Part shown: positions 1 to 64,000 of the stretch, in pieces | How the letters are laid out: every line of letters starts with the position of its first letter | Numbering within the stretch: position 1 is the stretch's first letter | Program-made: the position numbers and the translations under genes | The notes under the pieces: generated by a model | Seen by the model: the letters and a program-made list of their open reading frames with translations, nothing else | The model's database searches: none | Told to the model about the DNA's origin: nothing | Virus record (IMG/VR): IMGVR_UViG_3300020037_005798 | Coordinates: 4,764 to 68,763 of that record | Source: a virus | DNA length: 64,000 nucleotides | Direction: 5' to 3' (one strand)

Positions 1-207
1 ATCACTTATTATTTTATATAAGTCTTCACATTCTTCTTTAATAGTGTTTTTTACTATTTCAGAAGGTTCTTCTTCTGCTAACTTTAAATCAATTTCTAAT
101 ATTGGTTCTAAGTTTTCTATAGAAATACATTGTACTTCATCACCTTCAGTTGTTGATAGCCATTCTATATTATCTTGAATAGCTTTTACCATTTGGTATC
201 TGTTCAT
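1..207 (-). CDS. Hypothetical protein, partial (runs off the left edge)
   Basis: ATG at 207 overlaps the primase stop; frame MNRYQMVKAIQDNIEWL... stays open to position 1. Confidence 0.6.
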   Translation of the reverse strand, partial: MNRYQMVKAIQDNIEWLSTTEGDEVQCISIENLEPILEIDLKLAEEEPSEIVKNTIKEECEDLYKIISD

Positions 208-1208
208 TTTATAAGTTTTTTACGTTTAAATACTTTCTCCAAAGTATGCATGCCATAATCTTTAGCAAGATCTGCCCAATCTTTAATACCATCAGATAAA
301 TAGCTTCTAGGACAATTACAATACTCAAAATCAAGTAATTTTGTTATTTGTAATGAATTTTTAACTCCTGTTTGATCACTATCGAATGATAGTATTTGTC
401 TTTTTGAATTTTCTTTTAAGAATTTGACATTTTCAGGGCTAAAACAAGCTATACCTTCATTTTGTACACCACAAGTAGTTTCTATTAATTTTTTAGAAAC
501 CATATAATCTTTTTTGGATTTATTTATAAAAGCAAATTCACAATTAATAATGTTTTCTTTGCCATCCATAGTGGTTATAGGTACATTATTAGGAACCCAT
601 TTTGTATCATGATTTCCATAAGGTCTATATATTTTCCAATGTCCATCATAAAAATAACCAAACTTTAATTCTGTTTTTTTAATTGTAAATAGTTTTCCAT
701 TTAAATAAACTTTATCAATAGAAAATACATTCTCTTTTTTTAAATCAGAAATATCTTGATGATACTGATTCCAATAAGCTAATTCTTCTAAAGTAAAATT
801 TCTTGTAACAACTTGTATTCTTGTATACTTTTTAGCAACATCTTCAGGTTGTTTATACTCTTTAATTATTCTTTTATAAGAATCTTTATTATCATTAGAC
901 TTAAATCCTAATCCAAAATCCCTATCTATAATCTCTAAAGCAGTATTAAAATTACAATTGAAAAGCGTTTTTACAAAAATAAAACAATTTCCCTTTTTAC
1001 TTTGATCCCCATAATCAACAAAAGATAGTGAAGAACCAGTAGTTTTAATCAAAAAAGAAGGTGTTCTTTCTTTTCTAAAAGGAGAAAAACAAAGTGAGTT
1101 TACTTTCCAATTTTCTCCTCCCATATACATTCTAAAAATATCATAAGCACTGATTTTCTTTAAAATATTATCAGGGGATAAAATTTCTTTTTTGTTTCCT
1201 TGTATCAT
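204..1208 (-). CDS. dnaG: DNA primase (DnaG-like, crAss-type)
   Basis: Degenerate Zn-finger region CFSPFRKERTPSF, TOPRIM-like SFDSDQTG and C-terminal KDWAD; replication cluster. Confidence 0.85.
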   Translation of the reverse strand: MIQGNKKEILSPDNILKKISAYDIFRMYMGGENWKVNSLCFSPFRKERTPSFLIKTTGSSLSFVDYGDQSKKGNCFIFVKTLFNCNFNTALEIIDRDFGLGFKSNDNKDSYKRIIKEYKQPEDVAKKYTRIQVVTRNFTLEELAYWNQYHQDISDLKKENVFSIDKVYLNGKLFTIKKTELKFGYFYDGHWKIYRPYGNHDTKWVPNNVPITTMDGKENIINCEFAFINKSKKDYMVSKKLIETTCGVQNEGIACFSPENVKFLKENSKRQILSFDSDQTGVKNSLQITKLLDFEYCNCPRSYLSDGIKDWADLAKDYGMHTLEKVFKRKKLIK

Positions 1209-1220
1209 AATAAAGAGAAT

Positions 1221-1254
1221 AAAAAAGCCTCTCCATATTACAGAAGAGGCTTCT
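1221..1254 (-). terminator. Intrinsic terminator
   Basis: Stem AAGCCTCT/AGAGGCTT followed by a U-run on the minus strand. Confidence 0.65.
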
Positions 1255-1271
1255 TAAAATTAATAACAATT

Positions 1272-2135
1272 TTAATAGTCCGAATTTTTATCATTCGTCA
1301 TAGGTGCATCAGATGCAGCTATGTTCTCTTCTGGGTTGTAATCTTTTAATGGTTTTAATACATAGAAATCTTTACAACCATAATCACCTGTAACTTGTAA
1401 AACAAATCTTTCATGTGGTTTTAAATCTGCTGTTTTTTTAGCATTAAGTTTATCTAACACTTCTTCACTACCATAATCAATTAAATTAAAGTTTTTCAAA
1501 GTATAAGCAGATAAAAATGCTTTATTGTAGATGTTTTGATATTCTTCTATTTTACCATCTCTATCTCTAGTGACAATAGTTGCTAAACATCCAACATTAA
1601 CAGCATATTCTCCATCAATCTGATCTTTTAAATCTTTAACATTACCTTTCATTAGTTTTTTCCAATCTACTTGTAGAACAGTACTTTCACTACGGTAATC
1701 TAATTTTCCTAACCAAATTCTTAAGAAATTATACAATTCCTCTTCACCAACATTAGATTTACGAAAATCTCTTTTAGCAAACCATTCAGGTAAATCGTTT
1801 TTATCTTCTGCCCAAGAACAAACACCAATTTCATTTATGTATTGATTCTTTGTGGCTTCTTTGTTAGATTTAATTTTATCTTCTAAAAAGAAACTTGTTT
1901 TAAATCTTCCACCAGTTTTTAATTCTTGTAACCAAACATCTATCCTTAAAGTAGTGTTTCCTTCTTTACTCTCTCCTAAATAATCAGCAGCTTTACTATC
2001 CTCTTTTACTTCAATATTTAAAAGTTCTTTGTATTGTTCTACTGTAGGATTAATAGCAATTACTTTGCCTTCAAATAAACCTACTTTTTTACTGTAGTCT
2101 ACTTCTTCTCTTTTTGATCCACCAATTCCACTCAT
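1272..2135 (-). CDS. Putative single-stranded DNA-binding protein (crAss-type)
   Basis: 287 aa with KVIAINPT motif and acidic tail; lies between primase and AAA ATPase as in crAss-like replication modules. Confidence 0.55.
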   Translation of the reverse strand: MSGIGGSKREEVDYSKKVGLFEGKVIAINPTVEQYKELLNIEVKEDSKAADYLGESKEGNTTLRIDVWLQELKTGGRFKTSFFLEDKIKSNKEATKNQYINEIGVCSWAEDKNDLPEWFAKRDFRKSNVGEEELYNFLRIWLGKLDYRSESTVLQVDWKKLMKGNVKDLKDQIDGEYAVNVGCLATIVTRDRDGKIEEYQNIYNKAFLSAYTLKNFNLIDYGSEEVLDKLNAKKTADLKPHERFVLQVTGDYGCKDFYVLKPLKDYNPEENIAASDAPMTNDKNSDY

Positions 2136-2160
2136 AATTTTCTATATTATTTATTATTTA

Positions 2161-2433
2161 TTATTTTTCTTCTTGTCTAAAAGCTTTTTCCCAAATAGGT
2201 ATCATTTTAACAGGGTTATCTATATATTCATTTATTGCTATCATAGCTTCTTTAATAGTGCTAAAAGCAATTTTTTTACAACCCACTCTTACTATACACC
2301 CTATTGATAAAAATTCTATTTCAATAGTGTATTCTCGTAACAACTCTGATTTTGGTCTTCTGTATTCTTTTTCTTCTTGTATGCAAGGAACAGGTTGTTC
2401 CGTTTGTGCACCTAATTCATTATTTACTTCCAT
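2161..2433 (-). CDS. Hypothetical protein
   Basis: 90 aa ORF in operon orientation. Confidence 0.6.
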   Translation of the reverse strand: MEVNNELGAQTEQPVPCIQEEKEYRRPKSELLREYTIEIEFLSIGCIVRVGCKKIAFSTIKEAMIAINEYIDNPVKMIPIWEKAFRQEEK

Positions 2434-2444
2434 AATTTTAAATT

Positions 2445-3281
2445 TTAATTGTTATAAATTTTTTCCCAAAATGTTTTTATTTCATCATTTTTGTCTTTAG
2501 AAGAAATTAATATTCTTCCTTTTAATTGAGGTGCTCTACTTCCAGCAACAATGCTATCATTTAAAACATCAAAATTAATGTATCTTTCATCCCCCTCAGC
2601 AACTAATTTTCCTAAAGCGGTAACTTTAGATGCAAATATTCTTTTAAGCTGTCCTGTAAGAGCTATTTCACTTCCTACTACTTCTTCTTTACCATTATCT
2701 TTGATATATTTATCAGTAATGTGAGCAGCATAAATTCTGTAAGGGCTAATTTGTCTAAAAATGTCAATTTGATCTAAAAACCATTTTCTTGTGTGTTGGT
2801 AACCTGCACCATCAGGTAATGTAATAACAGATTTCCATTCAGGATCTCCTACTTCATACTGTTCACCATAAGAACCACTTCCTAATTTAGGTCTATTAAA
2901 GTTTTTACCTATAATAGAGTTCATATAAGCCTTTGTTCCTCCAATTTCAGATAAAGCATCTAAATCTGATAGACCATCAATAATTAAATATTCATACTTT
3001 CCTTTATTCTCTAATAAAAGATTACGATATGAAATATAATTTTGAAAACTTTCATATAAATTAGTAGACTGATCTGTATATGTAGACATTTTTCTAGCTT
3101 TAATGTATTCATATCCTCCTTTTTCAAGGTCTAATACTAAAGCATTGTTTTTTGTTGTGAAATCTCCAAGTATTGTACCTTTACCCATTTTAGGTATAGA
3201 TAAAATAACCAGATCTCTTGGTGCTGATAAGTGAATATCACTTATTTCATCGGGTAATCTCAATTCTTTTTTTTCTTCCAT
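2445..3281 (-). CDS. AAA_24/Sak4-like ATPase (recombination)
   Basis: Walker A SIPKMGKG, LDLEKG, Walker B LIIDG, and AAH motif. Confidence 0.75.
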   Translation of the reverse strand: MEEKKELRLPDEISDIHLSAPRDLVILSIPKMGKGTILGDFTTKNNALVLDLEKGGYEYIKARKMSTYTDQSTNLYESFQNYISYRNLLLENKGKYEYLIIDGLSDLDALSEIGGTKAYMNSIIGKNFNRPKLGSGSYGEQYEVGDPEWKSVITLPDGAGYQHTRKWFLDQIDIFRQISPYRIYAAHITDKYIKDNGKEEVVGSEIALTGQLKRIFASKVTALGKLVAEGDERYINFDVLNDSIVAGSRAPQLKGRILISSKDKNDEIKTFWEKIYNN

Positions 3282-3299
3282 GTTTATCTAATTTAATTG

Positions 3300-3608
3300 T
3301 TATAAAAATTCTTTCTTAAATTTTTTATTAGTTGTAATATCAATTTTTGCTCCATTAATAAGAGCTTCATAAGCTGTTTTTGACATTACTAAATCAGCTG
3401 TGTGATCTGTTCCAATACCTATAGTAACACTTACTGTTTCTACAAAATACTCAGATCTGTAACCTGGTTGGTTAATACATAAATTAGCTTTTGGACTAAT
3501 TTTTATTTCTTTACCAAGTGTGGAAAATTTTTCAATAATTTGTTTGTACTCTCTAGTAACTGGTCTTCCTGGTTCATTAACCATAATAACCTCCATTCCT
3601 GTTTTCAT
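3300..3608 (-). CDS. Hypothetical protein
   Basis: 102 aa ORF with a promoter-like element upstream. Confidence 0.6.
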   Translation of the reverse strand: MKTGMEVIMVNEPGRPVTREYKQIIEKFSTLGKEIKISPKANLCINQPGYRSEYFVETVSVTIGIGTDHTADLVMSKTAYEALINGAKIDITTNKKFKKEFL

Positions 3609-3632
3609 AATTCAAAATTTAAAATTTGTATT

Positions 3633-3640
3633 CAAATATA
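3633..3640 (-). promoter_or_regulatory. Bacteroidota-type -7 promoter element (TAnnTTTG)
   Basis: TATATTTG on the minus strand in the intergenic gap upstream of ORF 3608. Confidence 0.55.
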
Positions 3641-3657
3641 CAAAAATGATTCTGTTT

Positions 3658-4734
3658 TTACAAAAATTCAATCTTATTTTTATCAAAAAATTCTAAAGAT
3701 TTTCTTAACCAATTAACTTCAACTTCTTCTTTTGTACTAATAATGTATATTATAGCTAGTTTTTCAGGGTTGTCATATTCATATGCCATACATCTGTTTA
3801 TTTTTTGAGTAAAGTTTTCACCATTACTATCAAAGTCTGCTAATATTACACAATTTAATGGTTTATAAGTAGTTCCTGTATTACCAATTTTAACTACTGC
3901 AAGATGATTTCCTATTCCTTCACAAAATTCTTGAAAGATAGTTTTATCTTTTGTTTTATTATGAAAAGATGGTATTCCTAAAGAATCAGCAATCTCTGTT
4001 CTTCCACAAAAGACTAAAGCTCTTTTATCTCCTAATTGTTTTAAGAGTTTTTTAGCTTCTATTACTTTACAAGGACTGTTTTGTAATATAGATTTTCTTT
4101 TTAACTTTAAGAATTTAGTATCTTTCCCTTCTTCAGTTAGTTTTTTAATTACATAAGATACATTATCATAATAAGCTTTTTCAGTTTTAGCTTTACCACT
4201 ATATAATTTAATAGTTTTAGCATCTAGTTCAGTACTTATTATTTTAATTCTATAATCACTAATTACTTTCTCATCAATAGCTTTTTGAATAGAATATTTA
4301 GCAACTACTCTAAGTTTCAAACTTCTTTTTAGATAAGATTCAGTTTGAGAAGTTAAAGTACCAGTTAATCCTAATATACAAGTATTCTTAATAAACAATT
4401 TTTGACAAGCCAATACTTGTGAAGTAGATAATAAATGAATCTCATCAATGATAACAATATCATAAATCTCAGTAACAAGTTTTTTGAGGGATAGATGAGT
4501 AGTGTATGTAACATTACTATCATCATAATTCATAGTCTCAAAATCTCTTTTCCAAGAATCTTTGATATTGTTATCAGGATAAGCTATTAATATTTTTGGA
4601 TTATTATATTTTTCCAATATTAGAATACTAGTTCTTATTTTACCAAAACGTGGGCATAAATTAAGGATACCTCTTTTTCCAGTTCTTTCAAAAATCTGAG
4701 AAAACTCTAATTGTCTTTGATCTCTTAAAGTCAT
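3658..4734 (-). CDS. Superfamily 2 helicase
   Basis: Q-motif LRDQRQ, CPRFGKI (Walker A), IIDEIH (DExH), GLTGT (motif III), QKINR (motif VI). Confidence 0.85.
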   Translation of the reverse strand: MTLRDQRQLEFSQIFERTGKRGILNLCPRFGKIRTSILILEKYNNPKILIAYPDNNIKDSWKRDFETMNYDDSNVTYTTHLSLKKLVTEIYDIVIIDEIHLLSTSQVLACQKLFIKNTCILGLTGTLTSQTESYLKRSLKLRVVAKYSIQKAIDEKVISDYRIKIISTELDAKTIKLYSGKAKTEKAYYDNVSYVIKKLTEEGKDTKFLKLKRKSILQNSPCKVIEAKKLLKQLGDKRALVFCGRTEIADSLGIPSFHNKTKDKTIFQEFCEGIGNHLAVVKIGNTGTTYKPLNCVILADFDSNGENFTQKINRCMAYEYDNPEKLAIIYIISTKEEVEVNWLRKSLEFFDKNKIEFL

Positions 4735-4946
4735 ATATGTTTATTTAAATAATACTTTAATTCCATTGCACTTCTTTTAATAGAACCAGCTAATCTTGTT
4801 CCATTAATACTATTAACTCCATACAATTGTGTACTTCCAAATATAGTATGTCCTTTCTGAAGTTTAGCTAAAGCAATACCTTCATCAATTTTGCTTTCAA
4901 ATCTTTTTAATTCTTCCTTAATCTTCAATAATTCTTTCAGATCCAT
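4731..4946 (-). CDS. Hypothetical protein
   Basis: 71 aa, coupled to neighbouring genes. Confidence 0.55.
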   Translation of the reverse strand: MDLKELLKIKEELKRFESKIDEGIALAKLQKGHTIFGSTQLYGVNSINGTRLAGSIKRSAMELKYYLNKHI

Positions 4947-4948
4947 AA

Positions 4949-6019
4949 TTATTTTTTATTTAAAAAATATGATTTATCTAAGACAGATTCATAATCATTA
5001 TCTGTCATGTCTTTTTTACGAGGTAGTTCTTTAAACATACCAACTTGGCCCAAAAATCCTAATCCAATGCGAATATCATCTTCTCCATAACTATTCTTAA
5101 TAAGTCTTAAAGACCTAAAGAATTTAGCACCATAAGAATCTATAAGTTTGTCAAGATTATAACCACTTGGGTCAGCCACTTTATAACGCATAGGATCAAA
5201 TAATGCTAATACAACATCTGCATCATCCTGAGTTTGTGAAGAATCTTTAAAATCTTCTAACTGAGGTTCTACATCACCATTTTTAATTCTAATAGGATTA
5301 GAAATATCTCTATTAAACTGACTTACTACAACAGGACTATATCCATAGAAATCTCTAGCAAACCTAAGTTCATCAGACATCTTATCAATAAGTTGTTTTT
5401 TGGTATTAAGCTCTTTAGTGGTTTTAAGAAGACCAATATGATCTATAACTACTTCAGTGAACTCATTAGGATTATTAGGAATATAAACTTTGTTGTATTT
5501 ACTAACTTCTTCTATAGTTCCTCTTTCTTCAGCATGAGCTTTTAATTCTTTAGCTATACCTACAGGGTTCTCAGGACCATCTATAATAGTAACAATTTCT
5601 AAGATTTCTCCAATATAATCTTTTGTTAGTAAAAAAAGATCATGTTCATCTTTAGTCATAGTTTCTGTCCATCCTAATAATTTAGGAACAGGTATAATAA
5701 CACCATGATCTAAGAATATTTTTCTTGAAACCCATTTAGCAAGCTTATAAACTTTACTTCGCTCCATAGAACGATATATAATCTTTAAGCTCACTCCTGA
5801 TTTCTTACCTTCTTCACTTAACATCCAATCAACAGGATTTAATACATAACAATCATCTAAAAAGCTTGTTTTACCACTTCCTGTTAATCCTCCAATTAGA
5901 GTGTAGATTCCTTTTCTAATACCAATATATCTATTAAGTCTATTAAAACCCATAGGTATACCATTATTTCTACCAGCTAAACCTTTGTTAACCTCATCAT
6001 CAAGACTTTCAAAGCTCAT
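4949..6019 (-). CDS. dnaB: Replicative helicase, DnaB family
   Basis: GGLTGSGKT, SME, VIDHIGL, VSQFNR, QDDADVVLAL motifs. Confidence 0.9.
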   Translation of the reverse strand: MSFESLDDEVNKGLAGRNNGIPMGFNRLNRYIGIRKGIYTLIGGLTGSGKTSFLDDCYVLNPVDWMLSEEGKKSGVSLKIIYRSMERSKVYKLAKWVSRKIFLDHGVIIPVPKLLGWTETMTKDEHDLFLLTKDYIGEILEIVTIIDGPENPVGIAKELKAHAEERGTIEEVSKYNKVYIPNNPNEFTEVVIDHIGLLKTTKELNTKKQLIDKMSDELRFARDFYGYSPVVVSQFNRDISNPIRIKNGDVEPQLEDFKDSSQTQDDADVVLALFDPMRYKVADPSGYNLDKLIDSYGAKFFRSLRLIKNSYGEDDIRIGLGFLGQVGMFKELPRKKDMTDNDYESVLDKSYFLNKK

Positions 6020-6314
6020 TTTTAAGTGAATTTACATAGTTAACTGCTTTTTCATGTTGTTTAAGAGCTTCTTCGTATGTTGAACATCTTACTTGATATT
6101 CTCCATGTTCAACTTTTCCAAATAACATTGTTTCAAATACTATAGGAACAGGACTATTACTAAAATTATGATCTAATCCTAAGAAAACTGTTGAAACAAA
6201 TACACCATTAATAGTTTCTTGCTTAACACTTCTCATTTTATCTGTTAACCCTTGTATCCACTCAGTAATAGTTACTTTATAAGGTTTTTTATTTTCATCT
6301 AATAAATAATACAT
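6009..6314 (-). CDS. Conserved phage hypothetical protein
   Basis: VSTVFLGLDH...FETMLFG...RCSTYEEA motif, recalled as common in phages. Confidence 0.65.
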   Translation of the reverse strand: MYYLLDENKKPYKVTITEWIQGLTDKMRSVKQETINGVFVSTVFLGLDHNFSNSPVPIVFETMLFGKVEHGEYQVRCSTYEEALKQHEKAVNYVNSLKNEL

Positions 6315-6460
6315 ATTAAATATCTTTTAATTGTTCTTTTTGACTATTGTCTTTTTTCTGATGTTTATGTAATCTATTATTTCTACAATAATCACAATTT
6401 CCATTATTTCTACATTGTTTAGAACTCTTTTTAGATTTTGTATAAGAAGATTTGACTGTT

Positions 6461-7141
6461 CTACTCATAGTATAAAATATTACCATTACTACTTAAAGTT
6501 CCAAACTTTCGATCTGTAACAATAGAACCATTACTAAATATAGTTGGATGAGCAGAAAGTTTTAATATTCCTGCATTAACAATATTTTCATTATTGTGTA
6601 TATGTCCAAACAAACAAAATTTAGGTTTAATTCTATTTAATACATGATTATTCAAAGCTTTACATCCACACATTTCTAAAACACCTTCTCTATTATAAGA
6701 AAAGTCTAGTATTCCTTTAGGAGGGCCATGAACTACTAATATATCAGTATCTTCAGGAATATGTTTCCACATTTCATCTAACTTACTTCTGTCTTTCATA
6801 AAAGCCCATTGAGCAAATTGAGGAGTATAGGGACTTCCATAAATTTTAATACCTTCAATTTCTACCCAATTATTTTCTAAATAGATAATATCTACTTCAC
6901 CAAAATCTTGTTTTTTTACTAAACCTTTTTCAATGCTAGTGTCATGATTACCTGCTACAAAAATCTTGTATTTAATAGGAAGAGCACTAAACCAATCTAT
7001 AAAATCTCTTACTTCCCACTCATTTGTATAAGGATCTCTAGGATTACTACAATCTCCTGAAAAGATTACAATGTCCACATCTTTAGGAATTTCTAATAAA
7101 CTGTGATAAGTGTGTGAATCACTAAAATGCCAAATTTTCAT
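6461..7141 (-). CDS. Calcineurin-like metallophosphoesterase
   Basis: SDSH, SGD, AGNHD, VHGPP and FGHIH motifs. Confidence 0.9.
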   Translation of the reverse strand: MKIWHFSDSHTYHSLLEIPKDVDIVIFSGDCSNPRDPYTNEWEVRDFIDWFSALPIKYKIFVAGNHDTSIEKGLVKKQDFGEVDIIYLENNWVEIEGIKIYGSPYTPQFAQWAFMKDRSKLDEMWKHIPEDTDILVVHGPPKGILDFSYNREGVLEMCGCKALNNHVLNRIKPKFCLFGHIHNNENIVNAGILKLSAHPTIFSNGSIVTDRKFGTLSSNGNILYYE

Positions 7142-7758
7142 ATATCTGTTCCGTTAAATTGATTTGTTTCCTGCACCTCAATATTCATAATCATTAGTTC
7201 TATGAAAGGCTCATAACTTCTTTGATTTAAATATGTAAGACTGTTTTGTAAATAAGTAAGCTTGTTTGTTTTTGTTTTAAAAGATTCCTCTTTTTTTTGA
7301 AGAACATCAAATTCTAATGCTTTGATAAGTTGCTCTGCAGAATATTCACCTTCGTTAAGAATTTTATCAAATTTTATTCTACATTCTAATTTAGAAGTTC
7401 TAAGTGCTCTTGCTCCTTCAAACACATATCCTTTATGTTTAAAGAAATTTGTACCAGGAAAAGTCATCCACCATTTACTAAAATCATCTGATTCAGCTTT
7501 TTTAATTACTAGTTTTATGTTTTTACCTGTTTCTAAATATAATAATAATTCAGAACCTTTTAAAGTTAGTTTATATTCATCTGTAATAAATCCTTTGATA
7601 ACCATTGAACCTAATACATTTTTTATTTTTAAACTATCCTTAATTAAGATTTCTACATCATAATTTTGATTAATCAACTGTAGTAAGTAAACGTGATCTA
7701 GTGAGTAAGATTTTTTTTGCAGTTCTGCGAAATGAAATGGACTTATGTTTAGTTTCAT
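7138..7758 (-). CDS. Putative replication/DNA-binding protein
   Basis: wHTH-like N-terminus; FSKWWMTFP and YLQNSLTYLNQ resemble phage replisome-organiser C-termini. Confidence 0.45.
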   Translation of the reverse strand: MKLNISPFHFAELQKKSYSLDHVYLLQLINQNYDVEILIKDSLKIKNVLGSMVIKGFITDEYKLTLKGSELLLYLETGKNIKLVIKKAESDDFSKWWMTFPGTNFFKHKGYVFEGARALRTSKLECRIKFDKILNEGEYSAEQLIKALEFDVLQKKEESFKTKTNKLTYLQNSLTYLNQRSYEPFIELMIMNIEVQETNQFNGTDI

Positions 7759-7894
7759 AGTGTATGATAATTTTTGCAGGTTTTTTTGATGTTTCTCTTT
7801 GCCAAGTGGCTTCTAAATCTTTTAATCTTTCCAATGCATAAATTGCATCTTTTTTGTGTTCATGTTCCCAATCAACGTCATTTACATTCATAAT

Positions 7895-8149
7895 TTAGTT
7901 TTTTGTTCTTACACCAAATGTTTGTTTGAAAAAAGTATAAGTTTCAACAGCTTTACTTCTGTTACATTTAAATACTTTCTTAATAAGCTTTACAGCATAA
8001 TTTTTAAACTGTAATTGTTGTTCTTGCGTCAATGTGATATTAAATCTCCAAATATCATCATTAACAATATCCATTATATTCTTATTAGCAAGTTTTAATT
8101 GATATTCCAATAAATGTCTACTAATGTTCTCCCTATTTATCTTTACCAT
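7895..8149 (-). CDS. Hypothetical protein
   Basis: 84 aa ORF downstream of the polymerase. Confidence 0.6.
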   Translation of the reverse strand: MVKINRENISRHLLEYQLKLANKNIMDIVNDDIWRFNITLTQEQQLQFKNYAVKLIKKVFKCNRSKAVETYTFFKQTFGVRTKN

Positions 8150-8155
8150 ATTTTA

Positions 8156-10150
8156 TTATTTTGCTTCACCCCAGGATTCTCCAGTATTTGCATCTGCTTT
8201 AATTTTTAAATTGGTTAAATAATGATTTCCTCCTTCTAACATACATTTTTCTATCATTATTCTTGTTCTTTCTGCTAATCTATCAGGAGATTCACAAACT
8301 ATTTCATCATGAATAGTATTACATAATAAAACAATATTTTGAAAATTATTTTTTAGTATCCATTCAAACAATAAACAAGTTGCAAGTTTTAATTGGTGAG
8401 CTCCTCTTGTTTGAACAGGATTATTAAGACACAATCTTTGATAACTTGATTTAAGTTTAAAGAAAGAGGATACATCCATTCTAACAGACATATAATAATT
8501 ATATGCAGTTATGTTTTGAATAATATATTCTTCATCTTTTTTAGAGGCTGCTCTTTCACTTTTACCAATTCTATATAAATCCCATTGCTCTTTACTAATC
8601 TTACCTATTTGTTCTTCAAGTCTTTTATACTTATCAAAGAAAGGTAATTTAAGTTTCCAACCATCTGCAGATTCAATATAACCTTGTTCAATAGCTTTTT
8701 TAAATTCTTTAGCTCCCCAAACATATAATCCTTCATGAAGAAGTTTAAATGCATTTTCAATTTCATAAGCTTTTTCTAATGGTATTCCCTCATTTTCATG
8801 AATGGTATAAGCAGAGCCTCCATACTGGAAAGCAAATCTTGGTGATTTAGCAGCTTGTCTTTTATCTTTATGTTCTTTTTGAATAATAGTATCTGTTAAA
8901 TCCTTAATTTCAGGAAAAAGTACTCTTGCAAAAGCACAATGTAAACAAGCTCCTGTAAGTACAGAATTAGTCATAGCTTCATCACCACTAAGATCAGCAG
9001 CAATAACAGTTTCTTGACCACTCCAGTCACATACAATCATTGAGTGGCCTTCTTTACATTTAAAAGCTTCTCTTGTAGCTTTATCAGAAGGAAAATTTAA
9101 AAAGTTAATAGAACCTTTTCTAGAAGATAGTCTAGCAGTATCAACCATAGGATTAAAACTAGTATAGATTCTTTCATCAATGATTTTATTAAAAATCTTT
9201 TCACCAAATGTTGTAACTCTATGATTAGCTTCTTGGAAGTTAAGCCACATTTTTACAAATTCATGTTTAGATTTACTAATAACAGTTTCATTTATGGAAT
9301 CTACACCATCTTTGTCTTTAGTTTCAATACCAAAAGCATTAAACACTTTAAGCATTTGCTTAGAAGAAGTCAAAGAAACTAATATTCTTTTCTTATCATC
9401 AAATAAATCAATTTGTTCATTTCTAAATTGAGGTAGGTTATCATAAATATACTCCTCTATAGCTCTTCCAAAAAGAATAACATTGTTTTTATCATCATTC
9501 ATTTTCTTTAGCCATCTCTCAGATGATATAGGCATACCACATACTTGCATGTAACTTAAAGCACGAATATATCTACAATGTAAATCATAAGTAAGTTTGA
9601 AACCCCCTTTAATAATTTTTTTTTCTAAAACTTCATGTAATTCTAGTAACTGATTAACATCAAGAAAACTATATTCTATAGTTGAAGGTTGTGAAAGTTT
9701 TACAATATGTATATTTTTTTGTTCATATTTATTAAGAAATATATTTAATTCTCGACTCATAAGAGCTCCTAAATCATGTCTTATTGTAGGATCACCATTA
9801 TATATTATTTTAGAAGCTAACATAGTATCTTTTATTTTTTTAGGAAAAAAACTGTGTCTATAAAAAAACTGTAAATCAAAAGTTAGATTTTGTCCAACAA
9901 GAGTTTTTCCTTCTAAATATGGGATTAGTTCTTTAAAAGTATAGTGATCAGAACTTGTATAAAAATCAATTAGATAATTATTCTCACCTGTACCTATTTG
10001 AATACAAAACATATCAAAGTCTCTAGAATTTAATCCTTCTGTTTCAGAGTCAATAGCAATTATTTCTGGTAAAATCATATCATTTAAATCACAAAAACTG
10101 TAATTTCCAAATGAAAAATAAGAAATGTTTTTTGTTATTATATAATTCAT
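8156..10150 (-). CDS. polA: DNA polymerase family A with 3'-5' exonuclease domain
   Basis: ExoI AIDSET, TARLSS, motif A CDWSGQE, motif B RQAAKSPRFAFQYG, motif C IHDEI. Confidence 0.95.
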   Translation of the reverse strand: MNYIITKNISYFSFGNYSFCDLNDMILPEIIAIDSETEGLNSRDFDMFCIQIGTGENNYLIDFYTSSDHYTFKELIPYLEGKTLVGQNLTFDLQFFYRHSFFPKKIKDTMLASKIIYNGDPTIRHDLGALMSRELNIFLNKYEQKNIHIVKLSQPSTIEYSFLDVNQLLELHEVLEKKIIKGGFKLTYDLHCRYIRALSYMQVCGMPISSERWLKKMNDDKNNVILFGRAIEEYIYDNLPQFRNEQIDLFDDKKRILVSLTSSKQMLKVFNAFGIETKDKDGVDSINETVISKSKHEFVKMWLNFQEANHRVTTFGEKIFNKIIDERIYTSFNPMVDTARLSSRKGSINFLNFPSDKATREAFKCKEGHSMIVCDWSGQETVIAADLSGDEAMTNSVLTGACLHCAFARVLFPEIKDLTDTIIQKEHKDKRQAAKSPRFAFQYGGSAYTIHENEGIPLEKAYEIENAFKLLHEGLYVWGAKEFKKAIEQGYIESADGWKLKLPFFDKYKRLEEQIGKISKEQWDLYRIGKSERAASKKDEEYIIQNITAYNYYMSVRMDVSSFFKLKSSYQRLCLNNPVQTRGAHQLKLATCLLFEWILKNNFQNIVLLCNTIHDEIVCESPDRLAERTRIMIEKCMLEGGNHYLTNLKIKADANTGESWGEAK

Positions 10151-10875
10151 AATTTATAATTAATTAAAATATTATAAACTTCACTAGACAAAGTATTTTT
10201 GTATTTATTTGCTAAACTTTTTATATGTTTTTCTTTAGATAAGTTATACTCAATAGAAGCTTCTTCAATTGTATTAAACATACCAAGATATTTGTTTTTA
10301 CCTTTAGTAGACATTTGGGCTGAAAATTTATTTTTATCTTTTCTAACTCCAGGAGGATAATTACTTTTTTTCTTTTGAATTATAGTAAAAGTTTGATTAA
10401 TTTCTTGAGGAATAAAACAACATGTTTCAGGAGAATAAATCTTGTTTCCTTTTATTAAAATGTCTTTGTCTAATTCAAAACCTTCGATGTAGTTTTTATT
10501 AAACCATTCTGCAAAATTTTGATAATTATGCCAATTTTTAGCAACATAACATTTTTCATAAGAAGATTGTTTTTTTTGAAAGTCTTTATCATAACATCTT
10601 TGAAGCATACTATTCCAAACATTGTAACTTTTTACAGCTTTTCTTTTTGTAGATACAGAATAAGTTCCTACACCTAAATAACCAACACCATAGACAGATA
10701 AATGATAAGGATTTTTTATTTTACCATTTTTAATATGAGAAAAAGTTATATTATGTTTAATCAAACCATTATCAAATTTTACAGAACAGTCACTATCTTT
10801 TAAATATTTAATAATTTCTATATTATAACCTTCCTTAGTTATATATCTTTCACCTATTCTATTTAACTTTTTCAT
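10147..10875 (-). mobile_element. Free-standing HNH/AP2-type homing endonuclease gene
   Basis: YNVWNSMLQRCY, W..YQNFAEW, LDKDIL..GNKIYSPETCCFIP, AP2-like KYLGMFNTIEEA; overlaps the polA start. Confidence 0.75.
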
Positions 10876-10950
10876 AAAATTATTTTTTTAATACCATAAA
10901 TATACAAAAAAATCCCTAATTATATAAAAACAATTAGGGATAATTTTTTT

Positions 10951-11784
10951 TTATTTTTCTTCTTCTTCCCAAGTAATAACTGGACATGCTTTTTTATATG
11001 TAAGATATATCATATCACAACCAATGGCAAGTCCTTTAAATAACCAAATAAAAGGGATAAATATTTTTAATAATCCTTTAAAGTTAGGACATTTTCTACA
11101 TTTAATCCATTCTAATAATGGAAATCCAATATATTTTATAAATAAAAATACTGTTATTGCAGTAATAGAAAACCCTAAGAATCCTAAACCTACTGCTTTA
11201 ATAATCTTATAATCTAAAGTATATGTATCAAGAAGAAATATTGTTCCATATAAAATAAGTCCTATTACTATTAAAAACATAGCAAAAGAAAAAACAATAG
11301 AAGTAACTGTAAATATCTTAGATTCTTTCATCTCTTTATATTTTACAACTCGTTGTTCTTTTATTTTTTCTTTCTCTATACTTTTAGTACGTAAAACTTT
11401 TCCATGCTCATAATATAAATCTTCTATATCATACATTAATTTCAAAGGAATCTCCCATTTATAGTTATTCCAACATTTAAGTAAAACAATGTTATATCCT
11501 TCTTCAGGAGTTAGATTTTCTTTGTTACACTTTGCTTTAAATTCTTCTACAAGTCTTATATTTCTATTTCTTCTATAAGATTCTGCACTTTCTAAAAAGT
11601 GTGTTCCTGCTTTACCAAATAATTTAATTATTAAAATCAAAGGCAATAATAGAATTGTAGGTACTAAAGACCAAAAGTAAGGACACATAACTTTGAATAT
11701 TTGACTAGGATCTTTATTATAAACCCATTTAAATAATTTTACATGCCAAGCATTTCTTTTAAAATTGTATAATTTTTTGAACAT
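10951..11784 (-). CDS. Membrane protein
   Basis: Three to four hydrophobic segments. Confidence 0.7.
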   Translation of the reverse strand: MFKKLYNFKRNAWHVKLFKWVYNKDPSQIFKVMCPYFWSLVPTILLLPLILIIKLFGKAGTHFLESAESYRRNRNIRLVEEFKAKCNKENLTPEEGYNIVLLKCWNNYKWEIPLKLMYDIEDLYYEHGKVLRTKSIEKEKIKEQRVVKYKEMKESKIFTVTSIVFSFAMFLIVIGLILYGTIFLLDTYTLDYKIIKAVGLGFLGFSITAITVFLFIKYIGFPLLEWIKCRKCPNFKGLLKIFIPFIWLFKGLAIGCDMIYLTYKKACPVITWEEEEK

Positions 11785-11804
11785 TTTATTTTGGTTTTAA
11801 GTTA

Positions 11805-12176
11805 CTATTTATGATATTCATAATAAGAACCATCTGTAAAAATAAGCCTTAAAGCTTCATCAAAAAGTTGCATTAAAACTTTTGACTCTGTTGTTGGTTC
11901 AAAACAATAGAACAATTGATAAAATTCTTTTGATTCTGTTTCTCCAGTGGTTACTTCTCCAACTATACGAAAAGTTAATGTTTTAGTTGGAAAAAACATA
12001 ACTACATTTTGTGTGTTTTCATTATGAAAAGAAACAACAATATCTAAATCAACCCATTCAGATTGACTTTCATCTTGGTTCTTAACAATGTAAGAACTAT
12101 ATGCTTCTGTAAACTCTTCTTGTGCGTTTACAAAGTTACAAAATAGCATTATAACTAAAATGATTATTTTTTTCAT
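11805..12176 (-). CDS. Exported protein with signal peptide
   Basis: MKKIIILVIMLFCNFVNAQ is a typical Bacteroidota SPI signal ending in A-Q. Confidence 0.7.
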   Translation of the reverse strand: MKKIIILVIMLFCNFVNAQEEFTEAYSSYIVKNQDESQSEWVDLDIVVSFHNENTQNVVMFFPTKTLTFRIVGEVTTGETESKEFYQLFYCFEPTTESKVLMQLFDEALRLIFTDGSYYEYHK

Positions 12177-12178
12177 AA

Positions 12179-12412
12179 TTATAAATTGTTTATAAATTCT
12201 TTGATTTTAATTACTACCTCATCAAAAGTTTTTTCTTCAAACTTTTGTTCTCCAATAGTGTTTCCTTTTGCAAATTTAACACTTGCTCTAGCACTCCACT
12301 CTTTAAATAAAGGAGATTTACTGTAAAAAATATTTATATTTGTAATACAGCTTTTTGAAAAAGGATCTTCAATAATTCCTATTTTCGTATTTCCAAATCC
12401 TAGTAAATTCAT
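12179..12412 (-). CDS. Hypothetical protein
   Basis: 77 aa ORF, TAATTATG-type coupling. Confidence 0.55.
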   Translation of the reverse strand: MNLLGFGNTKIGIIEDPFSKSCITNINIFYSKSPLFKEWSARASVKFAKGNTIGEQKFEEKTFDEVVIKIKEFINNL

Positions 12413-12542
12413 ATTATCTAAATTTTTAATTATTTTTTCAAAGTTTCTTGTAAGAGTTTACAGCTATGTAAAGCTGTTATTAATCTTGGACATGTTGGGC
12501 ATGACTCAACACTATCTTTTTTATATGTACAATTTGCCATAA

Positions 12543-12758
12543 CTATTTAATATTTTCTAAAGGATAAGCATTTAAAACTTTTTCAACAGGTATAACTTTA
12601 CAGTCATCCCAATTCTCGGTGTTATCTAATACTTCTTTTAAAGCTGCTTCTACATGAAGTTTAGCAAATTCAATCATAAAATAAGGAACATCTGTCCCAT
12701 ATTCTTCAAATCCTAAATATTCGTTACAAAATTTTTTTGCTGTTGGTATATCATTCAT
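12543..12758 (-). CDS. Hypothetical protein (MIEFAKLHVEAAL family)
   Basis: Motif recalled from Bacteroidota phages; ends NAYPLENIK. Confidence 0.6.
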   Translation of the reverse strand: MNDIPTAKKFCNEYLGFEEYGTDVPYFMIEFAKLHVEAALKEVLDNTENWDDCKVIPVEKVLNAYPLENIK

Positions 12759-12760
12759 AA

Positions 12761-13372
12761 TTATTTCTTTTTAAATTGTTCAAACCATTCATCTACATTT
12801 GTTGTATTTTCTGAAATTAAATTTTCGGAAACACCCATTTTATGAGACATATCATAATAGAAATTAAATGCCATTTTTTTAGCTTCTTCCTCACTATAAC
12901 TTCTTTCTTGTTTATTTATTTGCCATTTAGCACCATTAATGAAATGTTTAGTGGTTATTTTTTGATGTTTTGCATATCCTGGAGGAACCAACTGACCTGG
13001 TGGTATTGATTGCTTTTCTCCTTGTTTATTTAAAGGCCATATAAAACTTTTATGAGCATAGTTTTTAGCAGCTTCTTCAAGTGTTTCTTGTTTAGGTTTA
13101 GCATAACATTCATTATCTGATTGAGATGTTTCAGCTCCACAGTATTTACAAATATGTGTTTCTTGTTTATCAACGTGGGTAATTGTAATACCTCTTTCAA
13201 TTTCTTGTTTAGGTTCTTTTATTAAACTTTCCATTGCTATATTATGACAATGTTCTATATGTCTTGAAGTGTAATCTTGTTTAAGTTTAAAAAGATAACA
13301 TTCCCCGCAAACAACAGAACAATTATGAAAAGCACAAAAGCAAATATTTGGTTGGTCTATTTCTTTGTTCAT
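12761..13372 (-). CDS. Mosaic hypothetical protein with PKQE repeats
   Basis: EPKQE, KQET and KPKQETLEEAA segments; Cys pairs. Confidence 0.65.
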   Translation of the reverse strand: MNKEIDQPNICFCAFHNCSVVCGECYLFKLKQDYTSRHIEHCHNIAMESLIKEPKQEIERGITITHVDKQETHICKYCGAETSQSDNECYAKPKQETLEEAAKNYAHKSFIWPLNKQGEKQSIPPGQLVPPGYAKHQKITTKHFINGAKWQINKQERSYSEEEAKKMAFNFYYDMSHKMGVSENLISENTTNVDEWFEQFKKK

Positions 13373-14121
13373 ATTCTTTTAAGTTTAAATTTACTTTTCA
13401 ATTCTTCATATACTTTTTCACCATCTAAATACATATCACCACTTTTTGTTGGTTTAAATTTCCAAGCAAGTATTCCAAATAAATCATCCCATATTTTAAA
13501 ATCTTCTTCAACCGTTTCTTGTTCATCATAAGGGTCAATACCCATTGTGTATTTAGACATATCAATTTTTTGTTTAGGTTCTATATAACCAACTTTTTCT
13601 TGTGTTGATTTTGGAAAATTTGACCAATCTATTTTTACTTTTGGAAGTGGTTCTTCACTTGGGATGATTATTTCATAACTATCGTGAGTAAAATTTTCAT
13701 CATCATTCCATAAAATATCAACATCAACTTCCTCACAACTTGGATTCTTTACAAACCATTCTAAAAACTCAGTAGAAATAGCCTGTATGCCATCTTTAAT
13801 GAGGTCTTGGTCTGTTGTTAGAATGATTTTATAAACTTCATTTCTTTTACAAAAACCAAAACCAATATCTTCTTTAGCGTCAATCATTAATTGCTCTTCA
13901 TATATATAATGACATTTTCTTATTCTACCGTGAGAATGTTCATATTTTAATAACATATAATCTCCTTCTTTAATTTCTTCATCAGAAGTGATGTAGATAT
14001 TTTGATTTTGACAATCTAATTCGATATTTTCTAACATTTGATTATCAAATCCTAGCCCTTCTTCTTTGGTTATAAAGATTCTACTTGGTTTATCTGTTGA
14101 TAATATGTGAATATTTTTCAT
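13369..14121 (-). CDS. Mosaic hypothetical protein
   Basis: MKNIHILSTDKPSR...KIILTTDQDLIKDG...EFLEWFVKNPSCE; EPKQ repeat. Confidence 0.65.
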   Translation of the reverse strand: MKNIHILSTDKPSRIFITKEEGLGFDNQMLENIELDCQNQNIYITSDEEIKEGDYMLLKYEHSHGRIRKCHYIYEEQLMIDAKEDIGFGFCKRNEVYKIILTTDQDLIKDGIQAISTEFLEWFVKNPSCEEVDVDILWNDDENFTHDSYEIIIPSEEPLPKVKIDWSNFPKSTQEKVGYIEPKQKIDMSKYTMGIDPYDEQETVEEDFKIWDDLFGILAWKFKPTKSGDMYLDGEKVYEELKSKFKLKRI

Positions 14122-14133
14122 AATTACTTTATA

Positions 14134-14478
14134 TTAAAATTCTACCCATTTATTTCTTGTTGCTATTTTTAAAACAGAATTATCCCCATTATATTCAACA
14201 ATTTTCTTTTCTTTCTTAATAATTTTATAATAAGATTCTATTGGAGAATAACCATAATTTGTTCTTACTTCATAAGGCTTGTAATCAGAATGTTTTAAAT
14301 CTAATATTGTATGAGGTTTCTTAGGAAATCCACTAAATTTATAATTTAATTCATATAATATAAAAGTTTTATCTTCTTTTATTCTGCCTCTACCAATAGG
14401 AAACACCTCATCATTAACTTGTAAATTTTCGTTAGATAAAGTATATCTAATTCTATCATGCATTTGTTCTATTATCAT
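14134..14478 (-). CDS. Hypothetical protein
   Basis: 114 aa ORF. Confidence 0.6.
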   Translation of the reverse strand: MIIEQMHDRIRYTLSNENLQVNDEVFPIGRGRIKEDKTFILYELNYKFSGFPKKPHTILDLKHSDYKPYEVRTNYGYSPIESYYKIIKKEKKIVEYNGDNSVLKIATRNKWVEF

Positions 14479-15064
14479 AATTATTCTTGTCTTAAATTAA
14501 ACAATTCTTCAAATGTGATATTATCTAAACATCTATCAATAAATCTCATTTTTCCATCTTTTTGTAACCAATACCAACCTCCTTGAGATTTGAATAGAGC
14601 ATTTCTAATACAATTAAAAACGCAAAAAGATGTAAGTCTTCTTGTTGTTCTTATTGTATCTATAGGTTTAATATACATTGGTTTTCCATATACCCAAATC
14701 TTAGTTTCCATATTAATGAATATAAATAGGTAAACGTCCTTCAAATTTTTCAGGATCAACAATCATCCATTCACATTGACTTTCTTTAAATGTAGAGCCA
14801 TGTTCTGAATGTTGTTGGATTAAAAATTCTTCTCCTGATTCCCAAACTTTGGGGTCATAATCAAAAATATGGACTTCCCCTGTAGAGAAGTCCATTATTA
14901 CTATTTTGTTCATACTTTTTCTTCGATTTTATAAACACGTTTAAAAACTCTTACTTTTTCTTGAAAAATAGAAAACACTTCTGATATATGACGAGCATCT
15001 ACAATTTCTTCACAATCTACACAATCATCGTTCTTTTCAATCCAATAGTGCACAACATACTTTC

Positions 15065-15388
15065 TCATAGTCTGTCTTTTGTTATAATGTTATTTTTAAG
15101 CCATTTTAATCCATGACTTTCCCAATGATTTTTCTTTCTGATTAATACTCTATTAGCTTTTGGATAAAAATCTATTATTCCAAATTTATCAGTCTGAGTA
15201 TTAATTGTAAACTTAGAACCATCAAAAGGATGAACAATACAGTCATTATACTCTAATAAAGGTATATATCCATTGTCTTCAAAATGTTCTAAATTTCGTT
15301 CTCTAAAAACCTTAACCATTTTACCTAAGTAAGCTAAATCACTATCTTGTTCATCCGCTTCTTTTTTAAGATGTTCAGATTTTTTCAT
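15065..15388 (-). CDS. Hypothetical protein
   Basis: 107 aa ORF. Confidence 0.6.
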   Translation of the reverse strand: MKKSEHLKKEADEQDSDLAYLGKMVKVFRERNLEHFEDNGYIPLLEYNDCIVHPFDGSKFTINTQTDKFGIIDFYPKANRVLIRKKNHWESHGLKWLKNNIITKDRL

Positions 15389-15932
15389 AATATATAATGT
15401 TTATAAATTCTGTAGGTTCTTTAGAAGCCCATTCTTTGACTTTTTCATAATCAGCACTAATCCAATGTGGTATAGAATATCTAAGTTCTGGATGTTCTTC
15501 ATCAAATTTACGTATTAGTTCTGTTCTTTCATGAGAAATTTCTTTATCCCAAATATTTAATTGCCCCATTAATTCTCTTCTTTTTTGTGAAAGAGCTTTA
15601 TATTCTTCCACTTTAAAATCAGGATTTGGACCATCATAAAAAGGACATTCAACAATTCTTAACTCAACTTTTTTACCTTTTAAAAGATCTTGTGAAGAAA
15701 AGGTAAATCCTTGTATAGCTAAATTAACATTATCTGCTTTAGATAAATATTCTTCTAATGTACTATCATTAATTTTTTTTAATTTATAATTAAAATTTTT
15801 TGTAATAGTATCAATTTGACTTTCAGAGTCTGTATAAACTTTAGGAATATTACTAACAGGCCCAAAAGTACCTCCATACCAACCTATAAACTGATTATCA
15901 GCATAATAGGCAAAACATATATTTTTTTCCAT
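15375..15932 (-). CDS. Hypothetical protein
   Basis: 185 aa ORF. Confidence 0.65.
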   Translation of the reverse strand: MEKNICFAYYADNQFIGWYGGTFGPVSNIPKVYTDSESQIDTITKNFNYKLKKINDSTLEEYLSKADNVNLAIQGFTFSSQDLLKGKKVELRIVECPFYDGPNPDFKVEEYKALSQKRRELMGQLNIWDKEISHERTELIRKFDEEHPELRYSIPHWISADYEKVKEWASKEPTEFINIIYYEKI

Positions 15933-16684
15933 TATAGGATAGAATTTAAAAGTTTTTTATATTCTTCAGGATCCAAAGTTGCAAGCTTAAATTTGTCTTT
16001 GTTTCGTTTTAAGTTTGTCATGTATTTTGTATGAAGATAATTAGGATGAGCATTTATTAAACTAACATAAGAAGAAATAAATAATTTATTACTTCCTCTA
16101 TCCATTCTACCAATGATTTTAAGAGCATCTGTTATACAATCTAACAAATACTTACCTCTTTGTTCATCTTTCACTTTAAAGTCACCACGTTTAATTAAAC
16201 GAGTTACACTGTTACCTCCTTGAGCATAACTACATTCTCCATCCATAAGTAATTGAGCCACCTGACTTAATTCAACATCATATGTTGTGTGATATTGATT
16301 TAAAATAACATAATCTTTTCTAATATTACTCCACACTTGGATATAATCTTTTAAACTCCATGATTTAGAAGAATTGTTTAATAAAGCTAAATGTTCTGCT
16401 AAATCAACAGGATTTTTAATTTCAATTTCTGTGTATGGCACATCCCAACCAAGTCTAATCAATCCCATATATAAATGTTGTCCATCTATAATATAATTAG
16501 TTGGTGTACCAGTAAGAAAACTAATTTCAGAAACAACAACAGGTCTAATTATACCCATTTTTTCTAAAGAAGTACTCATACTAGTAACATGACTAGGTAT
16601 AATTGATCTATTAATACCTGCTAAGAATTGTAAACCTTTAGTACCATTTCCTTTTAATGTTTTGTAGTCGAATGTTTTTTTCAT
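15932..16684 (-). CDS. ParB/Srx-like (DGQH) domain protein
   Basis: INR.I...HV, PVVV, YIIDGQHL, LNNSSKSW motifs. Confidence 0.7.
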   Translation of the reverse strand: MKKTFDYKTLKGNGTKGLQFLAGINRSIIPSHVTSMSTSLEKMGIIRPVVVSEISFLTGTPTNYIIDGQHLYMGLIRLGWDVPYTEIEIKNPVDLAEHLALLNNSSKSWSLKDYIQVWSNIRKDYVILNQYHTTYDVELSQVAQLLMDGECSYAQGGNSVTRLIKRGDFKVKDEQRGKYLLDCITDALKIIGRMDRGSNKLFISSYVSLINAHPNYLHTKYMTNLKRNKDKFKLATLDPEEYKKLLNSIL

Positions 16685-16721
16685 TTTTTCTTGTTTTAAA
16701 GTGATTTATTATTTTAAGATA

Positions 16722-16808
16722 ATTGGATTATGCACTTACACCTCATGCAGGTTTATCTATGTAAGCATTTTTGGCTATAGCAGGAATAGCCAAGGGATTT
16801 CAACCTAG
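16722..16808 (-). ncRNA. Candidate structured RNA (three-way junction)
   Basis: Stems UUGGCUAU/AUAGCCAA and GCUUACA/UGUAAGU within a weak closing stem; intergenic. Confidence 0.45.
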
Positions 16809-17191
16809 GATTTTAACATTGCTTCTAATTCTTCGATAGATTTGCTTCCCAAACCTTCTTCTTTCTTTTTCTCAATGAGTTCCATAATTTTCTCTCTTTG
16901 AGCTTTATTTTCTTTAGCTTCTTTAAGAGCTAAATTATCTTGTCTTCTAGTAAGATAAACATCTTTTAAAATGTCAAAACGTAATTGTTGAGTTTTATCA
17001 ACAACAACATTGACATCTAAAAAAGCTAAATCATCATCTTCTGTACCTTCTTTTGACAATGTTTTTTTAACAGATTTGATACAATTAGTCAAATCTGTTA
17101 AAGGTAAATCCCATAACTGTTCTACTGTAAGAGGGCCTCTAGTAGTTAAGAATCTTAGCCCTTCTTTACTTGCTTGTTTGTAAATGCTCAT
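16805..17191 (-). CDS. Conserved phage coiled-coil protein
   Basis: LRF.T.RG.LTVEQLWDLPL motif; recalled as partner of the upstream 714 aa protein. Confidence 0.65.
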   Translation of the reverse strand: MSIYKQASKEGLRFLTTRGPLTVEQLWDLPLTDLTNCIKSVKKTLSKEGTEDDDLAFLDVNVVVDKTQQLRFDILKDVYLTRRQDNLALKEAKENKAQREKIMELIEKKKEEGLGSKSIEELEAMLKS

Positions 17192-17219
17192 TTTTATAAA
17201 ATATTTAATTAATAATAGT

Positions 17220-17293
17220 ATGGGAGATAGGACTCGAACCTACAACCTACGCTATGTTTAAGTGCGTTGCTCTACCACTTGAGCTACTCCCAA
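17220..17293 (-). tRNA. Atypical tRNA or tRNA-like RNA with 11-nt anticodon loop
   Basis: TGGGAG/CTCCCA acceptor, D-arm GCTC-AAGTGGTA-GAGC, T-arm GTAGG-TTCGAGT-CCTAT, anticodon arm ACGC-ACTTAAACATA-GCGT. Confidence 0.8.
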
Positions 17294-17298
17294 AATTT

Positions 17299-19443
17299 TT
17301 AAAACTTAATCTTAACTGTTCTTTTAAAAGAACCTGATAATTTAACTATCAATTCATCTTTTACAGTAGCATTAAACCCTAATCCAGATAATTGTTTAGG
17401 TATAGAATCAACTTTAATACTAGTTCCTAATGTTTCTAAAACTTTTCTATGTTTAGCTAAATCAGGAATAAGATTTTCCATATGGAAACTTGTTATAGGT
17501 GTTGGAGAAATACAATTTTCTAACATAAAGAAGTAATGTTTATTACCTACTTTGTTTTCATCCCAATGATTAGGACTTAAACAAACAAGATTAACTTTAT
17601 GAAACTGATTAGTTTCTAAACCATAAAATTCTTTTGTTACTCCTTCTCCTTCACTACAAGGCATATTATGCTCTACAGTAAATTCTCCATTTTTGTATAC
17701 AACTGTTGCTACATTAATATTTTTGTTTGTAGCAATAGAGCTATTATGAGAATAATTAAATGTTTTACCATCAACTTCTATTTCCGCTTTAAAACCTTTA
17801 CTGTTACTTCCTCTAAATTGATTAATCCAGAAAGTATATTTACCTTCTTTCATTTTTTTTAATTCTTTAAAGTAAATATTTTCAGCATGTGTACCAGGAA
17901 CATTACCTCTATCATCTAAATCTAATTGTCCTGATAAAGCTGTAAATTTATTACCAGAATCTTTTCTGTAACCAGCATTAAATCCTATTCTTACACCATC
18001 AGGTTGTAAACACCATAAATCTAAATCAGAATTATCATTTTGATTTTCATCATTCCAGATACCAGAGAATCTTAATACACCATCTATATTACCTCCTTTG
18101 GATTTAACAACTTGTTTAATTTGACTTTTACCTGCAAGATTACCATTAAAAGTCCAAGAATAGTTATTATCCCATTTGAATATAGGAATACTATTAGGAT
18201 TTTTAGAAGTAGTAAGTGTAACAAAATTGTTTTCATGCTCATTAACTACAAAAGCTTCTACAGAAGAACAATTAGGTAATATTTCAGAAATGAATTTTTC
18301 AATAGACACCTCTTCAACACCATCAAATTCATTTCTTTTATGTCTTGTTGAAGCAGCTGGTTTAACTCCATCAAAAATAGAAACATTTTTGATTTTATTA
18401 TTACCACCATTAGCATGCAAAATTTCAGATACTTTAATATCATCTATAGTAGCCATTCTTCTGTCAAAAGATTCTGTAAAACCATTTTCTTCAACAAATT
18501 TTTGTGCTTCTTCAATTTGTCTTTTACTAATAGGAGCAACAGCTTTCATATAATTTACAGGATCTACTCTGTAATTCCAAGTTTTGCAAGCTTCATTAAT
18601 CTCTTTACCTTCAGATAATTCAACACATAATGTACCAATTAATTCATTTCTGAATTTAGCTAAAGGAAACTTATATGAAGTTATCCAACACCAATTGTCT
18701 TTTTTATCAGCAGCTAAAGTATCATATACTTGTTTAAATCCTAATATGGTTTCTACTTTGTGAAGATGTGTTTGGCCATCTAATAAAGAACCTTGAATAA
18801 TAAGATCTCTTACTAATATTAAAGTATCAGCAGAAATTTCATCCATAGCTCTTTTGAAAACATTTTTTGCATCTCTAAATTCACCACTAATAGCTTCAAT
18901 AGATTGATTAGTAAAACTTACAAACTGTTTTGGTAAATCCAAATGCATATGATTAAAAGTATAAGTTTTATCAACTTCTACATGTCCATAAGCAGCAGCT
19001 TCAGTAGCATTATATTGTTTATAGTTTACAGCTGTACCTAATCTAAATATATCATTTGTCTTTTTACAAGACTCATATGGTAAACTATTAAGTTCATCAA
19101 ATGTTTCAATAAATATATCTTTAATATTCGCTTGTTTAACAGCAGTAGCCATAGCTAAAGCACTAGCCTTATACTCTTCATCAGCAAGAACATCAAATAT
19201 TGTTATAATATTATTATTAGCATCTAATGCTACAATATTACCATAACGTCTAACAAAGTTATTACAATGATTACAATTATGATAACTGGATGCTGGATCT
19301 CTAAATACAGGATCATGTTCTTTTGGAAAAGCTTTTAAATACATTGTCCATAATGCATGACCAGATATTTCTGATCTAAATAATTTACCAGTTGCACACA
19401 TCCTAGCAAACTGTTCTTGGAGTTGTTGATTGAAATTTTTCAT
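17299..19443 (-). CDS. Large conserved phage protein with C-terminal DLDL (YfaP/DUF2135-like) domain
   Basis: HNCNHC motif; VLRFSGIWND...SDLDLWC...GQLDLD...AENI. Confidence 0.6.
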   Translation of the reverse strand: MKNFNQQLQEQFARMCATGKLFRSEISGHALWTMYLKAFPKEHDPVFRDPASSYHNCNHCNNFVRRYGNIVALDANNNIITIFDVLADEEYKASALAMATAVKQANIKDIFIETFDELNSLPYESCKKTNDIFRLGTAVNYKQYNATEAAAYGHVEVDKTYTFNHMHLDLPKQFVSFTNQSIEAISGEFRDAKNVFKRAMDEISADTLILVRDLIIQGSLLDGQTHLHKVETILGFKQVYDTLAADKKDNWCWITSYKFPLAKFRNELIGTLCVELSEGKEINEACKTWNYRVDPVNYMKAVAPISKRQIEEAQKFVEENGFTESFDRRMATIDDIKVSEILHANGGNNKIKNVSIFDGVKPAASTRHKRNEFDGVEEVSIEKFISEILPNCSSVEAFVVNEHENNFVTLTTSKNPNSIPIFKWDNNYSWTFNGNLAGKSQIKQVVKSKGGNIDGVLRFSGIWNDENQNDNSDLDLWCLQPDGVRIGFNAGYRKDSGNKFTALSGQLDLDDRGNVPGTHAENIYFKELKKMKEGKYTFWINQFRGSNSKGFKAEIEVDGKTFNYSHNSSIATNKNINVATVVYKNGEFTVEHNMPCSEGEGVTKEFYGLETNQFHKVNLVCLSPNHWDENKVGNKHYFFMLENCISPTPITSFHMENLIPDLAKHRKVLETLGTSIKVDSIPKQLSGLGFNATVKDELIVKLSGSFKRTVKIKF

Positions 19444-19471
19444 GTTTATATATAATTATTGTTTAATAAAT

Positions 19472-19503
19472 AAAAAACACCACACTATTTCTAATGTGGT
19501 GTT
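19472..19503 (-). terminator. Intrinsic terminator closing the ncRNA array
   Basis: AACACCACAUUA-GAAA-UAGUGUGGUGUU then UUUU. Confidence 0.75.
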
Positions 19504-19509
19504 AGTTTT

Positions 19510-20432
19510 TGTAATAACCTCTCGTAAAAGTAATTACATTGTAAACCTAGTATTAGCACCCTCTTGTCTTATTAAATCATCCAGTAAATACATACTGTTG
19601 CATTTCATTTAATAAGAGTAGGGTCACGTAGTTAATATGACGTTTGCTGATTGCTACCAATTAAGGTGTAATACAACGGTTCTTTAACTACTTGCTGAGA
19701 ACTCCCAAGAGTTTATAATAGCATATCTCATACAGCTATATCTCTTCTACTATATTTCTATAGAGTTTCTATCAGGGTTTAGATTTTTTAAATATGCTTC
19801 CAAATATATTACTATATGAATTTTAGAATTATAAGAGCAAGACCCTCTTTTGCTGGACTAAATGCAAACGCTGGATTTTTACTTGACCTATTACGTGGTA
19901 TTTCCAAAGCCCACCACTTATAATTCAAGGACTGTGATAACCTCATCAATACTCCAGTTAGATTAACGTATCCGCTATCGTTACCTTAATTATTCCATGC
20001 ATTGTTTGCGGTTATGGAAGCTGGTTTATATCAACTACATACAGTTTATGTATTAATCCTGTATGGGATTGTTAAAGTACAATTCTAAACTTTTATTAGA
20101 CTATCCTATCAGATATGCCCAAGAGTTCAGGTTGTTGGTGCTAACCCTCTCTCAGAGACTGCTGCATATCATTCATACCCAACGCGTATTTAGATAAGAT
20201 AGTTATTTTAAAAACCACACACCCTTCAAGATAGGAATAAACATTTTCAGCATACTAACGTTGTCCATTGACATTCTACATACTTACTTATCATACTCAA
20301 CAAACGTAACACTTCTTGTAGTGTCGTAAATCCAGGTTATAAACTTTGGTCCCAATCCTATCTTCAAGTCTTATAATAGGAGTTATCCAGTAGGCCAACT
20401 TCATTACTTGTTTGTCTTTCTATGTGTGATTT
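19510..20432 (-). ncRNA. Tandem array of structured non-coding RNAs (about five domains)
   Basis: About 920 nt without a credible ORF, GC-richer than flanks; closing stems define 20212-20432, 20100-20203, 19928-20086, 19826-19926 and 19542-19781. Confidence 0.7.
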
Positions 20433-20437
20433 CTATC

Positions 20438-20752
20438 TTATTTAACTTGTTTTCCTTCTACACCTCTTTTTATTCTGTCAGAGGTTCTTTTGTTCAACCA
20501 TAACAAAGCTTCATCTAATTTTGTTATAGCAATAGCATTTTCTCTACAAGGAAATTTTGATTGTAAGAAGTTTAAACGGTCTAACAGAACTTCAATAACT
20601 TCTTCGTTAGTTGTACCATCAGAAATAGTTAATAATTCTGTAGAACCTTCTTCTCTTGGTTCTTTGTGAATGAATTGAAGAATTTGTCCTTCAGGATCTT
20701 TATCTTCAAAGTTTTCTAGAGCATATGTATGCCCAGGGATAAGATTTGTCAT
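20438..20752 (-). CDS. tad1: Tad1-like anti-defence signalling-molecule sponge
   Basis: GTTNEEVIEVLLDRLNFLQSKFPCRENAIAITKLDEALLWLNKRTSDRIKRGVEG matches the recalled Tad1 core (DRL..FQ...F..REN..A.T..EEAL.W.N.R..DRI.R.V.G). Confidence 0.8.
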   Translation of the reverse strand: MTNLIPGHTYALENFEDKDPEGQILQFIHKEPREEGSTELLTISDGTTNEEVIEVLLDRLNFLQSKFPCRENAIAITKLDEALLWLNKRTSDRIKRGVEGKQVK

Positions 20753-20780
20753 TTTTATTTATTTTTTAAAATGATATTTG

Positions 20781-20788
20781 CAAAGGTA
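20781..20788 (-). promoter_or_regulatory. Bacteroidota-type -7 promoter element
   Basis: TACCTTTG about 30 nt upstream of the tad1 start. Confidence 0.6.
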
Positions 20789-20945
20789 GTGTCTATTTGC
20801 ATTTTATTTAATAATTCTTCTGCAGACATTTTCTTTGCTTCATCAATAATTTTTTGTTTTTGATCTTGAATGTTTAAATCCACTCTAGCCTCACTAGCCA
20901 TATTTTTAAAATTAATCCCTGTTACTTTTAATAACAGGGATATGA

Positions 20946-22535
20946 TTAATACTGAATTAACTCTTCACAACCCTCTTTGTTATGACAGAAAATCTTTCTG
21001 TTTTCACATATTTGAATTTGTTTTCCACCAGAATCAATACAAAGTTGTTTTAACTGATCACTAAATTGTAACAAAGAAACTGCATTGACTTTGTAAGGAA
21101 AGTTTGAAACATGTACTTTATCTTGACCATCATTTATAATTAAAATTTCAGGTAATTCTCTGGATAAATCAACTTTTAAGTTGTGTAATTTTCCACTTTT
21201 TACTTCATCTGCAACATATTGTACAATTCTACCAATGTCTGTTGTACTTCCTCCTGGATAGTTAGAAAAGGTTGACCAAAATTCATTAACACTTTTTTCA
21301 TCTTTAAGATGATAAAATTTCAAATCATAGGTACTACTAACAAAGAAACTAAAGAAGATTTCTGCTTCTCCTTTAATTACATATTTCATTCTTTCCATAA
21401 GGATTCCATTAACCCAATTTTGTTTCTTTCTATCAGACATACTTCCTGAATAATCACAAAGAATAATAAGCTTTTGCTTTTTTTCAGAACGATTAACAGG
21501 CATGTTGATAATTAAATCTTTGGTAAGAAATCTTGTTTCAAAATTAGGTAACATTCTTTGTATCATGTCAACTTTGGTTACTTGTTCAAAAGAAGACATT
21601 ACTTTTTTCTTGTATGTAATAGCATTGTGTACTTCTTTCTCACTAACATCTAATTCTACTTTAAATTCTTCTCCCATTTTACCAACAAGAGAAATATTGT
21701 TTAATGTTTCAAATCTACTATCTTGAGCATATGGATTTTTATCAACAAGATTATTTAGAATAGGATTACAAAAAACATCTCTTTCAAAAACAGCAATAGA
21801 AGTAGAAGATTGACCAGGATTTCCTTGAGCATTACGATTAGCTTCAGTATCTGTTATTCTCCAATGAATAGCTATTGCTTGTTCTAAAGGGCTGAATCCA
21901 GGTAAAAAAGTATCATATATTTCATCAAGAACTTGTTTTTTCTTTGCAAAATCTTCTAGCTTAATAGGAATAGTTTCATCTTTAGAATATAACTCTGATA
22001 AGTATTCTCTATCATCAATCATTTTAAAGTAACAAACTCTGGCGTATTCTTTTATTGTATCAATTTTATCTCTTGAATAAACAGCTACTTTTTGTTTGAT
22101 TTCTTCTGCTGTTGGGGTTAAATAACTTTCAGGTTCTTTAACCATCAACTTAGAATTATCATCAATTTCTGTTGTATCATGAGTAAATCCGTAGAAATTA
22201 TAATTTGACCACTTTTTAGGTGTCCAAGCAAATTCTTTCTTTTTTTCAGGTTCTATCCAATGTGAATGTCTATGATTTCTTTCTCTTGGGTAGCTATCAT
22301 AATAATTATATTCATCTGAAGCTACATAAGCTGATGCACCATAAACATCATCATTATGATTTGGTTTATAAGACCCTGGGCCTTGTCCATAGACAGGAGT
22401 TCTTCTAATAGTATTTTCATGATCTTCTTTTTTACGAAATTCATAACGCATACTATTTGGACCTAGCTCTCTAGCTATTATTTCTCTTACTGAGGGCTTT
22501 TTCTTTTTATTACCTGATTTTGACCACCAATCCAT
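20946..22535 (-). CDS. vWA (MIDAS) domain protein
   Basis: LCDYSGSM (DxSxS), GGSTTDI, IINDG; adjacent to MoxR ATPase. Confidence 0.85.
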   Translation of the reverse strand: MDWWSKSGNKKKKPSVREIIARELGPNSMRYEFRKKEDHENTIRRTPVYGQGPGSYKPNHNDDVYGASAYVASDEYNYYDSYPRERNHRHSHWIEPEKKKEFAWTPKKWSNYNFYGFTHDTTEIDDNSKLMVKEPESYLTPTAEEIKQKVAVYSRDKIDTIKEYARVCYFKMIDDREYLSELYSKDETIPIKLEDFAKKKQVLDEIYDTFLPGFSPLEQAIAIHWRITDTEANRNAQGNPGQSSTSIAVFERDVFCNPILNNLVDKNPYAQDSRFETLNNISLVGKMGEEFKVELDVSEKEVHNAITYKKKVMSSFEQVTKVDMIQRMLPNFETRFLTKDLIINMPVNRSEKKQKLIILCDYSGSMSDRKKQNWVNGILMERMKYVIKGEAEIFFSFFVSSTYDLKFYHLKDEKSVNEFWSTFSNYPGGSTTDIGRIVQYVADEVKSGKLHNLKVDLSRELPEILIINDGQDKVHVSNFPYKVNAVSLLQFSDQLKQLCIDSGGKQIQICENRKIFCHNKEGCEELIQY

Positions 22536-22546
22536 AAAAAGGAGTA

Positions 22547-23689
22547 TTACAAGCGACTTGTAGCAGTTGCTCTACGTTTTGGTTTTGTCTCTTTTATAGA
22601 AGAATCAGAATTTACTTCTTGTTCTTTAGCATTATCTGCTAAAGCTTCTACAATTGCTCCAGGGGTAACAGCATCAATAGCTTTTTTCTTGTTTAAAGCT
22701 CTGTGATATTTGTCTTTGAAATCAATAAGTTTTTCAGAACATTTTTTAACTACAGCTGTGTGTGTAGCTACCAAATCATCACTTACTACTAATTTTCTTA
22801 AAGCTCTTTCAGTATTTAAGATTATAGTATAGTCTTCAATGATTTCTAAATACTCTTCATCTGTACTAATAACAATTCTTTTTGAAGAATCATCAACATT
22901 CATTGTTAATTCTTTAAACTTAACAGTTGCTTCAAATTTCTTTAAAGTTTCTGTAATTAAGTTAGCTTTTTTGCAGAAATCAGCAATAAACATTAAAGAA
23001 TCAGGACCACACTCTTGATAAATATCATAAGCATCCAATGCTATACGAGGACTAATGGTAATACCATTTTTAGCATATTGTTCCAAAATAAAAGGAATAA
23101 TAGGATCAACACTATCTTCACCAAATCTTTTTTGCAAAAGAGTATTATAACTGGTTTCATTATAGTTATCCCATATTACATTTAATTCTAAAGGAAATCT
23201 TTCCATTAAAGCTTTGATGGAATCATTTTTAGCATACTCCTCTCTAGTTTTGTTGGTACAACAAATAATAAATTGAGTTTTTATTGGAAATACCTGAGTT
23301 CCGTTTCTGAAGAACCCTGAAGAAAGAGTATCTTTCAATTGTTCCAAAATAAAATCAGGAGCATCCATCATCTCTTCAAGAATCACAAATTCATGATTCA
23401 TAAAAGAGTTTTCAACAAGATATTCAATTTTACCTTCTTTTAATAAAGGAATATTAATACCTCCAAACAACCTTTCGGTTGTCATACCAGAACCCATAGT
23501 AATAATATATGGATTAATACCTTTATCATAAAGATATTCTAAAGCAAAATCTGATTTACCATGTCCTCCAGGACCATACAGAATTACATTTTTACTTGTT
23601 TTCAGACCAACATCAAGTATTTTATTGGCTTTATCCATAAATACAAATCTGTCTAATAAACTTCTTTTTTCTTCAACTGCTTCTTTCAT
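22547..23689 (-). CDS. MoxR/RavA-like AAA+ ATPase
   Basis: GPGGHGKS, RLFGG, Walker B variant VILEEM, CCTN, ALMERF, ISPR. Confidence 0.85.
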   Translation of the reverse strand: MKEAVEEKRSLLDRFVFMDKANKILDVGLKTSKNVILYGPGGHGKSDFALEYLYDKGINPYIITMGSGMTTERLFGGINIPLLKEGKIEYLVENSFMNHEFVILEEMMDAPDFILEQLKDTLSSGFFRNGTQVFPIKTQFIICCTNKTREEYAKNDSIKALMERFPLELNVIWDNYNETSYNTLLQKRFGEDSVDPIIPFILEQYAKNGITISPRIALDAYDIYQECGPDSLMFIADFCKKANLITETLKKFEATVKFKELTMNVDDSSKRIVISTDEEYLEIIEDYTIILNTERALRKLVVSDDLVATHTAVVKKCSEKLIDFKDKYHRALNKKKAIDAVTPGAIVEALADNAKEQEVNSDSSIKETKPKRRATATSRL

Positions 23690-23715
23690 TTTTTCAATGT
23701 TTTAATAATGTTGTT

Positions 23716-23750
23716 AAAAAAACAGACTGTAATGACTACAGTCTGTTTTT
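23716..23750. terminator. Bidirectional-type terminator hairpin
   Basis: AAAAACAGACTGTA-ATGAC-TACAGTCTGTTTTT. Confidence 0.7.
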
Positions 23751-23760
23751 AATAATTAAT

Positions 23761-24420
23761 TTACTTTCTAAGTTTTAATAGTCTTCTTCTTGTTACAACT
23801 GTTTGTAGTTTTTCAGAAATAATAGACGAACTTCTAGCATACGCTTTTATTGTACGTTCTTCTATAGATGGAGCTTCAGGTATTCTGAACTCTTCTCTTG
23901 GAGTAAATCTTCTTGGAACAGCATGCCAGTCATTAGAATTAATATTACAATCCAATGAAATCATATCCAATAAATTAAAACTAGAGCTTGCCTCAAAAAA
24001 AGTAGAATCTTCTTCAGTATCTTCAATATCAACTAAATATGCACAAAGAGGCATAGTACTTTCACAATCTGCTGAATACACACGATGAGTTTCTTTTGTG
24101 TATACATAAACACGTTCTAAAGCTTCTTCTGGATACTCTTCATTTTGTTTACAAAACTTTTTGACTAGTTTGGCAATATTGCTTTCCAATTCTACACTAT
24201 CAATAAGGTTGTCATCTTCTGTTTTTTCTCCTTCATAATAGAATGAACCTAATTTAGGAGCACCAACAATAACCATTGACATACATTCTTTTGGATGAAT
24301 ACCTGAGTTAAATTCAACTAATTCAATTCCAGGAATGCGTAATAAGTTGGATTTGATATATTCAACATCAAATCCACTAGCCAAGGTTGACTTGGCTAGA
24401 TAGACTTTTTTGTTGGACAT
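23761..24420 (-). CDS. Hypothetical protein
   Basis: 219 aa; N-terminal KKVYLAKS weakly resembles a flavodoxin/TIR-like fold start. Confidence 0.6.
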   Translation of the reverse strand: MSNKKVYLAKSTLASGFDVEYIKSNLLRIPGIELVEFNSGIHPKECMSMVIVGAPKLGSFYYEGEKTEDDNLIDSVELESNIAKLVKKFCKQNEEYPEEALERVYVYTKETHRVYSADCESTMPLCAYLVDIEDTEEDSTFFEASSSFNLLDMISLDCNINSNDWHAVPRRFTPREEFRIPEAPSIEERTIKAYARSSSIISEKLQTVVTRRRLLKLRK

Positions 24421-24422
24421 AA

Positions 24423-24806
24423 TTATGCCTCAGTTGATGGTTCTACAGAAGCACTGAAGTACTCTGCTTGTACTTCTTCAGCAATAGCAATTTCGTCATC
24501 CAAAAGTGCAATTTGGAATCTGTAATCACATAATTTTGAAACCCATTCTTTAGGGTTAAAATTTGAACTGGTTGGACGTAATGAATCTTTTGTCTCAACA
24601 GATAAATCTGTAAGATTCAACATCTCAACTTCTAATTCATCTCTTTTGTCGTTAAGAGTTTGAAGTTTGCTTGCCATTGCTTTTGCTGCACTTTTGTAAG
24701 CAAGTTGTGATCTTCTGTCAAGTACATCTTGACCTGAAGCAGATAAAATTTGCTCGAATTTTGAAATTTTTACTGCTTTTCCGTTGTTGTTTTTAGCTAC
24801 TGCCAT
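24423..24806 (-). CDS. Coiled-coil hypothetical protein
   Basis: 127 aa, helical. Confidence 0.65.
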   Translation of the reverse strand: MAVAKNNNGKAVKISKFEQILSASGQDVLDRRSQLAYKSAAKAMASKLQTLNDKRDELEVEMLNLTDLSVETKDSLRPTSSNFNPKEWVSKLCDYRFQIALLDDEIAIAEEVQAEYFSASVEPSTEA

Positions 24807-24920
24807 AATAAAAAATATTAAATTGTTAAAAAAATTGTTATATAATGAACACCATGTCCATTATGGGTTTAAAAGATTTCTCTTTTGTATTGTGAATAAA
24901 AATTATTGTTTTTTGATAAA

Positions 24921-25382
24921 TTAATTTCCGTCATCTTCTTCATCGCTATTTCTTTTTTTGTTTTTTAAATCTTCAATTTGACGTAGAATATCAGATTTAT
25001 TATCAGTCTTTTCAGAATCTTCTTTTGCTTTCAGAAATTCATTTTTAGATATTCTTGTAACAAAAGCTCTATCTCCAAATATATTTTTAAATAAAGAAAG
25101 AATTGGGTCATTCTCTATAGACTTCATCATTTTTTCTGCTTTCTTTTTTTCAAGGTCTTCTATTAAATTAGAGCAATAAAAACTAGCTACTAATATTACT
25201 TCTGAATAAGAAAACTCTTTTAATAAGCCTTCAATAAAATAAGAACTTCTAAGAGGTTCTTTTTTATAATTGTCTTTGATAAATTTTTTTAATTTATCTT
25301 TTAATGCATCAAATTCTTCAGTTGTACATCCTATTGCAGCTGGAATAGTTTTTTGACTATGGTCAACACTTACGATTTTCAT
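24921..25382 (-). CDS. Hypothetical protein
   Basis: 153 aa ORF. Confidence 0.6.
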   Translation of the reverse strand: MKIVSVDHSQKTIPAAIGCTTEEFDALKDKLKKFIKDNYKKEPLRSSYFIEGLLKEFSYSEVILVASFYCSNLIEDLEKKKAEKMMKSIENDPILSLFKNIFGDRAFVTRISKNEFLKAKEDSEKTDNKSDILRQIEDLKNKKRNSDEEDDGN

Positions 25383-25645
25383 GATTTTTTTGTTTTAAAA
25401 TTTATATACTTTCTCTGAATAATAGTGTTTAACAGGAGCAATTCTAACCAAGCTATACGTTCTTCGATTAGTTGACCCTACAATAAATCCTAAAATTATT
25501 CTTGTTCTAATATGCTTTCTTTGTGCCATTTTTATTTGCCTTTGTTTATTAATAATTAACAAAATGGGGAAATTTCTTTCCCCAATCTGCCTTCAACAAC
25601 AATTCTTAAAACAGAATTATTAACACTAAAAGTAAGCTGTAGTAT

Positions 25646-25906
25646 TTAGGTTTGAATTTTTTCGTTCTCTTCATCAGGTTTAATTGGTTTTATGATTTGT
25701 AATTTGAATTTTGTTGTACACAACCTATGTTTTATTATATATAGATCTCTAAGTTTAACAACTTTAATAATATCATCATCATATCCACATACAATAGGGA
25801 CTCCATCAACAGATATAGCACTATAAAAAGTATTTCTTCTCTTATCATAGTGTACACCAATATAACCAAGTTTGTTTTTAGGGCATTTTTGATATTTTTT
25901 TGCCAT
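25646..25906 (-). CDS. AP2-like DNA-binding domain protein
   Basis: NKLGYIGVHYDKRRNTFYSAISVDG...G.....RDLYII. Confidence 0.6.
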   Translation of the reverse strand: MAKKYQKCPKNKLGYIGVHYDKRRNTFYSAISVDGVPIVCGYDDDIIKVVKLRDLYIIKHRLCTTKFKLQIIKPIKPDEENEKIQT

Positions 25907-26108
25907 TATTTATGAATTAAATAAAAAAATATAGCCCAAAAGGCACATGTAATTATTGTCATAATAAAAGAAATTATATCAATTTTATTATTTTCTCTTA
26001 TGTCTATTATAGTACTAGTTATTGATATGTAACTAATAATTAAACAGAAAAACATTATTATTGTAAAACTAATAACTGATTCCATATTTTTTAAAATTTA
26101 AATTAATA

Positions 26109-26178
26109 TTTAGCCCATCCGCATTTAGTACCTTACTAATTCTCCTTTGGAAAGAATAATGATGCGTTAACTGCTAAA
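26109..26178 (-). ncRNA. Twister-like self-cleaving ribozyme (copy 2)
   Basis: P1 UUUAGC/GCUAAA, UAA, P2 CGCA/UGCG, P4 AUUCU/AGAAU with loop UUCCAAAGG, P5 UAGUA/UACUA, GAUGG pseudoknot strand. Confidence 0.7.
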
Positions 26179-26248
26179 AACCCAGAAAATCATAACTGGT
26201 AAAAACTGACTATTAGTTTTTTACAAACGACAAATAAAAAAGAACGTA

Positions 26249-26500
26249 TTATTTAAGCATATCACCTAACTTTATGTGATTGATAAGTGACATGAAATGC
26301 ATTGTTGCCATGAAAAGAAGCTCTTTTTGAGTCATTGTTTTATTAACTACATCAATATAGTCATAACCATTCAATTTCCCTTCTATTTGAGCTTTTGTGA
26401 TAATCTCTACTTTATTAATATAGTCATGATATTCTTCAGGAGAATCAAAGACTATTGTCATAGGATCATTATTGTCTAAATTTATTTTTAGTGGTTCCAT
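26249..26500 (-). CDS. Hypothetical protein
   Basis: 83 aa ORF. Confidence 0.55.
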   Translation of the reverse strand: MEPLKINLDNNDPMTIVFDSPEEYHDYINKVEIITKAQIEGKLNGYDYIDVVNKTMTQKELLFMATMHFMSLINHIKLGDMLK

Positions 26501-26697
26501 AGTTCAATATAATAAAAATCATTAAACATTGACACAATGGAGGCTATCCATAATATCATTAAAATAAGAATTGGTGTGTCTAATTTGACAACCAATGTAT
26601 CATTATCATCATCTTCTTTTAAAAAGAAAATAACAACAATGAATGTAGATACTATTGCTATTAGCATTAGTATAAGTGTTAGTTTAGATAAACCCAT
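26488..26697 (-). CDS. Small membrane protein
   Basis: Two hydrophobic helices separated by an acidic loop. Confidence 0.55.
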   Translation of the reverse strand: MGLSKLTLILMLIAIVSTFIVVIFFLKEDDDNDTLVVKLDTPILILMILWIASIVSMFNDFYYIELWNH

Positions 26698-26714
26698 GTT
26701 GTTGAATTTAGGGA

Positions 26715-26933
26715 TTAAACTTGTATAAGAAAATTTTCATCTGCTTTTCTTTGAAAAGTAAAAATGTCTTGTTCTCCATCATAATTCCATTGACTATTGT
26801 CATTATCAATGATAACTATTATATCAAAACCCCATTCATTTCTACCTAATTCAAATTTTCTTTTATAACCTACTTCATCTAGTTCTTCTAGTGTAGCAGA
26901 TCCTGTCTTTTTTAAGTCGTTTAGTGTAAGCAT
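26715..26933 (-). CDS. Hypothetical protein
   Basis: 72 aa ORF. Confidence 0.5.
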   Translation of the reverse strand: MLTLNDLKKTGSATLEELDEVGYKRKFELGRNEWGFDIIVIIDNDNSQWNYDGEQDIFTFQRKADENFLIQV

Positions 26934-27024
26934 CTAGTCTTTTTATTAAAATAGCATATACTAAGAGATTTTTACTCTTATCCAATAGCAAAGCTACCAT
27001 GTTGTCTTTTACACCAAGTATACA

Positions 27025-27297
27025 CTATTTAATTTCTTTTTGTTCTTTTTTAAAAAATTCTAATAAACCTTCTAACTTACGTGAAGTTAGATAACCATCA
27101 TAATCATAATTGTGCAATACAATTATATTTTCAGGATACTGAAAACTATCTGCAATAAAGAGCATCTCATTTGGAGTTCCTAAAGAACCAATAGACAAGA
27201 ATCTATTTCTTTCTAGTGGATAAAACAAACTTCTTAATAAAGTAGGTTTATCATGTTCTTTAAATCCTAAAGTTTTAACTTCATCTCTACTCATCAT
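27025..27297 (-). CDS. Hypothetical protein
   Basis: 90 aa ORF. Confidence 0.6.
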   Translation of the reverse strand: MMSRDEVKTLGFKEHDKPTLLRSLFYPLERNRFLSIGSLGTPNEMLFIADSFQYPENIIVLHNYDYDGYLTSRKLEGLLEFFKKEQKEIK

Positions 27298-27700
27298 ATT
27301 TTGTATTCATAAATTTCCAAGATGATACCATAAAATGTTCATTATGAACAACATAAGGTTCTTCACAATTAGCATCTTCTATCTTAATTAAGAAAGTAAA
27401 TCCACTTTGCCAATTTATCCCATCATCACTAACGTATATAATTCTTTTATTAGAATTAGTGTTAGTGTCTGAAGACATATCAATTAATGAAGTTATCTCT
27501 TTAAGAGGAAGATTTAGTGGAGGAGAAGGACTCCAATGAAACTTATTATTTTCATAATAATAATATCTACCTTTTACAAGACTAGTACCAAGGGGAAAAA
27601 ATTCTTTACTATATATAAAATTTTTGTATGAAAGATACCCATTCATGTAAATAGAAAATGCCCCAGCTTTAAAATCTTTTATTAATTCAGTTTTATTCAT
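27287..27700 (-). CDS. Paralog family member 4 (VSDDG..W domain)
   Basis: C-terminal IYVSDDGINWQSGFTFL...YVVHNEH..SSWKF. Confidence 0.7.
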   Translation of the reverse strand: MNKTELIKDFKAGAFSIYMNGYLSYKNFIYSKEFFPLGTSLVKGRYYYYENNKFHWSPSPPLNLPLKEITSLIDMSSDTNTNSNKRIIYVSDDGINWQSGFTFLIKIEDANCEEPYVVHNEHFMVSSWKFMNTKYDE

Positions 27701-28127
27701 TTTTATCTCCTTTAATAAATAACCAAATAGAAGTCATATAGAACTCATTATAAACTATAAAATAAGTTGTTCCATCTTTTAACTCTAGTTTGGTTAGAAA
27801 TTTTGCTTCTTCCCAATCTTCATCATTATTACTAACAAATACATTTTGACCCTTAGTAAAGAATAAATTATTGCTTAATTCGACAATTTCACTTAATGTA
27901 TATACTTTTTCTAAGTATTTATTATCTTCTTCATAAGTATTATTAACTATTATAGGATGACTATTCTCTTTAATAGCAAAATATTGTCCTATTCTAGGAA
28001 TATAAGAACCTAAAGCAAGTAATTCTATGGCTAAATTTTTTGCTTTCTTTTCAAAAGGAAGATCAATAAGGACACAAGCATTTTTTCCTTTGAGTCTTTT
28101 GTTTTTAAAATCTTGAATAAATGACAT
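27693..28127 (-). CDS. Paralog family member 3
   Basis: C-terminal VFVSNNDEDW...FL...FIVYNEF..SIWLF. Confidence 0.7.
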   Translation of the reverse strand: MSFIQDFKNKRLKGKNACVLIDLPFEKKAKNLAIELLALGSYIPRIGQYFAIKENSHPIIVNNTYEEDNKYLEKVYTLSEIVELSNNLFFTKGQNVFVSNNDEDWEEAKFLTKLELKDGTTYFIVYNEFYMTSIWLFIKGDKNE

Positions 28128-28129
28128 AA

Positions 28130-28588
28130 TTATTGATTTAAGGGTTCAAAATAAGGCCAAAAAGATGAATTATAAAATTCATCATAAACAATAACTCCAG
28201 GTATAGCAAGTTTTTTAAATGCAACAAGAAATTTATATCCTTTAACATACTCTGAACCATCTTCACTTACTAGTATTTCAGTACCTTTATCACAAACATT
28301 TTTATACTGTTCAACTAAATCTGATATTAAATGAACATGACCATTAGGATAACTATCTCCCATAGCAGCAGCTCCACTTTTCAATACAGCATATTTTGCT
28401 TTTAATGAAGGACTAAATGTTTTATAATCAAATAAAGCTCTCATTAATTCAAGAGAATCATAATTGTTTACATCATATTTTACTACTTCTTCATTATCCA
28501 TTAACTGTTGTCTAAACTTTTTAACATTTAACATACTAATAAGTTTTAAGTTTAACAAATTTCCATTCAGAAGTAACAAGTCTTTCAT
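28130..28588 (-). CDS. Paralog family member 2 (real start probably the internal Met of MLNVKK)
   Basis: C-terminal ILVSEDG...GYKFL...VIVYDEF..SFWPY. Confidence 0.65.
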   Translation of the reverse strand: MKDLLLLNGNLLNLKLISMLNVKKFRQQLMDNEEVVKYDVNNYDSLELMRALFDYKTFSPSLKAKYAVLKSGAAAMGDSYPNGHVHLISDLVEQYKNVCDKGTEILVSEDGSEYVKGYKFLVAFKKLAIPGVIVYDEFYNSSFWPYFEPLNQ

Positions 28589-29183
28589 TGTGAACTACAT
28601 GTTTAGCTTCACAATCTTCTTCAGGTATTTCAGCCAAATAAGTAAATCCATCCTCCCAACTTTGCCCATCATCACTTACTAATACCTTAGAAAGAAATTT
28701 TAAAGTTGGGGTTACTTCAATAAGATCATTAATGTTTATAACATCATTAGTGCTTGATGTATTTCTTTTTGTTACATTTCCTGCCTCTCCTGTATAAAAT
28801 TTACCTGCTTCCCAATATGCAACATTAACTAAAGGCCATAATTCCTTCATTTTCTTTACCTTTTCAGTAGTACATTCATCTAAATAAATAGATACTGTTA
28901 TATTTTTTAATTTGTCTTGAATTGATTCGATGTTTTCCATTGTTTCTTTTGTGTTTATTAAGTCAATTAAATTTATTTCTTTCCCAGGTCCTAATATGTT
29001 ATGTGTTGAAGTAAATACTCTACCATTTTTAAAATAATAATAAGTATTATCTTTAATACGAAAAAAACCTATATTAAATAAGTTTCTCATTAAAGATATT
29101 CCATCCCATCCTACAATATTTATATTTTCAACCTTTACAGCTAAGAGTCCTTGTTTAATTTCTGCTGATTGTTTATCCGTCAT
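28536..29183 (-). CDS. Paralog family member 1
   Basis: C-terminal VLVSDDGQSWEDGFTYL...HVVHNER..SEWKF. Confidence 0.7.
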   Translation of the reverse strand: MTDKQSAEIKQGLLAVKVENINIVGWDGISLMRNLFNIGFFRIKDNTYYYFKNGRVFTSTHNILGPGKEINLIDLINTKETMENIESIQDKLKNITVSIYLDECTTEKVKKMKELWPLVNVAYWEAGKFYTGEAGNVTKRNTSSTNDVININDLIEVTPTLKFLSKVLVSDDGQSWEDGFTYLAEIPEEDCEAKHVVHNERLVTSEWKFVKLKTY

Positions 29184-29465
29184 AAGAATTATCTTTAAGA
29201 ATGTGAATTATGTATAAAGTAATTAATACAAATAATGTAATTACTGGTATATAATGATACTCTTTAAAATAAAAAGGAAAAACTAATGATACCAATAAGC
29301 TTATTAATATTCCTATTAACAAGAATGCTTTATATACTTTTTTCATACTATTTTTCTTTAGTAAAAATGTTAATAATAATATCTACAGTTTTGATAAAAA
29401 CATAACCAAACCCAAAAATTAAAAGTCCTCCAGTAACGATAGCTAAAGCTCCTGCAAATACGCTT

Positions 29466-29861
29466 CTAAAAGGTTCCATCTTTCAAAGTTTTTTCTAACC
29501 ATTCTTTAGCTTCATCAACACTACTAGACATATGTCCATTACAGTTTTCACTTGCAGTCATATTAGCAACATCCATTACTATTTCTCTAAACTCTTCAGT
29601 TAATCTATTATTATTTCTAATAATACTTAATAAAGAAATACCAGAATTAAAAGTTGCTATTTGTCTCCACATTAGAGTACCAGCATCACTATTATCCTTA
29701 CTACCACCTTTTCTACCTGCATATCTAATAGCAGTATTATCAAATCCAAAGAACTGCATATTTCTTACAGCATTAACAGCATAAATCTCTTCTTGAGTTT
29801 CTCCTGTTAAATCCCAACCAATAGGATTATTTTTTTCGTCTTTTACGATTTCTAATTTCAT
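29466..29861 (-). CDS. Hypothetical protein
   Basis: 131 aa ORF. Confidence 0.6.
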   Translation of the reverse strand: MKLEIVKDEKNNPIGWDLTGETQEEIYAVNAVRNMQFFGFDNTAIRYAGRKGGSKDNSDAGTLMWRQIATFNSGISLLSIIRNNNRLTEEFREIVMDVANMTASENCNGHMSSSVDEAKEWLEKTLKDGTF

Positions 29862-29889
29862 AGTATTTGTTTTTAAGATTGATAAAAAT

Positions 29890-29917
29890 AAAAAACCCCC
29901 ATATTACTATGAGGGTT
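29890..29917 (-). terminator. Terminator after tmRNA
   Basis: AACCCUCAUA-GUAA-UAUGGGGGUU then a U-run. Confidence 0.7.
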
Positions 29918-29919
29918 AG

Positions 29920-30178
29920 TAAAAATTTCGCTTTTCTTGCGGAATTATGCTACCATTCTTAATGGTGCATTATTCATTTGGATAACTTTTGAAGTTATTG
30001 TTTAATAATTCTCGTTGAGTCCTACTGTATTGCTGTCAAATCCCGTTATCCCCTGATTTACCGCTTGTTATTTAAACTCGTAGCGATGAAACGAGGCAAT
30101 CAACTTATAAACGGATTTCTAGTGGAGATAGAGGGAGTTGAACCCTCGTCCAAACAATGTTCAAAAACAAGTCAACAA
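29920..30178 (-). ncRNA. ssrA: Circularly permuted (two-piece) tmRNA
   Basis: Acceptor piece GGAC-GAGGG-UUCAACU-CCCUC-UAUCUCC-A (30123-30151) precedes coding piece starting GGGGAUA...GAUUUGAC (30053); G3:U70 pair; tag frame SKVIQMNNAPLRMVA* at 29945-29992. Confidence 0.88.
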
Positions 30179-30202
30179 ATTATTATGCTGTAAATATATA
30201 AA

Positions 30203-30502
30203 TTAAAAATCATCTGCAACACCATTGTAAGCTAAATGACTATAATCAACATAAGCGTATTTAGAATTTCTTGCATTATGATTTTGTATTCTATGAAATT
30301 TATCTTCTTTTGCTAAACCACAATTTAATTTGCGCCAAACTTGTTTATAGTTTTCATCTGTTATTTCTTTAAAATCAGTATAAATTCTAAGATTAAATTT
30401 AAGCTGTTTTGTAGTAAGATTTTTAACTCTTCTTATTTCTGCTTTATTTAAATTTAAAAGAAGTAATTTATTTTTAAATTCTGTTGGGTTTAATTTAGCC
30501 AT
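30203..30502 (-). CDS. Hypothetical protein
   Basis: 99 aa basic protein. Confidence 0.55.
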   Translation of the reverse strand: MAKLNPTEFKNKLLLLNLNKAEIRRVKNLTTKQLKFNLRIYTDFKEITDENYKQVWRKLNCGLAKEDKFHRIQNHNARNSKYAYVDYSHLAYNGVADDF

Positions 30503-30694
30503 TTTATTTAGGTTTATAAGTTATTAATATAGTCAAATGAGCATCATCACTTTTAACAATTTTAGTACCATCTTCATTCCAATAACTTTTAGTTGATAAA
30601 ATAGTCAAACTATCTATTATTGTATTGTACTTACAAAAATCATTAAGTAAAGAATTAACATCTTTAACAGTACCAGATAATGTTGTTTGCATAA

Positions 30695-30955
30695 TTATTC
30701 TTCTTCTAAACTATATTCAACAATGTTTTCATGTATGTTTAAACATTTCCAGGTAACTTTTCTATAACCATAAAAATCAACTCTATCTCCTTCATTTAAA
30801 TGTATTTCTTGATCTAGTATGATATAAACATTTTGATTTTCTTTATCAAGAATAAATCCTTTAGATTTATATTCCTTTTCATAATAATCAAAACATTCTT
30901 TTAAAGAAGTAGCAGAAGTAAAGATTTCGTTACTAATTTCAAATTTTGTTTTCAT
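30695..30955 (-). CDS. Hypothetical protein
   Basis: 86 aa ORF just downstream of the twister-like RNA. Confidence 0.55.
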   Translation of the reverse strand: MKTKFEISNEIFTSATSLKECFDYYEKEYKSKGFILDKENQNVYIILDQEIHLNEGDRVDFYGYRKVTWKCLNIHENIVEYSLEEE

Positions 30956-30971
30956 AAATTTCTTTATTTAT

Positions 30972-31068
30972 ATTCAATCCCTCTGTATTCAGTTGTAAGG
31001 TAGGTAGTTATTTTATCCTTATCTCAACTGGTCATCCTTGGGAAATGACAATGATACATTGCTTAAAT
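30972..31068 (-). ncRNA. Twister-like self-cleaving ribozyme (copy 1)
   Basis: P1 AUUUAA/UUGAAU, CAA, P2 UGUA/UACA, P4 GUCAU/AUGAC with loop UUCCCAAGG, P5 CAGUUG/CAACUG, GAGGG pseudoknot strand. Confidence 0.75.
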
Positions 31069-31069
31069 T

Positions 31070-31510
31070 CATAAGGGTAAGAAGTGTAATAGCTTTGAGG
31101 GTTAGTCCCCTCTGCTTACATTACACTATACCCTATGTTAAAATCACTTGTCCAAATTCTAGTGGAATAGAATAGCAATACTTAATGCTCTAACTCATTC
31201 TATCTCTACAATAAACACAACTGCTAGTACAGTTTATAATTCTCATACGTTAAACATCGTCTACTCTATGTGAGGGAAATTCCATGAATTATTGTTTATC
31301 TTCAAGCAAGTGATTTATATTATTAAAACAGAAGGTTTGACGTTAGTTACACTCCCACTAGGAACTACACTTATTTATGACGGACTAAACCGCATCCTAA
31401 CTTCTATTTTATATTATTAAACTCTCACAAGGTTGCACCTTGTAGGATTTACTTAGTTGCATAAAATCCTTTTTCTCTACCACTATATCTAATATTAGTG
31501 TAGCCTTGAG
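31070..31510 (-). ncRNA. Second array of structured RNAs (four domains)
   Basis: Long hairpin 31070-31137; AAAUCACUUG/CAAGUGAUUU-closed domain 31141-31316; AAAAUAGAAG/CUUCUGUUUU-closed domain 31325-31410; multi-hairpin domain 31422-31510. Confidence 0.65.
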
Positions 31511-31668
31511 ATTTTAATTCTTCTCTGAGTTCTGATTTAACATTATCTGATAAATCAATAAAAACTGTTTTAGGTGCTGCTTTTCTTGCCATTGTTATTT
31601 AAATTTAATTGTTAATAGTTGAACCCTTTGATTTTTGATCTCAGGGAACAACTAAAAAGACTTTTATT

Positions 31669-32838
31669 TTATTTTATTTTACTAGTTACATATTCAGAAG
31701 CTATATTTCTCATAATACTAAAAGCAATATATTGATTTGTATATCCCCCTTCTGAAGTAGCGTCACGATTAATTAATATTCTGTTTGCTTCCCATCTAAC
31801 TATTGAAAATCTAGTTGTAATAACAGATTTTAAAGGTAAATCAATATTAAATGCTTTAAGCATATAAATTATTTCAGGGAATTTAGCAGAATCATCAGTA
31901 ATAATATAATCTTCTTGAGAATCTGAAGTAATACCATCAATGATTTTTGCTTTAACTAATTGGTCATAAAGATATTCAGGAAGAACATAATCAAAAGTTG
32001 TTGTACCCATAAGACCAGCTAATTTTTGCATTAAAGAGGAGCCAAACTTTTTACCACTAGCAACCATGTCTTTAATAACTTCTAAATTAGATTCAGAAAA
32101 TTTTCTTGGTTTCATATCATTATATCCTGAAGATAAAACAAGGTGCATACATCTATGATCAATACCTTCAGTAATAAAATCTCTCATGGCTTTATCAAAA
32201 TCACTTTCAAGAGCTAATCTGCTTTCATTAATCTCAATATTATTTAAACTAACATCAAAATTAATTTCTTTATTATCATCAGAACATCTAATACCTTGTC
32301 TGTATAAATTAAAACAATCACTACTTCTTTCATACATACTACCTAAAGCATTAGTGAAAATAGGAGTTCTTTCTAAAGCAAAATAATGATCAAAATTTGA
32401 TATTACTCTCTCTAATTCACTATTCATAGGAATATAATAAGTAGTTTTACCATCTTCACCAATCATATCAGGATTAACCAAAGATTTAATTGTACAATTT
32501 CCTTCATCAAGAGCATTAGAAATAGTTTCTCTTAAAGCCATCCAACCAGTCCATTTAGGACCCATATTAGAAGTAATAGATGTATCAATACCATTTACAG
32601 TTAATACTTTAACAGGATTATCTCTGTGAAGTACAACTTTAGTATCTAACTTCATCTCTTCTGTACCTCTAAATACTTTAGGCACACAATTATTTCTAAA
32701 ATACCAAGCTAAACTAAACTTGTTACCACTACCAAATTCACCAATTTTACCTTCAACTCCTCTTTTTGTAGAAGAACCAATAAGTGTTAAATCTTCAGTC
32801 TCAATAAGACCATCGTTTGTTACTTTTAAATAAACCAT
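31669..32838 (-). CDS. GHKL/HATPase-like ATP-binding protein
   Basis: VTNDG, LIGSSTKR, IGEFGSGNKF and LRETISNALDE motifs. Confidence 0.65.
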   Translation of the reverse strand: MVYLKVTNDGLIETEDLTLIGSSTKRGVEGKIGEFGSGNKFSLAWYFRNNCVPKVFRGTEEMKLDTKVVLHRDNPVKVLTVNGIDTSITSNMGPKWTGWMALRETISNALDEGNCTIKSLVNPDMIGEDGKTTYYIPMNSELERVISNFDHYFALERTPIFTNALGSMYERSSDCFNLYRQGIRCSDDNKEINFDVSLNNIEINESRLALESDFDKAMRDFITEGIDHRCMHLVLSSGYNDMKPRKFSESNLEVIKDMVASGKKFGSSLMQKLAGLMGTTTFDYVLPEYLYDQLVKAKIIDGITSDSQEDYIITDDSAKFPEIIYMLKAFNIDLPLKSVITTRFSIVRWEANRILINRDATSEGGYTNQYIAFSIMRNIASEYVTSKIK

Positions 32839-32864
32839 TTCTTTTCTTTTTAGTTATTATTAAT

Positions 32865-32946
32865 TTTAGTCTGATCATCAGTATTCAGTGACTAATCTGA
32901 ATATACAGCTCTCTACATTAACACATATGAGAGAGCTGTTTCACTA
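32865..32946 (-). ncRNA. Hammerhead ribozyme (type II, pseudoknotted)
   Basis: GAAA - stem III CAGCUCUC/GAGAGCUG - UA - stem I UAUUCAG/CUGAAUA - CUGAUGA; loop I UUAGUC pairs with 3' GACUAA; predicted cleavage between 32904 and 32903. Confidence 0.88.
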
Positions 32947-33681
32947 TTTGGAATAATATATTAAAATGATATAAGTATATGAAGTATTAATATTAGACAC
33001 CATTTGTACTTAATGATATGCATAATATTACAGAAGAGAATACCAATTGACTCTAACTACTCTGCTTCTTGGATAAAGCAAATACACAACACACACTTAA
33101 TCACTATCAACACTCCTAATGCTATATTAATTAAACATACAGCATAGGAACATAACGCAAGAATAATACAACAACGAATTAATGGCCATACTTAGCTATT
33201 AGCACCATTCTTATATGCGTTAACTCTTAAAAACGTAACACAAACCTCTTAATCATAAAGAATAATACAAATAATACCCTTTATATAAAGAACAAATAAT
33301 ACAGTAGTATATAGAATAATGTATTTACTAATGCTATATGTTTAGTCTGTTATTACTATTTTTCTTTCTTTTTAGACACTACCACACTATTAGGTGGTGT
33401 ACTCTCCTACAAAAACACACTCAAAAACAACATTTACAACCATTACAATATGTTAAAATATTGCATTATTCATAATTGGGTCAAAAAATATACGGCATAT
33501 TGACAAAACCAATTATGATATTCGCAATGAAACCTCTCAAAAGCTAAGAATGTATCAATATTTGATTAAAAAGTGTAAATCCACAAGAACGTGTTGCAGA
33601 TTTACACCTATATATATATACATCATTAGGACCTTTTAAAAAGCCCACCCAATTGTTCTCTGAACCCACCCTTATATACGA

Positions 33682-33712
33682 AATAACAACACCCTTTTCA
33701 GGGTGTTATTAT
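33682..33712 (-). terminator. Hairpin/terminator after the first leftward gene
   Basis: ATAACAACACCC-TTTTCA-GGGTGTTATTAT. Confidence 0.55.
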
Positions 33713-33720
33713 AGTATCAG

Positions 33721-34200
33721 TTAGTTTCCGAAAGCAATAGTATCTTCCCAAACCAATTGTCTTGGCGCTTTAACTCTCTCTTTGGCCTGTTTAATCAACT
33801 CTTTGGTTACTGTAGAGCCTAAGCCTGTTCCTTCAGCCTCAACTCCTACTACTCTCCGATTGACTGTTTCCATTTTGTCTGTCTCGGTGTTCAATCGTGT
33901 TCTCGTAGTTTCCCAAATCACTCCCGTTAGCAAGATTTCTGTTAATTTGGCCTCAACCTCTTTGGTCGTATCGCAAGCCAAAATCTCTCTACTAATAATG
34001 CCTGAAGCACTATAGACTACTCTATCTCCGTCCTTGTCTATCAGCGCAAGAGCTAATCCTTTCTCGCTGTCTCGACTGATGTTTCTTGCGGAAGCGATTT
34101 CTAATCTTCCTCCCTCACCGATGAAATCAATTACGTTAGCAAATTTCACTAACTTAGATTCTTTCTGTTGTTTGGCCAAAGCCTCTTTGAATAAACTCAT
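33721..34200 (-). CDS. First gene of the leftward arm, hypothetical
   Basis: 159 aa ORF with CpG-rich composition distinct from the rest of the window. Confidence 0.7.
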   Translation of the reverse strand: MSLFKEALAKQQKESKLVKFANVIDFIGEGGRLEIASARNISRDSEKGLALALIDKDGDRVVYSASGIISREILACDTTKEVEAKLTEILLTGVIWETTRTRLNTETDKMETVNRRVVGVEAEGTGLGSTVTKELIKQAKERVKAPRQLVWEDTIAFGN

Positions 34201-34346
34201 GATGTATTGATTTAATTATTAATGTTCATTTTTGTGGCGGGACTATCCCAACCACGTAATTCGTAATAGGGGTTTTTGCTTAGAGTCTACTACTCTCTCA
34301 TCTATAAAAAGGTGGGGGTACTTTTAAAATTTTAATTATTTTTTAT

Positions 34347-34354
34347 TATATTTG
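34347..34354 (+). promoter_or_regulatory. Bacteroidota-type -7 promoter element for the rightward arm
   Basis: TATATTTG 18 nt upstream of ATG 34373. Confidence 0.6.
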
Positions 34355-34372
34355 TAACTAATTTAGTTATTT

Positions 34373-34720
34373 ATGGAAACCAATAAAGTTATTTTACAGA
34401 GATTAAAGAAAAGCTTTCCCACGGAAATAGAGAAAGCAGAAATGTATTTTGGTATTATATCTTCCGTTAATGCCTTGGGTTTATCTACTAGGGAAATTCA
34501 GCTGGTTGCTTTTACTGCGGTTAAAGGGAATATTTCTAATGGTAATGCTAGGGAGGAGTTTTGCAGGATATATGATACTAGTATTCCCACTATTAATAAT
34601 ATTATATCAAAGCTTAAGAGGTTATCTATTTTTGTAAAAGAAAATAAGAAGATTAAGGTTAATCAGAAGTTGGCTTTGGATTTTAAGAAGGAGATTGTTT
34701 TACAGTTTAATATGGAGTAA
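34373..34720 (+). CDS. Putative winged-HTH DNA-binding protein
   Basis: LSTREIQLV...REEFCRIYDTSIPTINNIISKLKRL HTH-like pattern. Confidence 0.55.
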   Translation: METNKVILQRLKKSFPTEIEKAEMYFGIISSVNALGLSTREIQLVAFTAVKGNISNGNAREEFCRIYDTSIPTINNIISKLKRLSIFVKENKKIKVNQKLALDFKKEIVLQFNME

Positions 34721-35063
34721 TATGGCACTTTCAGTTAAGGATATAATTATTGCAAAGATTTCCTCGGAGGATTCTTTTAATAATAGGTTTGTAGTTCAGA
34801 GGGTTATTGATCATCAGTTTACGGAAGCTAATGAGGCTCTTAATCATAATCATGAGGTTGAGATTTCTGGATTTGGTAAATTTATTTTTAAAGAACAACG
34901 GGCTGTAAAGCTTTTGCCTAATTTGCAAAGAACTGTAGTGGAGTATAATAAGAAGTTAAAGGATCCTGAGTTAGATCATAAGGAAAGGATTAATCTTAAT
35001 AAGAGGATAGTTACTATTAATGGGGTTATAAAGTATTTAATCAATAAATTGGAAAATAAATGA
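34695..35063 (+). CDS. HU/IHF-like protein (start probably MALSVK)
   Basis: EVEISGFGKF signature. Confidence 0.6.
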   Translation: MFYSLIWSNMALSVKDIIIAKISSEDSFNNRFVVQRVIDHQFTEANEALNHNHEVEISGFGKFIFKEQRAVKLLPNLQRTVVEYNKKLKDPELDHKERINLNKRIVTINGVIKYLINKLENK

Positions 35064-35302
35064 GTTTATCAGAAATGTTGGAAGGTTGGAAAAATAACCT
35101 TTTGCCAAAGGAGGAAATGAAAACGCTTATTGAAGCGGTTCACTCTGAAAGAATAGCAATCTGTGAGGCATGTGAATTTCATTCTAAGAATCATTTGTCT
35201 ATAAGACCAGATGTACATTGTACGAATTGTGGGTGTACGCTGGCTGCTAAGACACGGTGTTTATCTTGTAGTTGTCCAATAAATAAATGGGAAAAAAAAT
35301 GA
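35060..35302 (+). CDS. Cys-rich Zn-binding protein
   Basis: R.AICEAC...CTNCGC.L.AKTR....SCP..KW. Confidence 0.7.
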   Translation: MSLSEMLEGWKNNLLPKEEMKTLIEAVHSERIAICEACEFHSKNHLSIRPDVHCTNCGCTLAAKTRCLSCSCPINKWEKK

Positions 35303-35511
35303 GTGTAAAAGCAGTTGCAGTAAAGGTTCCGCTACGGGGCTTGATAGCTTCTCTAAAAGAAATGGAGAAGAGAGGGTTGTTTTTTGTGGATGTTCATGTT
35401 CATGAGGATACAGATAAGGATGAAGACAGTTTGTTTATTATTGGAAGAGATGAGTACTTAGTAGATGATGAAGATGATAGAGCTGAAACAAATTTTGAAG
35501 ATTTAATATAA
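35287..35511 (+). CDS. Hypothetical acidic protein
   Basis: 74 aa ORF. Confidence 0.5.
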   Translation: MGKKMSVKAVAVKVPLRGLIASLKEMEKRGLFFVDVHVHEDTDKDEDSLFIIGRDEYLVDDEDDRAETNFEDLI

Positions 35512-35529
35512 ACTTTAAAAATAATAAAA

Positions 35530-35796
35530 ATGGAAAATAATTTAACCACAGAAAATGATTGTATTGGTATACAAACTTTTTTAGATGAAACTGTTGATGA
35601 GTGGGAGATCATAAAAAATCAATATGATCTTGTATTTAAAGATAAGAAAAGGCTTCTTGTAATAAGAGAATTTATAGTACAACAATTGCATGAGGTAGAT
35701 TCTGCTCTCACCACTGTAAACATTTCTATAAATAGACTTGATGATCGTTATAGTAAATATAAAGAGAATGCTTTAAATAACAAAGATTTTGAATAA
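35530..35796 (+). CDS. Hypothetical protein
   Basis: 88 aa ORF. Confidence 0.5.
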   Translation: MENNLTTENDCIGIQTFLDETVDEWEIIKNQYDLVFKDKKRLLVIREFIVQQLHEVDSALTTVNISINRLDDRYSKYKENALNNKDFE

Positions 35797-36128
35797 TGGC
35801 AGTAAAGAAAACTACATATACGGAAATTGAGTTGGAATGGGCTGAACAACAGTTGGCTTCTTGGAAACAATATGTTGATGCTAATCCTATGCATGAGTTA
35901 AAAGATAGGATTGAGTGGAAACCTACAGCTAAAGGTGGTTTACTTCCAATGGTGATTGCAAGCATTGAATCTCAAGGGAAGTTCATTCAGGAGACGATGA
36001 AGAATTATTTGGCTCTTTTGGAACAGGTAGAAAGGCTACGGGAAAAAGAAGAGACAAAAAAGGTAGCGGTTAGGGGTGATGTTCAGCTTGGTAGTATGGC
36101 TGATGAATTTCTTAAAGGAAGAAAATAA
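35796..36128 (+). CDS. Putative terminase small subunit
   Basis: 110 aa helical ORF coupled (TAATG) directly to terL; positional inference. Confidence 0.45.
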   Translation: MAVKKTTYTEIELEWAEQQLASWKQYVDANPMHELKDRIEWKPTAKGGLLPMVIASIESQGKFIQETMKNYLALLEQVERLREKEETKKVAVRGDVQLGSMADEFLKGRK

Positions 36129-38143
36129 TGAAATTACATAATATCACATTTAAGGATTGGTTTATAAACCAAAAGAGAGTTCCAACAGAGGATTCTGAAG
36201 AGTATAAAGCTTTTTATAATTTTCAAAGGGAACTATGTATGAATGGGGCAATGATGGATGGACAGTTTATAAACCCATTTTTAATGTGGCATTTAAACTT
36301 TTGGAATACTGAAGTTGACATTATAGATGATTATGGTAGAATTAATCAGAAGTATGCTAACCCTTTACTAAGAGATAATGAATGGTTAGTGACTAATGAG
36401 ATTGATAGAGCTCATAAAGAAAAGAAAGGATTAGTTATTCTTGGGATAAGAAGGTTTGCTAAGTCAGTATTAGAAGCTAGTTATATTGGGCAGGGGGCTA
36501 CGTTTGATGAGAACTCTCAGAATATTATTGCTGGGTTGAATGCTCCCGATATTAAGTTGATTACTGATAAGATTGACAAAGGATTAAACTTCTTACCTAA
36601 AGCTTGGAGATGGCAAAGGGTAGAGGATAACTGGAAACAACAAGTTACGTTAGGAATAAAAACCAAAGCAGGAGAACGTATTCCTTTTTCACAGATTTTA
36701 ATTAGAAACTTAGATGAAGGGAATAATGAGGAAGCTATTGCAGGAACAAAACCACGTCGTCTTATTATTGATGAGATTGGTAAGGGTAATTTCTTAAGAG
36801 GATTACAAGCAGCTATTCCTGGTTTTACTACTCCTTTTGGATGGGGGTGTTCTCCAATCCTTACAGGTACAGGTGGGGATATGAAAAAGTTTATGGATGC
36901 TAAAGGGCTTATGTTTGATGTTGGTAACTTTAATTTCTTGGAATATAATAATGCCAATGATACTAAAAGAGTTCATGGTTTATTTATTAGCCATAAATTT
37001 AGAATGGAAGCTAAAGAAGAGAGTACTCTTGGGGCTTATTTAGATGCTCCTTTAGGGTCTTCTTTACATGAGGTTCCTATGTTAGTTTCTAATGAAGAAT
37101 TAGCTACTAAAATTACAGATGAAAATCTTGAGAAATTAAGAAAAGCAGGGGATAGAATGGCTTATCTTAAAGAGAAGATGTATTATCCTAAAGAAGTAGA
37201 TGATATATTTCTTAATGAAGACACAAATATCTTTGATATTGAGGCAGCTAAAAGACAGAAAGCAAAATTATTATTACAAGAAAGAGTTGGAGTACCTGTA
37301 ATATTGTATGATGATGGTGAAGGAGTTAAACATAATTTTACTGATAAATTACCTTTAACTAATTTTCCTTTGAAGAACTCAGATATGAAAGATGCTCCAG
37401 TAGTTATATATGAATTTCCTATGGAGAATCCACCGTATGGATTATATACAGCAGGAGTTGACCCTTATAGACAGGGAAAAGCTTCTTACTCTACATCTTT
37501 AGGGTCTGTATACATATATAAAAGGATGCATGCCATTAATGGAGATAAATATCAAGATATGTTTGTTGCTAGTTATTGTGCTAGACCTGATGATAAGAAA
37601 ACATGGGAAGAACAAGCAAGACTTTTAATTAAATTTTATAATGCTAGAGCTCTTTGTGAAAATGATGAGATTTCTTTTATAGATTATATGGTTAGTAAGG
37701 GGGATGCTCATTATTTAGAAAGACAGCCAGAATGGTTAAAAGAAATTGTACCAGGAACTACTGTAGCTAGAGAGTTTGGAATACATAGATCTGCTGAAAA
37801 AATTAGAAACTTTCTGCATGGTTGTTTAAAGAAATATACTGAAGACCCAATTTTTACTGAAAAAGATGAAACTGGTGCAATAATTTCTGAAATAAAAGGA
37901 ATGGCAAAAATATTTGACCCTGTTCTTTTAGAAGAAATGATTCAGTATAATGAAGATGGTAACTTTGATAGAATTGTTGCCGCTGAGTTAGCTATAGCAT
38001 TAGCTATGAAAATGGACCCAATTTATGGAAAAATTGGTAATGATGAAGATTCTAGGGTAAAATCTTTAGGAAATAAAAGAAAAAACCCGTTATTTGCAGA
38101 ATCAAATAGAATGTTTAATAAACCTACTCGTAAACTGTTTTAA
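36128..38143 (+). CDS. terL: Terminase large subunit
   Basis: GIRRFAKS (Walker A), IIDEIG, TGTGG, nuclease AGVDPY, END, NFDR. Confidence 0.92.
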   Translation: MKLHNITFKDWFINQKRVPTEDSEEYKAFYNFQRELCMNGAMMDGQFINPFLMWHLNFWNTEVDIIDDYGRINQKYANPLLRDNEWLVTNEIDRAHKEKKGLVILGIRRFAKSVLEASYIGQGATFDENSQNIIAGLNAPDIKLITDKIDKGLNFLPKAWRWQRVEDNWKQQVTLGIKTKAGERIPFSQILIRNLDEGNNEEAIAGTKPRRLIIDEIGKGNFLRGLQAAIPGFTTPFGWGCSPILTGTGGDMKKFMDAKGLMFDVGNFNFLEYNNANDTKRVHGLFISHKFRMEAKEESTLGAYLDAPLGSSLHEVPMLVSNEELATKITDENLEKLRKAGDRMAYLKEKMYYPKEVDDIFLNEDTNIFDIEAAKRQKAKLLLQERVGVPVILYDDGEGVKHNFTDKLPLTNFPLKNSDMKDAPVVIYEFPMENPPYGLYTAGVDPYRQGKASYSTSLGSVYIYKRMHAINGDKYQDMFVASYCARPDDKKTWEEQARLLIKFYNARALCENDEISFIDYMVSKGDAHYLERQPEWLKEIVPGTTVAREFGIHRSAEKIRNFLHGCLKKYTEDPIFTEKDETGAIISEIKGMAKIFDPVLLEEMIQYNEDGNFDRIVAAELAIALAMKMDPIYGKIGNDEDSRVKSLGNKRKNPLFAESNRMFNKPTRKLF

Positions 38144-38145
38144 CA

Positions 38146-40731
38146 ATGGCTATTATTAGATACACCAAAGATGCTACAATACGTTATGCGTATTTAAACA
38201 TATTTCCTGATCAGTTTAAAACACAGAAGGAAAAAGAAGATGAGAGCTATATTAAGAATACTATGGATTATTTTTCCAATAAAGCATATTCTGAGTATAC
38301 TAAAAATAGAAATACCTTTACTAAAAATTATGATTTAGTTAAAGGTATATTACATCCAGAAGATTTTTATCTGGAGCCTACAGTAAAAAGTTTTACAGAG
38401 ATTCTTAAACAAGATATTAATCTCCCAAAATATGTACAACAGTATTCTATTGTAACTGCTCCTCTTAATGCTTTAGTGGGAGAATGTACTAAAAGACCTG
38501 ATTCATACTCTGTAAAAGCTTTTGATGATGATAGTCGTTCAGAAGAATTGTCTTATAAGACAGAAATACTACAAGACTATATTATAAGTGGAGCTAAACA
38601 AAAGATTTTAGTGAAAGCACAACAACAAGGTATTGAAATCCCTGAAGAAGAATTACAACAAAGAAGTTTAGAAAGTGTTAAAGAAGATTTAGATTCCTAT
38701 ACTTCAATAGCTGAAAAATGGACTAATCATGCTTTAACTTCTTGTAAGGCAGAGTTTAATACTAAAGAAAAGAGTGAAGAAGCATTTAGGGATTTGCTTA
38801 TTAGTAATCATGAATACTTCCACATATATGAGGATAACTCTAAAACAGGATTTAATGTTAGAGTAGAAAATCCTAAAAATGTCTGGAAACTTACTACACC
38901 AGATAAAAAATATACTTCAGATCCTTCTGGAAGAAATCAAGGAGCATATGCTAGTGGTATTGTGGAAGTTATGGAACTTTCTGAAATTATAGAAACAGTA
39001 CCAGAATTAACAAAAGAAGAAATAGACCATCTACGAACTTCATTACAAGATTATGGACTTATTAATGTTAGAGAATCTAACTTAGGTAATCCAAATGCTG
39101 CTGATGGGCAAGACTCTATATTATATGATACATATGATCCTTTAGTTCTACAACAAAGAATGTTGATAGAATCTGAAATGAAAGAGAATAATGATGGACT
39201 TAGAGATTTTCTTGGGTTAACATCTAATGTCTCTGCCTTTGGATATAAATATGTAGTAGTTACAGCATACTGGGCTTCCAAAAAGAAAATAGGAAAAGTC
39301 ACTTATTTAGATGAGTTTGACCAACCACAAACTATGTTAGTAGATGAGAACTATAAAAGTGGTACCATACCAACACAAATTTCTTTAGAGTGGGGTTGGA
39401 TTAATCAATGGTATAAAGGAAGAAAGATTGGACCAGATATTTATCATATGTCCCCTCTTAAATTACTAAATTATAATCCTATTATAGGACTTAACTATGA
39501 TATTAAAAATACAGAGGGTAGGAGTTTCATTGATATGATGAGACCTTTCCAAGCTACCTATAATGTATGTATGAACCAATTATGGCAACTTCTTGAAAAA
39601 GAGATTGGTAATGTTGGGGTAATTAATGTTAGAAGAGTACCTAGGGTTAAAGGTGGAGATTCTAATGATGATATTGATATTTGGGAAATGGAAGCTAGAG
39701 AAAGAGGTATCATGTTTGATGATGATTCCCCAGAGAATACTAAAGCTCCTGTTACAAATCAATCTGTTGCAAGAAATGTAGATTTAACTCGTTCTAATGA
39801 GATGCAAACTAGATATAATTTAGCTGTACAATTAAAGAATGAGTGTTGGGAACTTATTGGTATGAGTAAACAAAGACTTGGTGCAGTTACTGCTAGTGAA
39901 AGTGCTACAGGTACTAATACAGCAATGCAACAATCTTATGTTCAAACAGAACCTTGGTTTATTGCACATGAATATTTATTAGGACAGTTTTATCAAGGTA
40001 TAATTGATGCTTGTTTATATATTGCTTCAACAAAACCAGAATCAACTGTATCTTACATTAATTCAGAAGGACTTTCAAGTTTTGTATCTGTAAATCAATC
40101 TGATTTATCTTTTAGAGATTTAAAAGTATTCCCAACTAATAGACCAGAAGATGTGAAAATGTTGCAAGAACTTAGAGAACTTGCACAACCTCTTATGCAA
40201 AATGGTGGTTCTTTATATGATGTTATTGAATTGTATGGTAATAAATCTTTACGTTCACTTAAGAAAGTATTTAGAGATCTTAGAGATAGACTTGCTGAAC
40301 AACAACAACAAGAACAAGACATCAAACGTCAAGAACTTGAACAACAACAAGCACAAGCACAAGCTCAAATTGAACAAGCATATCAACAACATAGAGAAAT
40401 CATGGAAAACCAGAATATGCAAAATGAGCTTGATAGGCTTTCTGATAAAGAGATTGCTATCATTAAAGCAAGTGGGTTTGGACAAGTTCAAACTGAGGAT
40501 GCTGACAAAGATGGTATACCTGATATTCTTGAACTATCTAAAATACAACAGGATAGAGATAAGATTACTAAAGACTATAATTCTAAGCTAACAGATATAG
40601 CTTCTAAGAATAAACAGTTTGATGGTAAAATGGCTATTGAAAGAGAAAAAATCAAAGTAGCAAGAGAAAATATGCGAAATGATTTAGAGATTGCTAAGAC
40701 CAATGCTAAGAATAGAGGTACAAAAAAATAA
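38146..40731 (+). CDS. Portal protein
   Basis: 861 aa after terL; GMSKQRLG.V.ASESATG motif and Q-rich coiled tail typical of crAss-like portals. Confidence 0.88.
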   Translation: MAIIRYTKDATIRYAYLNIFPDQFKTQKEKEDESYIKNTMDYFSNKAYSEYTKNRNTFTKNYDLVKGILHPEDFYLEPTVKSFTEILKQDINLPKYVQQYSIVTAPLNALVGECTKRPDSYSVKAFDDDSRSEELSYKTEILQDYIISGAKQKILVKAQQQGIEIPEEELQQRSLESVKEDLDSYTSIAEKWTNHALTSCKAEFNTKEKSEEAFRDLLISNHEYFHIYEDNSKTGFNVRVENPKNVWKLTTPDKKYTSDPSGRNQGAYASGIVEVMELSEIIETVPELTKEEIDHLRTSLQDYGLINVRESNLGNPNAADGQDSILYDTYDPLVLQQRMLIESEMKENNDGLRDFLGLTSNVSAFGYKYVVVTAYWASKKKIGKVTYLDEFDQPQTMLVDENYKSGTIPTQISLEWGWINQWYKGRKIGPDIYHMSPLKLLNYNPIIGLNYDIKNTEGRSFIDMMRPFQATYNVCMNQLWQLLEKEIGNVGVINVRRVPRVKGGDSNDDIDIWEMEARERGIMFDDDSPENTKAPVTNQSVARNVDLTRSNEMQTRYNLAVQLKNECWELIGMSKQRLGAVTASESATGTNTAMQQSYVQTEPWFIAHEYLLGQFYQGIIDACLYIASTKPESTVSYINSEGLSSFVSVNQSDLSFRDLKVFPTNRPEDVKMLQELRELAQPLMQNGGSLYDVIELYGNKSLRSLKKVFRDLRDRLAEQQQQEQDIKRQELEQQQAQAQAQIEQAYQQHREIMENQNMQNELDRLSDKEIAIIKASGFGQVQTEDADKDGIPDILELSKIQQDRDKITKDYNSKLTDIASKNKQFDGKMAIEREKIKVARENMRNDLEIAKTNAKNRGTKK

Positions 40732-40849
40732 AGGTATTATAATGCTATATTACCAAAAATATTTAATGATATATTAACTAATTACTTTGAAATTATTAAA
40801 ATACAGAGTAGTTTTACACTAGAAATAAACCAATTTATATAACTACATT

Positions 40850-42094
40850 ATGGCACAAGATGATAACAACCTTTCTATAGGTGACTTTAGTATTCAGGAT
40901 ACTATGGAATTGGGAGTAGGTAATACAGCATTACTTGAAGGATTATATGCTTCAGAAAGTGCTTCAGCCTCCCCAGAAGATATTTCACCAATTGTTAAGA
41001 CAGTTGAAGAAGATTTTATTCCAGAAGAAAAAACAGCCCCTAAAGGTAAACAGGTATCTCACCCAGAAGCTCCTGAAGAAGAAAAAAGAAAAGATATAAT
41101 TTCTAATTTCTTAGGATCAGAAGAAGTGGTAGTACCAGAAGCTGGAGAAAAGAATATTATTAAAGAAGTACAAGATGTTCCTGAACCAGAAACTTCAACA
41201 GTTACTCAGTATACTGCACTAGCAAATGATTTATTCAATCTAGGAGTATTTAGTAAAGATGAAGATGAAGAAGATGTTGAGATTAAATCTCCTGAAGAAT
41301 TTTTAGAAAGATTTAATGCAGAAAAGAAAAAAGGAGCTATTGAAACTATAGATAATTTTATAGGTCAATTTGGTGAAGATTATAAAGCCGCTTTTGATGC
41401 CATATATGTAAAGGGAGTTAATCCAAAAGATTACTTCTCTGTATATAACACATTAGTTGATTTTGCTGAATTAGATATTTCTAATGAAGACAATCAAGTA
41501 AAAGTTATGAAACAAGCACTTACAGATCAAGGGTTTGACCCAGAAGATGTAGATGCAGAAATTGAAAGATTGAGAAATTATGGTGATTTAGAGATAGCAG
41601 CTACCAGACATCATAAAGTATTGGTTAAAAAAGATGCTAACAGATTGCAAGAAATGGAAGCTAAGGCTCAAGAAGGTTTGCAAAGAAAAGCAGCCATAAA
41701 AAACCAATACATTCAAAATGTTCAAAGTGTCATAACAGACAAATTAAAGAATAAAGAATTTGATGGTTTACCATTAAATCCAAAAATAGCAGCTGAACTA
41801 CAAGACTTCTTATTAGTTGATAAGTGGAAAACGCCAACTGGAGAAACGCTTACAGATTTTGATAGAGCAATCTTAGATCTTAAGAATCCAGAAAAACACG
41901 CAACCAAGGTTAAGCTTGCATTGCTAATGAAAATTTTAGAAAAAGATCCAACCTTATCAACGATACAGAAAACAGGTGTCACTAAAAAAACTGACCAATT
42001 GTTTTCAGAAGTTGCTAGACAGGCTTCTAAACAAGGAGGTAATGCTCCTACAAATTCACAAGCATTTAATGCTGAAAGTTGGTTTAAAAAATAA
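40850..42094 (+). CDS. Putative scaffolding protein
   Basis: Acidic N-terminus, helical, located between portal and MCP. Confidence 0.6.
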   Translation: MAQDDNNLSIGDFSIQDTMELGVGNTALLEGLYASESASASPEDISPIVKTVEEDFIPEEKTAPKGKQVSHPEAPEEEKRKDIISNFLGSEEVVVPEAGEKNIIKEVQDVPEPETSTVTQYTALANDLFNLGVFSKDEDEEDVEIKSPEEFLERFNAEKKKGAIETIDNFIGQFGEDYKAAFDAIYVKGVNPKDYFSVYNTLVDFAELDISNEDNQVKVMKQALTDQGFDPEDVDAEIERLRNYGDLEIAATRHHKVLVKKDANRLQEMEAKAQEGLQRKAAIKNQYIQNVQSVITDKLKNKEFDGLPLNPKIAAELQDFLLVDKWKTPTGETLTDFDRAILDLKNPEKHATKVKLALLMKILEKDPTLSTIQKTGVTKKTDQLFSEVARQASKQGGNAPTNSQAFNAESWFKK

Positions 42095-42118
42095 TTAATA
42101 ATCTAAAGTTAAATAAAA

Positions 42119-43672
42119 ATGGCAATTCAAACTATTCCTGGCTTAACTGGCTTTACCTACGCAAGGGTCGCTTCAATGGACAAACGTGCAGTAGGAAAAT
42201 TGACAGATAGCAATCACTTAGAGTCTTTTCACTCTACAGAACCAGCTGACTATGATAAGAAAATCATCAGCTTGTATACTCAGAGCTCATTATATTCTAA
42301 TGACTTCTTAGACATGATCAACAAGAGCACTCCTTATTACATTGATAATAATAGTGATTCTTGGAAATGGGACATCAATGTTCCTTACAAATTCCCAAAA
42401 ATTATTGAAGTCCCTACTTCTACTGCAGAATTAATTAAACCAGGTATTGATGGTCAAGAGTTTTCTCTTGTTCTGGATAGAAATGAGTTTTCTAAAAATG
42501 CTATCATTGCTGTAGGAACACGTCAATATGGTCCTCGCTTCTACGTTATTAAAGATCCTATGCCTTGGGGTGTTGGTTTCCTTTACACTTTCACACTTGT
42601 TTCTGATAATCCAATGGTTGACTTTGTCACTAGTACATACCTACAAGTAGGAGTAGAATGTGAGTTAGTTGATGCTGCTATTGGTGAGTTTGATCAAGAC
42701 TTGTTAGGTTTACCTAGCTTGGGTGAAAAAATCACAATGTTTGAATCTTTAGGTTCTGCATATGGTTTTGAGCATACAGTTTCCAAATGGGCTGATGAAA
42801 AAATGTTACGTGATGCTTCAGGAAGACCTTTGGATATTCTTGTATATGCTAGACAACAAAACAATGAATTACCATTAACTCGTAATGATGTTAAGTGGGA
42901 GCCATTTATTGAGTTCTGGATGCGTAAAAGTATGTTGGAATTGAAAGTTAAAAAAATGATCTGGGGTAAACCAGGTACAGTTAAAACTAACGGTTCTAAA
43001 CAAGAAGTTAAACGTACTTCTGCTGGTGTATACCACAGAATGAGAAACAACGGTAACTTAGTACAGTACAATAGAGGTGAGTTTAGTGCAAACTTAGTTC
43101 GTTCTGTATTTGGTGATTTATTCTACAGAAGAGTAGATGTTAAAGACCGTAGAGTTAAAATGTATACTAATGAAGCTGGATTCGATGTATTCCAACAAGC
43201 TTTGAAAAATGATGCATTAAACTCTGGTTTAACTTTCGTAGCAGATTCTGGAAACAGATTTATGCAAGGTGAAGGTCAGCATATCACATATAACTTTGCT
43301 TTTGATAGTATGATTACACGTGAAACTGGTCGTGTTGAGTTAATTCACTTGAAAGAGTTAGATTTACCTCAAACTAACTTAGAGTATGGACAAAACAAGA
43401 AATCTACTCCAGTATTTATGGTGTTCGATGTTTCTCCAATGTCTGATGGTTCTATGATTAACAACATTCGTGAAGTGAGAATGAAAGGTGCTCCTTCAAT
43501 GACTTGGGGTTATATCGATGGTCGTGCTCATCACTTAGGTTTTGCTAAATCTCAAGGTATGCAATCGGCTAATAAATTCCCAGGGTATACCTTGTGGATG
43601 GAAGACAGATGTGATGTCTTTGTTGAAGATTTATCAAGAACTGTGTTGATCGAAGAGATTCCACAATTCTAA
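42119..43672 (+). CDS. Major capsid protein
   Basis: 517 aa; position after portal/scaffold, high-expression codon bias, crAss-like MYTNEAG.DVFQ motif. Confidence 0.85.
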   Translation: MAIQTIPGLTGFTYARVASMDKRAVGKLTDSNHLESFHSTEPADYDKKIISLYTQSSLYSNDFLDMINKSTPYYIDNNSDSWKWDINVPYKFPKIIEVPTSTAELIKPGIDGQEFSLVLDRNEFSKNAIIAVGTRQYGPRFYVIKDPMPWGVGFLYTFTLVSDNPMVDFVTSTYLQVGVECELVDAAIGEFDQDLLGLPSLGEKITMFESLGSAYGFEHTVSKWADEKMLRDASGRPLDILVYARQQNNELPLTRNDVKWEPFIEFWMRKSMLELKVKKMIWGKPGTVKTNGSKQEVKRTSAGVYHRMRNNGNLVQYNRGEFSANLVRSVFGDLFYRRVDVKDRRVKMYTNEAGFDVFQQALKNDALNSGLTFVADSGNRFMQGEGQHITYNFAFDSMITRETGRVELIHLKELDLPQTNLEYGQNKKSTPVFMVFDVSPMSDGSMINNIREVRMKGAPSMTWGYIDGRAHHLGFAKSQGMQSANKFPGYTLWMEDRCDVFVEDLSRTVLIEEIPQF

Positions 43673-43770
43673 AAAATAGCTTAGAGAAATCTAAGCAAAA
43701 GAGTGCAGGTAAGCTGTGGCCCTTCAATGGGCACACTCTTCTAAATTAAACCAATTTAATCAACTACATT

Positions 43771-44739
43771 ATGGGTAAGATAGGAAAAATCTCTACTATT
43801 AAGAAAGAGTTTAACAGTTCTCAATTGCAAACTATGCAAAGTGAGTTAGCTAAGAAAGGTATGACAAGGATTCCTGGAACAGGAGTTTTTAAATATCCTT
43901 ATAAAGAGGTAGATGGTAAGTATAGAACAGGATTAGATCCAGATGCTGCTTACATCAAAAGAATTGCAGATCCTCTAGAAAAAGATTTAGAAATCGAAAG
44001 AGTTACTAAATTAAAAGAAAAACTAGAGAACGCTTTAGGTGGTTTAGACTTAGGTCCAAGAGCTCCTTTCTGGAATTATGGTTTATCACGTTCTTCTTCA
44101 GACGAATTACATGTACAACCAGTGAAGCTAATAGATGGTGATAACATTTACGATCTTAATGCTACTTTTCAAGAACTGGCTTTTTCATGGTTAAGAGTAC
44201 ATCCTTCAATTGCATCAAGCTATCAAGCTTGGGAAAGAGGTGAATTTCCTGCTGACACACAATTTTATGTTGTGGATGAAGATGTTGAAAGTGCTATCGT
44301 TCATAGAAAAAAACAACTTGTAAACAAAGCTATAGGTAAGTTTGAAAATATGTCTCCTGAGAAAAGAAAAAAAGTTGCAAGACTTTTAGGGCTTCCAGTG
44401 AGTGAGAACACTAAGGAAGAGATTGTGTACAATCTAATAGATACTGTATTAAAACAAACAGAATTTAAAACTGGTTTATTCCAAGGTAAAAGTCCTGTAG
44501 AAGTATTTAATAGATTTGCAGATATGCAAGAAAACTTACTCCATATTAAAGATTTGGTTAAACAAGCTATTGGACATTCTATTTATAGAGTTAGAAATAG
44601 TGGAAGAATTTATGAAGGCGAGTATGAAGTTGCAGTAGATGAAGATGCATTAGTTAAATACTTAATTAGTGAAGAACATCAAGATGACTTACTCGTTTTA
44701 GAAGAAAAGCTTAAAACTAAAAAATTTGCTTCTGTTTAA
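43771..44739 (+). CDS. Conserved crAss-like head-module protein downstream of MCP
   Basis: 322 aa; position in the head gene block. Confidence 0.55.
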   Translation: MGKIGKISTIKKEFNSSQLQTMQSELAKKGMTRIPGTGVFKYPYKEVDGKYRTGLDPDAAYIKRIADPLEKDLEIERVTKLKEKLENALGGLDLGPRAPFWNYGLSRSSSDELHVQPVKLIDGDNIYDLNATFQELAFSWLRVHPSIASSYQAWERGEFPADTQFYVVDEDVESAIVHRKKQLVNKAIGKFENMSPEKRKKVARLLGLPVSENTKEEIVYNLIDTVLKQTEFKTGLFQGKSPVEVFNRFADMQENLLHIKDLVKQAIGHSIYRVRNSGRIYEGEYEVAVDEDALVKYLISEEHQDDLLVLEEKLKTKKFASV

Positions 44740-44759
44740 AAATTTAAAGTGAATAAACA

Positions 44760-45491
44760 ATGATACCTGTAGATAGTTTATTATATAAGATTGACCAACG
44801 ATTGAATAAGCTATCAACAAATGAACATCAGCAAATTCAATTAGAAGATAAGATTTTAGCTTTGAATGAAGCTCAAATCAAGTTAATTAAGCAAAAGGTT
44901 GATGGTTTTAGTTCTTTGAGTGGTATGGGGCTTGATGCTTTTAAGAAAAGATATGAAGATTTACAAATGCTAATCATAAGCTATGTAGATGGTGAATTAG
45001 ATTTAACTTTAAAAGATCCAGTCATAAATCAATATGGTGCAGACATACATGCTTTAGACCCTAAATATATGTTTTATATAGATGCATATATTTTAGCAGA
45101 CAAAGGTGTATGTAAGGACAGAAAGATATGGATTAATAAAGATCTTGCTAAACATGGTGATCTCTCATTGTTATTAAATAATGAGCATTATAAGCCAAGT
45201 TTTGAATATCAAGAAACTTTTAATTTTCTTTCTTCAGATGAGATGAGTATTTTTTCAGATGGTACATTTACTCCTAAAAAAATATTTGTATCATATATGA
45301 GATACCCACAATATATTGACAAAGCAGGTTATATTAAATTTGATGGAACACCATCAATAGATGTAAACTGTGAACTAGAAGTATACTTAGAAGATGAATT
45401 ATTAGATTTAACAGTTCAAAATCTAGCAATGTATACAGGAAACCAACAAGCTGTGCAATCCTCACAAATGAGGATACAAACAAATGAGTAA
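44760..45491 (+). CDS. Putative tail ring / head-tail connector protein
   Basis: LNEAQ...YMRYP...CEL...ELLDL pattern typical of crAss ring proteins. Confidence 0.6.
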   Translation: MIPVDSLLYKIDQRLNKLSTNEHQQIQLEDKILALNEAQIKLIKQKVDGFSSLSGMGLDAFKKRYEDLQMLIISYVDGELDLTLKDPVINQYGADIHALDPKYMFYIDAYILADKGVCKDRKIWINKDLAKHGDLSLLLNNEHYKPSFEYQETFNFLSSDEMSIFSDGTFTPKKIFVSYMRYPQYIDKAGYIKFDGTPSIDVNCELEVYLEDELLDLTVQNLAMYTGNQQAVQSSQMRIQTNE

Positions 45492-45512
45492 TAATAATTA
45501 ATATTTATAACA

Positions 45513-46667
45513 ATGGCTGATTTTTCATTAACTACGCTTTTTGTAGTACCAGTAGGGCAAACAACACTCCCTAGCTCTGGATCTACACAAGATTTGACAG
45601 CAGGACAAGTAGGTTTATTCAGAAATGATTATACCTTAGCTACTGCAGGCAATATCGCAGCTGCTCCATATTTTTATGTAGCACAAGGAAGAAGTAACAC
45701 CTATTTACAAGGCTCTAAAAGATCTGATAAGATTAAAGGATGTCCTAGTGGTGCAGGGTGTAACTCAAATGTTACTGAGTGGTATAAAGTAACAGGATGT
45801 GCAACTCCTGTGAACCAAATCACTGATGTAACAGACTTTAATGTAAAATGTGGAGATGTAGTAACTTTAACGTTACGTGCTTTCTCATCTTATATTAACA
45901 CGTTGTATTTCAATGGATTTACACGTTCAGTAACTGTTCAAGCACCTTGTTGTGATTGTGGAGCTGATCCATGTGAAACAACTGATGTAAGTGCTTTGAT
46001 TGATCAATTGATTGAGAAATTAACTCAAGCTGCTCCTGGGACTAATCCAGACAACATTAGCTTTAACACATTCTACACATTTACAAATGTTGGTGGAACT
46101 ACGTTAAGAATTGAAGGAAAACCATTAACCAAATATGGTGTACCTTGTGATGTTGCTGCTTTCCCTTATGAATATGACAGAATGTGGTTTAGAACCTTTG
46201 TTATCAATGGTCCAGCTACTACTGCAGATTTCATTGTGGATGATGCTTGTGATGTTGTAGCTGTAGCTACTGACATTCAAAAATCTAACTATGCTAAAGG
46301 TACTTCAGAAGAAATTGCTCAATTAGAGAAAAACTTCTATAGCTATCAAGCTGGTTACTTGAAACATTTATTCAGAATGGCTGGTTTCAACCAGAATTTT
46401 GAAAGTTTAGTAGCTGATGGTCAGGTTTATGACCTATACTACATCAAGTTCAATGAAATCAACAAAGCAGCTTATAATTTTGGGGATTATGTTCCACAAG
46501 ATTCTACTGTTGTAATTGCAACAATTTCTGGGGGTGCTTTTGCTACTGCTTTAGAAACTGTACTTGAGGCAGGTTTAGGAACTGTTGTTGATGATTCTGG
46601 GGTTTGTGTTACTACAACTTCAACTACTACTGTAGCACCAACAACTACCACTACTACTACTACATAG
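45513..46667 (+). CDS. Putative auxiliary capsid protein with poly-Thr tail
   Basis: 384 aa, high-expression codon bias, ends VTTTSTTTVAPTTTTTTTT. Confidence 0.55.
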   Translation: MADFSLTTLFVVPVGQTTLPSSGSTQDLTAGQVGLFRNDYTLATAGNIAAAPYFYVAQGRSNTYLQGSKRSDKIKGCPSGAGCNSNVTEWYKVTGCATPVNQITDVTDFNVKCGDVVTLTLRAFSSYINTLYFNGFTRSVTVQAPCCDCGADPCETTDVSALIDQLIEKLTQAAPGTNPDNISFNTFYTFTNVGGTTLRIEGKPLTKYGVPCDVAAFPYEYDRMWFRTFVINGPATTADFIVDDACDVVAVATDIQKSNYAKGTSEEIAQLEKNFYSYQAGYLKHLFRMAGFNQNFESLVADGQVYDLYYIKFNEINKAAYNFGDYVPQDSTVVIATISGGAFATALETVLEAGLGTVVDDSGVCVTTTSTTTVAPTTTTTTTT

Positions 46668-46686
46668 TAGATAAGGTCTTTAATAT

Positions 46687-46728
46687 AAAGAGGGGAAGGA
46701 AAGCTAGCTTTCTCTTCCTCTTTTTTTT
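46687..46728 (+). terminator. Intrinsic terminator
   Basis: AAAGAGGGGAAGGAAAGC-TA-GCTTTCTCTTCCTCTTTTTTTT. Confidence 0.75.
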
Positions 46729-46742
46729 AAAATAAACTTAAA

Positions 46743-47294
46743 ATGGCTGTATTAAACTTAAATATACTTGTTATTCCTACCTATAATGTAGATACTATGA
46801 TGGTTGTGGATGCTTCTACATATCCTACAGATCCTCCTGCAGTTATTTCTCCAACTATTGAAGTTACTCCTCCAGGGTTTGAAACAGCAGTATTGCCTTT
46901 TAGTATTGATGATTATAATATTTTCACCACTTCTAATCTTGGTATTACAGAAGAAGGAGTTAATCAAGCATTACCTGATGGTATTTATCATATAAAATAT
47001 TCTATTGCTCCAGCATTTACAAACTTTGTTGAAAAATCTATAATGAGAGTAGATAAGCTTCAAGAAAGATTTGATGAAGCATTTATGAAGTTAGATATGA
47101 TGGAATGTGACCAAGCAATTAAAACTCAAGAAAAAGTAAATTTATCTACTATTTATTTCTTTATTCAAGGAGCTATTGCTGCTGCTAATAATTGTAGCAC
47201 TGTAAATGCTATGGAGTTATATAATAAAGCTTCTAAAATGCTTACTAGTTTTATGAAGCAAGATTGTGGATGTTTTGGTACTAATTATAAATAA
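46743..47294 (+). CDS. Virion structural protein (tail hub/adaptor candidate)
   Basis: 183 aa, LPDGIY.I.Y Ig-like motif, C-terminal CGC. Confidence 0.55.
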   Translation: MAVLNLNILVIPTYNVDTMMVVDASTYPTDPPAVISPTIEVTPPGFETAVLPFSIDDYNIFTTSNLGITEEGVNQALPDGIYHIKYSIAPAFTNFVEKSIMRVDKLQERFDEAFMKLDMMECDQAIKTQEKVNLSTIYFFIQGAIAAANNCSTVNAMELYNKASKMLTSFMKQDCGCFGTNYK

Positions 47295-47302
47295 TCATTG
47301 TT

Positions 47303-47413
47303 ATGGGCTGTCAATCAACAAGTTGTAAAAAATGTGGGGCTTCATATCCTGCTTGTCAATTAAGAAATGGGCTTTGTAGTATATGCAGAGCTATAAAATC
47401 TTTGTTATGCTAA
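47303..47413 (+). CDS. Small Cys-rich peptide (36 aa)
   Basis: MGCQSTSCKKCGASYPACQLRNGLCSICRAIKSLLC; fills the gap and overlaps the next ATG. Confidence 0.55.
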   Translation: MGCQSTSCKKCGASYPACQLRNGLCSICRAIKSLLC

Positions 47414-47673
47414 CACCTAGACTTACTAATTGTAAAGAATGTGCTGACATTAGTTCACTAATTGCAGAAATAGATTGTAAGTTAGCTGAATTGAGTGTAA
47501 ATTTGTACAACAATATTGTATTTATCTTGAATAAGAAAATAAATCAAGAAGCTATTTCAGATTTACTACTATATAAAAGAATACTACAGTACAAGTATTG
47601 TAATCCTAACTATGCTGGAGAGTACACTGTAAATATGATTCAAAGTAGAATTAAAATTTTAAAATATAAATAA
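47407..47673 (+). CDS. Small structural protein (start MLTPRL)
   Basis: Internal ATG at 47407 of the listed ORF 47383-47673. Confidence 0.55.
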   Translation: MLTPRLTNCKECADISSLIAEIDCKLAELSVNLYNNIVFILNKKINQEAISDLLLYKRILQYKYCNPNYAGEYTVNMIQSRIKILKYK

Positions 47674-47674
47674 A

Positions 47675-48745
47675 ATGGGATGTAAAAATTGTTTTAATGG
47701 ATGTGCTGATATTATATCAGATAAGTGTATGAAATACACAGGTATAGATATTCCAGCTTTAGGCATTGAAAATGGGGATACTTTGGCAGCTGTTGAAAGT
47801 GCTATTTTTACTTTCCTAGTTCCTGTATTAACTGGTACTGGTGTAAAGCCTAATATTGATAAAGATATTATTTGTGAAGTAATTAATCAATACTTACCTG
47901 TTTGTACTGAATGTACAGGATTTACTTTGAATGAAGTATTAACAGCAATAATTAGAGCTGTTTGTAACTTACAGAATCAAATTGATGTAACAAATGAAGC
48001 TATAGATGTTATAGAAGCATCTTATACTATTGGATGTTTAACAGGGGTAAGTTCTACTTCTGGTACACATAATATATTACAAGCTGTAATTACAAAATTA
48101 TGTTCTTTAGATAGTACATTAAGTGCTTTGATTGTTTCTTTACCAACTACATATGTTAGTATTGCCAACATAAATACTTATATCAAAGATTATTTAGCTT
48201 CTTCAGGAGCAACTACTCTTGTATCAAGTAAAATGGTTCCACATACAGCAATGGAGTATTATGGTCCTTTAACACAATTTGATGTTACAGGAGCAGGTAC
48301 AGGGGATTGGGAAAAAATTTATTTATGTAATGGAAATAATGGTACTCCTGATAAAAGAGGTAGAGTTGCTGTAGGTACGACTTCTGGAATGGGTGGTGGA
48401 GTATTAAGTCCTGTTGTAGACCCTGGAGTAATAGGTAACCCTGCTTATTCATTAGGTACAACTGCAGGAAGTAATTTGGTAGTTCTTAACCAAGGACAAC
48501 TTCCAAGCCATACTCATACTGCTGTAGTATCAGACCCTGGGCATTTTCATACATTTGATAATTACAATATAATTAATGGGGTAACAACAACCCCAGTTAT
48601 TGGAAATAGTAATACAATTGCTCCTGCTAATACTAATCCAGCTACAACTGGTATTACAGTAACTAATTCTCCTACAGGAGGAGGAGCTGGGCATGCTAAT
48701 ATTCAACCAGTAATTGCTTGTCATTACATTATTTATATACCATAA
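47675..48745 (+). CDS. Tail fibre/collar-domain protein
   Basis: LCNGNNGTPDKRGRVAVG, LPSHTH, DPGHFH and HANIQP tail-collar/needle motifs. Confidence 0.75.
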   Translation: MGCKNCFNGCADIISDKCMKYTGIDIPALGIENGDTLAAVESAIFTFLVPVLTGTGVKPNIDKDIICEVINQYLPVCTECTGFTLNEVLTAIIRAVCNLQNQIDVTNEAIDVIEASYTIGCLTGVSSTSGTHNILQAVITKLCSLDSTLSALIVSLPTTYVSIANINTYIKDYLASSGATTLVSSKMVPHTAMEYYGPLTQFDVTGAGTGDWEKIYLCNGNNGTPDKRGRVAVGTTSGMGGGVLSPVVDPGVIGNPAYSLGTTAGSNLVVLNQGQLPSHTHTAVVSDPGHFHTFDNYNIINGVTTTPVIGNSNTIAPANTNPATTGITVTNSPTGGGAGHANIQPVIACHYIIYIP

Positions 48746-48755
48746 ATTATAACTT

Positions 48756-49400
48756 ATGTGGCCATTAATCCCAAAGAAATGTAATTGTGAAAATACTGGT
48801 ACTAACACTAGTGAAAATGCTATTTGTAATCATTGTGGCTTAACCACTAATGACTTAGTATATACTGGTGCTAATACAGAGTGTACACAGGTAAACACTG
48901 GTGATACAGTATCTGTTGCTTTTCAGAAGATAGATTATTTTATTTGTGGTGGGGGATTAGCTCAACAAATATTAAACCAATTACAAAATAATATTGAAGA
49001 GTATCCTGATTTTATAACTCTTGTTAATGGTGTAGTTAGTTGTGATGTTATCAATGCTTGTGGAGAACCTCCTACAACTACAACTACCACAACTACAGTA
49101 ATATACAATTGTGATATGACTGGGGAAGCAACATTAATAGGATGTGATTTATGGCAATACAAGGCAGACTTATATCGTTGTGAAGACTGTGTTAGTATAA
49201 CTTCAGGCATAGTTGTAATTAGTGATGAAGAACTTATTATAGGAAACTGGTATTTATTTTATCCTGGTGCTAAAATTTTTATAACTAGTTTTGAAACTTG
49301 TGCAACTGAAGGATCAACAGTAAATGTTATTGCTAGTTCTTCTAGTGATAACTGCTTAGATATAATTTGTCCTACAACTACAACAACAACAACAATTTAA
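48756..49400 (+). CDS. Cys/Thr-rich virion protein
   Basis: VYTG...GDT domain and two poly-Thr tracts. Confidence 0.65.
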   Translation: MWPLIPKKCNCENTGTNTSENAICNHCGLTTNDLVYTGANTECTQVNTGDTVSVAFQKIDYFICGGGLAQQILNQLQNNIEEYPDFITLVNGVVSCDVINACGEPPTTTTTTTTVIYNCDMTGEATLIGCDLWQYKADLYRCEDCVSITSGIVVISDEELIIGNWYLFYPGAKIFITSFETCATEGSTVNVIASSSSDNCLDIICPTTTTTTTI

Positions 49401-49921
49401 AAAATAATAAAATGGCTCTTTGTAACGAAACACCATGTAACTGTAATCCTGAAACTGATCCTTGTGGATGCAAAACATCTTCAGATGAGGTAGTATATAC
49501 AGGTCCAACATTACCTTGTACTGGTATAGAAAACTGTACTCCAGTAACAGAGGTAATTTCTACTATTAGTGAGTACTTATGTAGTTCAGAACTTATACAG
49601 GTTTTATTGAATACTATTATAAATAATGAAACTTTACTAGCTCAGTTTACTACTATTATAAACAATAATATAGAATGTCAAACTATTTGGGATTGTGCTA
49701 CTACAACAACTACAACCACTGAAGCTCCTCCTGCTTGTTATATTTATGATTTACAAGGAGATAATGCTGGTACTAGAGTATGGACAGCCAGAGAGTGTGG
49801 TACTAAAAATATAATAGGAGGAGCTATATCAATAGGGGCCACTATTACTACTCCTTGTATTATTGCTTCTACATTAACTATGTATAATGTAGGTATTAAA
49901 GATCAAACTAATTGTAGTTAA
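49367..49921 (+). CDS. Cys/Thr-rich virion protein (start probably MALCNE)
   Basis: VYTG domain paralogous to the previous two ORFs; poly-Thr tract. Confidence 0.65.
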   Translation: MSYNYNNNNNLKNNKMALCNETPCNCNPETDPCGCKTSSDEVVYTGPTLPCTGIENCTPVTEVISTISEYLCSSELIQVLLNTIINNETLLAQFTTIINNNIECQTIWDCATTTTTTTEAPPACYIYDLQGDNAGTRVWTARECGTKNIIGGAISIGATITTPCIIASTLTMYNVGIKDQTNCS

Positions 49922-49923
49922 TT

Positions 49924-50697
49924 ATGACAGTAGAAATAATTTTAACAACAGCAGGGAGTGATTTAGGCCCTTTTGATTTATACTCAGATGTAGATGGGTA
50001 TACTACTGCTTTTGAATCTGGTATAAGTAAAGCAACACTAGAAGCTGGGTATACTTCCAATCTTGTTCCTACAGGTACTACTATCATTAGAGTTATGTCT
50101 GTTGGTGAGTTTTGTGATAACTATATTGATCTTGCTGTAACTACAACTACTACCACTAGTACCAGTACCAGTACCAGTACTACGACTAGTACTACTAGTA
50201 CAACTACAAGTACAAGTAGCACAACTACTACAACTACCACAATTAACCCTTTCTTTGAAGTATATCAATTAATAAGATGTGTTACTTGTGTTGATCAACC
50301 TGCTGTAGCATATGCTTTAATACCTACTGGTAGTTTTAGTATAGGGGATGTACTTGTAACAAGTGAAGGTTTCTGTTGGTCATTAGCAGGAACTGCTATA
50401 AATACTCCTACAGTAGTTGCTCTATGGGCACCAGGTTCTATAATAGATTGTACAACTTGTGCAAATAGTATGCCACCTAGAGGATGCCCTGATACAGATT
50501 CTTGTAATGAGTATCAATTTGATAATGGTGAAATAGGTACAACTCCTGAGATAAGTTACATTGATTGTGATGGTAATCCTCAAACACATATTGCTACCTT
50601 TGGGACATCTTTTGTGTGTGGTAGAAAAATAACATCAATTGATCCTTATGATAGTATTGTGTACATATATAATAATGGGACAGCAGGATGTCTTTAA
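49924..50697 (+). CDS. Cys/Thr-rich virion protein
   Basis: AG.D.GPF.LYSD.DGY domain, long Thr/Ser tract, Cys-rich C-terminus. Confidence 0.65.
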   Translation: MTVEIILTTAGSDLGPFDLYSDVDGYTTAFESGISKATLEAGYTSNLVPTGTTIIRVMSVGEFCDNYIDLAVTTTTTTSTSTSTSTTTSTTSTTTSTSSTTTTTTTINPFFEVYQLIRCVTCVDQPAVAYALIPTGSFSIGDVLVTSEGFCWSLAGTAINTPTVVALWAPGSIIDCTTCANSMPPRGCPDTDSCNEYQFDNGEIGTTPEISYIDCDGNPQTHIATFGTSFVCGRKITSIDPYDSIVYIYNNGTAGCL

Positions 50698-50708
50698 AAT
50701 AGAATAAA

Positions 50709-51023
50709 ATGACAGCATTAATAACATTAACAGTAGCAGGAACAGATAGTGGCCCATTTAATCTTTATTCAGATTTAGATGGGTATATCTCTGCCTTTGA
50801 AACAGCTGTTGATAAAGGTGATTTATTAGCAGGGTATTTATCAGTATTAGTGCCTGATGGTACAAATACTGTTAGAGTTATGTCAGTAGGGCTTTATTGT
50901 AATACATATGTTGATATAGTATTAGAGGCTTTAACCACAACAAGTACTACTACTGTAGCCTTAACAACAACAACTACAACAACAGCTGGTATAACAACCA
51001 CAACAACAACAACTTTTGCTTAG
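50709..51023 (+). CDS. Small Thr-rich virion protein
   Basis: Paralog of the N-terminus of 49924 plus three poly-Thr tracts. Confidence 0.65.
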   Translation: MTALITLTVAGTDSGPFNLYSDLDGYISAFETAVDKGDLLAGYLSVLVPDGTNTVRVMSVGLYCNTYVDIVLEALTTTSTTTVALTTTTTTTAGITTTTTTTFA

Positions 51024-51060
51024 TATTTAAAAAGTCTTGTTTTATTGGTTTACAAGATTT

Positions 51061-51093
51061 CTCCCTAAGATAACTCTTGGGGAGTTTTATTTT
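51061..51093 (+). terminator. Intrinsic terminator
   Basis: CTCCCTAAGA-TAAC-TCTTGGGGAG-TTTTATTTT. Confidence 0.7.
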
Positions 51094-51193
51094 ATAACTA
51101 TTTTTGTTATAAATAGTAGTATTCAAAACTATTTTTATTATATTAATATAAAAGTATTTTTTTACCTTTACGATATTTTTTAATTCACAGATT

Positions 51194-51922
51194 ATGAAAA
51201 CAATGCGAAAAATGGTATCAGATGTTAGGTCGATGCACAAGTTGCTATCAACTGACAGTTTGATTACTGATAGAGCAATAGCATCTGATATTAGAAATAA
51301 TTCTCTTTTATTAATAAAAAGAGAAACTAATTTAAGAAAACTTTGGGCTTCAGATAGTTTATTCACTACTATTCCTTGTTTAGAAATGTGTGAAGTATCT
51401 ATATCAGAGTGTTGTAATTATGTTGATGATTGTACTATAGCAAGAAGTAAACATCCTTTACCAAGAATATCAGAAGGTAATTATCAATATGTAATACAAG
51501 GAGTTTATTCAATTAATGCATTGAGTGGTAAAGGTAAAAAGCTAAAAGAAATTACAGTAAATAGATACATAAATCTTTTAGGACTTCCAATCATTAAAAA
51601 AGAAGAATATTACTGGGTAACAAATGGATATTTGTATGTTACAAACCCAGATGTACAAGCTATAAGATTAGTTGCTTTCTTTGAAGAAGATGTACCAAAT
51701 GAAGTACTATACCCTGAATGTGGTTGTAATGGTAACCAAAATACAAATGAACAAATTTGTATGAATCCTTTAGATAAGGTTTTTAATGTTCCAGGATACT
51801 TAGAAAAACAAATTTTAGATTTAACCTCCCAAAAACTATTAACTACATATTTCAAACTAAAAACAGATATTACTGATAATGGTGTTGATGGTCAAGCTCC
51901 TAATACAATCCCTAATAGTTAA
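51194..51922 (+). CDS. Putative tail ring protein
   Basis: 242 aa; TIPCLEM..V, YLYV, FEE motifs as in crAss tail ring genes. Confidence 0.55.
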   Translation: MKTMRKMVSDVRSMHKLLSTDSLITDRAIASDIRNNSLLLIKRETNLRKLWASDSLFTTIPCLEMCEVSISECCNYVDDCTIARSKHPLPRISEGNYQYVIQGVYSINALSGKGKKLKEITVNRYINLLGLPIIKKEEYYWVTNGYLYVTNPDVQAIRLVAFFEEDVPNEVLYPECGCNGNQNTNEQICMNPLDKVFNVPGYLEKQILDLTSQKLLTTYFKLKTDITDNGVDGQAPNTIPNS

Positions 51923-51925
51923 TAT

Positions 51926-52411
51926 ATGCCAAGAGTAAAAGTAGGTTGGAGAAGTGCAAGTAAGGAAAACTATCTTGATTTTTGTAAAAAGAATAAAGAT
52001 ATAAAATTATCCTTCATAGAATGGAAACAAATAGTTTACTCTTTCAATGAGGAGTTTAGAAGAGAAATATTAGAAACAGGAGAAAAGTTAAGACTTCCAA
52101 TGGGATTAGGGGAGTTTACAATACATAAGAAAAAAAGAAAAACATATAAAGAATACGACGGAGTTAAAAAGATAAACCTTCCTATAGATTGGCAAAAAAC
52201 AAGAGAGAAAGGGAAAATTATATATAATTTCAATTACCATACAGAAGGATATTTTTTCGGATGGTTATGGTTTAGAAACACAGCTAGGTTCAAACAAAAC
52301 AATATGTGGAACTTTAAACCTTCAAGAGTTACTTCAAGATTAATTACAACCTATTTAAATACTGATAAAAAATACCAATATCTGTACCAAGAGTGGGCTA
52401 AAATACTATAA
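51926..52411 (+). CDS. IHF-like protein of the crAss tail module
   Basis: LRLPMGLGEFTI, IDWQKT, HTEGY, FKPSR. Confidence 0.65.
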   Translation: MPRVKVGWRSASKENYLDFCKKNKDIKLSFIEWKQIVYSFNEEFRREILETGEKLRLPMGLGEFTIHKKKRKTYKEYDGVKKINLPIDWQKTREKGKIIYNFNYHTEGYFFGWLWFRNTARFKQNNMWNFKPSRVTSRLITTYLNTDKKYQYLYQEWAKIL

Positions 52412-52415
52412 AGAT

Positions 52416-53351
52416 ATGAGCTATTACTATAAATACAATTTCGTAAGTCCTGATCCAATCTTTTCCATTATAAAAGAAGAGCTAAAAAGCTATTTTGATA
52501 CAGGAGCTATTGATGATCTTATGTTTCCAACATACTTAGATAAATGTTTGAGTAAGTTAGGTAAAGTGTCTTATGTTATAGTTCCTGAAATTCTTTATAT
52601 AGAGGATTTTGAGGCTAGACTTCCTGATAACTTTTATGCTGTTAGAGAGGCTTGGATGTGTACAGAGATTCCTTTGACATCTTATCAGAGTGCTAATTCT
52701 TTCTATTCACAAGCTGCTAGTGCAACTACAATACAAGTTAGCCCTGTAATCTCTAATGGTGTTCCTTGTACTAACTCAGAATGTACAACAGGGTGCCCTG
52801 ATTGTATGCCAGATATTGTACAAGCTGTCTATAAGACTAATAATGAAGTAGCACGTTCTTTTAAGAAACAATATTTATTAAAACCAGGAAATATAACTAC
52901 TGCTGAAAATTGTGGTGTAGATTATAATAGCAATTTAATCCCATATTCTTCTTCTCTTGACTCTTTTGATATAAGAGGGAATAAGTTTACCACTAACTTT
53001 AGAAAAGGTGTTGTGCATATCCTAATGTATGCTTATGACTATGATGAGGGGGGTTCTCAACTTATACCTGATGACTATAGAGTAAAAGAGTATATTGAGG
53101 CTTTTATTAAGTATAAAATGTTTGAAACATTAGCAAACCAAATAAATGATGAAACATTTAACCAAATTCAACAAAAACTTGTCTACTACAAGCAACAAGC
53201 AGATGAAGCATATATTCTTGCGGAGACAGAAGTTAAAAAACAGGATGCCTACACAAAAGTCAGAAGAATAATTGCACAAAAGAATAGTTTAAATATGTAC
53301 AAATTACCTCCTGGTGATAGAGGGTATAATGGTAGAAGAAGAAATTATTAA
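52416..53351 (+). CDS. Putative tail ring/tubular protein
   Basis: 311 aa upstream of the stabilisation gene; ARLPDNF, TNFRKG.V.I.Y, LIPD. Confidence 0.6.
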   Translation: MSYYYKYNFVSPDPIFSIIKEELKSYFDTGAIDDLMFPTYLDKCLSKLGKVSYVIVPEILYIEDFEARLPDNFYAVREAWMCTEIPLTSYQSANSFYSQAASATTIQVSPVISNGVPCTNSECTTGCPDCMPDIVQAVYKTNNEVARSFKKQYLLKPGNITTAENCGVDYNSNLIPYSSSLDSFDIRGNKFTTNFRKGVVHILMYAYDYDEGGSQLIPDDYRVKEYIEAFIKYKMFETLANQINDETFNQIQQKLVYYKQQADEAYILAETEVKKQDAYTKVRRIIAQKNSLNMYKLPPGDRGYNGRRRNY

Positions 53352-53356
53352 TAGTC

Positions 53357-56300
53357 ATGGCAGAAAATAACCAAAATAGAGAAGATATTCGTCTAGAATT
53401 TAACTCAGCCAACTCTGGGTTAGATATGGATAAAACTTCTAATCAAGTTAAGAAAGGTGTTTTAACCTATGCTTTAAATGCTGGGGTAGAAAACTATGAT
53501 GCTAACTCTATAAATTACCAGAATGAACCTGGTAATGAATTTTGTGTTTCTTTTCCTGAAGGGTTTACTATGATAGGGGATCACTTTATTCAGGAATACA
53601 ATAAACATATTTTCTTTATTACTAATGATGACACTAAAGATTGTCAACTTGGTTATATGGAAAATAATGATTGTATATTCAGAGTACTTATTGATGACCC
53701 ATGTTTAGGTTGGGATATTAGGTATCCTATACATAAAATTGTACATAAAATAACTAATTGTAGTACAGAGATTTACTGGCCTGACAATATAGCTAGAAGA
53801 TATTTAGACATTGACAATATTCCTTATATAAAGACATTAGACTCTACTTTATGTGATCCTGCCTTTACTAATAAGGTTGATTGCAATCAGTTAAAAATGC
53901 AACCAAACTTTAATATACCTCAACTTTATGTAAAGGATATTATTGCTGGTGGTAACAATACTGCTGGTACTGTTCAATTTGCTGCACAGTATTCAGATGC
54001 TGATGGTAATCCATATACCAATTTTTATTCAATTACAAACCCTACACCTTTAGCAGATACAGCTATTACCACACCTAATTTTAACTATAACGTAGGTAAA
54101 TCAGTAGTGGTTAATATTACAAATTTAGATGAAACAGGTATGTTTCAATACTTTAATTTGGCTGTCATTAAAAAAGTAAATGATATTACATCTGTTGAAT
54201 TAGTAGGAACCTATTATATTGATAGTATTACTAAAGATATAACCTATTCAGGACAAAATGTTGAACAGATAAGATTAACTATAAATGATATTTTTGAAAA
54301 GTATCCTTATTATGATTTAGCACAAGATATTACAGTAGTAGAGGATATTCTAGTATGGGACCAACTTACAACTGTAGATAGAATTAATTTTCAGAAGATA
54401 GCTAATCAAATTCCTTTATACTGGGAAACATATAGAATACCTGCTTCTGAGAATTACTCTGATGAATTAAATGCTACCAATCTTAGAAGTTATCTTAGAG
54501 ATGAAATATATGCTCTAGAGTTTGTTCCTCTTTTTAGAAATGGAAAACAGGGAGAATCTTTTCATATACCAGGAAGAGCTATATCAGGGTATGATACTGG
54601 ATTTCCTGATGTGCCTTATACTGATCCTGATTTTATAGGAGAACCTACTTATTATGATAATGATGGTATTGGGTATAGTCCTTACTGGAAAATATATAAT
54701 ACTGCTAGAGTTATAGGGCCTTCTAATAACCCCAATATAGGAAATGCTACTGCACATGAATATGGAGAATTTGGGTATTGGGAATCAGAAGAAACATATC
54801 CTTGTAATGAAAATGTTTGGGGAGAATTGGCAGGTAAAAAAATTAGACATCATAAATTTCCTGATGTTAATATCAGTCCTATTTATGAGTCAAAACCTAT
54901 AACATATACTCCTAATGGGGATTTTGTTCCAGTAATGGGTGATGATGATATTTTTCCTATTGGAATAAGAATAAACCCAGAACAAATACAACAACTTATA
55001 ATATCTTCACCTGATTTAACTTCACAACAAAAGCAAGATGTTGTTGGATTTAAAATAGTAAGAGGTAATAGAGGAACCAATAAATCAATTGTAGGTAAAG
55101 GAATCTTGCGTAACATAGCTTCTTATGAAAGAGATGAACAAATCTACTATTTTGCAAATTACCCTTATAATGAGATTGGTGAAGATCCTTTTCTTAATCA
55201 AACTAATAATGCTTTTGCACAAATAACAAAAACTTGGTTAATTATTTGTCTCTCTTCAGGAACTTATGAGTATGGTGATCCTAATACTAACAAAGCTGTT
55301 ATAACAGATATGGTTGCAGGTGAAACATATGAAATATGTTCTACTTGGAGACCTATATGGAAAACTGGACAAGCTGAAATTGGGCCTGCTGAATATGATG
55401 TTGTATTAGCAGACTCATCTTATGGTGTAAGAGGATATAAAATTTATTGGGAAGATCCTTTTAGTAGAGATAACCTAGAATATACAAGTCAAAGTGATTA
55501 TTTAGATAACTGGAAATGTTTTCTACCATTTGGTAATGCAGAGAGTAAATATTGTAGAGTAGCTATAGGTGGAACTGTTACAGATAAATGTAAAAATAAA
55601 AGATTTCAACCTTGTGAATGTGATGCCTCTACTTTTGTACAACCACCTGTAGTACAACCTAAAGGTGTTATAAGTGACCCTACACAAAGTAGAAGAAGCT
55701 CTGTTGACTGTTCTAAAGAAAATCCACTGTTTCCTATAACTCCACAAGATGATTTAAGACATAGACAAATATTCAATTCACCAGAAACTTCTTTTGGACA
55801 ACCTTTTTTAGGAAATGTTTTAAAATTAGAGTCTGTTATATATGGTGGGGGTAAAGCTCACTTTGTTGAAGTTAAGAAAAATGCTAAGTACAAGTTATTA
55901 AGTAAAGAGGCACAAGAAGATGCTATTGATAGTGCTAACAAGATAGGGGCAATAACTGACCCTTTCAATGCTGGTGCTATGTTTGCTGCTTACCAAGCAT
56001 ACCTTACGATTTATATTAATGGGATTACAAGAAGAAACTATGCATATTCTTATAATTCTATTGCTGATTATAATTATTTATCTGAAATACCTAATAGTCT
56101 TGGTGTAAAACAAAGAATGTTAGACTTAAAGCGTTATCTTATTCCTGGTGTACAATCTGTTGGGGAAGAAAATGGTATTGGTATTAATAATTATCAAAGA
56201 GAATCTTCTGTTTATTTACGAACAGACTTAGACAAACCTGCATTACCTTTCCCATCAGATAGTACTAATTTAATTGGTACTAATATCAAAGATGTTTCAA

Positions 56301-59167
56301 GAAAAACTATAGGGGAGTCAAAAGTTTGTAATGCTCCTGGTAAAGAACAGGATATTTCTGTTGTTTCTTACTATGCTTCTTTAAAAAACACATTTCCTTC
56401 TCAATGGGGACAAATATACTCTTATGATACTGTTGATACAGGGTATCAAGCTTTATTTGAAGCTAATAGTGGTAATGTTATTTTTGGGGGGGATACCTTT
56501 ATAAGTAGATTCTCATTTAAGACTAAAATACCTTTCTTTACTGATAATAGAGTAGGAGCTCCAGATGATAGTGATATTTTTTATGATGAAATAGGTAATG
56601 TTGCATACCCTAAATATTGGCACTCAGCAAGATCTATATTAGAAGACTATACTGTACAGGCATATGGTAATCCTGTTCTTAAAAACTTTATAAGTTATAA
56701 AGCTCATAATTTTGATTGCCCTAATGATCCAACTTCTATAGAAAATCCTGAAGGAGAAAACAATGTGTATGGCTCTTCAAGAACATACTATGATGGTTAC
56801 TTTTATTTATTTGCATATGGTCAACCTAACTTCTATTGTGAAAGTTCTTATAATTTAGATTTAAGACAAGCTTTCAATAATAAAGAAGGAGATTTCTGGC
56901 CACATGTGTCTACAAGTATTCCTGATGATTGGGTACAAGAAAGTTTTGTTAGTATAGCTAATGATAATACTTATACTTATAATGTAACCTATTCTACTCA
57001 AAATAAAGAAAACACCTTTACTCATCTTCCTCAAGATTGGGAAGCTATTTGTTACACTAATTTTGAGTTTAGAGGAATATACTCTGAAAAACAATTTACA
57101 AATTCTGATGTAAGAGTAAACAACTGGCTTATATATAGACCATTAAATAAATTTGATTTTCCACAAAACTTTGGTAAATTAATCTCACTAGATGGTATTC
57201 AGAATAGAGCAGTACTTGCAAGATTTGAGAATAAGAGTTTAATGTATAATAACTTATTAACTCTTGATACAAGTAACCCACAAGCAGCTTATTTAGGTAA
57301 TCCTCGTTTATTTGAGGGAGCACCTCCTATTGATTTTGCTGAAACAGATTTAGGGTATGTTGGTACACAAAATAAGTTTTTATTAAAAATACCACAAGGA
57401 CAGGTAACAATAGATGCTAAAAGAGGACAGATATTTTTAATATCAGGAACACAAGCTGTAGATTTAACAGCATTTGGTTCTGGTGTTAATAGATTTATGA
57501 CAGACCATTTAGCTTTTGAGATTTTAAGATATTTCAAAGATTGTCCTACTGATAATCATTATAATGGTATTGGTATACATGGTGTTTATGATAGTAAGTT
57601 TGATAGAATTATCATAACTAAATTAGACTATATTCCTATACAACCTGGTATTATCTATGATAGTGAGTTAGACCAATGGTTTATAGAAACTCTTTTAGGA
57701 GATATTACTATAAAAACAAGAATTTATTTAACAGATACAGAGTTTTTCTGTAATAAATCTTGGACTATGTCATTTAACTTTAATACTAAGAGTTGGATTT
57801 CTTTCCATAGTTATATTCCTAATTGGTATATAGGAGAGAATAACTTTTTCTATTCTGGTATAAATTCTTGTTGTGGTAATCTTGAAGCTTCTTTCTCAGC
57901 TATTGTAGGAGATACAGATAAAGCTATTACTACTACAACCACTACAACTGGAAGTATTCTTTTAACTACTACTACAACTACTACACTAGCATTAGATTGT
58001 TCTTTGGAAGGAACAGGTTATACTACTTCTTGTGAATTAGAGGGTACTGGAGTTATAACTGTTCCAGCAAGTACAACTACAACTATATGTCAAAGACCTA
58101 TACTACCTGCAGTTATATTTATATCAGGTTATCAAATAGATGCAGATCCACCAGTAGATACATCAACTTCTTTAGAAGATAGTTGTAATGGTTTATTACA
58201 AGTATTAACGTTATTACCTGACATAACCCCTACTTTATTATCAGGTAATTGTGCTAGTTTAGAAATAGGACAAGTAGTTTACTATGATTATGAATCATTA
58301 GATTGTACTTTATTCCCTGATGGTTGGTACTTTACAGAGGAAAGTATGTATGAAAACTTTGTATATCATATTGAAGGAGGAGTTATTGTAGCTATTGAAA
58401 GTTGTTCTTGTGAAACCACAACTACAACAACTACTCTTGTACCAGATATTTCAGAGTGTTGTGGAATATTATTTGACATAACAGACCAGATATACTATTC
58501 TAACCCTAATGAATCAGCAGATCTTATGATACCTGGATATTATTCTCAATTGGCTATAGGAATGTCTCCTAATAAGTTTTGGTCTATTGGACTCATTATA
58601 GAAGAATGGGATATTTCATTATCACCATTTATAGCTATTTACAATAGAAATGTAGCATTACCTTTAGGATTTGTTAATGCTGGTGGAATTGTAGGTAAAA
58701 ATAATACAACTATATTTGCTGTAGATGGTACAACACCACAAACAGTAGTTGAAATGAGTTTACTAGGTAGTACTGCTAGTGTTATTGCTAACATCTGTAA
58801 CCTTCCTGTAGATAGAGTAATCATCTCAAACATGGTTTATGCTGCTGAAAGTAAGTTAATATTTGTTACTGAAGATGTCCCTACTACAGACAAATACATT
58901 GTTCAAATAGATATTGAAACTGGTACTATAGAGTTTGATGTTAATATAGGTAGTGTAAAATTAATTACTATATTTGAGTGTCAATGTAAATTATATGGTA
59001 CAGATGTTTCTGGGGATACATATCTAATTGATTTGGTTAGTCCTTTTGGTATATCATTAGTTGGAGATTATTTTACTCCTACAGCTATATCAGCAACTCA
59101 ATTATCAACTTGTATAGGTAACTATTTAAGCTTACCTGCAACAACAACCACCACTACAACTTTATAA
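53357..59167 (+). CDS. Tail stabilisation/muzzle protein, N-terminal part with Thr/Cys-rich C-terminal extension
   Basis: GLDMD, YLRDEIY, FHIPGR, FGYWES, IRHHKFP, FGGDTFI, SWISFHSY motifs of crAss stabilisation proteins. Confidence 0.75.
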   Translation: MAENNQNREDIRLEFNSANSGLDMDKTSNQVKKGVLTYALNAGVENYDANSINYQNEPGNEFCVSFPEGFTMIGDHFIQEYNKHIFFITNDDTKDCQLGYMENNDCIFRVLIDDPCLGWDIRYPIHKIVHKITNCSTEIYWPDNIARRYLDIDNIPYIKTLDSTLCDPAFTNKVDCNQLKMQPNFNIPQLYVKDIIAGGNNTAGTVQFAAQYSDADGNPYTNFYSITNPTPLADTAITTPNFNYNVGKSVVVNITNLDETGMFQYFNLAVIKKVNDITSVELVGTYYIDSITKDITYSGQNVEQIRLTINDIFEKYPYYDLAQDITVVEDILVWDQLTTVDRINFQKIANQIPLYWETYRIPASENYSDELNATNLRSYLRDEIYALEFVPLFRNGKQGESFHIPGRAISGYDTGFPDVPYTDPDFIGEPTYYDNDGIGYSPYWKIYNTARVIGPSNNPNIGNATAHEYGEFGYWESEETYPCNENVWGELAGKKIRHHKFPDVNISPIYESKPITYTPNGDFVPVMGDDDIFPIGIRINPEQIQQLIISSPDLTSQQKQDVVGFKIVRGNRGTNKSIVGKGILRNIASYERDEQIYYFANYPYNEIGEDPFLNQTNNAFAQITKTWLIICLSSGTYEYGDPNTNKAVITDMVAGETYEICSTWRPIWKTGQAEIGPAEYDVVLADSSYGVRGYKIYWEDPFSRDNLEYTSQSDYLDNWKCFLPFGNAESKYCRVAIGGTVTDKCKNKRFQPCECDASTFVQPPVVQPKGVISDPTQSRRSSVDCSKENPLFPITPQDDLRHRQIFNSPETSFGQPFLGNVLKLESVIYGGGKAHFVEVKKNAKYKLLSKEAQEDAIDSANKIGAITDPFNAGAMFAAYQAYLTIYINGITRRNYAYSYNSIADYNYLSEIPNSLGVKQRMLDLKRYLIPGVQSVGEENGIGINNYQRESSVYLRTDLDKPALPFPSDSTNLIGTNIKDVSRKTIGESKVCNAPGKEQDISVVSYYASLKNTFPSQWGQIYSYDTVDTGYQALFEANSGNVIFGGDTFISRFSFKTKIPFFTDNRVGAPDDSDIFYDEIGNVAYPKYWHSARSILEDYTVQAYGNPVLKNFISYKAHNFDCPNDPTSIENPEGENNVYGSSRTYYDGYFYLFAYGQPNFYCESSYNLDLRQAFNNKEGDFWPHVSTSIPDDWVQESFVSIANDNTYTYNVTYSTQNKENTFTHLPQDWEAICYTNFEFRGIYSEKQFTNSDVRVNNWLIYRPLNKFDFPQNFGKLISLDGIQNRAVLARFENKSLMYNNLLTLDTSNPQAAYLGNPRLFEGAPPIDFAETDLGYVGTQNKFLLKIPQGQVTIDAKRGQIFLISGTQAVDLTAFGSGVNRFMTDHLAFEILRYFKDCPTDNHYNGIGIHGVYDSKFDRIIITKLDYIPIQPGIIYDSELDQWFIETLLGDITIKTRIYLTDTEFFCNKSWTMSFNFNTKSWISFHSYIPNWYIGENNFFYSGINSCCGNLEASFSAIVGDTDKAITTTTTTTGSILLTTTTTTTLALDCSLEGTGYTTSCELEGTGVITVPASTTTTICQRPILPAVIFISGYQIDADPPVDTSTSLEDSCNGLLQVLTLLPDITPTLLSGNCASLEIGQVVYYDYESLDCTLFPDGWYFTEESMYENFVYHIEGGVIVAIESCSCETTTTTTTLVPDISECCGILFDITDQIYYSNPNESADLMIPGYYSQLAIGMSPNKFWSIGLIIEEWDISLSPFIAIYNRNVALPLGFVNAGGIVGKNNTTIFAVDGTTPQTVVEMSLLGSTASVIANICNLPVDRVIISNMVYAAESKLIFVTEDVPTTDKYIVQIDIETGTIEFDVNIGSVKLITIFECQCKLYGTDVSGDTYLIDLVSPFGISLVGDYFTPTAISATQLSTCIGNYLSLPATTTTTTTL

Positions 59168-59169
59168 TT

Positions 59170-60033
59170 ATGAAAAATGTAGTAATAAAAATAACAAAAG
59201 CAGGTCCTAATACTGGGCCATTCAATATCTCCACAGAGTTTGGGGATATTGTTGCTACTGATATAAGTAAACTAACCCTTATACAAGGAATAACAGTTGA
59301 GGTTAAAGATGATGTTTCTGTCATTATACTAGAAAGCGTTGGCATATGCTCTTTCAAAAAGAGCCTCTCTCTAGAGTCTTACACTATTATTGATTATGTA
59401 AACGCTGAATATTCAGAAGCTAAGACTTCCTGTATGTGGAGACATTTGGATAACACTACTAATTACAATAATTTCTATGGAAACATAGAACCTTATATTA
59501 TAGAATATCCTTTTGCTTTTGAATTTCAAGATGAAATCTTACAAAATGTAAAAGATTACACTAAAGCTTATGAATACATTCCTTCTTCCATAGGAGCATT
59601 TAATGATAGTGCTAAAATAGAAGTAGATGACAAATGGTTCAATAAAGCTGTTCTATATAATGGACAACAGTCTTCTGGTGTACTAGAATTAGTAGCTAAA
59701 CCAAAAAACAATTTACAAGCCTATAATCAATATCCTATCTTTAATGAAGATAGTAAAACAATCCTATATACAAAGAGTGATAATTTTTACCAATATAATA
59801 CTTTCTGGGCATTACAAAAAAGTCCATACGTACCTATGTTCAATATATCTTGTAATTCTTCTTCTATTGATAAAGTAGTAAACCAAGACAATATGGATTA
59901 TAGTTCACGTTCTTTCAAAAAATCTCCATTAAGAGCAAAGGATTTAAAAATTCGTCACATCCTAGACAATTCATCAAGTATTCATTTAGTGAGTCAATTC
60001 TTAGTGGCTCCTTCTCAAATATCTTATAAATAA
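59170..60033 (+). CDS. C-terminal part of the muzzle protein fused to an AG..GPF domain
   Basis: MWRH...YNNFYG...YIIEY, FNKAVLYN.QQSSG.L.L; N-terminus paralogous to 49924 and 50709. Confidence 0.6.
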   Translation: MKNVVIKITKAGPNTGPFNISTEFGDIVATDISKLTLIQGITVEVKDDVSVIILESVGICSFKKSLSLESYTIIDYVNAEYSEAKTSCMWRHLDNTTNYNNFYGNIEPYIIEYPFAFEFQDEILQNVKDYTKAYEYIPSSIGAFNDSAKIEVDDKWFNKAVLYNGQQSSGVLELVAKPKNNLQAYNQYPIFNEDSKTILYTKSDNFYQYNTFWALQKSPYVPMFNISCNSSSIDKVVNQDNMDYSSRSFKKSPLRAKDLKIRHILDNSSSIHLVSQFLVAPSQISYK

Positions 60034-63000
60034 TGAAATGGTTAGATAAATATGGAGAAACTCCTAAAGCACAACGTGGTAAAACAATTATTACTGATGA
60101 AAGACAGTTAGGTAATACTATTAAAGATAATATACAACCTTACTCTTTAAAAAGAAAAGATACAGTTCCTTTAACTAAAGAACAAATAGCTCAAAGAAAA
60201 GCAGAAGAAATTAAGGCTAGACAAGGAGAAATTAGACAACATACTCCTCAATCTACTATGTCTAAAGCAAAAGAGATTGCTTTAAATCCTATGACAGCTT
60301 TTGGTTATGTTGCTAGAAATGAACAACTTCCAGAAAACTTTAGTAAAGGTAATAGAGTTGGATTAGATTATGCAATAGATGTAGTAAATCCTGTTCAATA
60401 TGTAGAAGATACAAAAAATGTTGTACAAGGTGCATATAGAGGAGACTTGGGGCAAGTAGGTGAAGGTTTATTAGGTGTTGTTCCTATGGGTCTTGAGGCT
60501 AAAAATATTTATAAAGGAATAAAAAACATACCAACAGGTATAGCTCCTGAGTTACAGGAAGGCCTACAAACAGCAGGAATATCAGATTTATATAAAATAA
60601 ATCCTTGGGCAACTAAAATTGATGATGCAGCAACTAAAGTGGTTGGTGAAGGAAAAAATTCTTTTATATATGATCCTTCAAAACCTAGGTATCATAGAAC
60701 ATATAAAGCAAATCCAAACTTTCTTACAGGATATAAACAAATCAAAAAACCTAATCAGTTAGATTTTAGTCCTATAATAGACACACGTACTGAAGAATTT
60801 AAAAATAAAGCACTTCAAAATTTTAAAACTCTTACAGGAGGAAAAGGAGATGATATAAATTTAGAACAATTTGTAGACTATTTTAAATCAAAACAAGAGA
60901 GACAACATTTAAAATGGGAATATCAAGATTTTTTAACTAATATAAACAGAGAAAAATTTTATGATACTCCTGAATGGAAAAATGTATGGCATGATTCTAT
61001 AGATCAAGTAGAAGATATTTTTGGAAAAATAGAAGAAACATTGGAACAAAAATCTTCTCCACTAGGTAAAAGATTAGGTTCTGGTGCAGAAGGAAGTGTT
61101 TATGAATTAGCAGCTGACCCTAACAAGGTTATTAAAATAGGAAATACTTTTAAGACAAGTAGTGCAGAGGATTTAGTAAAATCTTTTGAAGGTATTACAG
61201 ATGATAATATAGCAAGAGTTTTAAGAGCACATCAAGATAACAAACATCTTATTGAAATAATGCCTAATTTAAAGGCAAATGCAAAATTTAGTAATTTTAC
61301 AAAAGAACAAGTTTTAGGCAAATTAGAAAAAGATGCAAAAGGTCTTATGGATAGAGGTTTTTATTTAGACGTTGATAATATTGATGGTAATTTTAAATAT
61401 AATCCTGATAAAAATAAAGTTGATATTTATGATATTTCAAAACCTGCTGCTGGTCAAACAAGTCAAAATCCAGAAGCAGTTCTTAGAATACTGAAAAATC
61501 ATTTTAGTAATGACTTTAGAATACCAAAAACACATCCTTCATATAATCCTAATATGCCTTCTCCTGAATTTAAAGGAGGAGGAAATATTAAAAAAGCTCC
61601 ACAACTTCAACATGGAGGAAACACTGATTCAACAGCAATGCAAGGTAGTAAACAAACTATAACTCCAATATATCAATTTGGTGGTAATATACCTATGTCT
61701 ACTTGGGAAACCCAACAAGCTAAAGTAAAAGCTGAAAAAGATATTCAATTACAAAAATTACTAAAAGATAAATCTTATATTAAAAACCTTGAAAAAGAAA
61801 GTGCTAATAGAAGATCTCAAGTTCCTTCAGAACAATATATAACTATTAATGATGTTACAAATGTTCCTTTACAAAATAAACCTGAGAAAACTTCTGTTGC
61901 AGCTAGAAATAAAACAAATAAAGAAATAGCTCAAGAAAGACAAGCAAGAATAGATGCTCAAACACAAGCAAATGCACAACCTTTTGATTGGGGTAATTTT
62001 AGACAATCTTTAGCAGATAGAAGTCAAGCAACAGGAGATGTTTTTAGAGCATATAATGAGCCTAACTTTTTTGATGACTATTTAAATCCTGCCGCAATGC
62101 TAGGAAGCATGGCAGATAATTTAGGACAAGCACCTTTAAGGGCACAACAAGAAGACAGCTATATGCCGTATTTAACAGCCATAGGAACACCATTAGCAGT
62201 AGGTGCTTTGGCGGGAGTAGGGACAAATGGGAGTAAAATACAGTTTGTTAATAATTTAGTAAATCCTTTGGCGGGTATAAAAAACCCATTTAAAACCCCA
62301 CAAATAGATTTATCAAACTCCGCAGGAAAAATGTATGGAGAGCATCCTACAATTGTTCAAGCGGAAAGATTAAAGAATAAAAACATAAAAAACAAATATT
62401 TTAAATACAAAGATTATGACCAACCAATAAAGGAAAATTTTACTGATAAGATAAAAGATAAAGGTACAGATATAAACATATATAACTATGAAAATTTTAT
62501 AGATGATATTCACAACCAAACAGCTTTTGGGGAAGCTAGTTATTTCAATAAAAGTCCACAAAACTTAGGGTCAGGAAGTTTTAGACACAAAGGAAATATT
62601 TTTACTGACGCACCATTAGATACACAAGGTAAAGCAATAATAGAAGCTCATGAAAAAAACCACGGAGTTTTTGCAGGAACTTTAAGAGAAGATGTAATTA
62701 AGGATTTAAAATCTGCATTTAATTCTTCAGGACCTATAAAGGGGTACAAAGACACACATCAGGCAGATGAGATATTAGCTAGGATGGCTCAGTTTAAAAA
62801 CGCTTTAGGTTTTAGCAATAATCAAGTATTTACAAAAGGACATTTGGATTTAATTAGAAAAAACTATCCCAAAGAGTTTGTAGATAACGGTATCACAGAT
62901 ATGTTAGAAAAAATACCTAAAAATTCTAGTTATGAAAAAAAATTCATACAAAACATGAATAAGTACGCTTTTGGGATAGCACCAATAGCAGGAGCAACTT

Positions 63001-64000
63001 ATATGACTAGTCAACAAAACTCTTCATTTAAAAATGGAGGAGTTATTAAAGATGATATGGGTTATTGGAATCCTGATAATGTTGGTAAGACTGTAGAAAT
63101 AGGTAGTGGTAACATTACTATGGAAGGAGTTAACCAACCTTTGTTGGGAATAAGTAAAAGAACTATTACTCCAATATATCAATTTGGTGGTAATAAACCT
63201 TCATCAGAAAGTATAGACTATGACTATGTGAATTATGGTACTCCAGAATATGAAGAAGCTTATAAACAAGGTAAGTTTGCACATGCTACTAATCAATTAA
63301 ATGAAGTAGTTGTTACTCCTTATGATAAACAGTATCCTCATTATCAGCAATTATCTTCAAATGAACAAAAATATTTGAGAGATAATATTAATTCTAATGA
63401 CCCTATTACTAAACAATTAAAAGCAAGAGCTATAGATGGTCAGGGTTTCAATGCTGATAAAGCTAGTCAATTTGCTAAATCATGGTTATTAGATTTACCA
63501 TTAGCTTCTTTACAAGCACCACAATCTGCTCTTGTAGAAGGAATAGAAGGGCTTAGAGGTAATAATTTTAATATGTTAAATGCGTTAGAACCTGATAAAC
63601 AAAGAATACCATCAGAAACATGGGGAGTAGAAAATCCTTATGCTGCTTTTGCTGTAGATGCTATTACAGATCCTTCTATTTTAACAGGAATTGGTACAGC
63701 AAGAAAACCTTTACAAAAAGGATTACAACAAGCAGGAGAATATTTAATAACACAAACGCCTTTAAAAAACACTTATAAATTAAACCCTTATGCTTTTAAA
63801 CCTGACCCTGAAATGGGGTATAGAATGTTAGGTAAAGAGATTCCAGAGAATAAAGCTTTAATGCAAGAACATGTAGCTGTAGATTACAGAAAAAATCCTC
63901 TTTCAGATAAAGAAAAAGAAATGTATCAGTGGTTTGATGAACAAATGAGGTTTGATAAATTACCAGAAACTACAAATAAACAAAGTATTGAGGTTCTTGA
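60033..64000 (+). CDS. Large modular virion cargo / polyvalent protein, partial (more than 1320 aa)
   Basis: ATG overlaps the previous stop (TAATG); frame read open to the window end; kinase-like (about 61060-61500) and HExxH zincin (62649-62663) modules. Confidence 0.85.
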   Translation, partial: MKWLDKYGETPKAQRGKTIITDERQLGNTIKDNIQPYSLKRKDTVPLTKEQIAQRKAEEIKARQGEIRQHTPQSTMSKAKEIALNPMTAFGYVARNEQLPENFSKGNRVGLDYAIDVVNPVQYVEDTKNVVQGAYRGDLGQVGEGLLGVVPMGLEAKNIYKGIKNIPTGIAPELQEGLQTAGISDLYKINPWATKIDDAATKVVGEGKNSFIYDPSKPRYHRTYKANPNFLTGYKQIKKPNQLDFSPIIDTRTEEFKNKALQNFKTLTGGKGDDINLEQFVDYFKSKQERQHLKWEYQDFLTNINREKFYDTPEWKNVWHDSIDQVEDIFGKIEETLEQKSSPLGKRLGSGAEGSVYELAADPNKVIKIGNTFKTSSAEDLVKSFEGITDDNIARVLRAHQDNKHLIEIMPNLKANAKFSNFTKEQVLGKLEKDAKGLMDRGFYLDVDNIDGNFKYNPDKNKVDIYDISKPAAGQTSQNPEAVLRILKNHFSNDFRIPKTHPSYNPNMPSPEFKGGGNIKKAPQLQHGGNTDSTAMQGSKQTITPIYQFGGNIPMSTWETQQAKVKAEKDIQLQKLLKDKSYIKNLEKESANRRSQVPSEQYITINDVTNVPLQNKPEKTSVAARNKTNKEIAQERQARIDAQTQANAQPFDWGNFRQSLADRSQATGDVFRAYNEPNFFDDYLNPAAMLGSMADNLGQAPLRAQQEDSYMPYLTAIGTPLAVGALAGVGTNGSKIQFVNNLVNPLAGIKNPFKTPQIDLSNSAGKMYGEHPTIVQAERLKNKNIKNKYFKYKDYDQPIKENFTDKIKDKGTDINIYNYENFIDDIHNQTAFGEASYFNKSPQNLGSGSFRHKGNIFTDAPLDTQGKAIIEAHEKNHGVFAGTLREDVIKDLKSAFNSSGPIKGYKDTHQADEILARMAQFKNALGFSNNQVFTKGHLDLIRKNYPKEFVDNGITDMLEKIPKNSSYEKKFIQNMNKYAFGIAPIAGATYMTSQQNSSFKNGGVIKDDMGYWNPDNVGKTVEIGSGNITMEGVNQPLLGISKRTITPIYQFGGNKPSSESIDYDYVNYGTPEYEEAYKQGKFAHATNQLNEVVVTPYDKQYPHYQQLSSNEQKYLRDNINSNDPITKQLKARAIDGQGFNADKASQFAKSWLLDLPLASLQAPQSALVEGIEGLRGNNFNMLNALEPDKQRIPSETWGVENPYAAFAVDAITDPSILTGIGTARKPLQKGLQQAGEYLITQTPLKNTYKLNPYAFKPDPEMGYRMLGKEIPENKALMQEHVAVDYRKNPLSDKEKEMYQWFDEQMRFDKLPETTNKQSIEVL
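61647..63195 (+). repeat. 43-nt direct repeat pair (61647-61689 and 63153-63195)
   Basis: AGTAAAnnAACTATnACTCCAATATATCAATTTGGTGGTAATA, 40/43 identical, 1506 nt apart, in frame (SKxTITPIYQFGGN). Confidence 0.9.

What the first reader, a model, noticed from the sequence alone, without database searches (positions are those of the whole stretch)
16722..32946. RNA-rich early region: ribozymes, two ncRNA arrays, permuted tmRNA and an odd tRNA on one phage arm
Seen: about 14 separately folded RNA elements, all best read on the minus strand and interleaved with small early genes. They comprise one hammerhead, two twister-like RNAs, about ten unassigned domains, a tmRNA and a tRNA-like RNA. Known: self-cleaving ribozymes and unassigned RAGATH-type motifs occur near phage genes. 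Inference: the early transcripts are cut into a set of small RNA effectors acting alongside protein anti-defence factors. This is my best candidate for an undescribed system in the window.
Basis: partly seen in the sequence, partly recalled or inferred. Interest (0 to 1): 0.9.

Follow-up and report, generated by a model that had tools for sequence, protein, structure and literature searches.

The report
Phage early-region stable RNA gene cluster
Among its early genes this crAss-like phage carries a cluster of RNA genes: a two-piece tmRNA, an odd tRNA, a probable hammerhead ribozyme, and members of widespread structured RNA families that match no catalogued family and whose role in infection is unknown.

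Summary

**Known kinds**
- A circularly permuted tmRNA lies at 29945-30180(-). It scores above Rfam's cut-off and is conserved in a TARA relative.
- A tRNA lies at 17219-17293(-). It has a 9-nt anticodon loop.
- A type II hammerhead lies at 32865-32946(-). It scores below the cut-off but has a complete core and a 6-bp loop-tail pseudoknot.

**The two "twister-like" RNAs**
They are two of five copies of one covarying motif. No Rfam family matches them, even at E<=10.

**Main result: the two "arrays"**
The arrays hold members of conserved RNA families that match nothing in Rfam 15.
- An A-type RNA lies at 31141-31316, with a paralogue D at 20212-20432. Both have a 10-11-bp closing stem and swappable hairpins. 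Their two loops stay complementary: CUAG/CUAG, CAAGA/UCUUG, and UAUCA/UGAUA in phage phi14:2.
- A B-type RNA lies at about 19551-19706.
- Exact core words of A and B occur in 38 and 92 IMG/VR stretches.
- All 130 nearby tRNA/tmRNA genes share the strand of A or B.
- In phi14:2, B lies in the ORF-free early span whose transcripts were published as very abundant "long non-coding RNAs" of unknown function.

Other readers of this scan had flagged look-alike RNAs on other genomes without naming them. Function remains inferred. Interest is moderately high.

The parts
17219..17293 (-). tRNA-like gene with a 9-nt anticodon loop (CUUAAACAU), a U1.U72 mismatch, an A.A pair closing the anticodon stem and no encoded CCA. 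It sits between the 714-aa and 128-aa genes.
   Evidence: RF00005 scores 51.8 bits. ARAGORN finds it at 17218-17293. The sequence was read. In L001-L004 the two flanking genes are adjacent with no tRNA between them. One strain contig (run X11) lacks one base at 17262, which is loop position 32.
19476..19503 (-). Intrinsic terminator hairpin that ends the D...B array, just before the 714-aa gene.
   Evidence: One search finds 12 pairs followed by a T-run. The z-score is about -3.5.
19551..19706 (-). B-type RNA. Its conserved three-way-junction core is GAGUUCUCAGCAAGUAG / CUACGUGACCCUACUCUUAU / AUAAGAcAAGAGGGUGCUAA, and it carries two variable hairpins.
   Evidence: The blocks are shared with many loci, including phi14:2. 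A 17-mer of the core occurs in 92 IMG/VR stretches. There are 44 unique full copies.
19804..20055 (-). Middle modules of array 1, function unknown. 19832-19918 and 20029-20055 are shared with L146 at 91-93% identity. 19804-19830 is shared with L045.
   Evidence: A GC island at 19832-19922 reaches 0.44. There are too few copies to test covariation.
20212..20432 (-). D RNA, an A-type paralogue. Features: an 11-bp closing stem, P2 GACAAACA/UGUUUGUU, a central hairpin loop CAAGA, a 3' hairpin loop UCUUG, then a U-run. It starts 5 nt after the stop of the Tad1-like gene.
   Evidence: Colinear blocks occur in L053, L151, L119, L125, L115 and L087. The consensus fold of 6 sequences is. Coordinates were read.
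26109..26178 (-). Twister-like motif, copy 1. It has an outer stem UUUAGC/GCUAAA, an inner stem CGCAU/AUGCG, CAUU, a hairpin AUUCU-UUCCAAAGG-AGAAU and a hairpin UAGUA/UACUA. It ends about 23 nt before the ATG at 26085.
29894..30214 (-). Circularly permuted (two-piece) tmRNA gene with its terminator. The acceptor/T-arm piece comes first, then an intervening segment, then the GGGGAUA piece and the tag frame ...NNAPLRMVA*. The G3:U70 pair is present. The 3' end reads ACUA, not CCA.
   Evidence: RF04321 matches 29945-30180 at 52.3 bits. ARAGORN calls tmRNA* at 29825-30214. The homologue in L019 scores 57.4 bits and its tag ends APLRAVA*. The frame was read. The terminator is at 29894-29917.
30978..31058 (-). 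Twister-like motif, copy 2. It has UGUAU/AUACA, CAUU, GUCAU-UUCCCAAGG-AUGAC, a long hairpin, then GAGGGA. It ends about 22 nt before the ATG at 30955.
   Evidence: In L018 it is identical except for one loop base, and the ORF just downstream is swapped.
31076..31140 (-). Stable hairpin between the A RNA and twister-like copy 2.
   Evidence: z is -3.8, with 0 of 200 shuffles folding as well.
31141..31316 (-). A-type RNA. Features: a 10-bp closing stem AAAUCACUUG/CAAGUGAUUU, P2 GAUAAACA/UGUUUAUU, a central hairpin loop UACUAG, a 3' hairpin UCCA-CUAGAAUU-UGGA, two variable hairpins and a U-run.
   Evidence: nhmmer gives E=1e-33.
31419..31442 (-). Conserved hairpin ACAAGGUGCAACCUUGU at the start of array 2.
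   Evidence: 24-31-nt matches at 96-100% identity in six loci: L053, L067, L064, L051, L061 and L044. Also seen.
32865..32946 (-). Probable type II hammerhead. It has the CUGAUGA and GAAA cores and a GUA triplet. The predicted cut lies between 32904 and 32903. Stem I has 7 bp and stem III 9 bp. Loop I UUAGUC pairs with the 3' tail GACUAA. It ends 26 nt before the ATG at 32838.
   Evidence: RF02276 scores 30 bits against gathering 37. z is -3.5. It is present in L018 and L020, where the only changes inside the element fall in loop III.

Best explanation
The stretch is a phage stable-RNA gene cluster embedded in the leftward early operon of a crAss-related phage found in wastewater and sludge.

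**Shown**
- It encodes a two-piece tmRNA, one aberrant tRNA and a hammerhead-type element.
- It encodes two copies of a recurrent pseudoknot-prone junction motif placed just before start codons.
- It encodes three discrete structured RNAs from two widespread virus-specific families: A-type (A and D) and B-type.
- A-type RNAs are closed by a 10-11-bp stem followed by a U-run. They have an invariant junction core and a pair of hairpin loops that stay complementary to each other while changing sequence between subfamilies.
- B-type RNAs have about 55 nearly invariant junction nucleotides.
- In both families the peripheral hairpins are replaced wholesale and recombined between phages.

**Inferred**
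- The cluster is transcribed early on the minus strand.
- The tRNA and tmRNA pieces are released by host tRNA-processing enzymes. The hammerhead, and possibly the twister-like motif, trim the 5' leaders of downstream ORFs. Terminators end the units.
- A, D and B accumulate as stable RNAs, as published for the homologous region of phi14:2.
- My best guess for their action is that the invariant junction core binds one conserved partner, either a host or phage protein or another copy of the RNA through the loop-loop contact. The variable hairpins would serve as stabilising or specificity modules.
- They would then be host-takeover RNAs rather than mRNA leaders. This last step is a guess, at about one in three.
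For: **Known elements**
- tmRNA, tRNA and hammerhead.
- The tmRNA is conserved in L019 with compensatory changes. The T-arm is GAGGG/CCCUC against CCGAG/CUCGG. The acceptor is GGGGAUA/UAUCUCC against GGGGUCG/CGACUCC. Both keep G3:U70, and the tag ends APLRxVA* in both.

**Family A**
- A 22-mer occurs in 38 IMG/VR contigs. With the window these gave 39 sequences, 31 of them distinct.
- I aligned 25 of them. 97.4% of 796 cells pair, against 93.3% when shuffled and at most 47% when slid.
- 7 of 32 pairs and 26 cells show changes on both sides. 1 of 500 and 0 of 500 shuffles reach these values.
- Every one-sided change gives G.U on this strand.
- The 3' hairpin loop holds CUAG in 25 of 25, while its stem varies: UCCA, UCUA, GAAG, AGUU, CCAU.

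**phi14:2 A-like copy**
- nhmmer gives E=6e-7.
- It has a fully different closing stem, AAGCUCUUUA/UAAAGAGCUU, and loops UAUCA/UGAUA.

**Family D**
- It has the same plan, with loops CAAGA/UCUUG.

**Family B**
- A 17-mer occurs in 92 stretches, giving 44 unique full copies.
- I aligned 31 sequences, the window plus 30 of these. P2 has 4 of 8 pairs changed on both sides, in 11 cells (2 of 500 shuffles).
- The free strand of P3 is invariant in 31 of 31.
- V1 and V2 hairpins occur in different combinations. Examples are L120/L132 against L148/L149, L096 against L145, and L098 against L119.

**Context**
- A and B lie on the same strand in 22 of 22 loci that hold both.
- 48 of 125 loci with A or B have a tRNA or tmRNA within 3 kb, and 130 of 130 such genes share the strand.
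- B lies 12-83 nt before a tmRNA in L075, L134 and L149.
- B is virus-specific. A gapped core pattern found 2 stretches in 185,579 species genomes. Both are MAG contigs, and one is 100,089 bp long.

**Expression**
- In phi14:2, B lies at 3194-3361(+) and a tmRNA starts at 4031. Both sit in the ORF-free span between g004 and g006.
- bioRxiv 10.1101/2020.03.07.982082 (passages read) reports two long intergenic regions, at the g004-g005 and g005-g006 junctions. They are transcribed rightward above most genes from the earliest time point and do not decline. It calls them long non-coding RNAs of unknown function.
Against: **No direct evidence on this phage**
- No RNA data were seen for it.

**Weak thermodynamic support**
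- Family A has mean z -2.2.
- Family B has mean z only -0.9, and its reverse complement folds better, at -2.0.
- The window's own A and B have z -2.1 and -0.9.

**Ascertainment**
- A and B members were collected with an exact word from the core. The invariance of that word is therefore by construction, and their prevalence is not measured.
- Some loci are duplicates of one contig (L008/L072, L010/L056, L073/L126), so locus counts are inflated.

**Gaps in conservation and structure**
- The nearest sequenced relative with diverged DNA (L019) keeps only the tmRNA and has no arrays. The arrays are therefore dispensable in that lineage.
- A closing helix for B (AGC/GCU) is broken by G-to-A in 3 of 31 sequences.

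**Uncertain details**
- The mapping of B onto the published phi14:2 RNA-seq peaks is by annotation only. Figures and supplementary tables were not available.
- The odd tRNA varies in loop length between strains, which fits decay as well as function.
- The partner-binding function is pure inference.
Confidence: 0.55

Rival explanations
1. The early transcripts are cut by the hammerhead and twister-like ribozymes into a set of small RNA effectors, which work with protein anti-defence factors such as the Tad1-like protein.
For: - A hammerhead core is present.
- The twister-like motif recurs with covarying stems: five copies with four different 5-bp stems. NAA stands directly 5' of the inner stem, as UAA in three copies, AAA in one and CAA in one. 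A GAGGG-type tail can pair with the UCCC loop.
- All three elements end 20-26 nt before a start codon.
- The D...B array begins 5 nt after the Tad1-like gene.
Against: - No twister, pistol, hatchet or other ribozyme model matches the motif at E<=10.
- The ribozyme-type elements flank ORFs, not the conserved RNAs.
- No ribozyme reached gathering score in 139 kb of 13 loci with A and/or B.
- The hammerhead is absent from 3 of 5 loci that hold the homologous gene. The CUGAUGA core is also absent within 300 nt upstream of the gene in 7 of 7 more distant loci.
- Only 1 locus with A or B also has a Tad1 homologue.
Confidence: 0.15
2. The conserved blocks of A, D and B act at the DNA level. They would be crossover points or sites for exchanging cassettes in a hypervariable early region, comparable to the promoter-stem-loop cassettes recalled for T4-type phages. 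Any RNA structure would be secondary.
For: - The blocks are identical over 27-39 nt between phages whose neighbouring protein is only about 49% identical.
- V1 and V2 hairpins are reshuffled between phages.
- One strain contig replaces 19566-19803, which includes most of B, with 839 other letters.
- An ORF swap in L018 begins within about 10 nt of the end of twister-like copy 2.
Against: - Compensatory changes keep the helices.
- All one-sided changes give G.U on the minus strand. On the other strand they would be A.C.
- The loop pairs covary between subfamilies.
- The homologous phi14:2 region is highly transcribed.
- Recombination at conserved cores is expected for any conserved RNA gene.
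Confidence: 0.1
3. A, D and B are cis-acting parts of the early mRNAs. They would be stabilisers, processive antiterminators or UTR regulators for neighbouring genes, not free-standing RNAs.
For: - They lie inside a polycistronic arm between ORFs. D starts 5 nt after a stop codon and B ends at a terminator.
- The twister-like motif sits in 5' leaders.
Against: - The neighbouring genes are not conserved. Of 13 window proteins tested against 125 loci with A or B, none is found in more than 7.
- The RNAs keep company with tRNA and tmRNA genes instead.
- A-type RNAs have their own closing stem and U-run.
Confidence: 0.1
4. Apart from the tmRNA, tRNA and hammerhead, the arrays are decaying remnants of genes or tRNA clusters and have no function.
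For: - The interior of array 1 is not thermodynamically unusual.
- L019 lacks the arrays.
- Related phages carry tRNA arrays at the corresponding place.
Against: - ARAGORN at 80% thresholds finds no pseudo-tRNA on the minus strand in array 1.
- tblastx of the arrays found no coding homology, only block-wise nucleotide identity on both strands.
- Conservation and covariation are seen across dozens of phages.
Confidence: 0.04

Closest known systems
Abundant early 'long non-coding RNAs' of Cellulophaga crAss-like phage phi14:2 (bioRxiv 10.1101/2020.03.07.982082; passages read)
   Same: - They lie in the same genome region, the early arm, and on the same strand as early transcription.
- phi14:2 carries a B-type RNA at 3194-3361, with three exact core blocks of 20-25 nt.
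- It carries an A-like RNA at about 1285-1567.
- It carries a tmRNA starting at 4031.
   Different: - The paper reports transcription only. In the passages I read it gives no structures, families or conservation.
- Whether its two peaks coincide with B and the tmRNA was not checked, because figures and supplements are not held.
- ARAGORN gives the phi14:2 tmRNA as the ordinary one-piece form, whereas this window has the permuted form.
Phage-encoded two-piece tmRNAs: Melnitz and pelagimyophages (PMC9004378, passages read); gut crAss phages cr125_1 and cr114_1 (NC_055900, NC_055897)
   Same: - The gene order is permuted, with alanine identity, in an early-region location.
- PMC9004378 counts 53 two-piece tmRNAs among 133 unique phage tmRNAs, 50 of them from marine or aquatic phages.
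- ARAGORN calls the annotated crAss tmRNAs permuted.
   Different: - No glutamine riboswitch was found here.
- The tag (...APLRMVA) differs.
- Outside the T-arm, this tmRNA shares sequence only with L019 and L018.
Type II hammerhead ribozyme (Rfam RF02276)
   Same: - All core nucleotides are present, with a GUA cleavage triplet and three stems in type II order.
- A loop I to 3'-tail pseudoknot is present. It is 6 bp here, where the Rfam consensus has UGGC/GCCA.
   Different: - It scores 7 bits below gathering.
- Stem II is minimal and imperfect, and loop III is long and AU-rich.
- Cleavage has not been tested.
Twister ribozyme (Rfam twister families); features recalled from memory, not from a call
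   Same: - A hairpin loop UUCCCAAGG resembles the recalled twister loop UCCCAAG.
- NAA (UAA in three copies) stands before an inner stem.
- A GAGGG-type strand can pair with the loop.
- The nested two-stem plus hairpin topology is similar.
   Different: - No Rfam model matches at E<=10.
- The junction sequence CAUU differs.
- The outer stem is clear in copy 1 but weak in copy 2.
GOLLD and ROOL large phage-associated RNAs (PMC12286853, abstract in search listing) and the manA motif of cyanophages (bioRxiv 10.64898/2026.07.01.735769, passages read); T4 tRNA-region stable RNAs species 1 and 2 (recalled)
   Same: - They are structured RNAs of unknown function carried by phages. I recall them lying next to tRNA genes.
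- GOLLD, ROOL and manA assemble through intermolecular contacts, including kissing loops.
- A-type RNAs have a conserved complementary loop pair, palindromic CUAG in family A.
   Different: - There is no sequence or model similarity.
- A, D and B are smaller, at 100-290 nt.
- Oligomerisation of A-type RNAs is untested. The loop pair may be intramolecular.

Membership tests
tmRNA_permuted (RF04321) | Covariance-model score at or above the curated gathering score | tested here: met
   52.3 bits against 47, with the full model 1-213 matched.
tmRNA_permuted (RF04321) | Permuted order: the 3' acceptor/T-arm piece lies upstream of the 5' acceptor piece and tag frame | tested here: met
   The cmscan alignment shows it. 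ARAGORN calls tmRNA*.
tmRNA_permuted (RF04321) | Acceptor stem with G3:U70 (alanine identity) and a canonical T-arm | tested here: met
   GGGGAUA pairs with UAUCUCC, giving G3.U70, and the T-arm is GAGGGUUCAACUCCCUC. The pair is kept through compensatory changes in L019.
tmRNA_permuted (RF04321) | Tag reading frame ending in a hydrophobic C-terminus and a stop codon | tested here: inconclusive
   The frame reads ...NNAPLRMVA* and matches L019's ...APLRAVA*. ARAGORN proposes a different tag for the window (PQEKRNFY*). The resume codon was not determined.
Hammerhead type II (RF02276) | Covariance-model score at or above gathering (37 bits) | tested here: not met
   30 bits, E=0.013 in 18 kb.
Hammerhead type II (RF02276) | Catalytic core CUGAUGA ... 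GAAA and a UH cleavage site between stems III and I | tested here: met
   All are present, with a GUA triplet.
Hammerhead type II (RF02276) | Tertiary contact between loop I and the 3' tail | tested here: met
   UUAGUC in loop I is complementary to GACUAA in the tail, giving 6 bp (sequence).
Hammerhead type II (RF02276) | Self-cleavage | not testable with these tools
   This needs an in-vitro transcript.
Twister ribozyme (Rfam twister models) | Match to a twister covariance model | tested here: not met
   There is no twister hit at E<=10 in 18 kb. There is no hit of any family on 30950-31100. Copy 1 was covered only.
Twister ribozyme (Rfam twister models) | Double pseudoknot and a conserved cleavage-site adenosine | tested here: inconclusive
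   One candidate pseudoknot is UCCA/UGGG in copy 1 and UCCC/GGGA in copy 2, with one covarying pair. NAA stands before the inner stem in 5 of 5 copies (UAA in three, AAA in one, CAA in one). A second pseudoknot was not found.
tRNA (RF00005) | Cloverleaf scoring above gathering | tested here: met
   51.8 bits against 29.
tRNA (RF00005) | Seven-nucleotide anticodon loop and a paired 1:72 position, as in elongator tRNAs | tested here: not met
   The loop is the 9-nt CUUAAACAU, 31:39 is A.A, and 1:72 is U.U. ARAGORN's 'Phe (aaa)' only names the middle of the loop.
Any Rfam 15 family, for A, D and B (including GOLLD, ROOL and Y RNA/YrlA) | Match to a curated covariance model | tested here: not met
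   No match at E<=10 falls on any of the three elements in 16000-34000. Nothing but tRNA and tmRNA reaches gathering in 13 related loci, phi14:2 included.
Tad1 (Acb2/Tad1 hairpin, PF24729), for the neighbouring gene 20438-20752 | Pfam score above the curated cut-off | tested here: met
   28.5 bits against 27, covering residues 54-88 only. This is marginal. No fold or ligand test was done.

The most novel reading that the evidence does not exclude
A-type and B-type RNAs may be a new class of phage-made, virus-specific functional RNAs that act without being translated. In A-type RNAs the two loops stay complementary: CUAG/CUAG, which is palindromic, then CAAGA/UCUUG and UAUCA/UGAUA. These loops could pair between molecules, so that the RNAs build RNA-only multimers of the kind recently seen for ROOL, GOLLD and manA. 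B-type RNAs could be a ligand- or protein-binding sponge, or a ribozyme, whose about 55 invariant junction nucleotides form the active pocket. Together with the phage's own tmRNA and tRNAs they would form an RNA-based host-takeover module shared by crAss-related phages.
Probability: 0.15. Interest if true: 0.9.

Novelty: new variant of a known kind. Interest (0 to 1): 0.7.

Why it matters
crAss-like phages are among the most abundant viruses known, and their early regions are almost entirely unannotated. The one transcriptome study of a cultured member found that intergenic RNAs were among the most abundant phage transcripts, and it left their function open.

This window gives that open question sequence families to work with. 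Two RNA architectures are conserved across dozens of uncultivated phages, each with an invariant core, swappable hairpins and, in one of them, a covarying loop-loop contact. Members are present in phi14:2, a phage that can be grown and has public RNA-seq data. The question of what these RNAs do therefore becomes directly testable by deletions, pull-downs, structure work and cleavage assays.

The work also shows that the tmRNA, tRNAs and the new RNAs form one co-oriented RNA gene cluster. This points to translation or RNA metabolism as the target. The tmRNA, tRNA and hammerhead are by themselves ordinary.

Tried and rejected
**Alternative genetic code.** With TAG=Q no new long ORF appears in the two long gaps, and the standard code already gives tightly packed genes.

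**Decayed tRNA array.** ARAGORN at 90% and 80% thresholds finds no minus-strand candidate in array 1.

**Coding remnants.** tblastx of the arrays against the fetched loci gave only block-wise nucleotide identity in all frames.

**Thermodynamics.**
- Whole-region z-scores are -2.5 (994 nt, 20 shuffles), -3.8 (493 nt) and -5.8 (882 nt, which holds terminators and promoter-region hairpins).
- The sliding scan gave only a weak excess of structure in intergenic windows.
- A first script for this timed out.

**Bacteroidetes-type promoter pattern (recalled consensus).** It gave 2 matches against 4.3 expected, so it is uninformative.

**The 14-nt 'linker' TTTAATAATATAAA.** There are only the two exact copies. 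Counts with up to 2 mismatches are at chance level, 16 against 15.1. The second copy overlaps the A-rich 5' flank of the A RNA.

**Direct repeats.** Nothing relevant was found in 16000-34400.

**Similarity to catalogued phages.**
- Megablast and blastn of the region against the phage collection found nothing for array 1.
- For 29862-31668 the only matches were to the tmRNA T-arm.

**Distant relatives.** Loci found through proteins (L001-L017, L021-L032) share almost no intergenic sequence.

**Public sequencing runs.**
- No RNA holder is listed for this phage, so expression could not be examined.
- The contigs laid were short and the variant table was cut (392 rows not shown). Compensatory variation within the species could therefore not be scored.

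**Odd tRNA.** It has no close relative among 184 tRNAs predicted in the fetched loci. The best global identity is 0.74, no better than to unrelated tRNAs.

I used nhmmer profiles instead.
Supplementary Tables 2-4 of the phi14:2 paper may hold the exact transcript boundaries.

**Literature.** I searched 'permuted tmRNA'+phage, crAss-like+tmRNA, crAss-like+'non-coding RNA'+intergenic, Crassvirales+ncRNA and crAssphage+'structured RNA'. None of them turned up a description of these families.

Full report
**What the window is**

The window is bases 4764-68763 of a 68.8-kb virus record that is about 59% complete.
- Its genes run leftward up to about 34200 and rightward from about 34370, and GC skew switches at the same place.
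- The right arm encodes a terminase, a portal and a major head protein.
- The terminase has relatives in 128 phage records, mostly Bacteroides, Flavobacterium and Cellulophaga crAss-type phages. The closest, at 42% identity, is Leptolyngbya phage Lbo-JY46, and the head protein matches only that phage.
- I therefore call the phage crAss-related, not a member of a named family.
- Near-identical DNA is held by 20 public runs from 15 studies of wastewater, sludge, manure and fresh water.
- Diverged relatives occur in TARA ocean assemblies.

**Known RNA kinds**

*tmRNA*
- Rfam at gathering thresholds gives two hits in 64 kb.
- The first is a permuted tmRNA at 29945-30180(-), with 52.3 bits against a cut-off of 47. 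ARAGORN agrees.
- It has the T-arm, an acceptor stem with G3:U70, ACUA instead of CCA, and a terminator at 29894-29917.
- The TARA relative L019 is about 70-74% identical in shared genes. It has the homologous gene at 57.4 bits, with compensatory changes in the T-arm and acceptor stem. Its tag ends APLRAVA*, and the window frame reads ...NNAPLRMVA*.
- ARAGORN's tag for the window lies downstream of this frame and is probably wrong.
- Two-piece tmRNAs in phages are already described. PMC9004378 (passages read) counts 53 of them, 50 marine or aquatic.
- The RefSeq records of gut crAss phages cr125_1 and cr114_1 carry annotated tmRNAs that ARAGORN calls permuted.
- This part is therefore a new member of a known kind.

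*tRNA*
- The second gathering hit is a tRNA at 17219-17293(-), with 51.8 bits.
- Its D- and T-arms are canonical.
- The anticodon loop has nine bases (CUUAAACAU), the pair closing the anticodon stem is A.A, and 1:72 is U.U.
- It sits between two genes that are adjacent in four related loci.
- It has no close relative among 184 tRNAs in the fetched loci.
- One strain contig lacks a base at loop position 32.
- I cannot tell whether it decodes. The first six loop bases match what I recall of a UAA-anticodon loop. The indel polymorphism suits a relaxed or non-decoding role as well.

*Hammerhead*
- In a permissive search of 16000-34000, the only further match with E below 0.05, other than a partial match of the one-piece tmRNA model over the same gene, is Hammerhead_II at 32865-32946(-). 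It scores 30 bits against gathering 37, E=0.013.
- The alignment covers the whole model. CUGAUGA, GAAA and a GUA triplet are in place.
- Loop I (UUAGUC) is complementary to the 3' tail (GACUAA), where the family consensus has its own pseudoknot.
- It folds with z -3.5.
- It is kept in the two near-identical contigs, where the only changes inside the element fall in loop III.
- It is absent upstream of the homologous gene in L019, L021 and L022. The CUGAUGA core is also absent there in seven more distant loci.
- It is probably a real, sporadic hammerhead.

**The twister-like pair**

- The stretches before the ORFs at 25906-26085 and 30695-30955 share one motif.
- The motif is an inner stem (CGCAU/AUGCG against UGUAU/AUACA), then CAUU, then a hairpin with loop UUCCNAAGG. 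The 5-bp stem of that hairpin differs at three positions and stays complementary (AUUCU/AGAAU against GUCAU/AUGAC). A variable hairpin follows, then a tail (GAUGGG or GAGGGA) that can pair with the loop.
- A structural search of 1.59 Mb of fetched phage DNA, on both strands, found five copies with four different hairpin stems. Only six sites in all have the loop closed by a perfect 5-bp stem.
- NAA stands directly before the inner stem in 5 of 5 copies. It reads UAA in three, AAA in one and CAA in one.
- The two downstream proteins are unrelated.
- In L018 the ORF after copy 2 is replaced by another ORF, starting within about 10 nt of the motif's end.
- The resemblance to twister rests on features I recall. 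No Rfam model matches, even on a 151-nt search.
- I treat it as a real recurrent motif of unknown activity and give self-cleavage about one chance in four.

**The arrays**

The two ORF-poor stretches are not exceptional by folding energy. They do hold GC-rich islands like those of the tRNA and tmRNA. Comparison with other phages resolved them.

*Family A (31141-31316)*
- A translated search against loci fetched for another reason revealed three blocks of 27-39 nt inside array 2. They are identical in L008 and L010, whose neighbouring protein is only 49% identical to the window's.
- A 22-mer from the middle block occurs in 38 IMG/VR contigs.
- With the window these gave 39 sequences, 31 of them distinct.
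- Nearly all have the same plan:
  - a 10-bp closing stem followed by a U-run;
  - a helix GAUAAACA/UGUUUAUU;
  - a variable hairpin;
  - a central hairpin with loop UACUAG;
  - a second variable hairpin;
  - a 3' hairpin with loop CUAGAAUU.
- I aligned 25 of them. 97.4% of cells pair, against 93.3% shuffled and at most 47% slid. Seven pairs and 26 cells carry changes on both sides, and every one-sided change gives G.U on this strand.
- The 3' loop keeps CUAG in 25 of 25 sequences while its stem changes.

*Family D (20212-20432)*
- The first 221 nt of array 1 has the same plan with other letters.
- It has an 11-bp closing stem, GACAAACA/UGUUUGUU, a central loop CAAGA and a 3' loop UCUUG.
- It is colinear in six loci.

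*phi14:2 A-like copy*
- Cellulophaga phage phi14:2 has a diverged copy at about 1285-1567.
- Its closing stem is entirely different, and its loops are UAUCA and UGAUA.
- The two loops therefore remain complementary through three different sequences. This is the strongest single argument for a specific loop-loop contact.

*Family B (about 19551-19706)*
- The 3' part of array 1 shares three blocks with many loci.
- A 17-mer occurs in 92 IMG/VR stretches, giving 44 unique full copies.
- The core is about 55 nearly invariant nucleotides around a three-way junction.
- I aligned 31 sequences, the window plus 30 of these copies. One helix (GUAGUUAA/UUAACUAC) covaries in its outer half, with 11 cells (2 of 500 shuffles). 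The free strand of the other helix is invariant in 31 of 31.
- The two peripheral hairpins are unrelated between phages and occur in different combinations.
- Mean folding z is only -0.9.
- A gapped core pattern found only two stretches in one genome each of 185,579 prokaryote species. Both are MAG contigs, and one has the length of a phage genome.

*Other modules*
- The middle of array 1 shares further modules with single loci.
- One strain replaces 19566-19803 with 839 other letters.
- A conserved hairpin opens array 2.

**Context**

- The fetched loci include some duplicates of one contig.
- A and B are on the same strand in 22 of 22 loci that hold both, and mostly within 2 kb of each other.
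- 48 of 125 loci with A or B have tRNA or tmRNA genes within 3 kb, and 11 have a tmRNA. All 130 such genes share the strand.
- B lies 12-83 nt before a tmRNA in L075, L134 and L149.
- Rfam finds only tRNAs and a one-piece tmRNA in 139 kb of 13 such loci.
- The relative L019 has the tmRNA but no arrays.
- In phi14:2, B and a tmRNA both lie in the 1.7-kb ORF-free span between g004 and g006, where spurious ORFs were removed from the record in 2020.
- The phi14:2 preprint (passages read) reports two long intergenic regions there. They are transcribed above most genes, from the earliest time point and without later decline. [quoted passage not shown]
- I did not see figures or supplements, so the match to the peaks is by position only.

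**Verdict**

- The region is a real RNA gene cluster.
- The tmRNA, tRNA and hammerhead are ordinary or mildly odd.
- The new content is that the 'arrays' hold members of two conserved, virus-specific RNA architectures. They are absent from Rfam 15, and I found no description of them in five literature searches.
- Other readers of this scan flagged look-alikes on other genomes without naming them.
- How they work is not shown. My best guess is stable early RNAs whose invariant junction binds a conserved partner.

Noticed in passing
window 30699-30964 against L018 9806-10009: A contig that is 98.7% identical over about 10 kb carries a different small ORF in place of ORF 30695-30955. The breakpoints lie just after twister-like copy 2 and at the next start codon, so this looks like a clean single-gene cassette swap.
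   Followed up: partly
window 24300-24449 and 26550-26699 (minus strand, inside coding sequence): These are the strongest local folds of the whole scan, with z -8.3 and -5.2. They lie inside or at junctions of small early genes, not in intergenic DNA.
   Followed up: no
window 20946-23689 (-): This is a gene pair in the phage early region. One gene is a 380-aa AAA+ protein with a bpMoxR domain (PF20030, E=4e-14). The other is a 529-aa protein with a weak, sub-threshold VWA hit. The pair recalls MoxR-VWA systems. Homologues of both recur near A or B RNAs in L008, L010, L056 and L118.
   Followed up: partly
window 20438-20752 (-): This is a 104-aa protein with a marginal Acb2/Tad1 hairpin-domain hit (28.5 bits against cut-off 27). 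The D...B RNA array starts 5 nt after its stop codon.
   Followed up: partly
L033 and L034 (NC_055900, NC_055897; gut crAss phages cr125_1 and cr114_1): The annotated tmRNAs of about 445 nt are called permuted by ARAGORN, with tag GNFYVTDYTRIAA*. They sit in a small-gene region a few genes upstream of a 'ribosomal protein-like protein' and a sigma factor.
   Followed up: partly
L002 and L003: Homologues of the 714-aa protein, at 57-60% identity, lie on IMG/VR contigs of 325 kb and 676 kb. That is far larger than a crAss-type genome, so these are either very large phages or chimeric assemblies.
   Followed up: no
L073 (phi14:2) about 1795-1850; also variable hairpins in L057, L058, L061/L068, L118 and L128: T-arm-like hairpins (GGUUCGAAUCC type) occur inside the variable hairpins of A- and B-type RNAs and in a phi14:2 intergenic region, with no tRNA cloverleaf around them.
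   Followed up: no
window 36128-43672 (+): The closest cultured relative by terminase (42% identity) is a cyanophage, Leptolyngbya phage Lbo-JY46, and the head protein matches only that phage (26%). The host of the window's phage is unknown. Its DNA is found in wastewater and sludge runs.
   Followed up: partly

Follow-up and report, generated by a model that had tools for sequence, protein, structure and literature searches.

Exchangeable genes for structured RNAs in a probable co-transcribed array of a distant crAss-like phage

Directly behind a tad1-like gene in a virus genome, a stretch of about 920 nt (positions 19510-20432) contains two or more distinct genes for folded RNAs, drawn from two phage RNA families that we call A and E. 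The window, that is, the whole DNA analysed, is 64,000 nt long and covers positions 4,764 to 68,763 of IMG/VR record IMGVR_UViG_3300020037_005798. The stretch lies in the early arm of what we take to be a distant crAss-like phage, and its structured-RNA genes very likely form an array that is transcribed together and whose members can be exchanged. A first-pass annotation, made from the sequence of the window, had divided it into five domains, A to E, and offered two alternatives: one large non-coding RNA, or several RNAs co-transcribed with an immune-signal sponge. Neither one RNA nor five are present. The stretch comprises RNA A, a domain B and one RNA of ~515 nt; A is separate as proposed, and C, D and E are parts of a single RNA and not separate domains.

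Results

Coding capacity and borders of the stretch

Translation table 11 gives no open reading frame of at least 60 aa within 19444-20437. Reading TAG as Q, TGA as W or TAA as Q yields no plausible long frame on the minus strand of the stretch, and no suppressor tRNA was found in the window; a recoded protein gene was rejected because none of these alternative codes opens a minus-strand frame. The initial description of the stretch as ORF-free thus holds under four genetic codes, and so does its description as GC-richer, with a GC content of 0.32-0.37 versus 0.27-0.30 in the flanking genes. The RNA sense of the array is the minus strand, on which all features of the window given below lie; folded whole, the stretch scores z -3.78 on this strand versus z -2.17 on the plus strand (20 shuffles each).

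Both borders were placed well in the initial description. The stretch starts 5 nt past the stop codon of the upstream gene (20438..20752, minus strand), a tad1-like gene encoding a 104-aa protein with an Acb2/Tad1-hairpin domain (PF24729, E 1.7e-6; phrog_2428, E 1.2e-23). At the other end, just outside position 19510, is the expected GAAA-loop terminator (minus strand, 19503-19476, 12 pairs). It forms part of a 3′ trailer (19466..19552; terminator scan and MFE) in which a small hairpin is followed by the intrinsic terminator, with its stem, GAAA loop and U tract. This is the sole terminator-like site in 19300-20900, and the same scan found no internal terminator between A and E. The next gene downstream (17299..19443, minus strand) encodes 714 aa and matches phrog_1735. 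Each of its four IMG/VR relatives has ~150 nt upstream with no match to the RNAs, and a link of the RNAs to this gene was rejected on these grounds.

A TACCTTTG box of the TAnnTTTG type (20781..20788, minus strand), the sole minus-strand copy in the window, precedes the tad1-like ATG by about 35 nt. We take it to be a Bacteroidota-type -7 element, and it would serve as the promoter of the whole unit. Transcription would start there and end at the single terminator, and the folded modules would outlast the mRNA part of the transcript; where such modules sit in tRNA arrays, tRNA-processing enzymes may release them. An internal promoter candidate, TATATTTG at 19808, is kept neither in L144, a near-identical phage described below, nor in relatives' contigs, and is therefore not claimed.

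RNA A and its family

RNA A (20211..20432, 222 nt) was delimited with a family HMM and an alignment of 18 distinct sequences (A2). The 22-mer core of family A occurs in 27 IMG/VR stretches, mostly situated in phage tRNA arrays, and an HMM built without the window matches 20432-20211 with E 3e-31 over positions 4-190 of 192. By blastn against GenBank phages, a typical A sequence gave one chance match only. The family fold has six helices, one of which closes the RNA, and includes a three-way junction along with two variable inserts; two of its hairpin loops, of 6-7 nt, are complementary to each other. In the window, where coordinates were partly counted by hand, P1 pairs 20432-20422 with 20220-20212, and P2 pairs GACAAACA with CGUUUGUU (20416-20409 with 20306-20299). 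P3 and P5 close variable inserts 1 and 2, respectively, and P4 (20325-20308) and P6 (within 20240-20221) are hairpins. P1, which covaries, is the closing helix AAAUCACAC/GUGUGGUUU that had been proposed for domain A. The inner helix proposed with it, AAGAUAGGA/UCCUAUCUU, was not confirmed; it pairs a window-specific insert with the segment that forms the conserved P6 hairpin throughout the family.

Across A2 the structure is 94.4% paired, versus 39-47% with the partners slid, and 13 pairs have changed on both sides; 0 of 500 shuffles scored as high. G.U pairs are confined to the modelled strand. The invariant cores AUAGAAAGACAAAC, CAAGAAGUGUUAYGUUUGUUGAG and AUCUUG are all found in the window's row of the alignment. 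Members range from 160 to 290 nt, and the length differences in the variable inserts are not multiples of three.

The loops of P4 (CAAGA, 20318-20314) and P6 (UCUUG, 20231-20227) complement each other, with 5 bp in the window. This contact is 100% paired across the family, with five pairs invariant; the outermost pair, which eight sequences have, is U-A in six and C-G in two, without a mismatch. Judged from complementarity, the contact may be intramolecular or may join two RNA molecules.

The large RNA and family E

Domains C, D and E together are one large RNA of ~515 nt (20065-19553, minus strand), a divergent member of family E. Its 3′ half is the invariant core of the family and its 5′ half is a subfamily-specific domain. 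With this length it falls in the size range of ROOL and GOLLD, and the proposal of one large non-coding RNA is right to that extent, though not for A, which is separate.

The core pattern of family E was found in 33 IMG/VR stretches, which yielded 22 distinct RNAs at full length (259-738 nt). An HMM of 15 members, with the window left out, matches 19704-19551 (E 6.4e-19, positions 167-317 of 318); the H4/H5 region and H1 of the window are too divergent for it. In the family alignment (A4) the structure is 91.9% paired, versus 34-47% when slid, and 20 pairs have changed on both sides, again with 0 of 500 shuffles as high.

The 3′ domain (19553..19803; family HMM and A4), which had been annotated as E, opens with a form of the H4/H5 region that is specific to the window (19803 to ~19707). 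This is followed by the conserved junction GGGAGUUCUCAGCAAG (19706-19691), by H6, in which GUAGUUAA pairs with UUAACUAC (19691-19684 with 19635-19628), and by H7, in which GACCCUACUCUUAU... pairs with ...AUAAGACAAGAGGGUGCUAA (19625-19607 with 19577-19553). All elements of the family's 3′ core occur in the window: the junction GAGUUCUCAGCAAG, H6, H7 and GGGUGCUAA. Comparison across the family agrees with the two helices first proposed here, GUAGUUAA/UUAACUAC and the UCUUAU... stem, which correspond to H6 and H7. In the family at large, the 5′ half consists of an H1 loop UAAACAUUGA, H2, H3 with an AGUAAU loop, H4, and H5 with a CUUGAGAAA loop. H2 and H3 are present in the window; its H1 loop is UUAUCACAGU, its H4/H5 is replaced by a variant common to L107, and the HMM stops short of this half.

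The 5′ domain (19804..20065), annotated earlier as C and D, was defined by its hairpin pattern and an alignment of six sequences (A5). From 5′ to 3′ it contains a hairpin CAUACAG/CUGUAUG (20065-20038); a helix of GUUGAUA with UAUUGAU (20035-20029 with 19951-19945) that closes a variable insert; the hairpin H1′, AGG-UUAUCACAGU-CCU (19944-19927); helix H2, GAAUUAUAAG with CUUAUAAUUC (19926-19917 with 19835-19826), which closes a second variable insert; and the hairpin H3 with its AGUAAU loop (19818-19804). H2 is the 10-bp helix that had been assigned to D, now recognised as a family helix. The CCGC/GCGG loop-loop contact of the first-pass annotation is a candidate element of C. The hairpin pattern recurs in seven IMG/VR loci (L148-L154), and the order of elements is common to the window and L149-L154. 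A5 is 93.6% paired, versus 27-53% when slid, with five pairs changed on both sides; in GUUGAUA/UAUUGAU the window has three G.U pairs where its relatives carry G-C or U-A. Four RNA libraries have contigs in which the conserved islands 19804-19830, 19918-19943 and 20029-20055 are found again. A 20-mer spanning H1′/H2 has no match in IMG/VR and two in metagenome contigs; L145 is a GC-rich chance match.

Two other candidates in family E were rejected. An apparent 'GGTTAAACATTGAA..TACCTTTG' promoter is a hairpin and not a promoter, because its flanking stems covary in 38 distinct contexts. A long-range pairing ACCUUU/AGGGU returned by RNAalifold would be broken by H1 variants such as GCAC, UGCU and ACGAC, which covary within the hairpin. 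A predicted pseudoknot is invariant in family E and shows no covariation.

Could the stretch be non-functional DNA, such as a decayed gene, a recombination scar or a replication or regulatory DNA element? Mosaic indels between near-identical genomes would fit such an origin, and C and D by themselves fold no better than shuffles (z -1.44 and -0.71). It is nonetheless already contradicted, and we give it next to no weight: A2, A4 and A5 all carry compensatory changes and strand-specific G.U pairs, the RNA elements are conserved in phages whose sizes span 20 kb to 309 kb, every code tried leaves the stretch without an open frame, and the inserts vary in length by other than multiples of three.

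Domain B and exchange of RNA modules

Domain B (20100..20203) is a closed hairpin domain (ACUAUCUUAUC/GAUAGGAUAGU, inner GAUAUGC/GCAUAUC) with an MFE of -31.1 kcal/mol, which 2 of 200 shuffles equalled (z -2.91). Its helices are thermodynamic predictions; neither nhmmer across ~140 loci nor a 19-mer scan of IMG/VR returned a homologue. It is present in an RNA-library contig (X15, record 1). B is lineage-specific and travels with A as one cassette of 340 nt.

This mobility is evident in L144, a phage whose flanking genes are 97-99% identical to those of the window. There A+B is missing and the tad1 stop is joined directly to C; C-D-E is kept, with another H4/H5 variant. In the alignment of the window with L144 (A3), the joint of the A+B indel falls at ~20094-20098 with AATAA microhomology, within a spacer or leader (20066..20099) between the A+B cassette and the large RNA. 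A+B, C+D and, within E, the H4/H5 part are all cassette-like: among near-identical genomes they are present, absent or swapped.

These observations bear on whether A through E might be one RNA of ~920 nt that functions as a unit like GOLLD. A single transcript would agree with the single terminator and the lack of an internal one. A and E are also colinear in the window and in six other loci (L086, L090, L094, L105, L106 and L107; spacers 176-660 nt), and one RNA-library contig of 765 nt reaches from within A to the E core, bridging 20324 to 19804 and then 19693 to 19611. We nevertheless regard a single functional RNA as unlikely. E accompanies A in 7 of 27 A loci and is absent from the other 20, and A is found in 1 of 29 new E loci and absent from 28. 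Moreover, tRNA genes flank A on both sides in L087 and L100, the near-identical phage L144 retains C-D-E in the absence of A+B, and canonical family E RNAs open with a 5′ hairpin of their own, immediately behind A or a tRNA. As evolutionary modules, A and C-D-E are independent, each occurring without the other in other phages.

A homologue in a cultured phage

By blastn against GenBank phages, the whole region had no match, and only the E query found Cellulophaga phages. Cellulophaga phage phi14:2 (NC_021806, ~2908-3367, plus strand) carries a full-length match to the family E HMM (E 3.4e-43) in its g004-g005 intergenic region, with a tmRNA downstream. A preprint on this phage describes that region as an abundant, early and persistent long non-coding RNA, whose level exceeds that of most protein genes, is seen at the first time point sampled and does not fall later on (10.1101/2020.03.07.982082). 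This lncRNA is homologous to the large RNA of the window, and the strand of our match agrees with the direction of transcription reported. The window RNA differs from it by the CAUACAG hairpin, the H1′ loop UUAUCACAGU and the variant H4/H5, and the phi14:2 locus, unlike the window, has neither a tad1-like gene nor RNA A. In phage phi17:2, a 42-nt match to E lies between two tRNAs.

For the window region itself, contigs of four RNA libraries (X15, X17, X18 and X19) overlie the stretch. They come without strand or depth profile, and DNA is a possible source; since contigs cannot prove transcription, they are weak evidence of expression. That they leave the flanking genes (19300-19554 and 20473-20800) uncovered was not counted as evidence.

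Genomic neighbourhood and the tad1-like gene

Members of families A and E usually have tRNA and tmRNA genes as neighbours. In L087 and L100, A sits between tRNA genes and borders directly on them; E adjoins tRNA-Met in L128 and tmRNA in L090, L141 and L142, and the tmRNA follows E in L090, L141 and phi14:2. The nearest tRNA to the stretch in the window is 2.2 kb away. Clustering of 791 ORFs from the RNA loci identified no constantly adjacent partner protein; it returned a 250-320-aa protein without a Pfam family in 12 loci, as well as HNH endonucleases and a metallophosphatase.

The RNAs might instead be processing or insulator elements of polycistronic RNA-gene transcripts, i.e. self-cleaving ribozymes or RNase entry or stop structures without a function in trans. 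In L087 and L100 no nucleotide separates A from the preceding tRNA, E begins at the end of the tRNA-Met in L128, and in a relative's contig the 3′ end of a tRNA runs into A (loose end at 20423). However, at E up to 10 no Rfam ribozyme family (hammerhead, twister, pistol, hatchet or any other) gave a match; CoTC, the sole ribozyme row, scores 14.3 bits where the gathering score is 58 (E 8.4). The sizes of 160-290 and 259-738 nt and the many invariant loop and junction nucleotides exceed the needs of a spacer, and the RNA is reported to accumulate in phi14:2. We consider a role limited to processing very unlikely.

Counter-defence genes are often accessory cassettes, and A+B is likewise an accessory cassette. 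The RNAs might be anti-defence RNAs coupled to the Tad1-like sponge, acting as decoys or aptamers for immune signals or effectors within an anti-defence island. They follow the tad1-like gene directly here and in L144, in what would be one transcription unit; they lie in the early arm; and the phi14:2 RNA is described as early and persistent. Comparative data speak against such a coupling. The tad1-like protein has 83 relatives in IMG/VR, and at 0 of 80 loci with Tad1 relatives does an A or E core adjoin the gene; tight protein genes lie downstream instead, and neither blastn nor nhmmer matched the RNA region there. One of these loci, L029, has a weak partial E-like match (E 1.4e-4, HMM pass) upstream of its Tad1 gene. 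Conversely, a phage with a TerL 81% identical to that of the window (G004; synteny with the window failed) has E but lacks both Tad1 and a homologue of the 714-aa protein, phi14:2 has E with tad1 absent from the locus shown, and the conserved context is that of tRNA and tmRNA arrays. With the tad1 link not conserved, the suggestion of decoys or aptamers is unsupported, and we judge a coupling to the sponge improbable. Nor do the RNAs have the constant gene partner of a cis-regulatory leader, riboswitch or 3′ UTR, given 0 of 80 Tad1 loci; neighbours up- and downstream vary among tRNA, tmRNA, a terminator and other RNAs. Between the two alternatives first offered, several co-transcribed RNAs comes closest, in that A and C-D-E are independent; its other half, the tie to the tad1 sponge, lacks support.

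Discussion

The array of exchangeable RNA genes described here may, by analogy, encode abundant trans-acting phage RNAs of the GOLLD/ROOL kind rather than cis-regulators of tad1. As the phage takes over its host, such RNAs would work on the machinery of translation, tRNA or tmRNA, in assemblies made of RNA alone or of RNA and protein. We put this forward tentatively, drawing the functional analogy with GOLLD and ROOL solely from genomic context. A more specific and decidedly doubtful version holds that phages infecting Bacteroidota have in A and E their own counterparts of ROOL and GOLLD: abundant RNAs that would assemble themselves into RNA-only multimers through conserved loops complementary to each other (in A, UCAAGA/UCUUGA), target phage tRNAs, tmRNA or the ribosomes of the host, and be traded between phages as plug-in cassettes, a trade that would account for the A+B indel and the swapped E modules.

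GOLLD and ROOL are striking RNAs of mysterious function, mostly from Firmicutes-type phages and prophages. The present work adds two families, unrelated in sequence, from crAss-like and jumbo phage contigs with the same tRNA/tmRNA neighbourhood, and corrects the idea that these RNAs belong functionally to the tad1 sponge. Family E gives a structure and a family to the abundant 'lncRNA' of a cultured crAss-like phage; as phi14:2 grows on Cellulophaga baltica, the function of a class of ornate phage RNAs could become genetically testable. Together the two families provide a tractable system with a concrete structural model, and evidence that ornate phage RNAs move between phages as cassettes.

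Comparison with known RNA families

At gathering score, Rfam models found only tmRNA_permuted and tRNA in the window. The first-pass annotation had likened the stretch to GOLLD and ROOL and named OLE and raiA for comparison; none of these four models matches, even at E up to 10, where 1301 nt around the region gave nine chance-level matches, all to other families. Twelve related loci returned tRNA and tmRNA plus three sub-gathering chance matches (Plastid-ycf2 twice, BSnc120), none on A or E. The tRNA cluster of phage T4 contains small stable RNAs that are co-transcribed with the tRNAs and released by tRNA processing; they are shorter than the RNAs described here. A catalogue of csRNAs from viruses and phages, built by comparative genomics on IMG/VR, is described as including tRNA-like and unassigned motifs of at most 151 nt (mean 67) (PMC10690425). 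Candidates of that length cannot contain the whole of A or of the large RNA, though fragments may figure among them. From sequence comparison, families A and E thus appear to be previously undescribed phage RNA families outside Rfam, with a possible overlap with csRNA fragments.

Both families are phage-encoded and lie near tRNA islands, as is characteristic of GOLLD and ROOL. Family E resembles GOLLD in its conserved 3′ half, its variable 5′ half and its tRNA-Met or tmRNA neighbours; it differs in sequence and helices, lacks an Rfam match, as does family A, and is smaller, at 259-738 nt. ROOL is described as encoded by phages and prophages near tRNA islands, ~600 nt long and very abundant where measured (PMC12286853). 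ROOL is common in prophages, whereas the RNAs described here occur in contigs of lytic-type phages of apparent Bacteroidota type; in a search of 185,579 prokaryote genomes, the RNA was absent except in two MAG contigs. The same source describes ROOL as stabilised by kissing loops that were first noticed as covariation (PMC12286853), and family A likewise has conserved, covarying loop-loop complementarity.

The gene-free region downstream of the tad1-like gene

The region is an array of at least two structured RNA genes, which belong to two new, well-supported families that we call A and E, together with one lineage-specific domain. The array proposed by the first-pass annotation is real, but three of its five subdivisions (C, D and E) are not separate. 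The array lies in a gap (19444–20437) between two minus-strand genes. Upstream is the tad1-like gene (20438–20752, minus strand), whose 104-aa product has an Acb2/Tad1 hairpin domain (Pfam PF24729, E 1.7e-6); downstream is a gene for a 714-aa protein of unknown function (17299–19443, minus strand; phrog_1735). The raw observations behind the proposal were sound. The gap lacks ORFs of at least 60 aa, and nothing plausible opens on its minus strand when TAG, TGA or TAA is read as a sense codon; the sole tRNA of the window, a tRNA-Phe(AAA), is no suppressor. The GC content is 0.32–0.37, against 0.27–0.30 in the neighbouring genes, and predicted folding energies are −230.5 kcal/mol (z −3.78) for the minus strand and −201.5 kcal/mol (z −2.17) for the plus strand, with 20 shuffles each. 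The sole terminator-like site in 19300–20900, with a GAAA loop, is on the minus strand at 19503–19476.

At gathering score, the only Rfam matches across the window were a permuted tmRNA and a tRNA, and neither hammerhead nor twister was found anywhere in it. The tRNA-Phe (17218–17293, minus strand, by ARAGORN; Rfam tRNA 51.8 bits) carries an A at position 34, which is unusual, and the tmRNA (29825–30214, minus strand; Rfam tmRNA_permuted 52.3 bits at 29945–30180) has an ARAGORN tag peptide PQEKRNFY*. The array had been likened to GOLLD or ROOL. In the region, GOLLD, ROOL, OLE and raiA were absent both at gathering score and at E up to 10, where nine chance-level rows and no credible ribozyme were returned.

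The window covers most of an IMG/VR record of 68.8 kb, with a completeness rating of 59%. The large terminase encoded there shares 42% identity with that of Leptolyngbya phage Lbo-JY46, 31% with those of Cellulophaga phages phi17:2 and phi4:1, and about 26% with those of gut crAss-like phages, which makes this phage a distant relative of the crAss-like assemblage. The tad1-like gene is directly preceded, in 20946–23689 (minus strand), by genes for a 529-aa protein that matches VWA weakly and a 380-aa MoxR-type AAA ATPase (PF20030, E 4e-14). Between 38 and 79% of sampled words from 19300–20800 were present in wastewater, sludge and manure metagenome DNA runs of 13 studies.

Structure of RNA A and domain B

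A search with a closing stem resembling that of RNA A (20432–20211) yielded locus L086, which shares short blocks of 97–100% identity with the window amid otherwise diverged sequence. One such block, as a 22-mer, is present in 27 IMG/VR stretches; all 185,579 prokaryote genomes searched lacked it. Of 19 distinct complete copies, 17 were aligned with L086 (alignment A2, 18 rows); loci with long inserts (L099, L106) or cut by locus ends (L092, L097) and six exact duplicates were omitted. The consensus comprises a closing helix, P1; P2 (GACAAACA/UGUUUGUU); P3, which closes a variable insert; P4, a hairpin with loop A(U)CAAGA; P5, which closes a second variable insert; and P6, a hairpin with loop AUCUUGA. 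Pairing holds in 94.4% of cells, against 39–47% with slid partners, and compensatory changes occur at 13 pairs; none of 500 shuffles reached the observed values. The loops of P4 and P6 are mutually complementary, and the sixth pair of this contact is U-A in six sequences, C-G in two and mismatched in none. A profile built without the window recovered 20432–20211 with an E of 3e-31. The inner helix that had been drawn for A is not conserved: it pairs a window-specific insert with sequence that the family uses for P6.

In L089, L093, L096, L098 and L111, A is immediately followed by some 60 nt of conserved sequence (CGCUACGUA..CACGGCCGGAUAACACGUACAGACAAGG..GGUCAGUCCGGG and a U tract), possibly another small RNA module or else a structured terminator. 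Domain B (20203–20100) folds well on its own (z −2.91) and moves together with A; our searches found no homologues of it.

Domains C, D and E form one large RNA

The core of E is present in 33 IMG/VR stretches and in Cellulophaga phage phi14:2 (Crassvirales), inside a region of about 1.7 kb whose small ORFs have all been removed in RefSeq. The only matches to this core in the prokaryote genome set are two MAG contigs with the label Clostridium sp. (L146 and L147; 100,089 and 5,724 nt), the larger of which, being phage-sized, is likely a binned phage contig. We extracted 22 distinct full-length RNAs of 259–738 nt, leaving out 13 further loci without a 5′ or 3′ marker and two duplicates, and aligned the 15 of up to 400 nt (alignment A4). 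These share a hairpin, H1 (loop UAAACAUUGA); H2, which closes an insert; H3 (loop AGUAAU); H4, which encloses H5 (loop CUUGAGAAA); a helix, H6; and a long, bulged H7. The perfect 10-bp stem noted in D is real and corresponds to H2. Pairing holds in 91.9% of cells, against 34–47% when slid, with 20 compensatory pairs and none of 500 shuffles scoring as high. A pseudoknot between UGAGAA and UUCUCA is possible; this putative pairing never varies in A4 and is for that reason unproven. H1 contains TACCTTTG, a box with one copy on the window's minus strand, about 35 nt ahead of the tad1-like start codon. We rejected H1 as a promoter and regard it as RNA structure because its stems covary, in 38 distinct contexts.

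A family-E profile built without the window matched phi14:2 over its full length (E 3.4e-43) and the window only over 19704–19551 (E 6.4e-19; positions 167–317 of 318). Contigs of four metatranscriptome runs revealed conserved islands at 19804–19830, 19918–19943 and 20029–20055, the interiors between them being replaced. A pattern derived from the third of these islands retrieved seven IMG/VR loci with the same order of elements: a hairpin CAUACAG/CUGUAUG, a helix GUUGAUA/UAUCAAC that closes an insert, a hairpin AGG-UUAUCACAGU-CCU, then H2 and H3. In L150, L152 and L154 this 5′ domain leads into the family-E core from H3/H4 onwards; L149 and L153 match the core only partially, and L148 and L151 not at all. 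Across six sequences, 93.6% of cells in the 5′ domain are paired, against 27–53% when slid, with five compensatory pairs. Three G.U pairs of the GUUGAUA helix in the window, where relatives have G-C or U-A, fit an RNA on the minus strand. The shared order of the 5′ elements, the core and the pairing in relatives thus indicate that C, D and E, previously read as separate domains, are parts of one RNA of about 515 nt (20065–19553).

Expression

In a preprint on phi14:2 (10.1101/2020.03.07.982082), the g004–g005 and g005–g006 intergenic transcripts show no later drop, unlike other early ones, and the g004–g005 region is reported to be transcribed more strongly than most protein genes from the first time point on. 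The family-E RNA is located in the g004–g005 junction on the same strand as the reported transcript, which anchors the family to an experimentally observed, abundant RNA of a cultured phage. By ARAGORN, the second 'long non-coding' region, g005–g006 (L142 3346–3815; NC_021806 ~4031–4500), contains a tmRNA gene, which Rfam scores at 46 bits, just short of the gathering score of 47. For the phage of the window itself the data are Logan contigs; those from RNA libraries map to the region, one of 765 nt bridging the inside of A to the E core; these show presence in RNA libraries and do not prove transcription, ends or strand.

Genomic context and modularity

Proximity to tad1 had suggested that the RNAs might be its companions. 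Among the best 80 of 83 confirmed IMG/VR relatives of the tad1-like protein, contexts are unrelated and downstream genes tightly packed, and neither blastn nor nhmmer found the RNA region; the companion reading is not supported. In the four relatives of the 714-aa gene, the upstream sequence amounts to about 150 nt and gave no RNA match.

Around the RNA loci no constantly adjacent protein family was found. In L087 and L100, A starts on the very next base after a tRNA-Leu, and a tRNA-Thr comes after it; in L128, E begins at the end of a tRNA-Met; and a tmRNA follows E in L090, L141 and phi14:2. L141 (4576–7310) carries in a row two A copies, a family-E RNA, a tmRNA and two tRNAs. Some ARAGORN tRNA-like genes in the RNA arrays have odd anticodon loops (L100 6136–6212, L141 7122–7197), with four-letter 'gaaa' and two-letter 'aa'. 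A 250–320-aa protein without a Pfam or PHROG family (window 13369–14121, minus strand; L086 4806–5708; L131 5154–6113; others) is present in 12 loci; in 11 of these it lies on the same strand as the family-E RNA and 0.1–3.3 kb away, and in the window the distance is 5.5 kb.

With profiles that included the window row, A was found in one of 29 new E loci (L141, two copies), and, with an E-value below 1e-15, E in seven of 27 A loci; L110 and L127 lie on one contig. The metagenome contig L144 matches the window at 97–99% identity across the tad1-like and 714-aa genes and further out. At 363–1340, its tad1 stop is joined directly to C at an AATAA microhomology, A and B (~340 nt, 20098–20437) being absent, and a canonical GAUGUGUUG...CCCUUUAGAAAGG version, a different H4/H5 module of the large RNA, replaces 19803–19573. 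Of four whole records searched, two (309 kb, with A, and 270 kb, with E) have no window-like terminase; a third, of 110 kb and with E, encodes one 81% identical to the window's and lacks Tad1 and 714-aa homologues. These co-occurrences, L144 and the terminases show that both families extend beyond crAss-like phages, with a plastic genome position.

Comparison with known RNAs

A catalogue of 10,006 viral candidate RNAs has, in its available text, motifs of up to 151 nt (PMC10690425). We found no description of families A and E in the literature as far as accessible, and fragments may be in the supplements of that catalogue. Mechanism we infer from genomic context only. GOLLD and ROOL are phage and prophage RNAs of unknown function, often near tRNA islands; in GOLLD the 3′ region is conserved and the 5′ region variable. 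Kissing loops found by covariation proved to be intermolecular contacts in RNA-only cages (PMC12286853). Families A and E differ from both in falling outside their Rfam models, but have the same context and style.

What the first reader, a model, noticed from the sequence alone, without database searches (positions are those of the whole stretch)
26109..31068. Two covarying copies of a non-canonical twister-like ribozyme
Seen: copies at 30972-31068 and 26109-26178 have different stems but the same core: NAA-P2-UCAUU-P4[UUCC(C/A)AAGG]-P5-AA-P2'-GA(G/U)GG. The pseudoknot covaries (CCC/GGG versus CCA/UGG) and P2 covaries (UGUA/UACA versus CGCA/UGCG). Known: this is twister topology, but the usual GC/GC second pseudoknot is replaced by UC/GG. 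Each copy sits about 15-25 nt 5' of a start codon. Inference: a twister variant that may be missed by current models, or a derived non-catalytic motif.
Basis: partly seen in the sequence, partly recalled or inferred. Interest (0 to 1): 0.75.

Follow-up and report, generated by a model that had tools for sequence, protein, structure and literature searches.

The report
Uncatalogued phage twister-type ribozyme, two copies
Two short RNA elements between the early genes of this uncultured phage have the full fold of the twister self-cutting ribozyme, belong to a phage-only subfamily that RNA catalogues miss, and probably cut the long early transcript into separate pieces.

Summary
Both copies lie on the minus strand (A 31067-30973, B 26178-26109). 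They share the core AA-P2-UCAUU-P4-UUCCNAAGG-P4'-P5-AA-P2'-GANGG, found 2 times against 0.03 expected.

They are not a private repeat. Pattern scans and a covariance model built here found 129 matches, 103 distinct sequences, in viral and metagenome contigs. Only one bacterial genome record of the 120 stretches returned holds true copies.

All twister helices are supported across the family: P1, P2, P4, P5 and both pseudoknots. On 44 distinct sequences 93.4% of cells pair, against 73.1% when shuffled and 36-52% when slid. The residues known to matter for twister catalysis are kept: the A after the cut, and the G, A and G of GANGG.

No Rfam model reports either window copy. A relative with a short P5 aligns end to end to twister-P1 at only 19.6 bits, against a threshold of 67.2.

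My best reading, at about 0.8, is a self-cleaving twister of the rare form with P5 and without P3, which processes polycistronic early RNA. Cleavage is not shown. This scan noted the same kind of element earlier on other phage DNA (e1-5988064 and others). I rate it a new variant of a known kind, of moderate interest.

The parts
30973..31067 (-). Copy A, whole twister-type element from the P1 5' strand to the P1 3' strand
   Evidence: Sequence read. Model R2 scores 70.9 bits, E 2.4e-15. No Rfam match at E<=10.
31060..31061 (-). Copy A predicted cleavage site, between C31061 and A31060 (N^AA)
   Evidence: Placed by alignment to the twister-P1 consensus UAA-P2 and the U6-A7 site described in the review PMC6154101. 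Inferred, not assayed.
31036..31044 (-). Copy A loop L4, UUCCCAAGG. CCC pairs with GGG of GAGGG (T1). The final GG pairs with UC of UCAUU (T2).
   Evidence: Family covariation at these pairs.
30990..31030 (-). Copy A P5 hairpin, 41 nt (CAGUUG...CAACUG), with an inner AAGG/CCUU stem
   Evidence: The inner sequence is shared with the P5 of L143 and L145.
30979..30983 (-). Copy A GAGGG. G30983 corresponds to the general-base G. A30982 and G30980 correspond to two of the four positions intolerant to every single substitution in Osa-1-4 (A46, G48).
   Evidence: Rfam consensus ...gGcgGAGGGaagg. G45 in PMC6154101. A46 and G48 in PMC5113685.
26109..26178 (-). Copy B, whole element. P1 is either UUUAGC/GCUAAA with a 3-nt spacer, or AGU/GCU (3 bp) in the family register.
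   Evidence: Sequence. MFE fold predicts UUUAGC/GCUAAA, P2 and P5. R2 scores 71.0 bits, E 2.3e-15. No Rfam twister match even in an 86-nt search.
26168..26169 (-). Copy B predicted cleavage site, between U26169 and A26168
   Evidence: Same reasoning as for copy A. U is the base before the cut in 80 of 85 parsed family members.
26144..26152 (-). Copy B loop L4, UUCCAAAGG. CCA pairs with UGG of GAUGG.
   Evidence: Compensatory change relative to copy A.
26126..26138 (-). Copy B P5 hairpin, UAGUA-AGG-UACUA
26115..26119 (-). Copy B GAUGG

Best explanation
Both elements are self-cleaving ribozymes of the twister class. They belong to a phage-restricted subfamily of the type-P1 form that has a P5 stem and no P3.

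As the early leftward (minus-strand) transcript is made, each element should fold into the double-pseudoknot twister structure. It should then cut itself just 5' of its conserved AA, after C31061 in copy A and after U26169 in copy B.

The cut sits at the 5' edge of the element. The upstream RNA is therefore released with only a few extra bases and a 2',3'-cyclic phosphate. For copy A that upstream RNA is a 360-nt non-coding stretch plus the mRNA before it. For copy B it is the mRNA of ORF 26500-26249. The downstream mRNA (ORFs starting at 30955 and 26085) keeps the folded ribozyme as a 5' cap-like leader with a 5'-OH.

The net effect would be host-independent cutting of one polycistronic early RNA into separately stable pieces.

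Shown here: the fold (by covariation), the conserved catalytic positions, and the family distribution. Inferred: cleavage itself and its consequences for RNA fate.
For: 1. Real repeat. The core pattern occurs 2 times against 0.03 expected.

2. Family.
- A pattern with both halves found 26 viral loci. In 6 of them P2 pairs 4/4, P4 pairs 5/5, the pseudoknot position pairs, and the 5' AA is present; the other 20 failed at least one of these checks, with P2 at most 3/4.
- A pattern for the 5' half only found 52 viral loci, 41 of them with a perfect 5-bp P4. The unspecified 3' half (AA-P2'-GANGG) was then found in 35 rows from these loci, 5 of them duplicates.
- The same kind of scan of metagenome contigs gave 92 stretches. 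Model R2 hits 76 of them.
- In all there are 129 matches and 103 distinct sequences.

3. Phage-restricted. It is a Sediminibacterium MAG contig.

4. Covariation.
- On 8 sequences, 95.6% of cells pair against 70.8% shuffled, and 14 of 20 pairs change on both sides.
- On 44 distinct sequences, 93.4% pair against 73.1% shuffled and 36-52% slid.
- By helix: P4 100%, P2 99.4%, T1 98.4%, T2 100%, P1 75%.
- Pair types in T1: C-G 36, U-A 3, A-U 2 at one pair; C-G 42, U-A 1 at another.
- Pair types in T2: U.G 41, C-G 2, U-A 1 at one pair; C-G 43, U.G 1 at the other.
- RNAalifold predicts P1, P2 and P4 on its own.

5. Link to twister. L170, a member with a 12-nt P5, aligns to Rfam twister-P1 over model positions 1-68. 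The layout P1-UAA-P2-(G/U)C...AA-P2'-GAGGG-P1' matches, at 19.6 bits and E 0.029 in a 96-nt search.

6. Catalytic positions kept. The A after the cut, the G of GANGG (general base G45), and A46 and G48 (intolerant to substitution) are present in both copies. GANGG is found in 84 of 85 parsed members.

7. Tolerance reported in the literature.
- Wobbles in both pseudoknots and a P5 stem-loop have little effect on cleavage of natural twisters (PMC11662667, passages).
- P1 is dispensable (PMC6154101, section 2.1).

8. Ribozyme company.
- A type II hammerhead candidate (30.0 bits, threshold 37, E 1.1e-4) lies 1.8 kb upstream on the same strand.
- A hatchet ribozyme (80.7 bits, threshold 51) lies 2 kb from the member in L132.
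- Twisters and hammerheads are known to lie within a few kb of each other (PMC5408937, passage).

9. Transcript context. In 25600-33200 the only terminator-like site on the minus strand is at 29917-29894, so copy A lies inside a transcript.
Against: - No cleavage or RNA-end data exist.
- Neither window copy is reported by any Rfam twister model at E<=10. The best relative reaches 19.6 of the 67.2 bits required.
- The position equivalent to G13 is U (78 of 85 parsed), C (5) or, once, part of UU. It is never G. G13 is one of four positions where every single substitution dropped Osa-1-4 activity below 0.2. Those single mutants break the pair, whereas here the partner is G, so the pair is kept as U.G or C-G. 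The paper's text does not report the compensated double mutant.
- P1 is weak. Family-wide only 75% of cells pair. Copy A has a G/A mismatch next to the cut. Copy B has only 3 bp in register, or 6 bp with a 3-nt spacer.
- 0 of 7 loci around homologues of the neighbouring 389-aa gene in related phages hold the element.
- Search bias. Most members were found with patterns that fix UCAUU and UUCCNAAG. P2 and P4 pairing was used to pick the 8 model sequences. Alignment A3 is fitted to the model. Conservation figures are therefore inflated, and the P2 and P4 counts are partly circular. T1, T2 and the 3' half in the scans were not pre-selected.
Confidence: 0.8

Rival explanations
1. A structured RNA that descends from twister and keeps its fold but no longer cuts. 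It would act as a stable 5' leader, a protein-binding site, or a platform that displays the variable P5 insert.
For: - The element scores far below the Rfam threshold.
- G13 is replaced throughout the family, and G13 is intolerant to single substitutions in Osa-1-4.
- P5 is long and variable, 10-134 nt in 85 parsed members. Some P5 inner sequences are conserved between unrelated contigs. This suggests that P5 carries a function of its own.
Against: - A scaffold that does not cut would not obviously need the A after the cut site, the G-A of GANGG and both pseudoknots. All are kept, with compensatory changes only.
- The company of hammerhead and hatchet ribozymes fits active ribozymes.
- Wobble pairs in this pseudoknot are tolerated in tested natural twisters.
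Confidence: 0.12
2. A cis-acting translational or ligand-sensing leader (riboswitch-like) for the ORF that starts 17-23 nt downstream. The pseudoknot would control access to the start region.
For: In this window both copies end 17 and 23 nt before an ATG.
Against: - Family-wide, only 23 of 83 members with a downstream same-strand ORF lie within 60 nt of it. The median distance is 144 nt.
- Eight close pairs of copies, 21-391 nt apart, several of them tandem, show up.
- One member (L143/L145) is followed by a hairpin and U-run rather than a gene.
- The downstream proteins have no PHROG family in common: none was found for either.
Confidence: 0.05
3. A DNA-level repeat, for example a recombination or cassette joint, or a chance resemblance with no RNA function.
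For: - The element is patchy among related phages: 0 of 7 loci hold it.
- It sits at gene boundaries.
- An earlier scan note (e1-6043164, not tested here) proposes gene swapping at such ribozymes.
Against: Stems differ in sequence but stay paired. P4 pairs in 100% of cells, with 4-5 pair types at each position. Selection therefore acts on an RNA structure, not on a DNA word. The chance expectation for the window pair is 0.03.
Confidence: 0.03

Closest known systems
Twister self-cleaving ribozyme, type P1 (Rfam RF03160), in the rare form with the optional P5 stem
   Same: - Same order of elements: P1, N^AA, P2, 2-nt strand of pseudoknot T2, P4 with a loop that forms both pseudoknots, P5, AA, P2', G-A-(3 nt of T1), P1' (consensus).
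- The A after the cut and G45, A46 and G48 are kept.
- It lies near hammerhead and hatchet ribozymes.
   Different: - T2 is UC/GG (U.G plus C-G), not the model's GC-type strand.
- The linker after T2 is short (AUU).
- There is no P3, which 78% of twisters have. P5 is always present, against 1% of twisters (figures from PMC6154101). P5 reaches 134 nt.
- The core is nearly invariant (UAAUGYAUCAUU, UUCCCAAGG).
- P1 is often weak or absent between tandem copies.
- It scores at most 19.6 bits against 67.2 needed.
- It was found almost only in phage contigs.
Twister-sister ribozyme (Rfam accession recalled, not checked in a call)
   Same: According to the review, its P4 loop resembles that of twister (PMC6154101, section 2.2).
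   Different: The review says twister-sister was modelled without the twister pseudoknot fold and differs around the cleavage site. Here both pseudoknots are supported, and the site is N^AA as in twister. No twister-sister match at E<=10.
Type-P5 twister (Rfam Twister-P5; accession recalled, not checked in a call)
   Same: Same core fold. Both involve stem P5.
   Different: In type P5 the RNA ends lie in P5 and P1 is closed (PMC5408937). Here P5 is a closed hairpin and the ends lie at P1. No match to that model.

Membership tests
Twister ribozyme class | [quoted passage not shown] | tested here: met
   - P2 pairs in 99.4% of cells, P4 in 100%, P1 in 75% (44 distinct sequences).
- All 5 P4 pairs and all 5 P1 pairs change on both sides.
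- RNAalifold predicts the three stems independently.
- P1 is weak in both window copies. The literature calls P1 dispensable.
Twister ribozyme class | Pseudoknot T1 between loop L4 and the strand 3' of P2' | tested here: met
   - Window copies: CCC/GGG against CCA/UGG.
- Family: C-G 36, U-A 3, A-U 2 at one pair; C-G 42, U-A 1 at another; 98.4% of cells pair.
- The 3' half was not specified in the scans.
Twister ribozyme class | Pseudoknot T2 between loop L4 and the two bases 3' of P2 (pairing potential) | tested here: met
   - UC with GG in both copies.
- Family: U.G 41, C-G 2, U-A 1 at one pair; C-G 43, U.G 1 at the other; 100% of cells pair.
- Only one-sided changes occur, so support is weaker than for T1.
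Twister ribozyme class | G at the first T2 position (G13 of Osa-1-4; 'GC' in the Rfam consensus) | tested here: not met
   - The position is U in both copies. In 85 parsed members it is U or C, never G.
- Every single substitution of G13 was inactive in Osa-1-4.
- The search rule of McKinley et al. for this strand is 'NC', so this is not a strict class-defining identity.
Twister ribozyme class | Cleavage-site dinucleotide N-A at the P1/P2 junction, with the A as general acid | tested here: met
   C^AA in copy A and U^AA in copy B. The base before the cut is U in 80 and C in 5 of 85 parsed members. This is presence of the sequence only.
Twister ribozyme class | Conserved G (general base) followed by A directly 3' of P2' | tested here: met
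   GAGGG and GAUGG in the window. GANGG in 84 of 85 parsed members. One unparsed member, L182, has GGAGG.
Twister ribozyme class | Score at or above the Rfam gathering threshold of a twister model | tested here: not met
   - No twister match for either window copy at E<=10.
- None in 6 loci with members at E<=1.
- L170 scores 19.6 against 67.2 bits.
Twister ribozyme class | Site-specific, Mg-dependent self-cleavage giving 2',3'-cyclic phosphate and 5'-OH ends | not testable with these tools
   No RNA run holding this sequence was listed.
Twister-sister ribozyme | Twister-like P4 loop but no twister-type double pseudoknot (as modelled in the review) | tested here: not met
   Both pseudoknots are supported here. 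No Rfam match.

The most novel reading that the evidence does not exclude
The subfamily is more than a cutter. It would be a modular 'cargo' platform.

The P5 stem carries different structured inserts of 10-134 nt, and some inserts are conserved between unrelated phages. Copies occur in tandem with no P1 between them. Paired cuts would then release defined small RNAs, each consisting of ribozyme plus cargo, with 5'-OH and 2',3'-cyclic phosphate ends. Those are the ends that RtcB-type ligases join, so the phages might make discrete or even circular small RNAs.

The ribozymes could also set exact 3' ends on large non-coding RNAs. Examples are the GOLLD-like RNA directly upstream in L145 and the 360-nt RNA array upstream of copy A.
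Probability: 0.15. Interest if true: 0.8.

Novelty: new variant of a known kind. Interest (0 to 1): 0.5.

Why it matters
The biological role of bacterial and phage twisters is still described as speculative (PMC5408937, passage).

This subfamily has several useful properties for that question:
- It is large, with 103 distinct sequences from limited scans.
- It is nearly confined to phages.
- Rfam does not report either window copy or the members in the six relative loci that were scanned.
- It sits at clear positions: between early genes, next to large non-coding RNAs, and in tandem arrays.

That gives a tractable system for asking what self-cleavage does for a phage. It also shows that current models undercount twisters that have P5 and a U.G second pseudoknot. 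Adding the family to Rfam would improve phage annotation.

If the U.G/C-G form of T2 proves fully active, it would also answer whether the G at that position matters beyond base pairing.

Tried and rejected
Searches and checks that led nowhere or against an idea:

- First loose pattern. In a script, 0 of the 112 foreign loci passed the full-motif test; only the window's own two copies did. The pattern was too unspecific, so I replaced it.
- Model R1, built from the two window copies with the long P5 included. It found nothing in 7 loci around homologues of the 389-aa neighbour gene; the best foreign hit had E 4.6. R2 also found nothing there.
- Megablast of 25000-32000 against phage records: no match.
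- Weak third R2 hit in the genome, window 25294-25352 on the plus strand, 19 bits. It has only the first dozen bases of the motif and lies antisense inside an ORF. I rejected it.
- Sigma-70-type promoter scan: 47 sites against 54.2 expected, so not informative.
- Expression: no RNA holder was listed, and read laying was not used.
- The label 'crAss-like' from another first-reader note was not tested. I saw only terminase, portal and major-head PHROG matches and a 25.9% identical capsid match to a Leptolyngbya phage.
- Riboswitch or leader reading: rejected on family context.

Literature:
- Papers not held: Roth et al. 2014 and Weinberg et al. 2015. What I say about them comes through reviews.
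- Supplements of Kobori 2016 and McKinley 2024 were not opened. They may hold the G13/C31 double-mutant values and the per-position tables for the pseudoknots, which bear directly on the main doubt.
- No paper describing this subfamily turned up in searches. That is three word searches of the held library, not proof that it is unpublished.
- What I saw of each paper: PMC6154101, sections 2.1, 2.2 and 3.2 (part 1 of 2); PMC5113685, whole text; PMC11662667 and PMC5408937, passages only.

Numbering:
- The placement of family positions on Osa-1-4 numbering uses numbers given in those papers and the Rfam consensus line.
[quoted passage not shown] I did not put it in any call, note or this report.

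Full report
WHAT IS THERE

The window is part of an uncultured tailed-phage record of 68.7 kb, estimated 59% complete. It has terminase, portal and major-head genes on the plus strand. A long run of small genes lies on the minus strand between about 33000 and 23700.

The two elements lie on the minus strand, in gaps of that gene run.

Copy A (31067-30973):
- It follows a 47-codon ORF and about 360 nt of non-coding RNA.
- It ends 17 nt before the ATG of an 86-codon ORF at 30955.

Copy B (26178-26109):
- It sits in the 163-nt gap after ORF 26500-26249.
- It ends 23 nt before the ATG of a 59-codon hydrophobic ORF at 26085.

Both copies read AA, a 4-bp P2, UCAUU, a 5-bp P4 closed by the loop UUCCNAAGG, a P5 hairpin (41 nt in A, 13 nt in B), AA, the P2 partner, and GANGG. 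The shared core occurs twice against 0.03 expected. Between the copies, eight pairs differ on both sides and still pair. One of these is the loop position N against the N of GANGG.

IS IT A FAMILY?

Relatives found through the neighbouring 389-aa gene (7 loci, about 40% identity) lack the element. Motif scans, however, found it in many other phage contigs.

- Pattern with both halves: 26 viral loci. In 6 of them P2, P4, the pseudoknot pair and the 5' AA are all intact. The other 20 failed at least one of these checks, with P2 at most 3 of 4.
- Pattern for the 5' half alone: 52 viral loci. 41 have a perfect P4 and 11 have at most 3 of 5 pairs.
- In these loci the 3' half, which had not been specified, was found after a P5 of 12 to 136 nt: 35 rows, 5 of them duplicates. 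One further row, L193, was wrongly parsed by my script and was resolved later by the model.
- Model R2, built from eight short-P5 members: 48 matches in 81 sources.
- R2 also gave 81 matches in 76 of 92 metagenome stretches that had matched a 5'-half pattern.
- Together these are 103 distinct sequences.
Only one has true copies, two in tandem in a Sediminibacterium MAG contig.

The element is therefore essentially a phage feature.

STRUCTURE

On the eight model sequences:
- 95.6% of cells pair, against 70.8% after shuffling.
- 14 of 20 pairs change on both sides.

On 44 distinct sequences:
- 93.4% of cells pair, against 73.1% shuffled and 36-52% with partners slid.
- P4 never breaks and shows four or five pair types at every position.
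- The T1 pseudoknot shows C-G, U-A and A-U.
- The T2 pseudoknot is U.G plus C-G in most members, with C-G (2) and U-A (1) replacing the wobble, and one U.G replacing the C-G.
- P1 is the weakest stem at 75%, and it is missing between some tandem copies.

Caveats:
- The patterns fixed the loop words.
- P2 and P4 pairing was used to choose the model sequences.
- A3 is fitted to the model.

The unbiased parts are T1, T2, P1 in the first two scans, and the whole 3' half in the scans.

WHAT IT RESEMBLES

Rfam reports nothing for either window copy. It also reports no twister for six loci that hold members.

When only the 96 nt around the member with the shortest P5 (L170) were searched, the top hit was twister-P1. 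The alignment was end to end and matched P1, UAA, P2, the next two bases, AA, P2', GAGGG and P1'. The score was 19.6 bits against the 67.2 required.

The literature supports this mapping:
- The cut is at U6-A7 next to P1, and G45 directly after P2' is the proposed general base (PMC6154101).
- G13, G30, A46 and G48 are the positions where every single substitution cripples Osa-1-4. C14-G30 can be any Watson-Crick pair. C-to-U changes that make wobbles in the pseudoknots are tolerated (PMC5113685).

In the window copies, A7, G30, G45, A46 and G48 are kept. Position 13 is U, and its partner is G instead of C, so the pair survives as a wobble.

McKinley et al. searched with 'NC' for this strand. 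They found wobbles in both pseudoknots, and the presence of P5, compatible with good cleavage (PMC11662667). P5 occurs in about 1% and P3 in 78% of catalogued twisters. This subfamily always has P5 and never has P3. Together with the weak P1, that explains the low model score.

CONTEXT AND LIKELY ROLE

- A type II hammerhead candidate (30.0 bits, threshold 37, E 1.1e-4) lies at 32865-32946 on the same strand.
- A permuted tmRNA lies at 29945-30180.
- The only terminator-like site on the minus strand of 25600-33200 follows it, at 29917-29894. Copy A is therefore internal to a transcript that also carries the hammerhead, a GHKL-like gene, an RNA array, three small ORFs and the tmRNA.
- In other phages, members sit 2 kb from a hatchet ribozyme (L132) and directly 3' of a GOLLD-like RNA (L145; 91.8 bits, below its threshold of 150).
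- Family-wide the element is mostly intergenic: 87 of 103 members overlap no same-strand ORF of 50 codons or more by over 20 nt.
- The median distance is 207 nt from the previous ORF and 144 nt to the next.
- Eight close pairs of copies, 21-391 nt apart, showed up.

The cut lies at the 5' edge of the fold. This layout fits a processing role: it trims the upstream RNA almost without a scar and leaves the downstream message with a folded, 5'-OH leader. This last step is inference.

VERDICT

Membership in the class is met on fold and catalytic positions. It is not met on the Rfam score or on the identity of one pseudoknot base. Cleavage is untested.

Earlier notes of this scan describe the same kind of phage twister variant on other genomes (e1-5988064, e1-6059241, e1-5990305). 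This window therefore adds two more members, with short P5 stems, not a first sighting.

Noticed in passing
window 32865-32946 (-): Type II hammerhead ribozyme candidate with CUGAUGA and GAAAC cores. Rfam Hammerhead_II scores 30.0 bits (threshold 37), E 1.1e-4 in a 156-nt search. It ends 26 nt before the ATG of the 389-aa gene.
   Followed up: partly
window 29945-30180 (-): Permuted tmRNA, Rfam RF04321, 52.3 bits (threshold 47). It is followed by the only terminator-like hairpin on the minus strand of 25600-33200 (29917-29894).
   Followed up: no
window 31421-31446 (-); L132 6254-6269 (-); L146 10792-10807 (-): A conserved hairpin plus tail (CAAGGUGCAACCUUGURAGAGU) recurs near the ribozyme in three unrelated contigs. 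It is 355 nt upstream here, directly upstream in L146, and about 90 nt downstream in L132. Function unknown.
   Followed up: partly
window 31070-31448 (-): About 360 nt of ORF-free, hairpin-rich RNA directly 5' of copy A, with no Rfam match at E<=10 apart from noise-level hits. It includes a strong hairpin at 31126-31084 whose 5' arm carries UAAUGUA followed by GCAGAGGGG. These words resemble the two ends of the ribozyme consensus.
   Followed up: no
window 30990-31030 (-) and L143 / L145: The inner part of copy A's P5 (GAUAAGGA ... ACUACCUACCUUA) is shared with the P5 of members in two other contigs. P5 inserts therefore seem to be conserved modules, not random spacers.
   Followed up: partly
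L145 2773-3222 (-): A GOLLD-like RNA (91.8 bits, threshold 150) ends a few bases before a family member. A hairpin with a U-run follows about 30 nt after the ribozyme, and a tmRNA lies 600 nt further on.
   Followed up: no
L159/L190, L184, L307, L192, L161, L320, L322/L347: Tandem copies of the ribozyme. In some, the next copy's U-AA follows the previous GAGGG directly, with no P1 between. Each copy has a different P5 insert.
   Followed up: partly
window 17219-17293 (-): tRNA gene (Rfam 51.8 bits) in the early arm.
   Followed up: no
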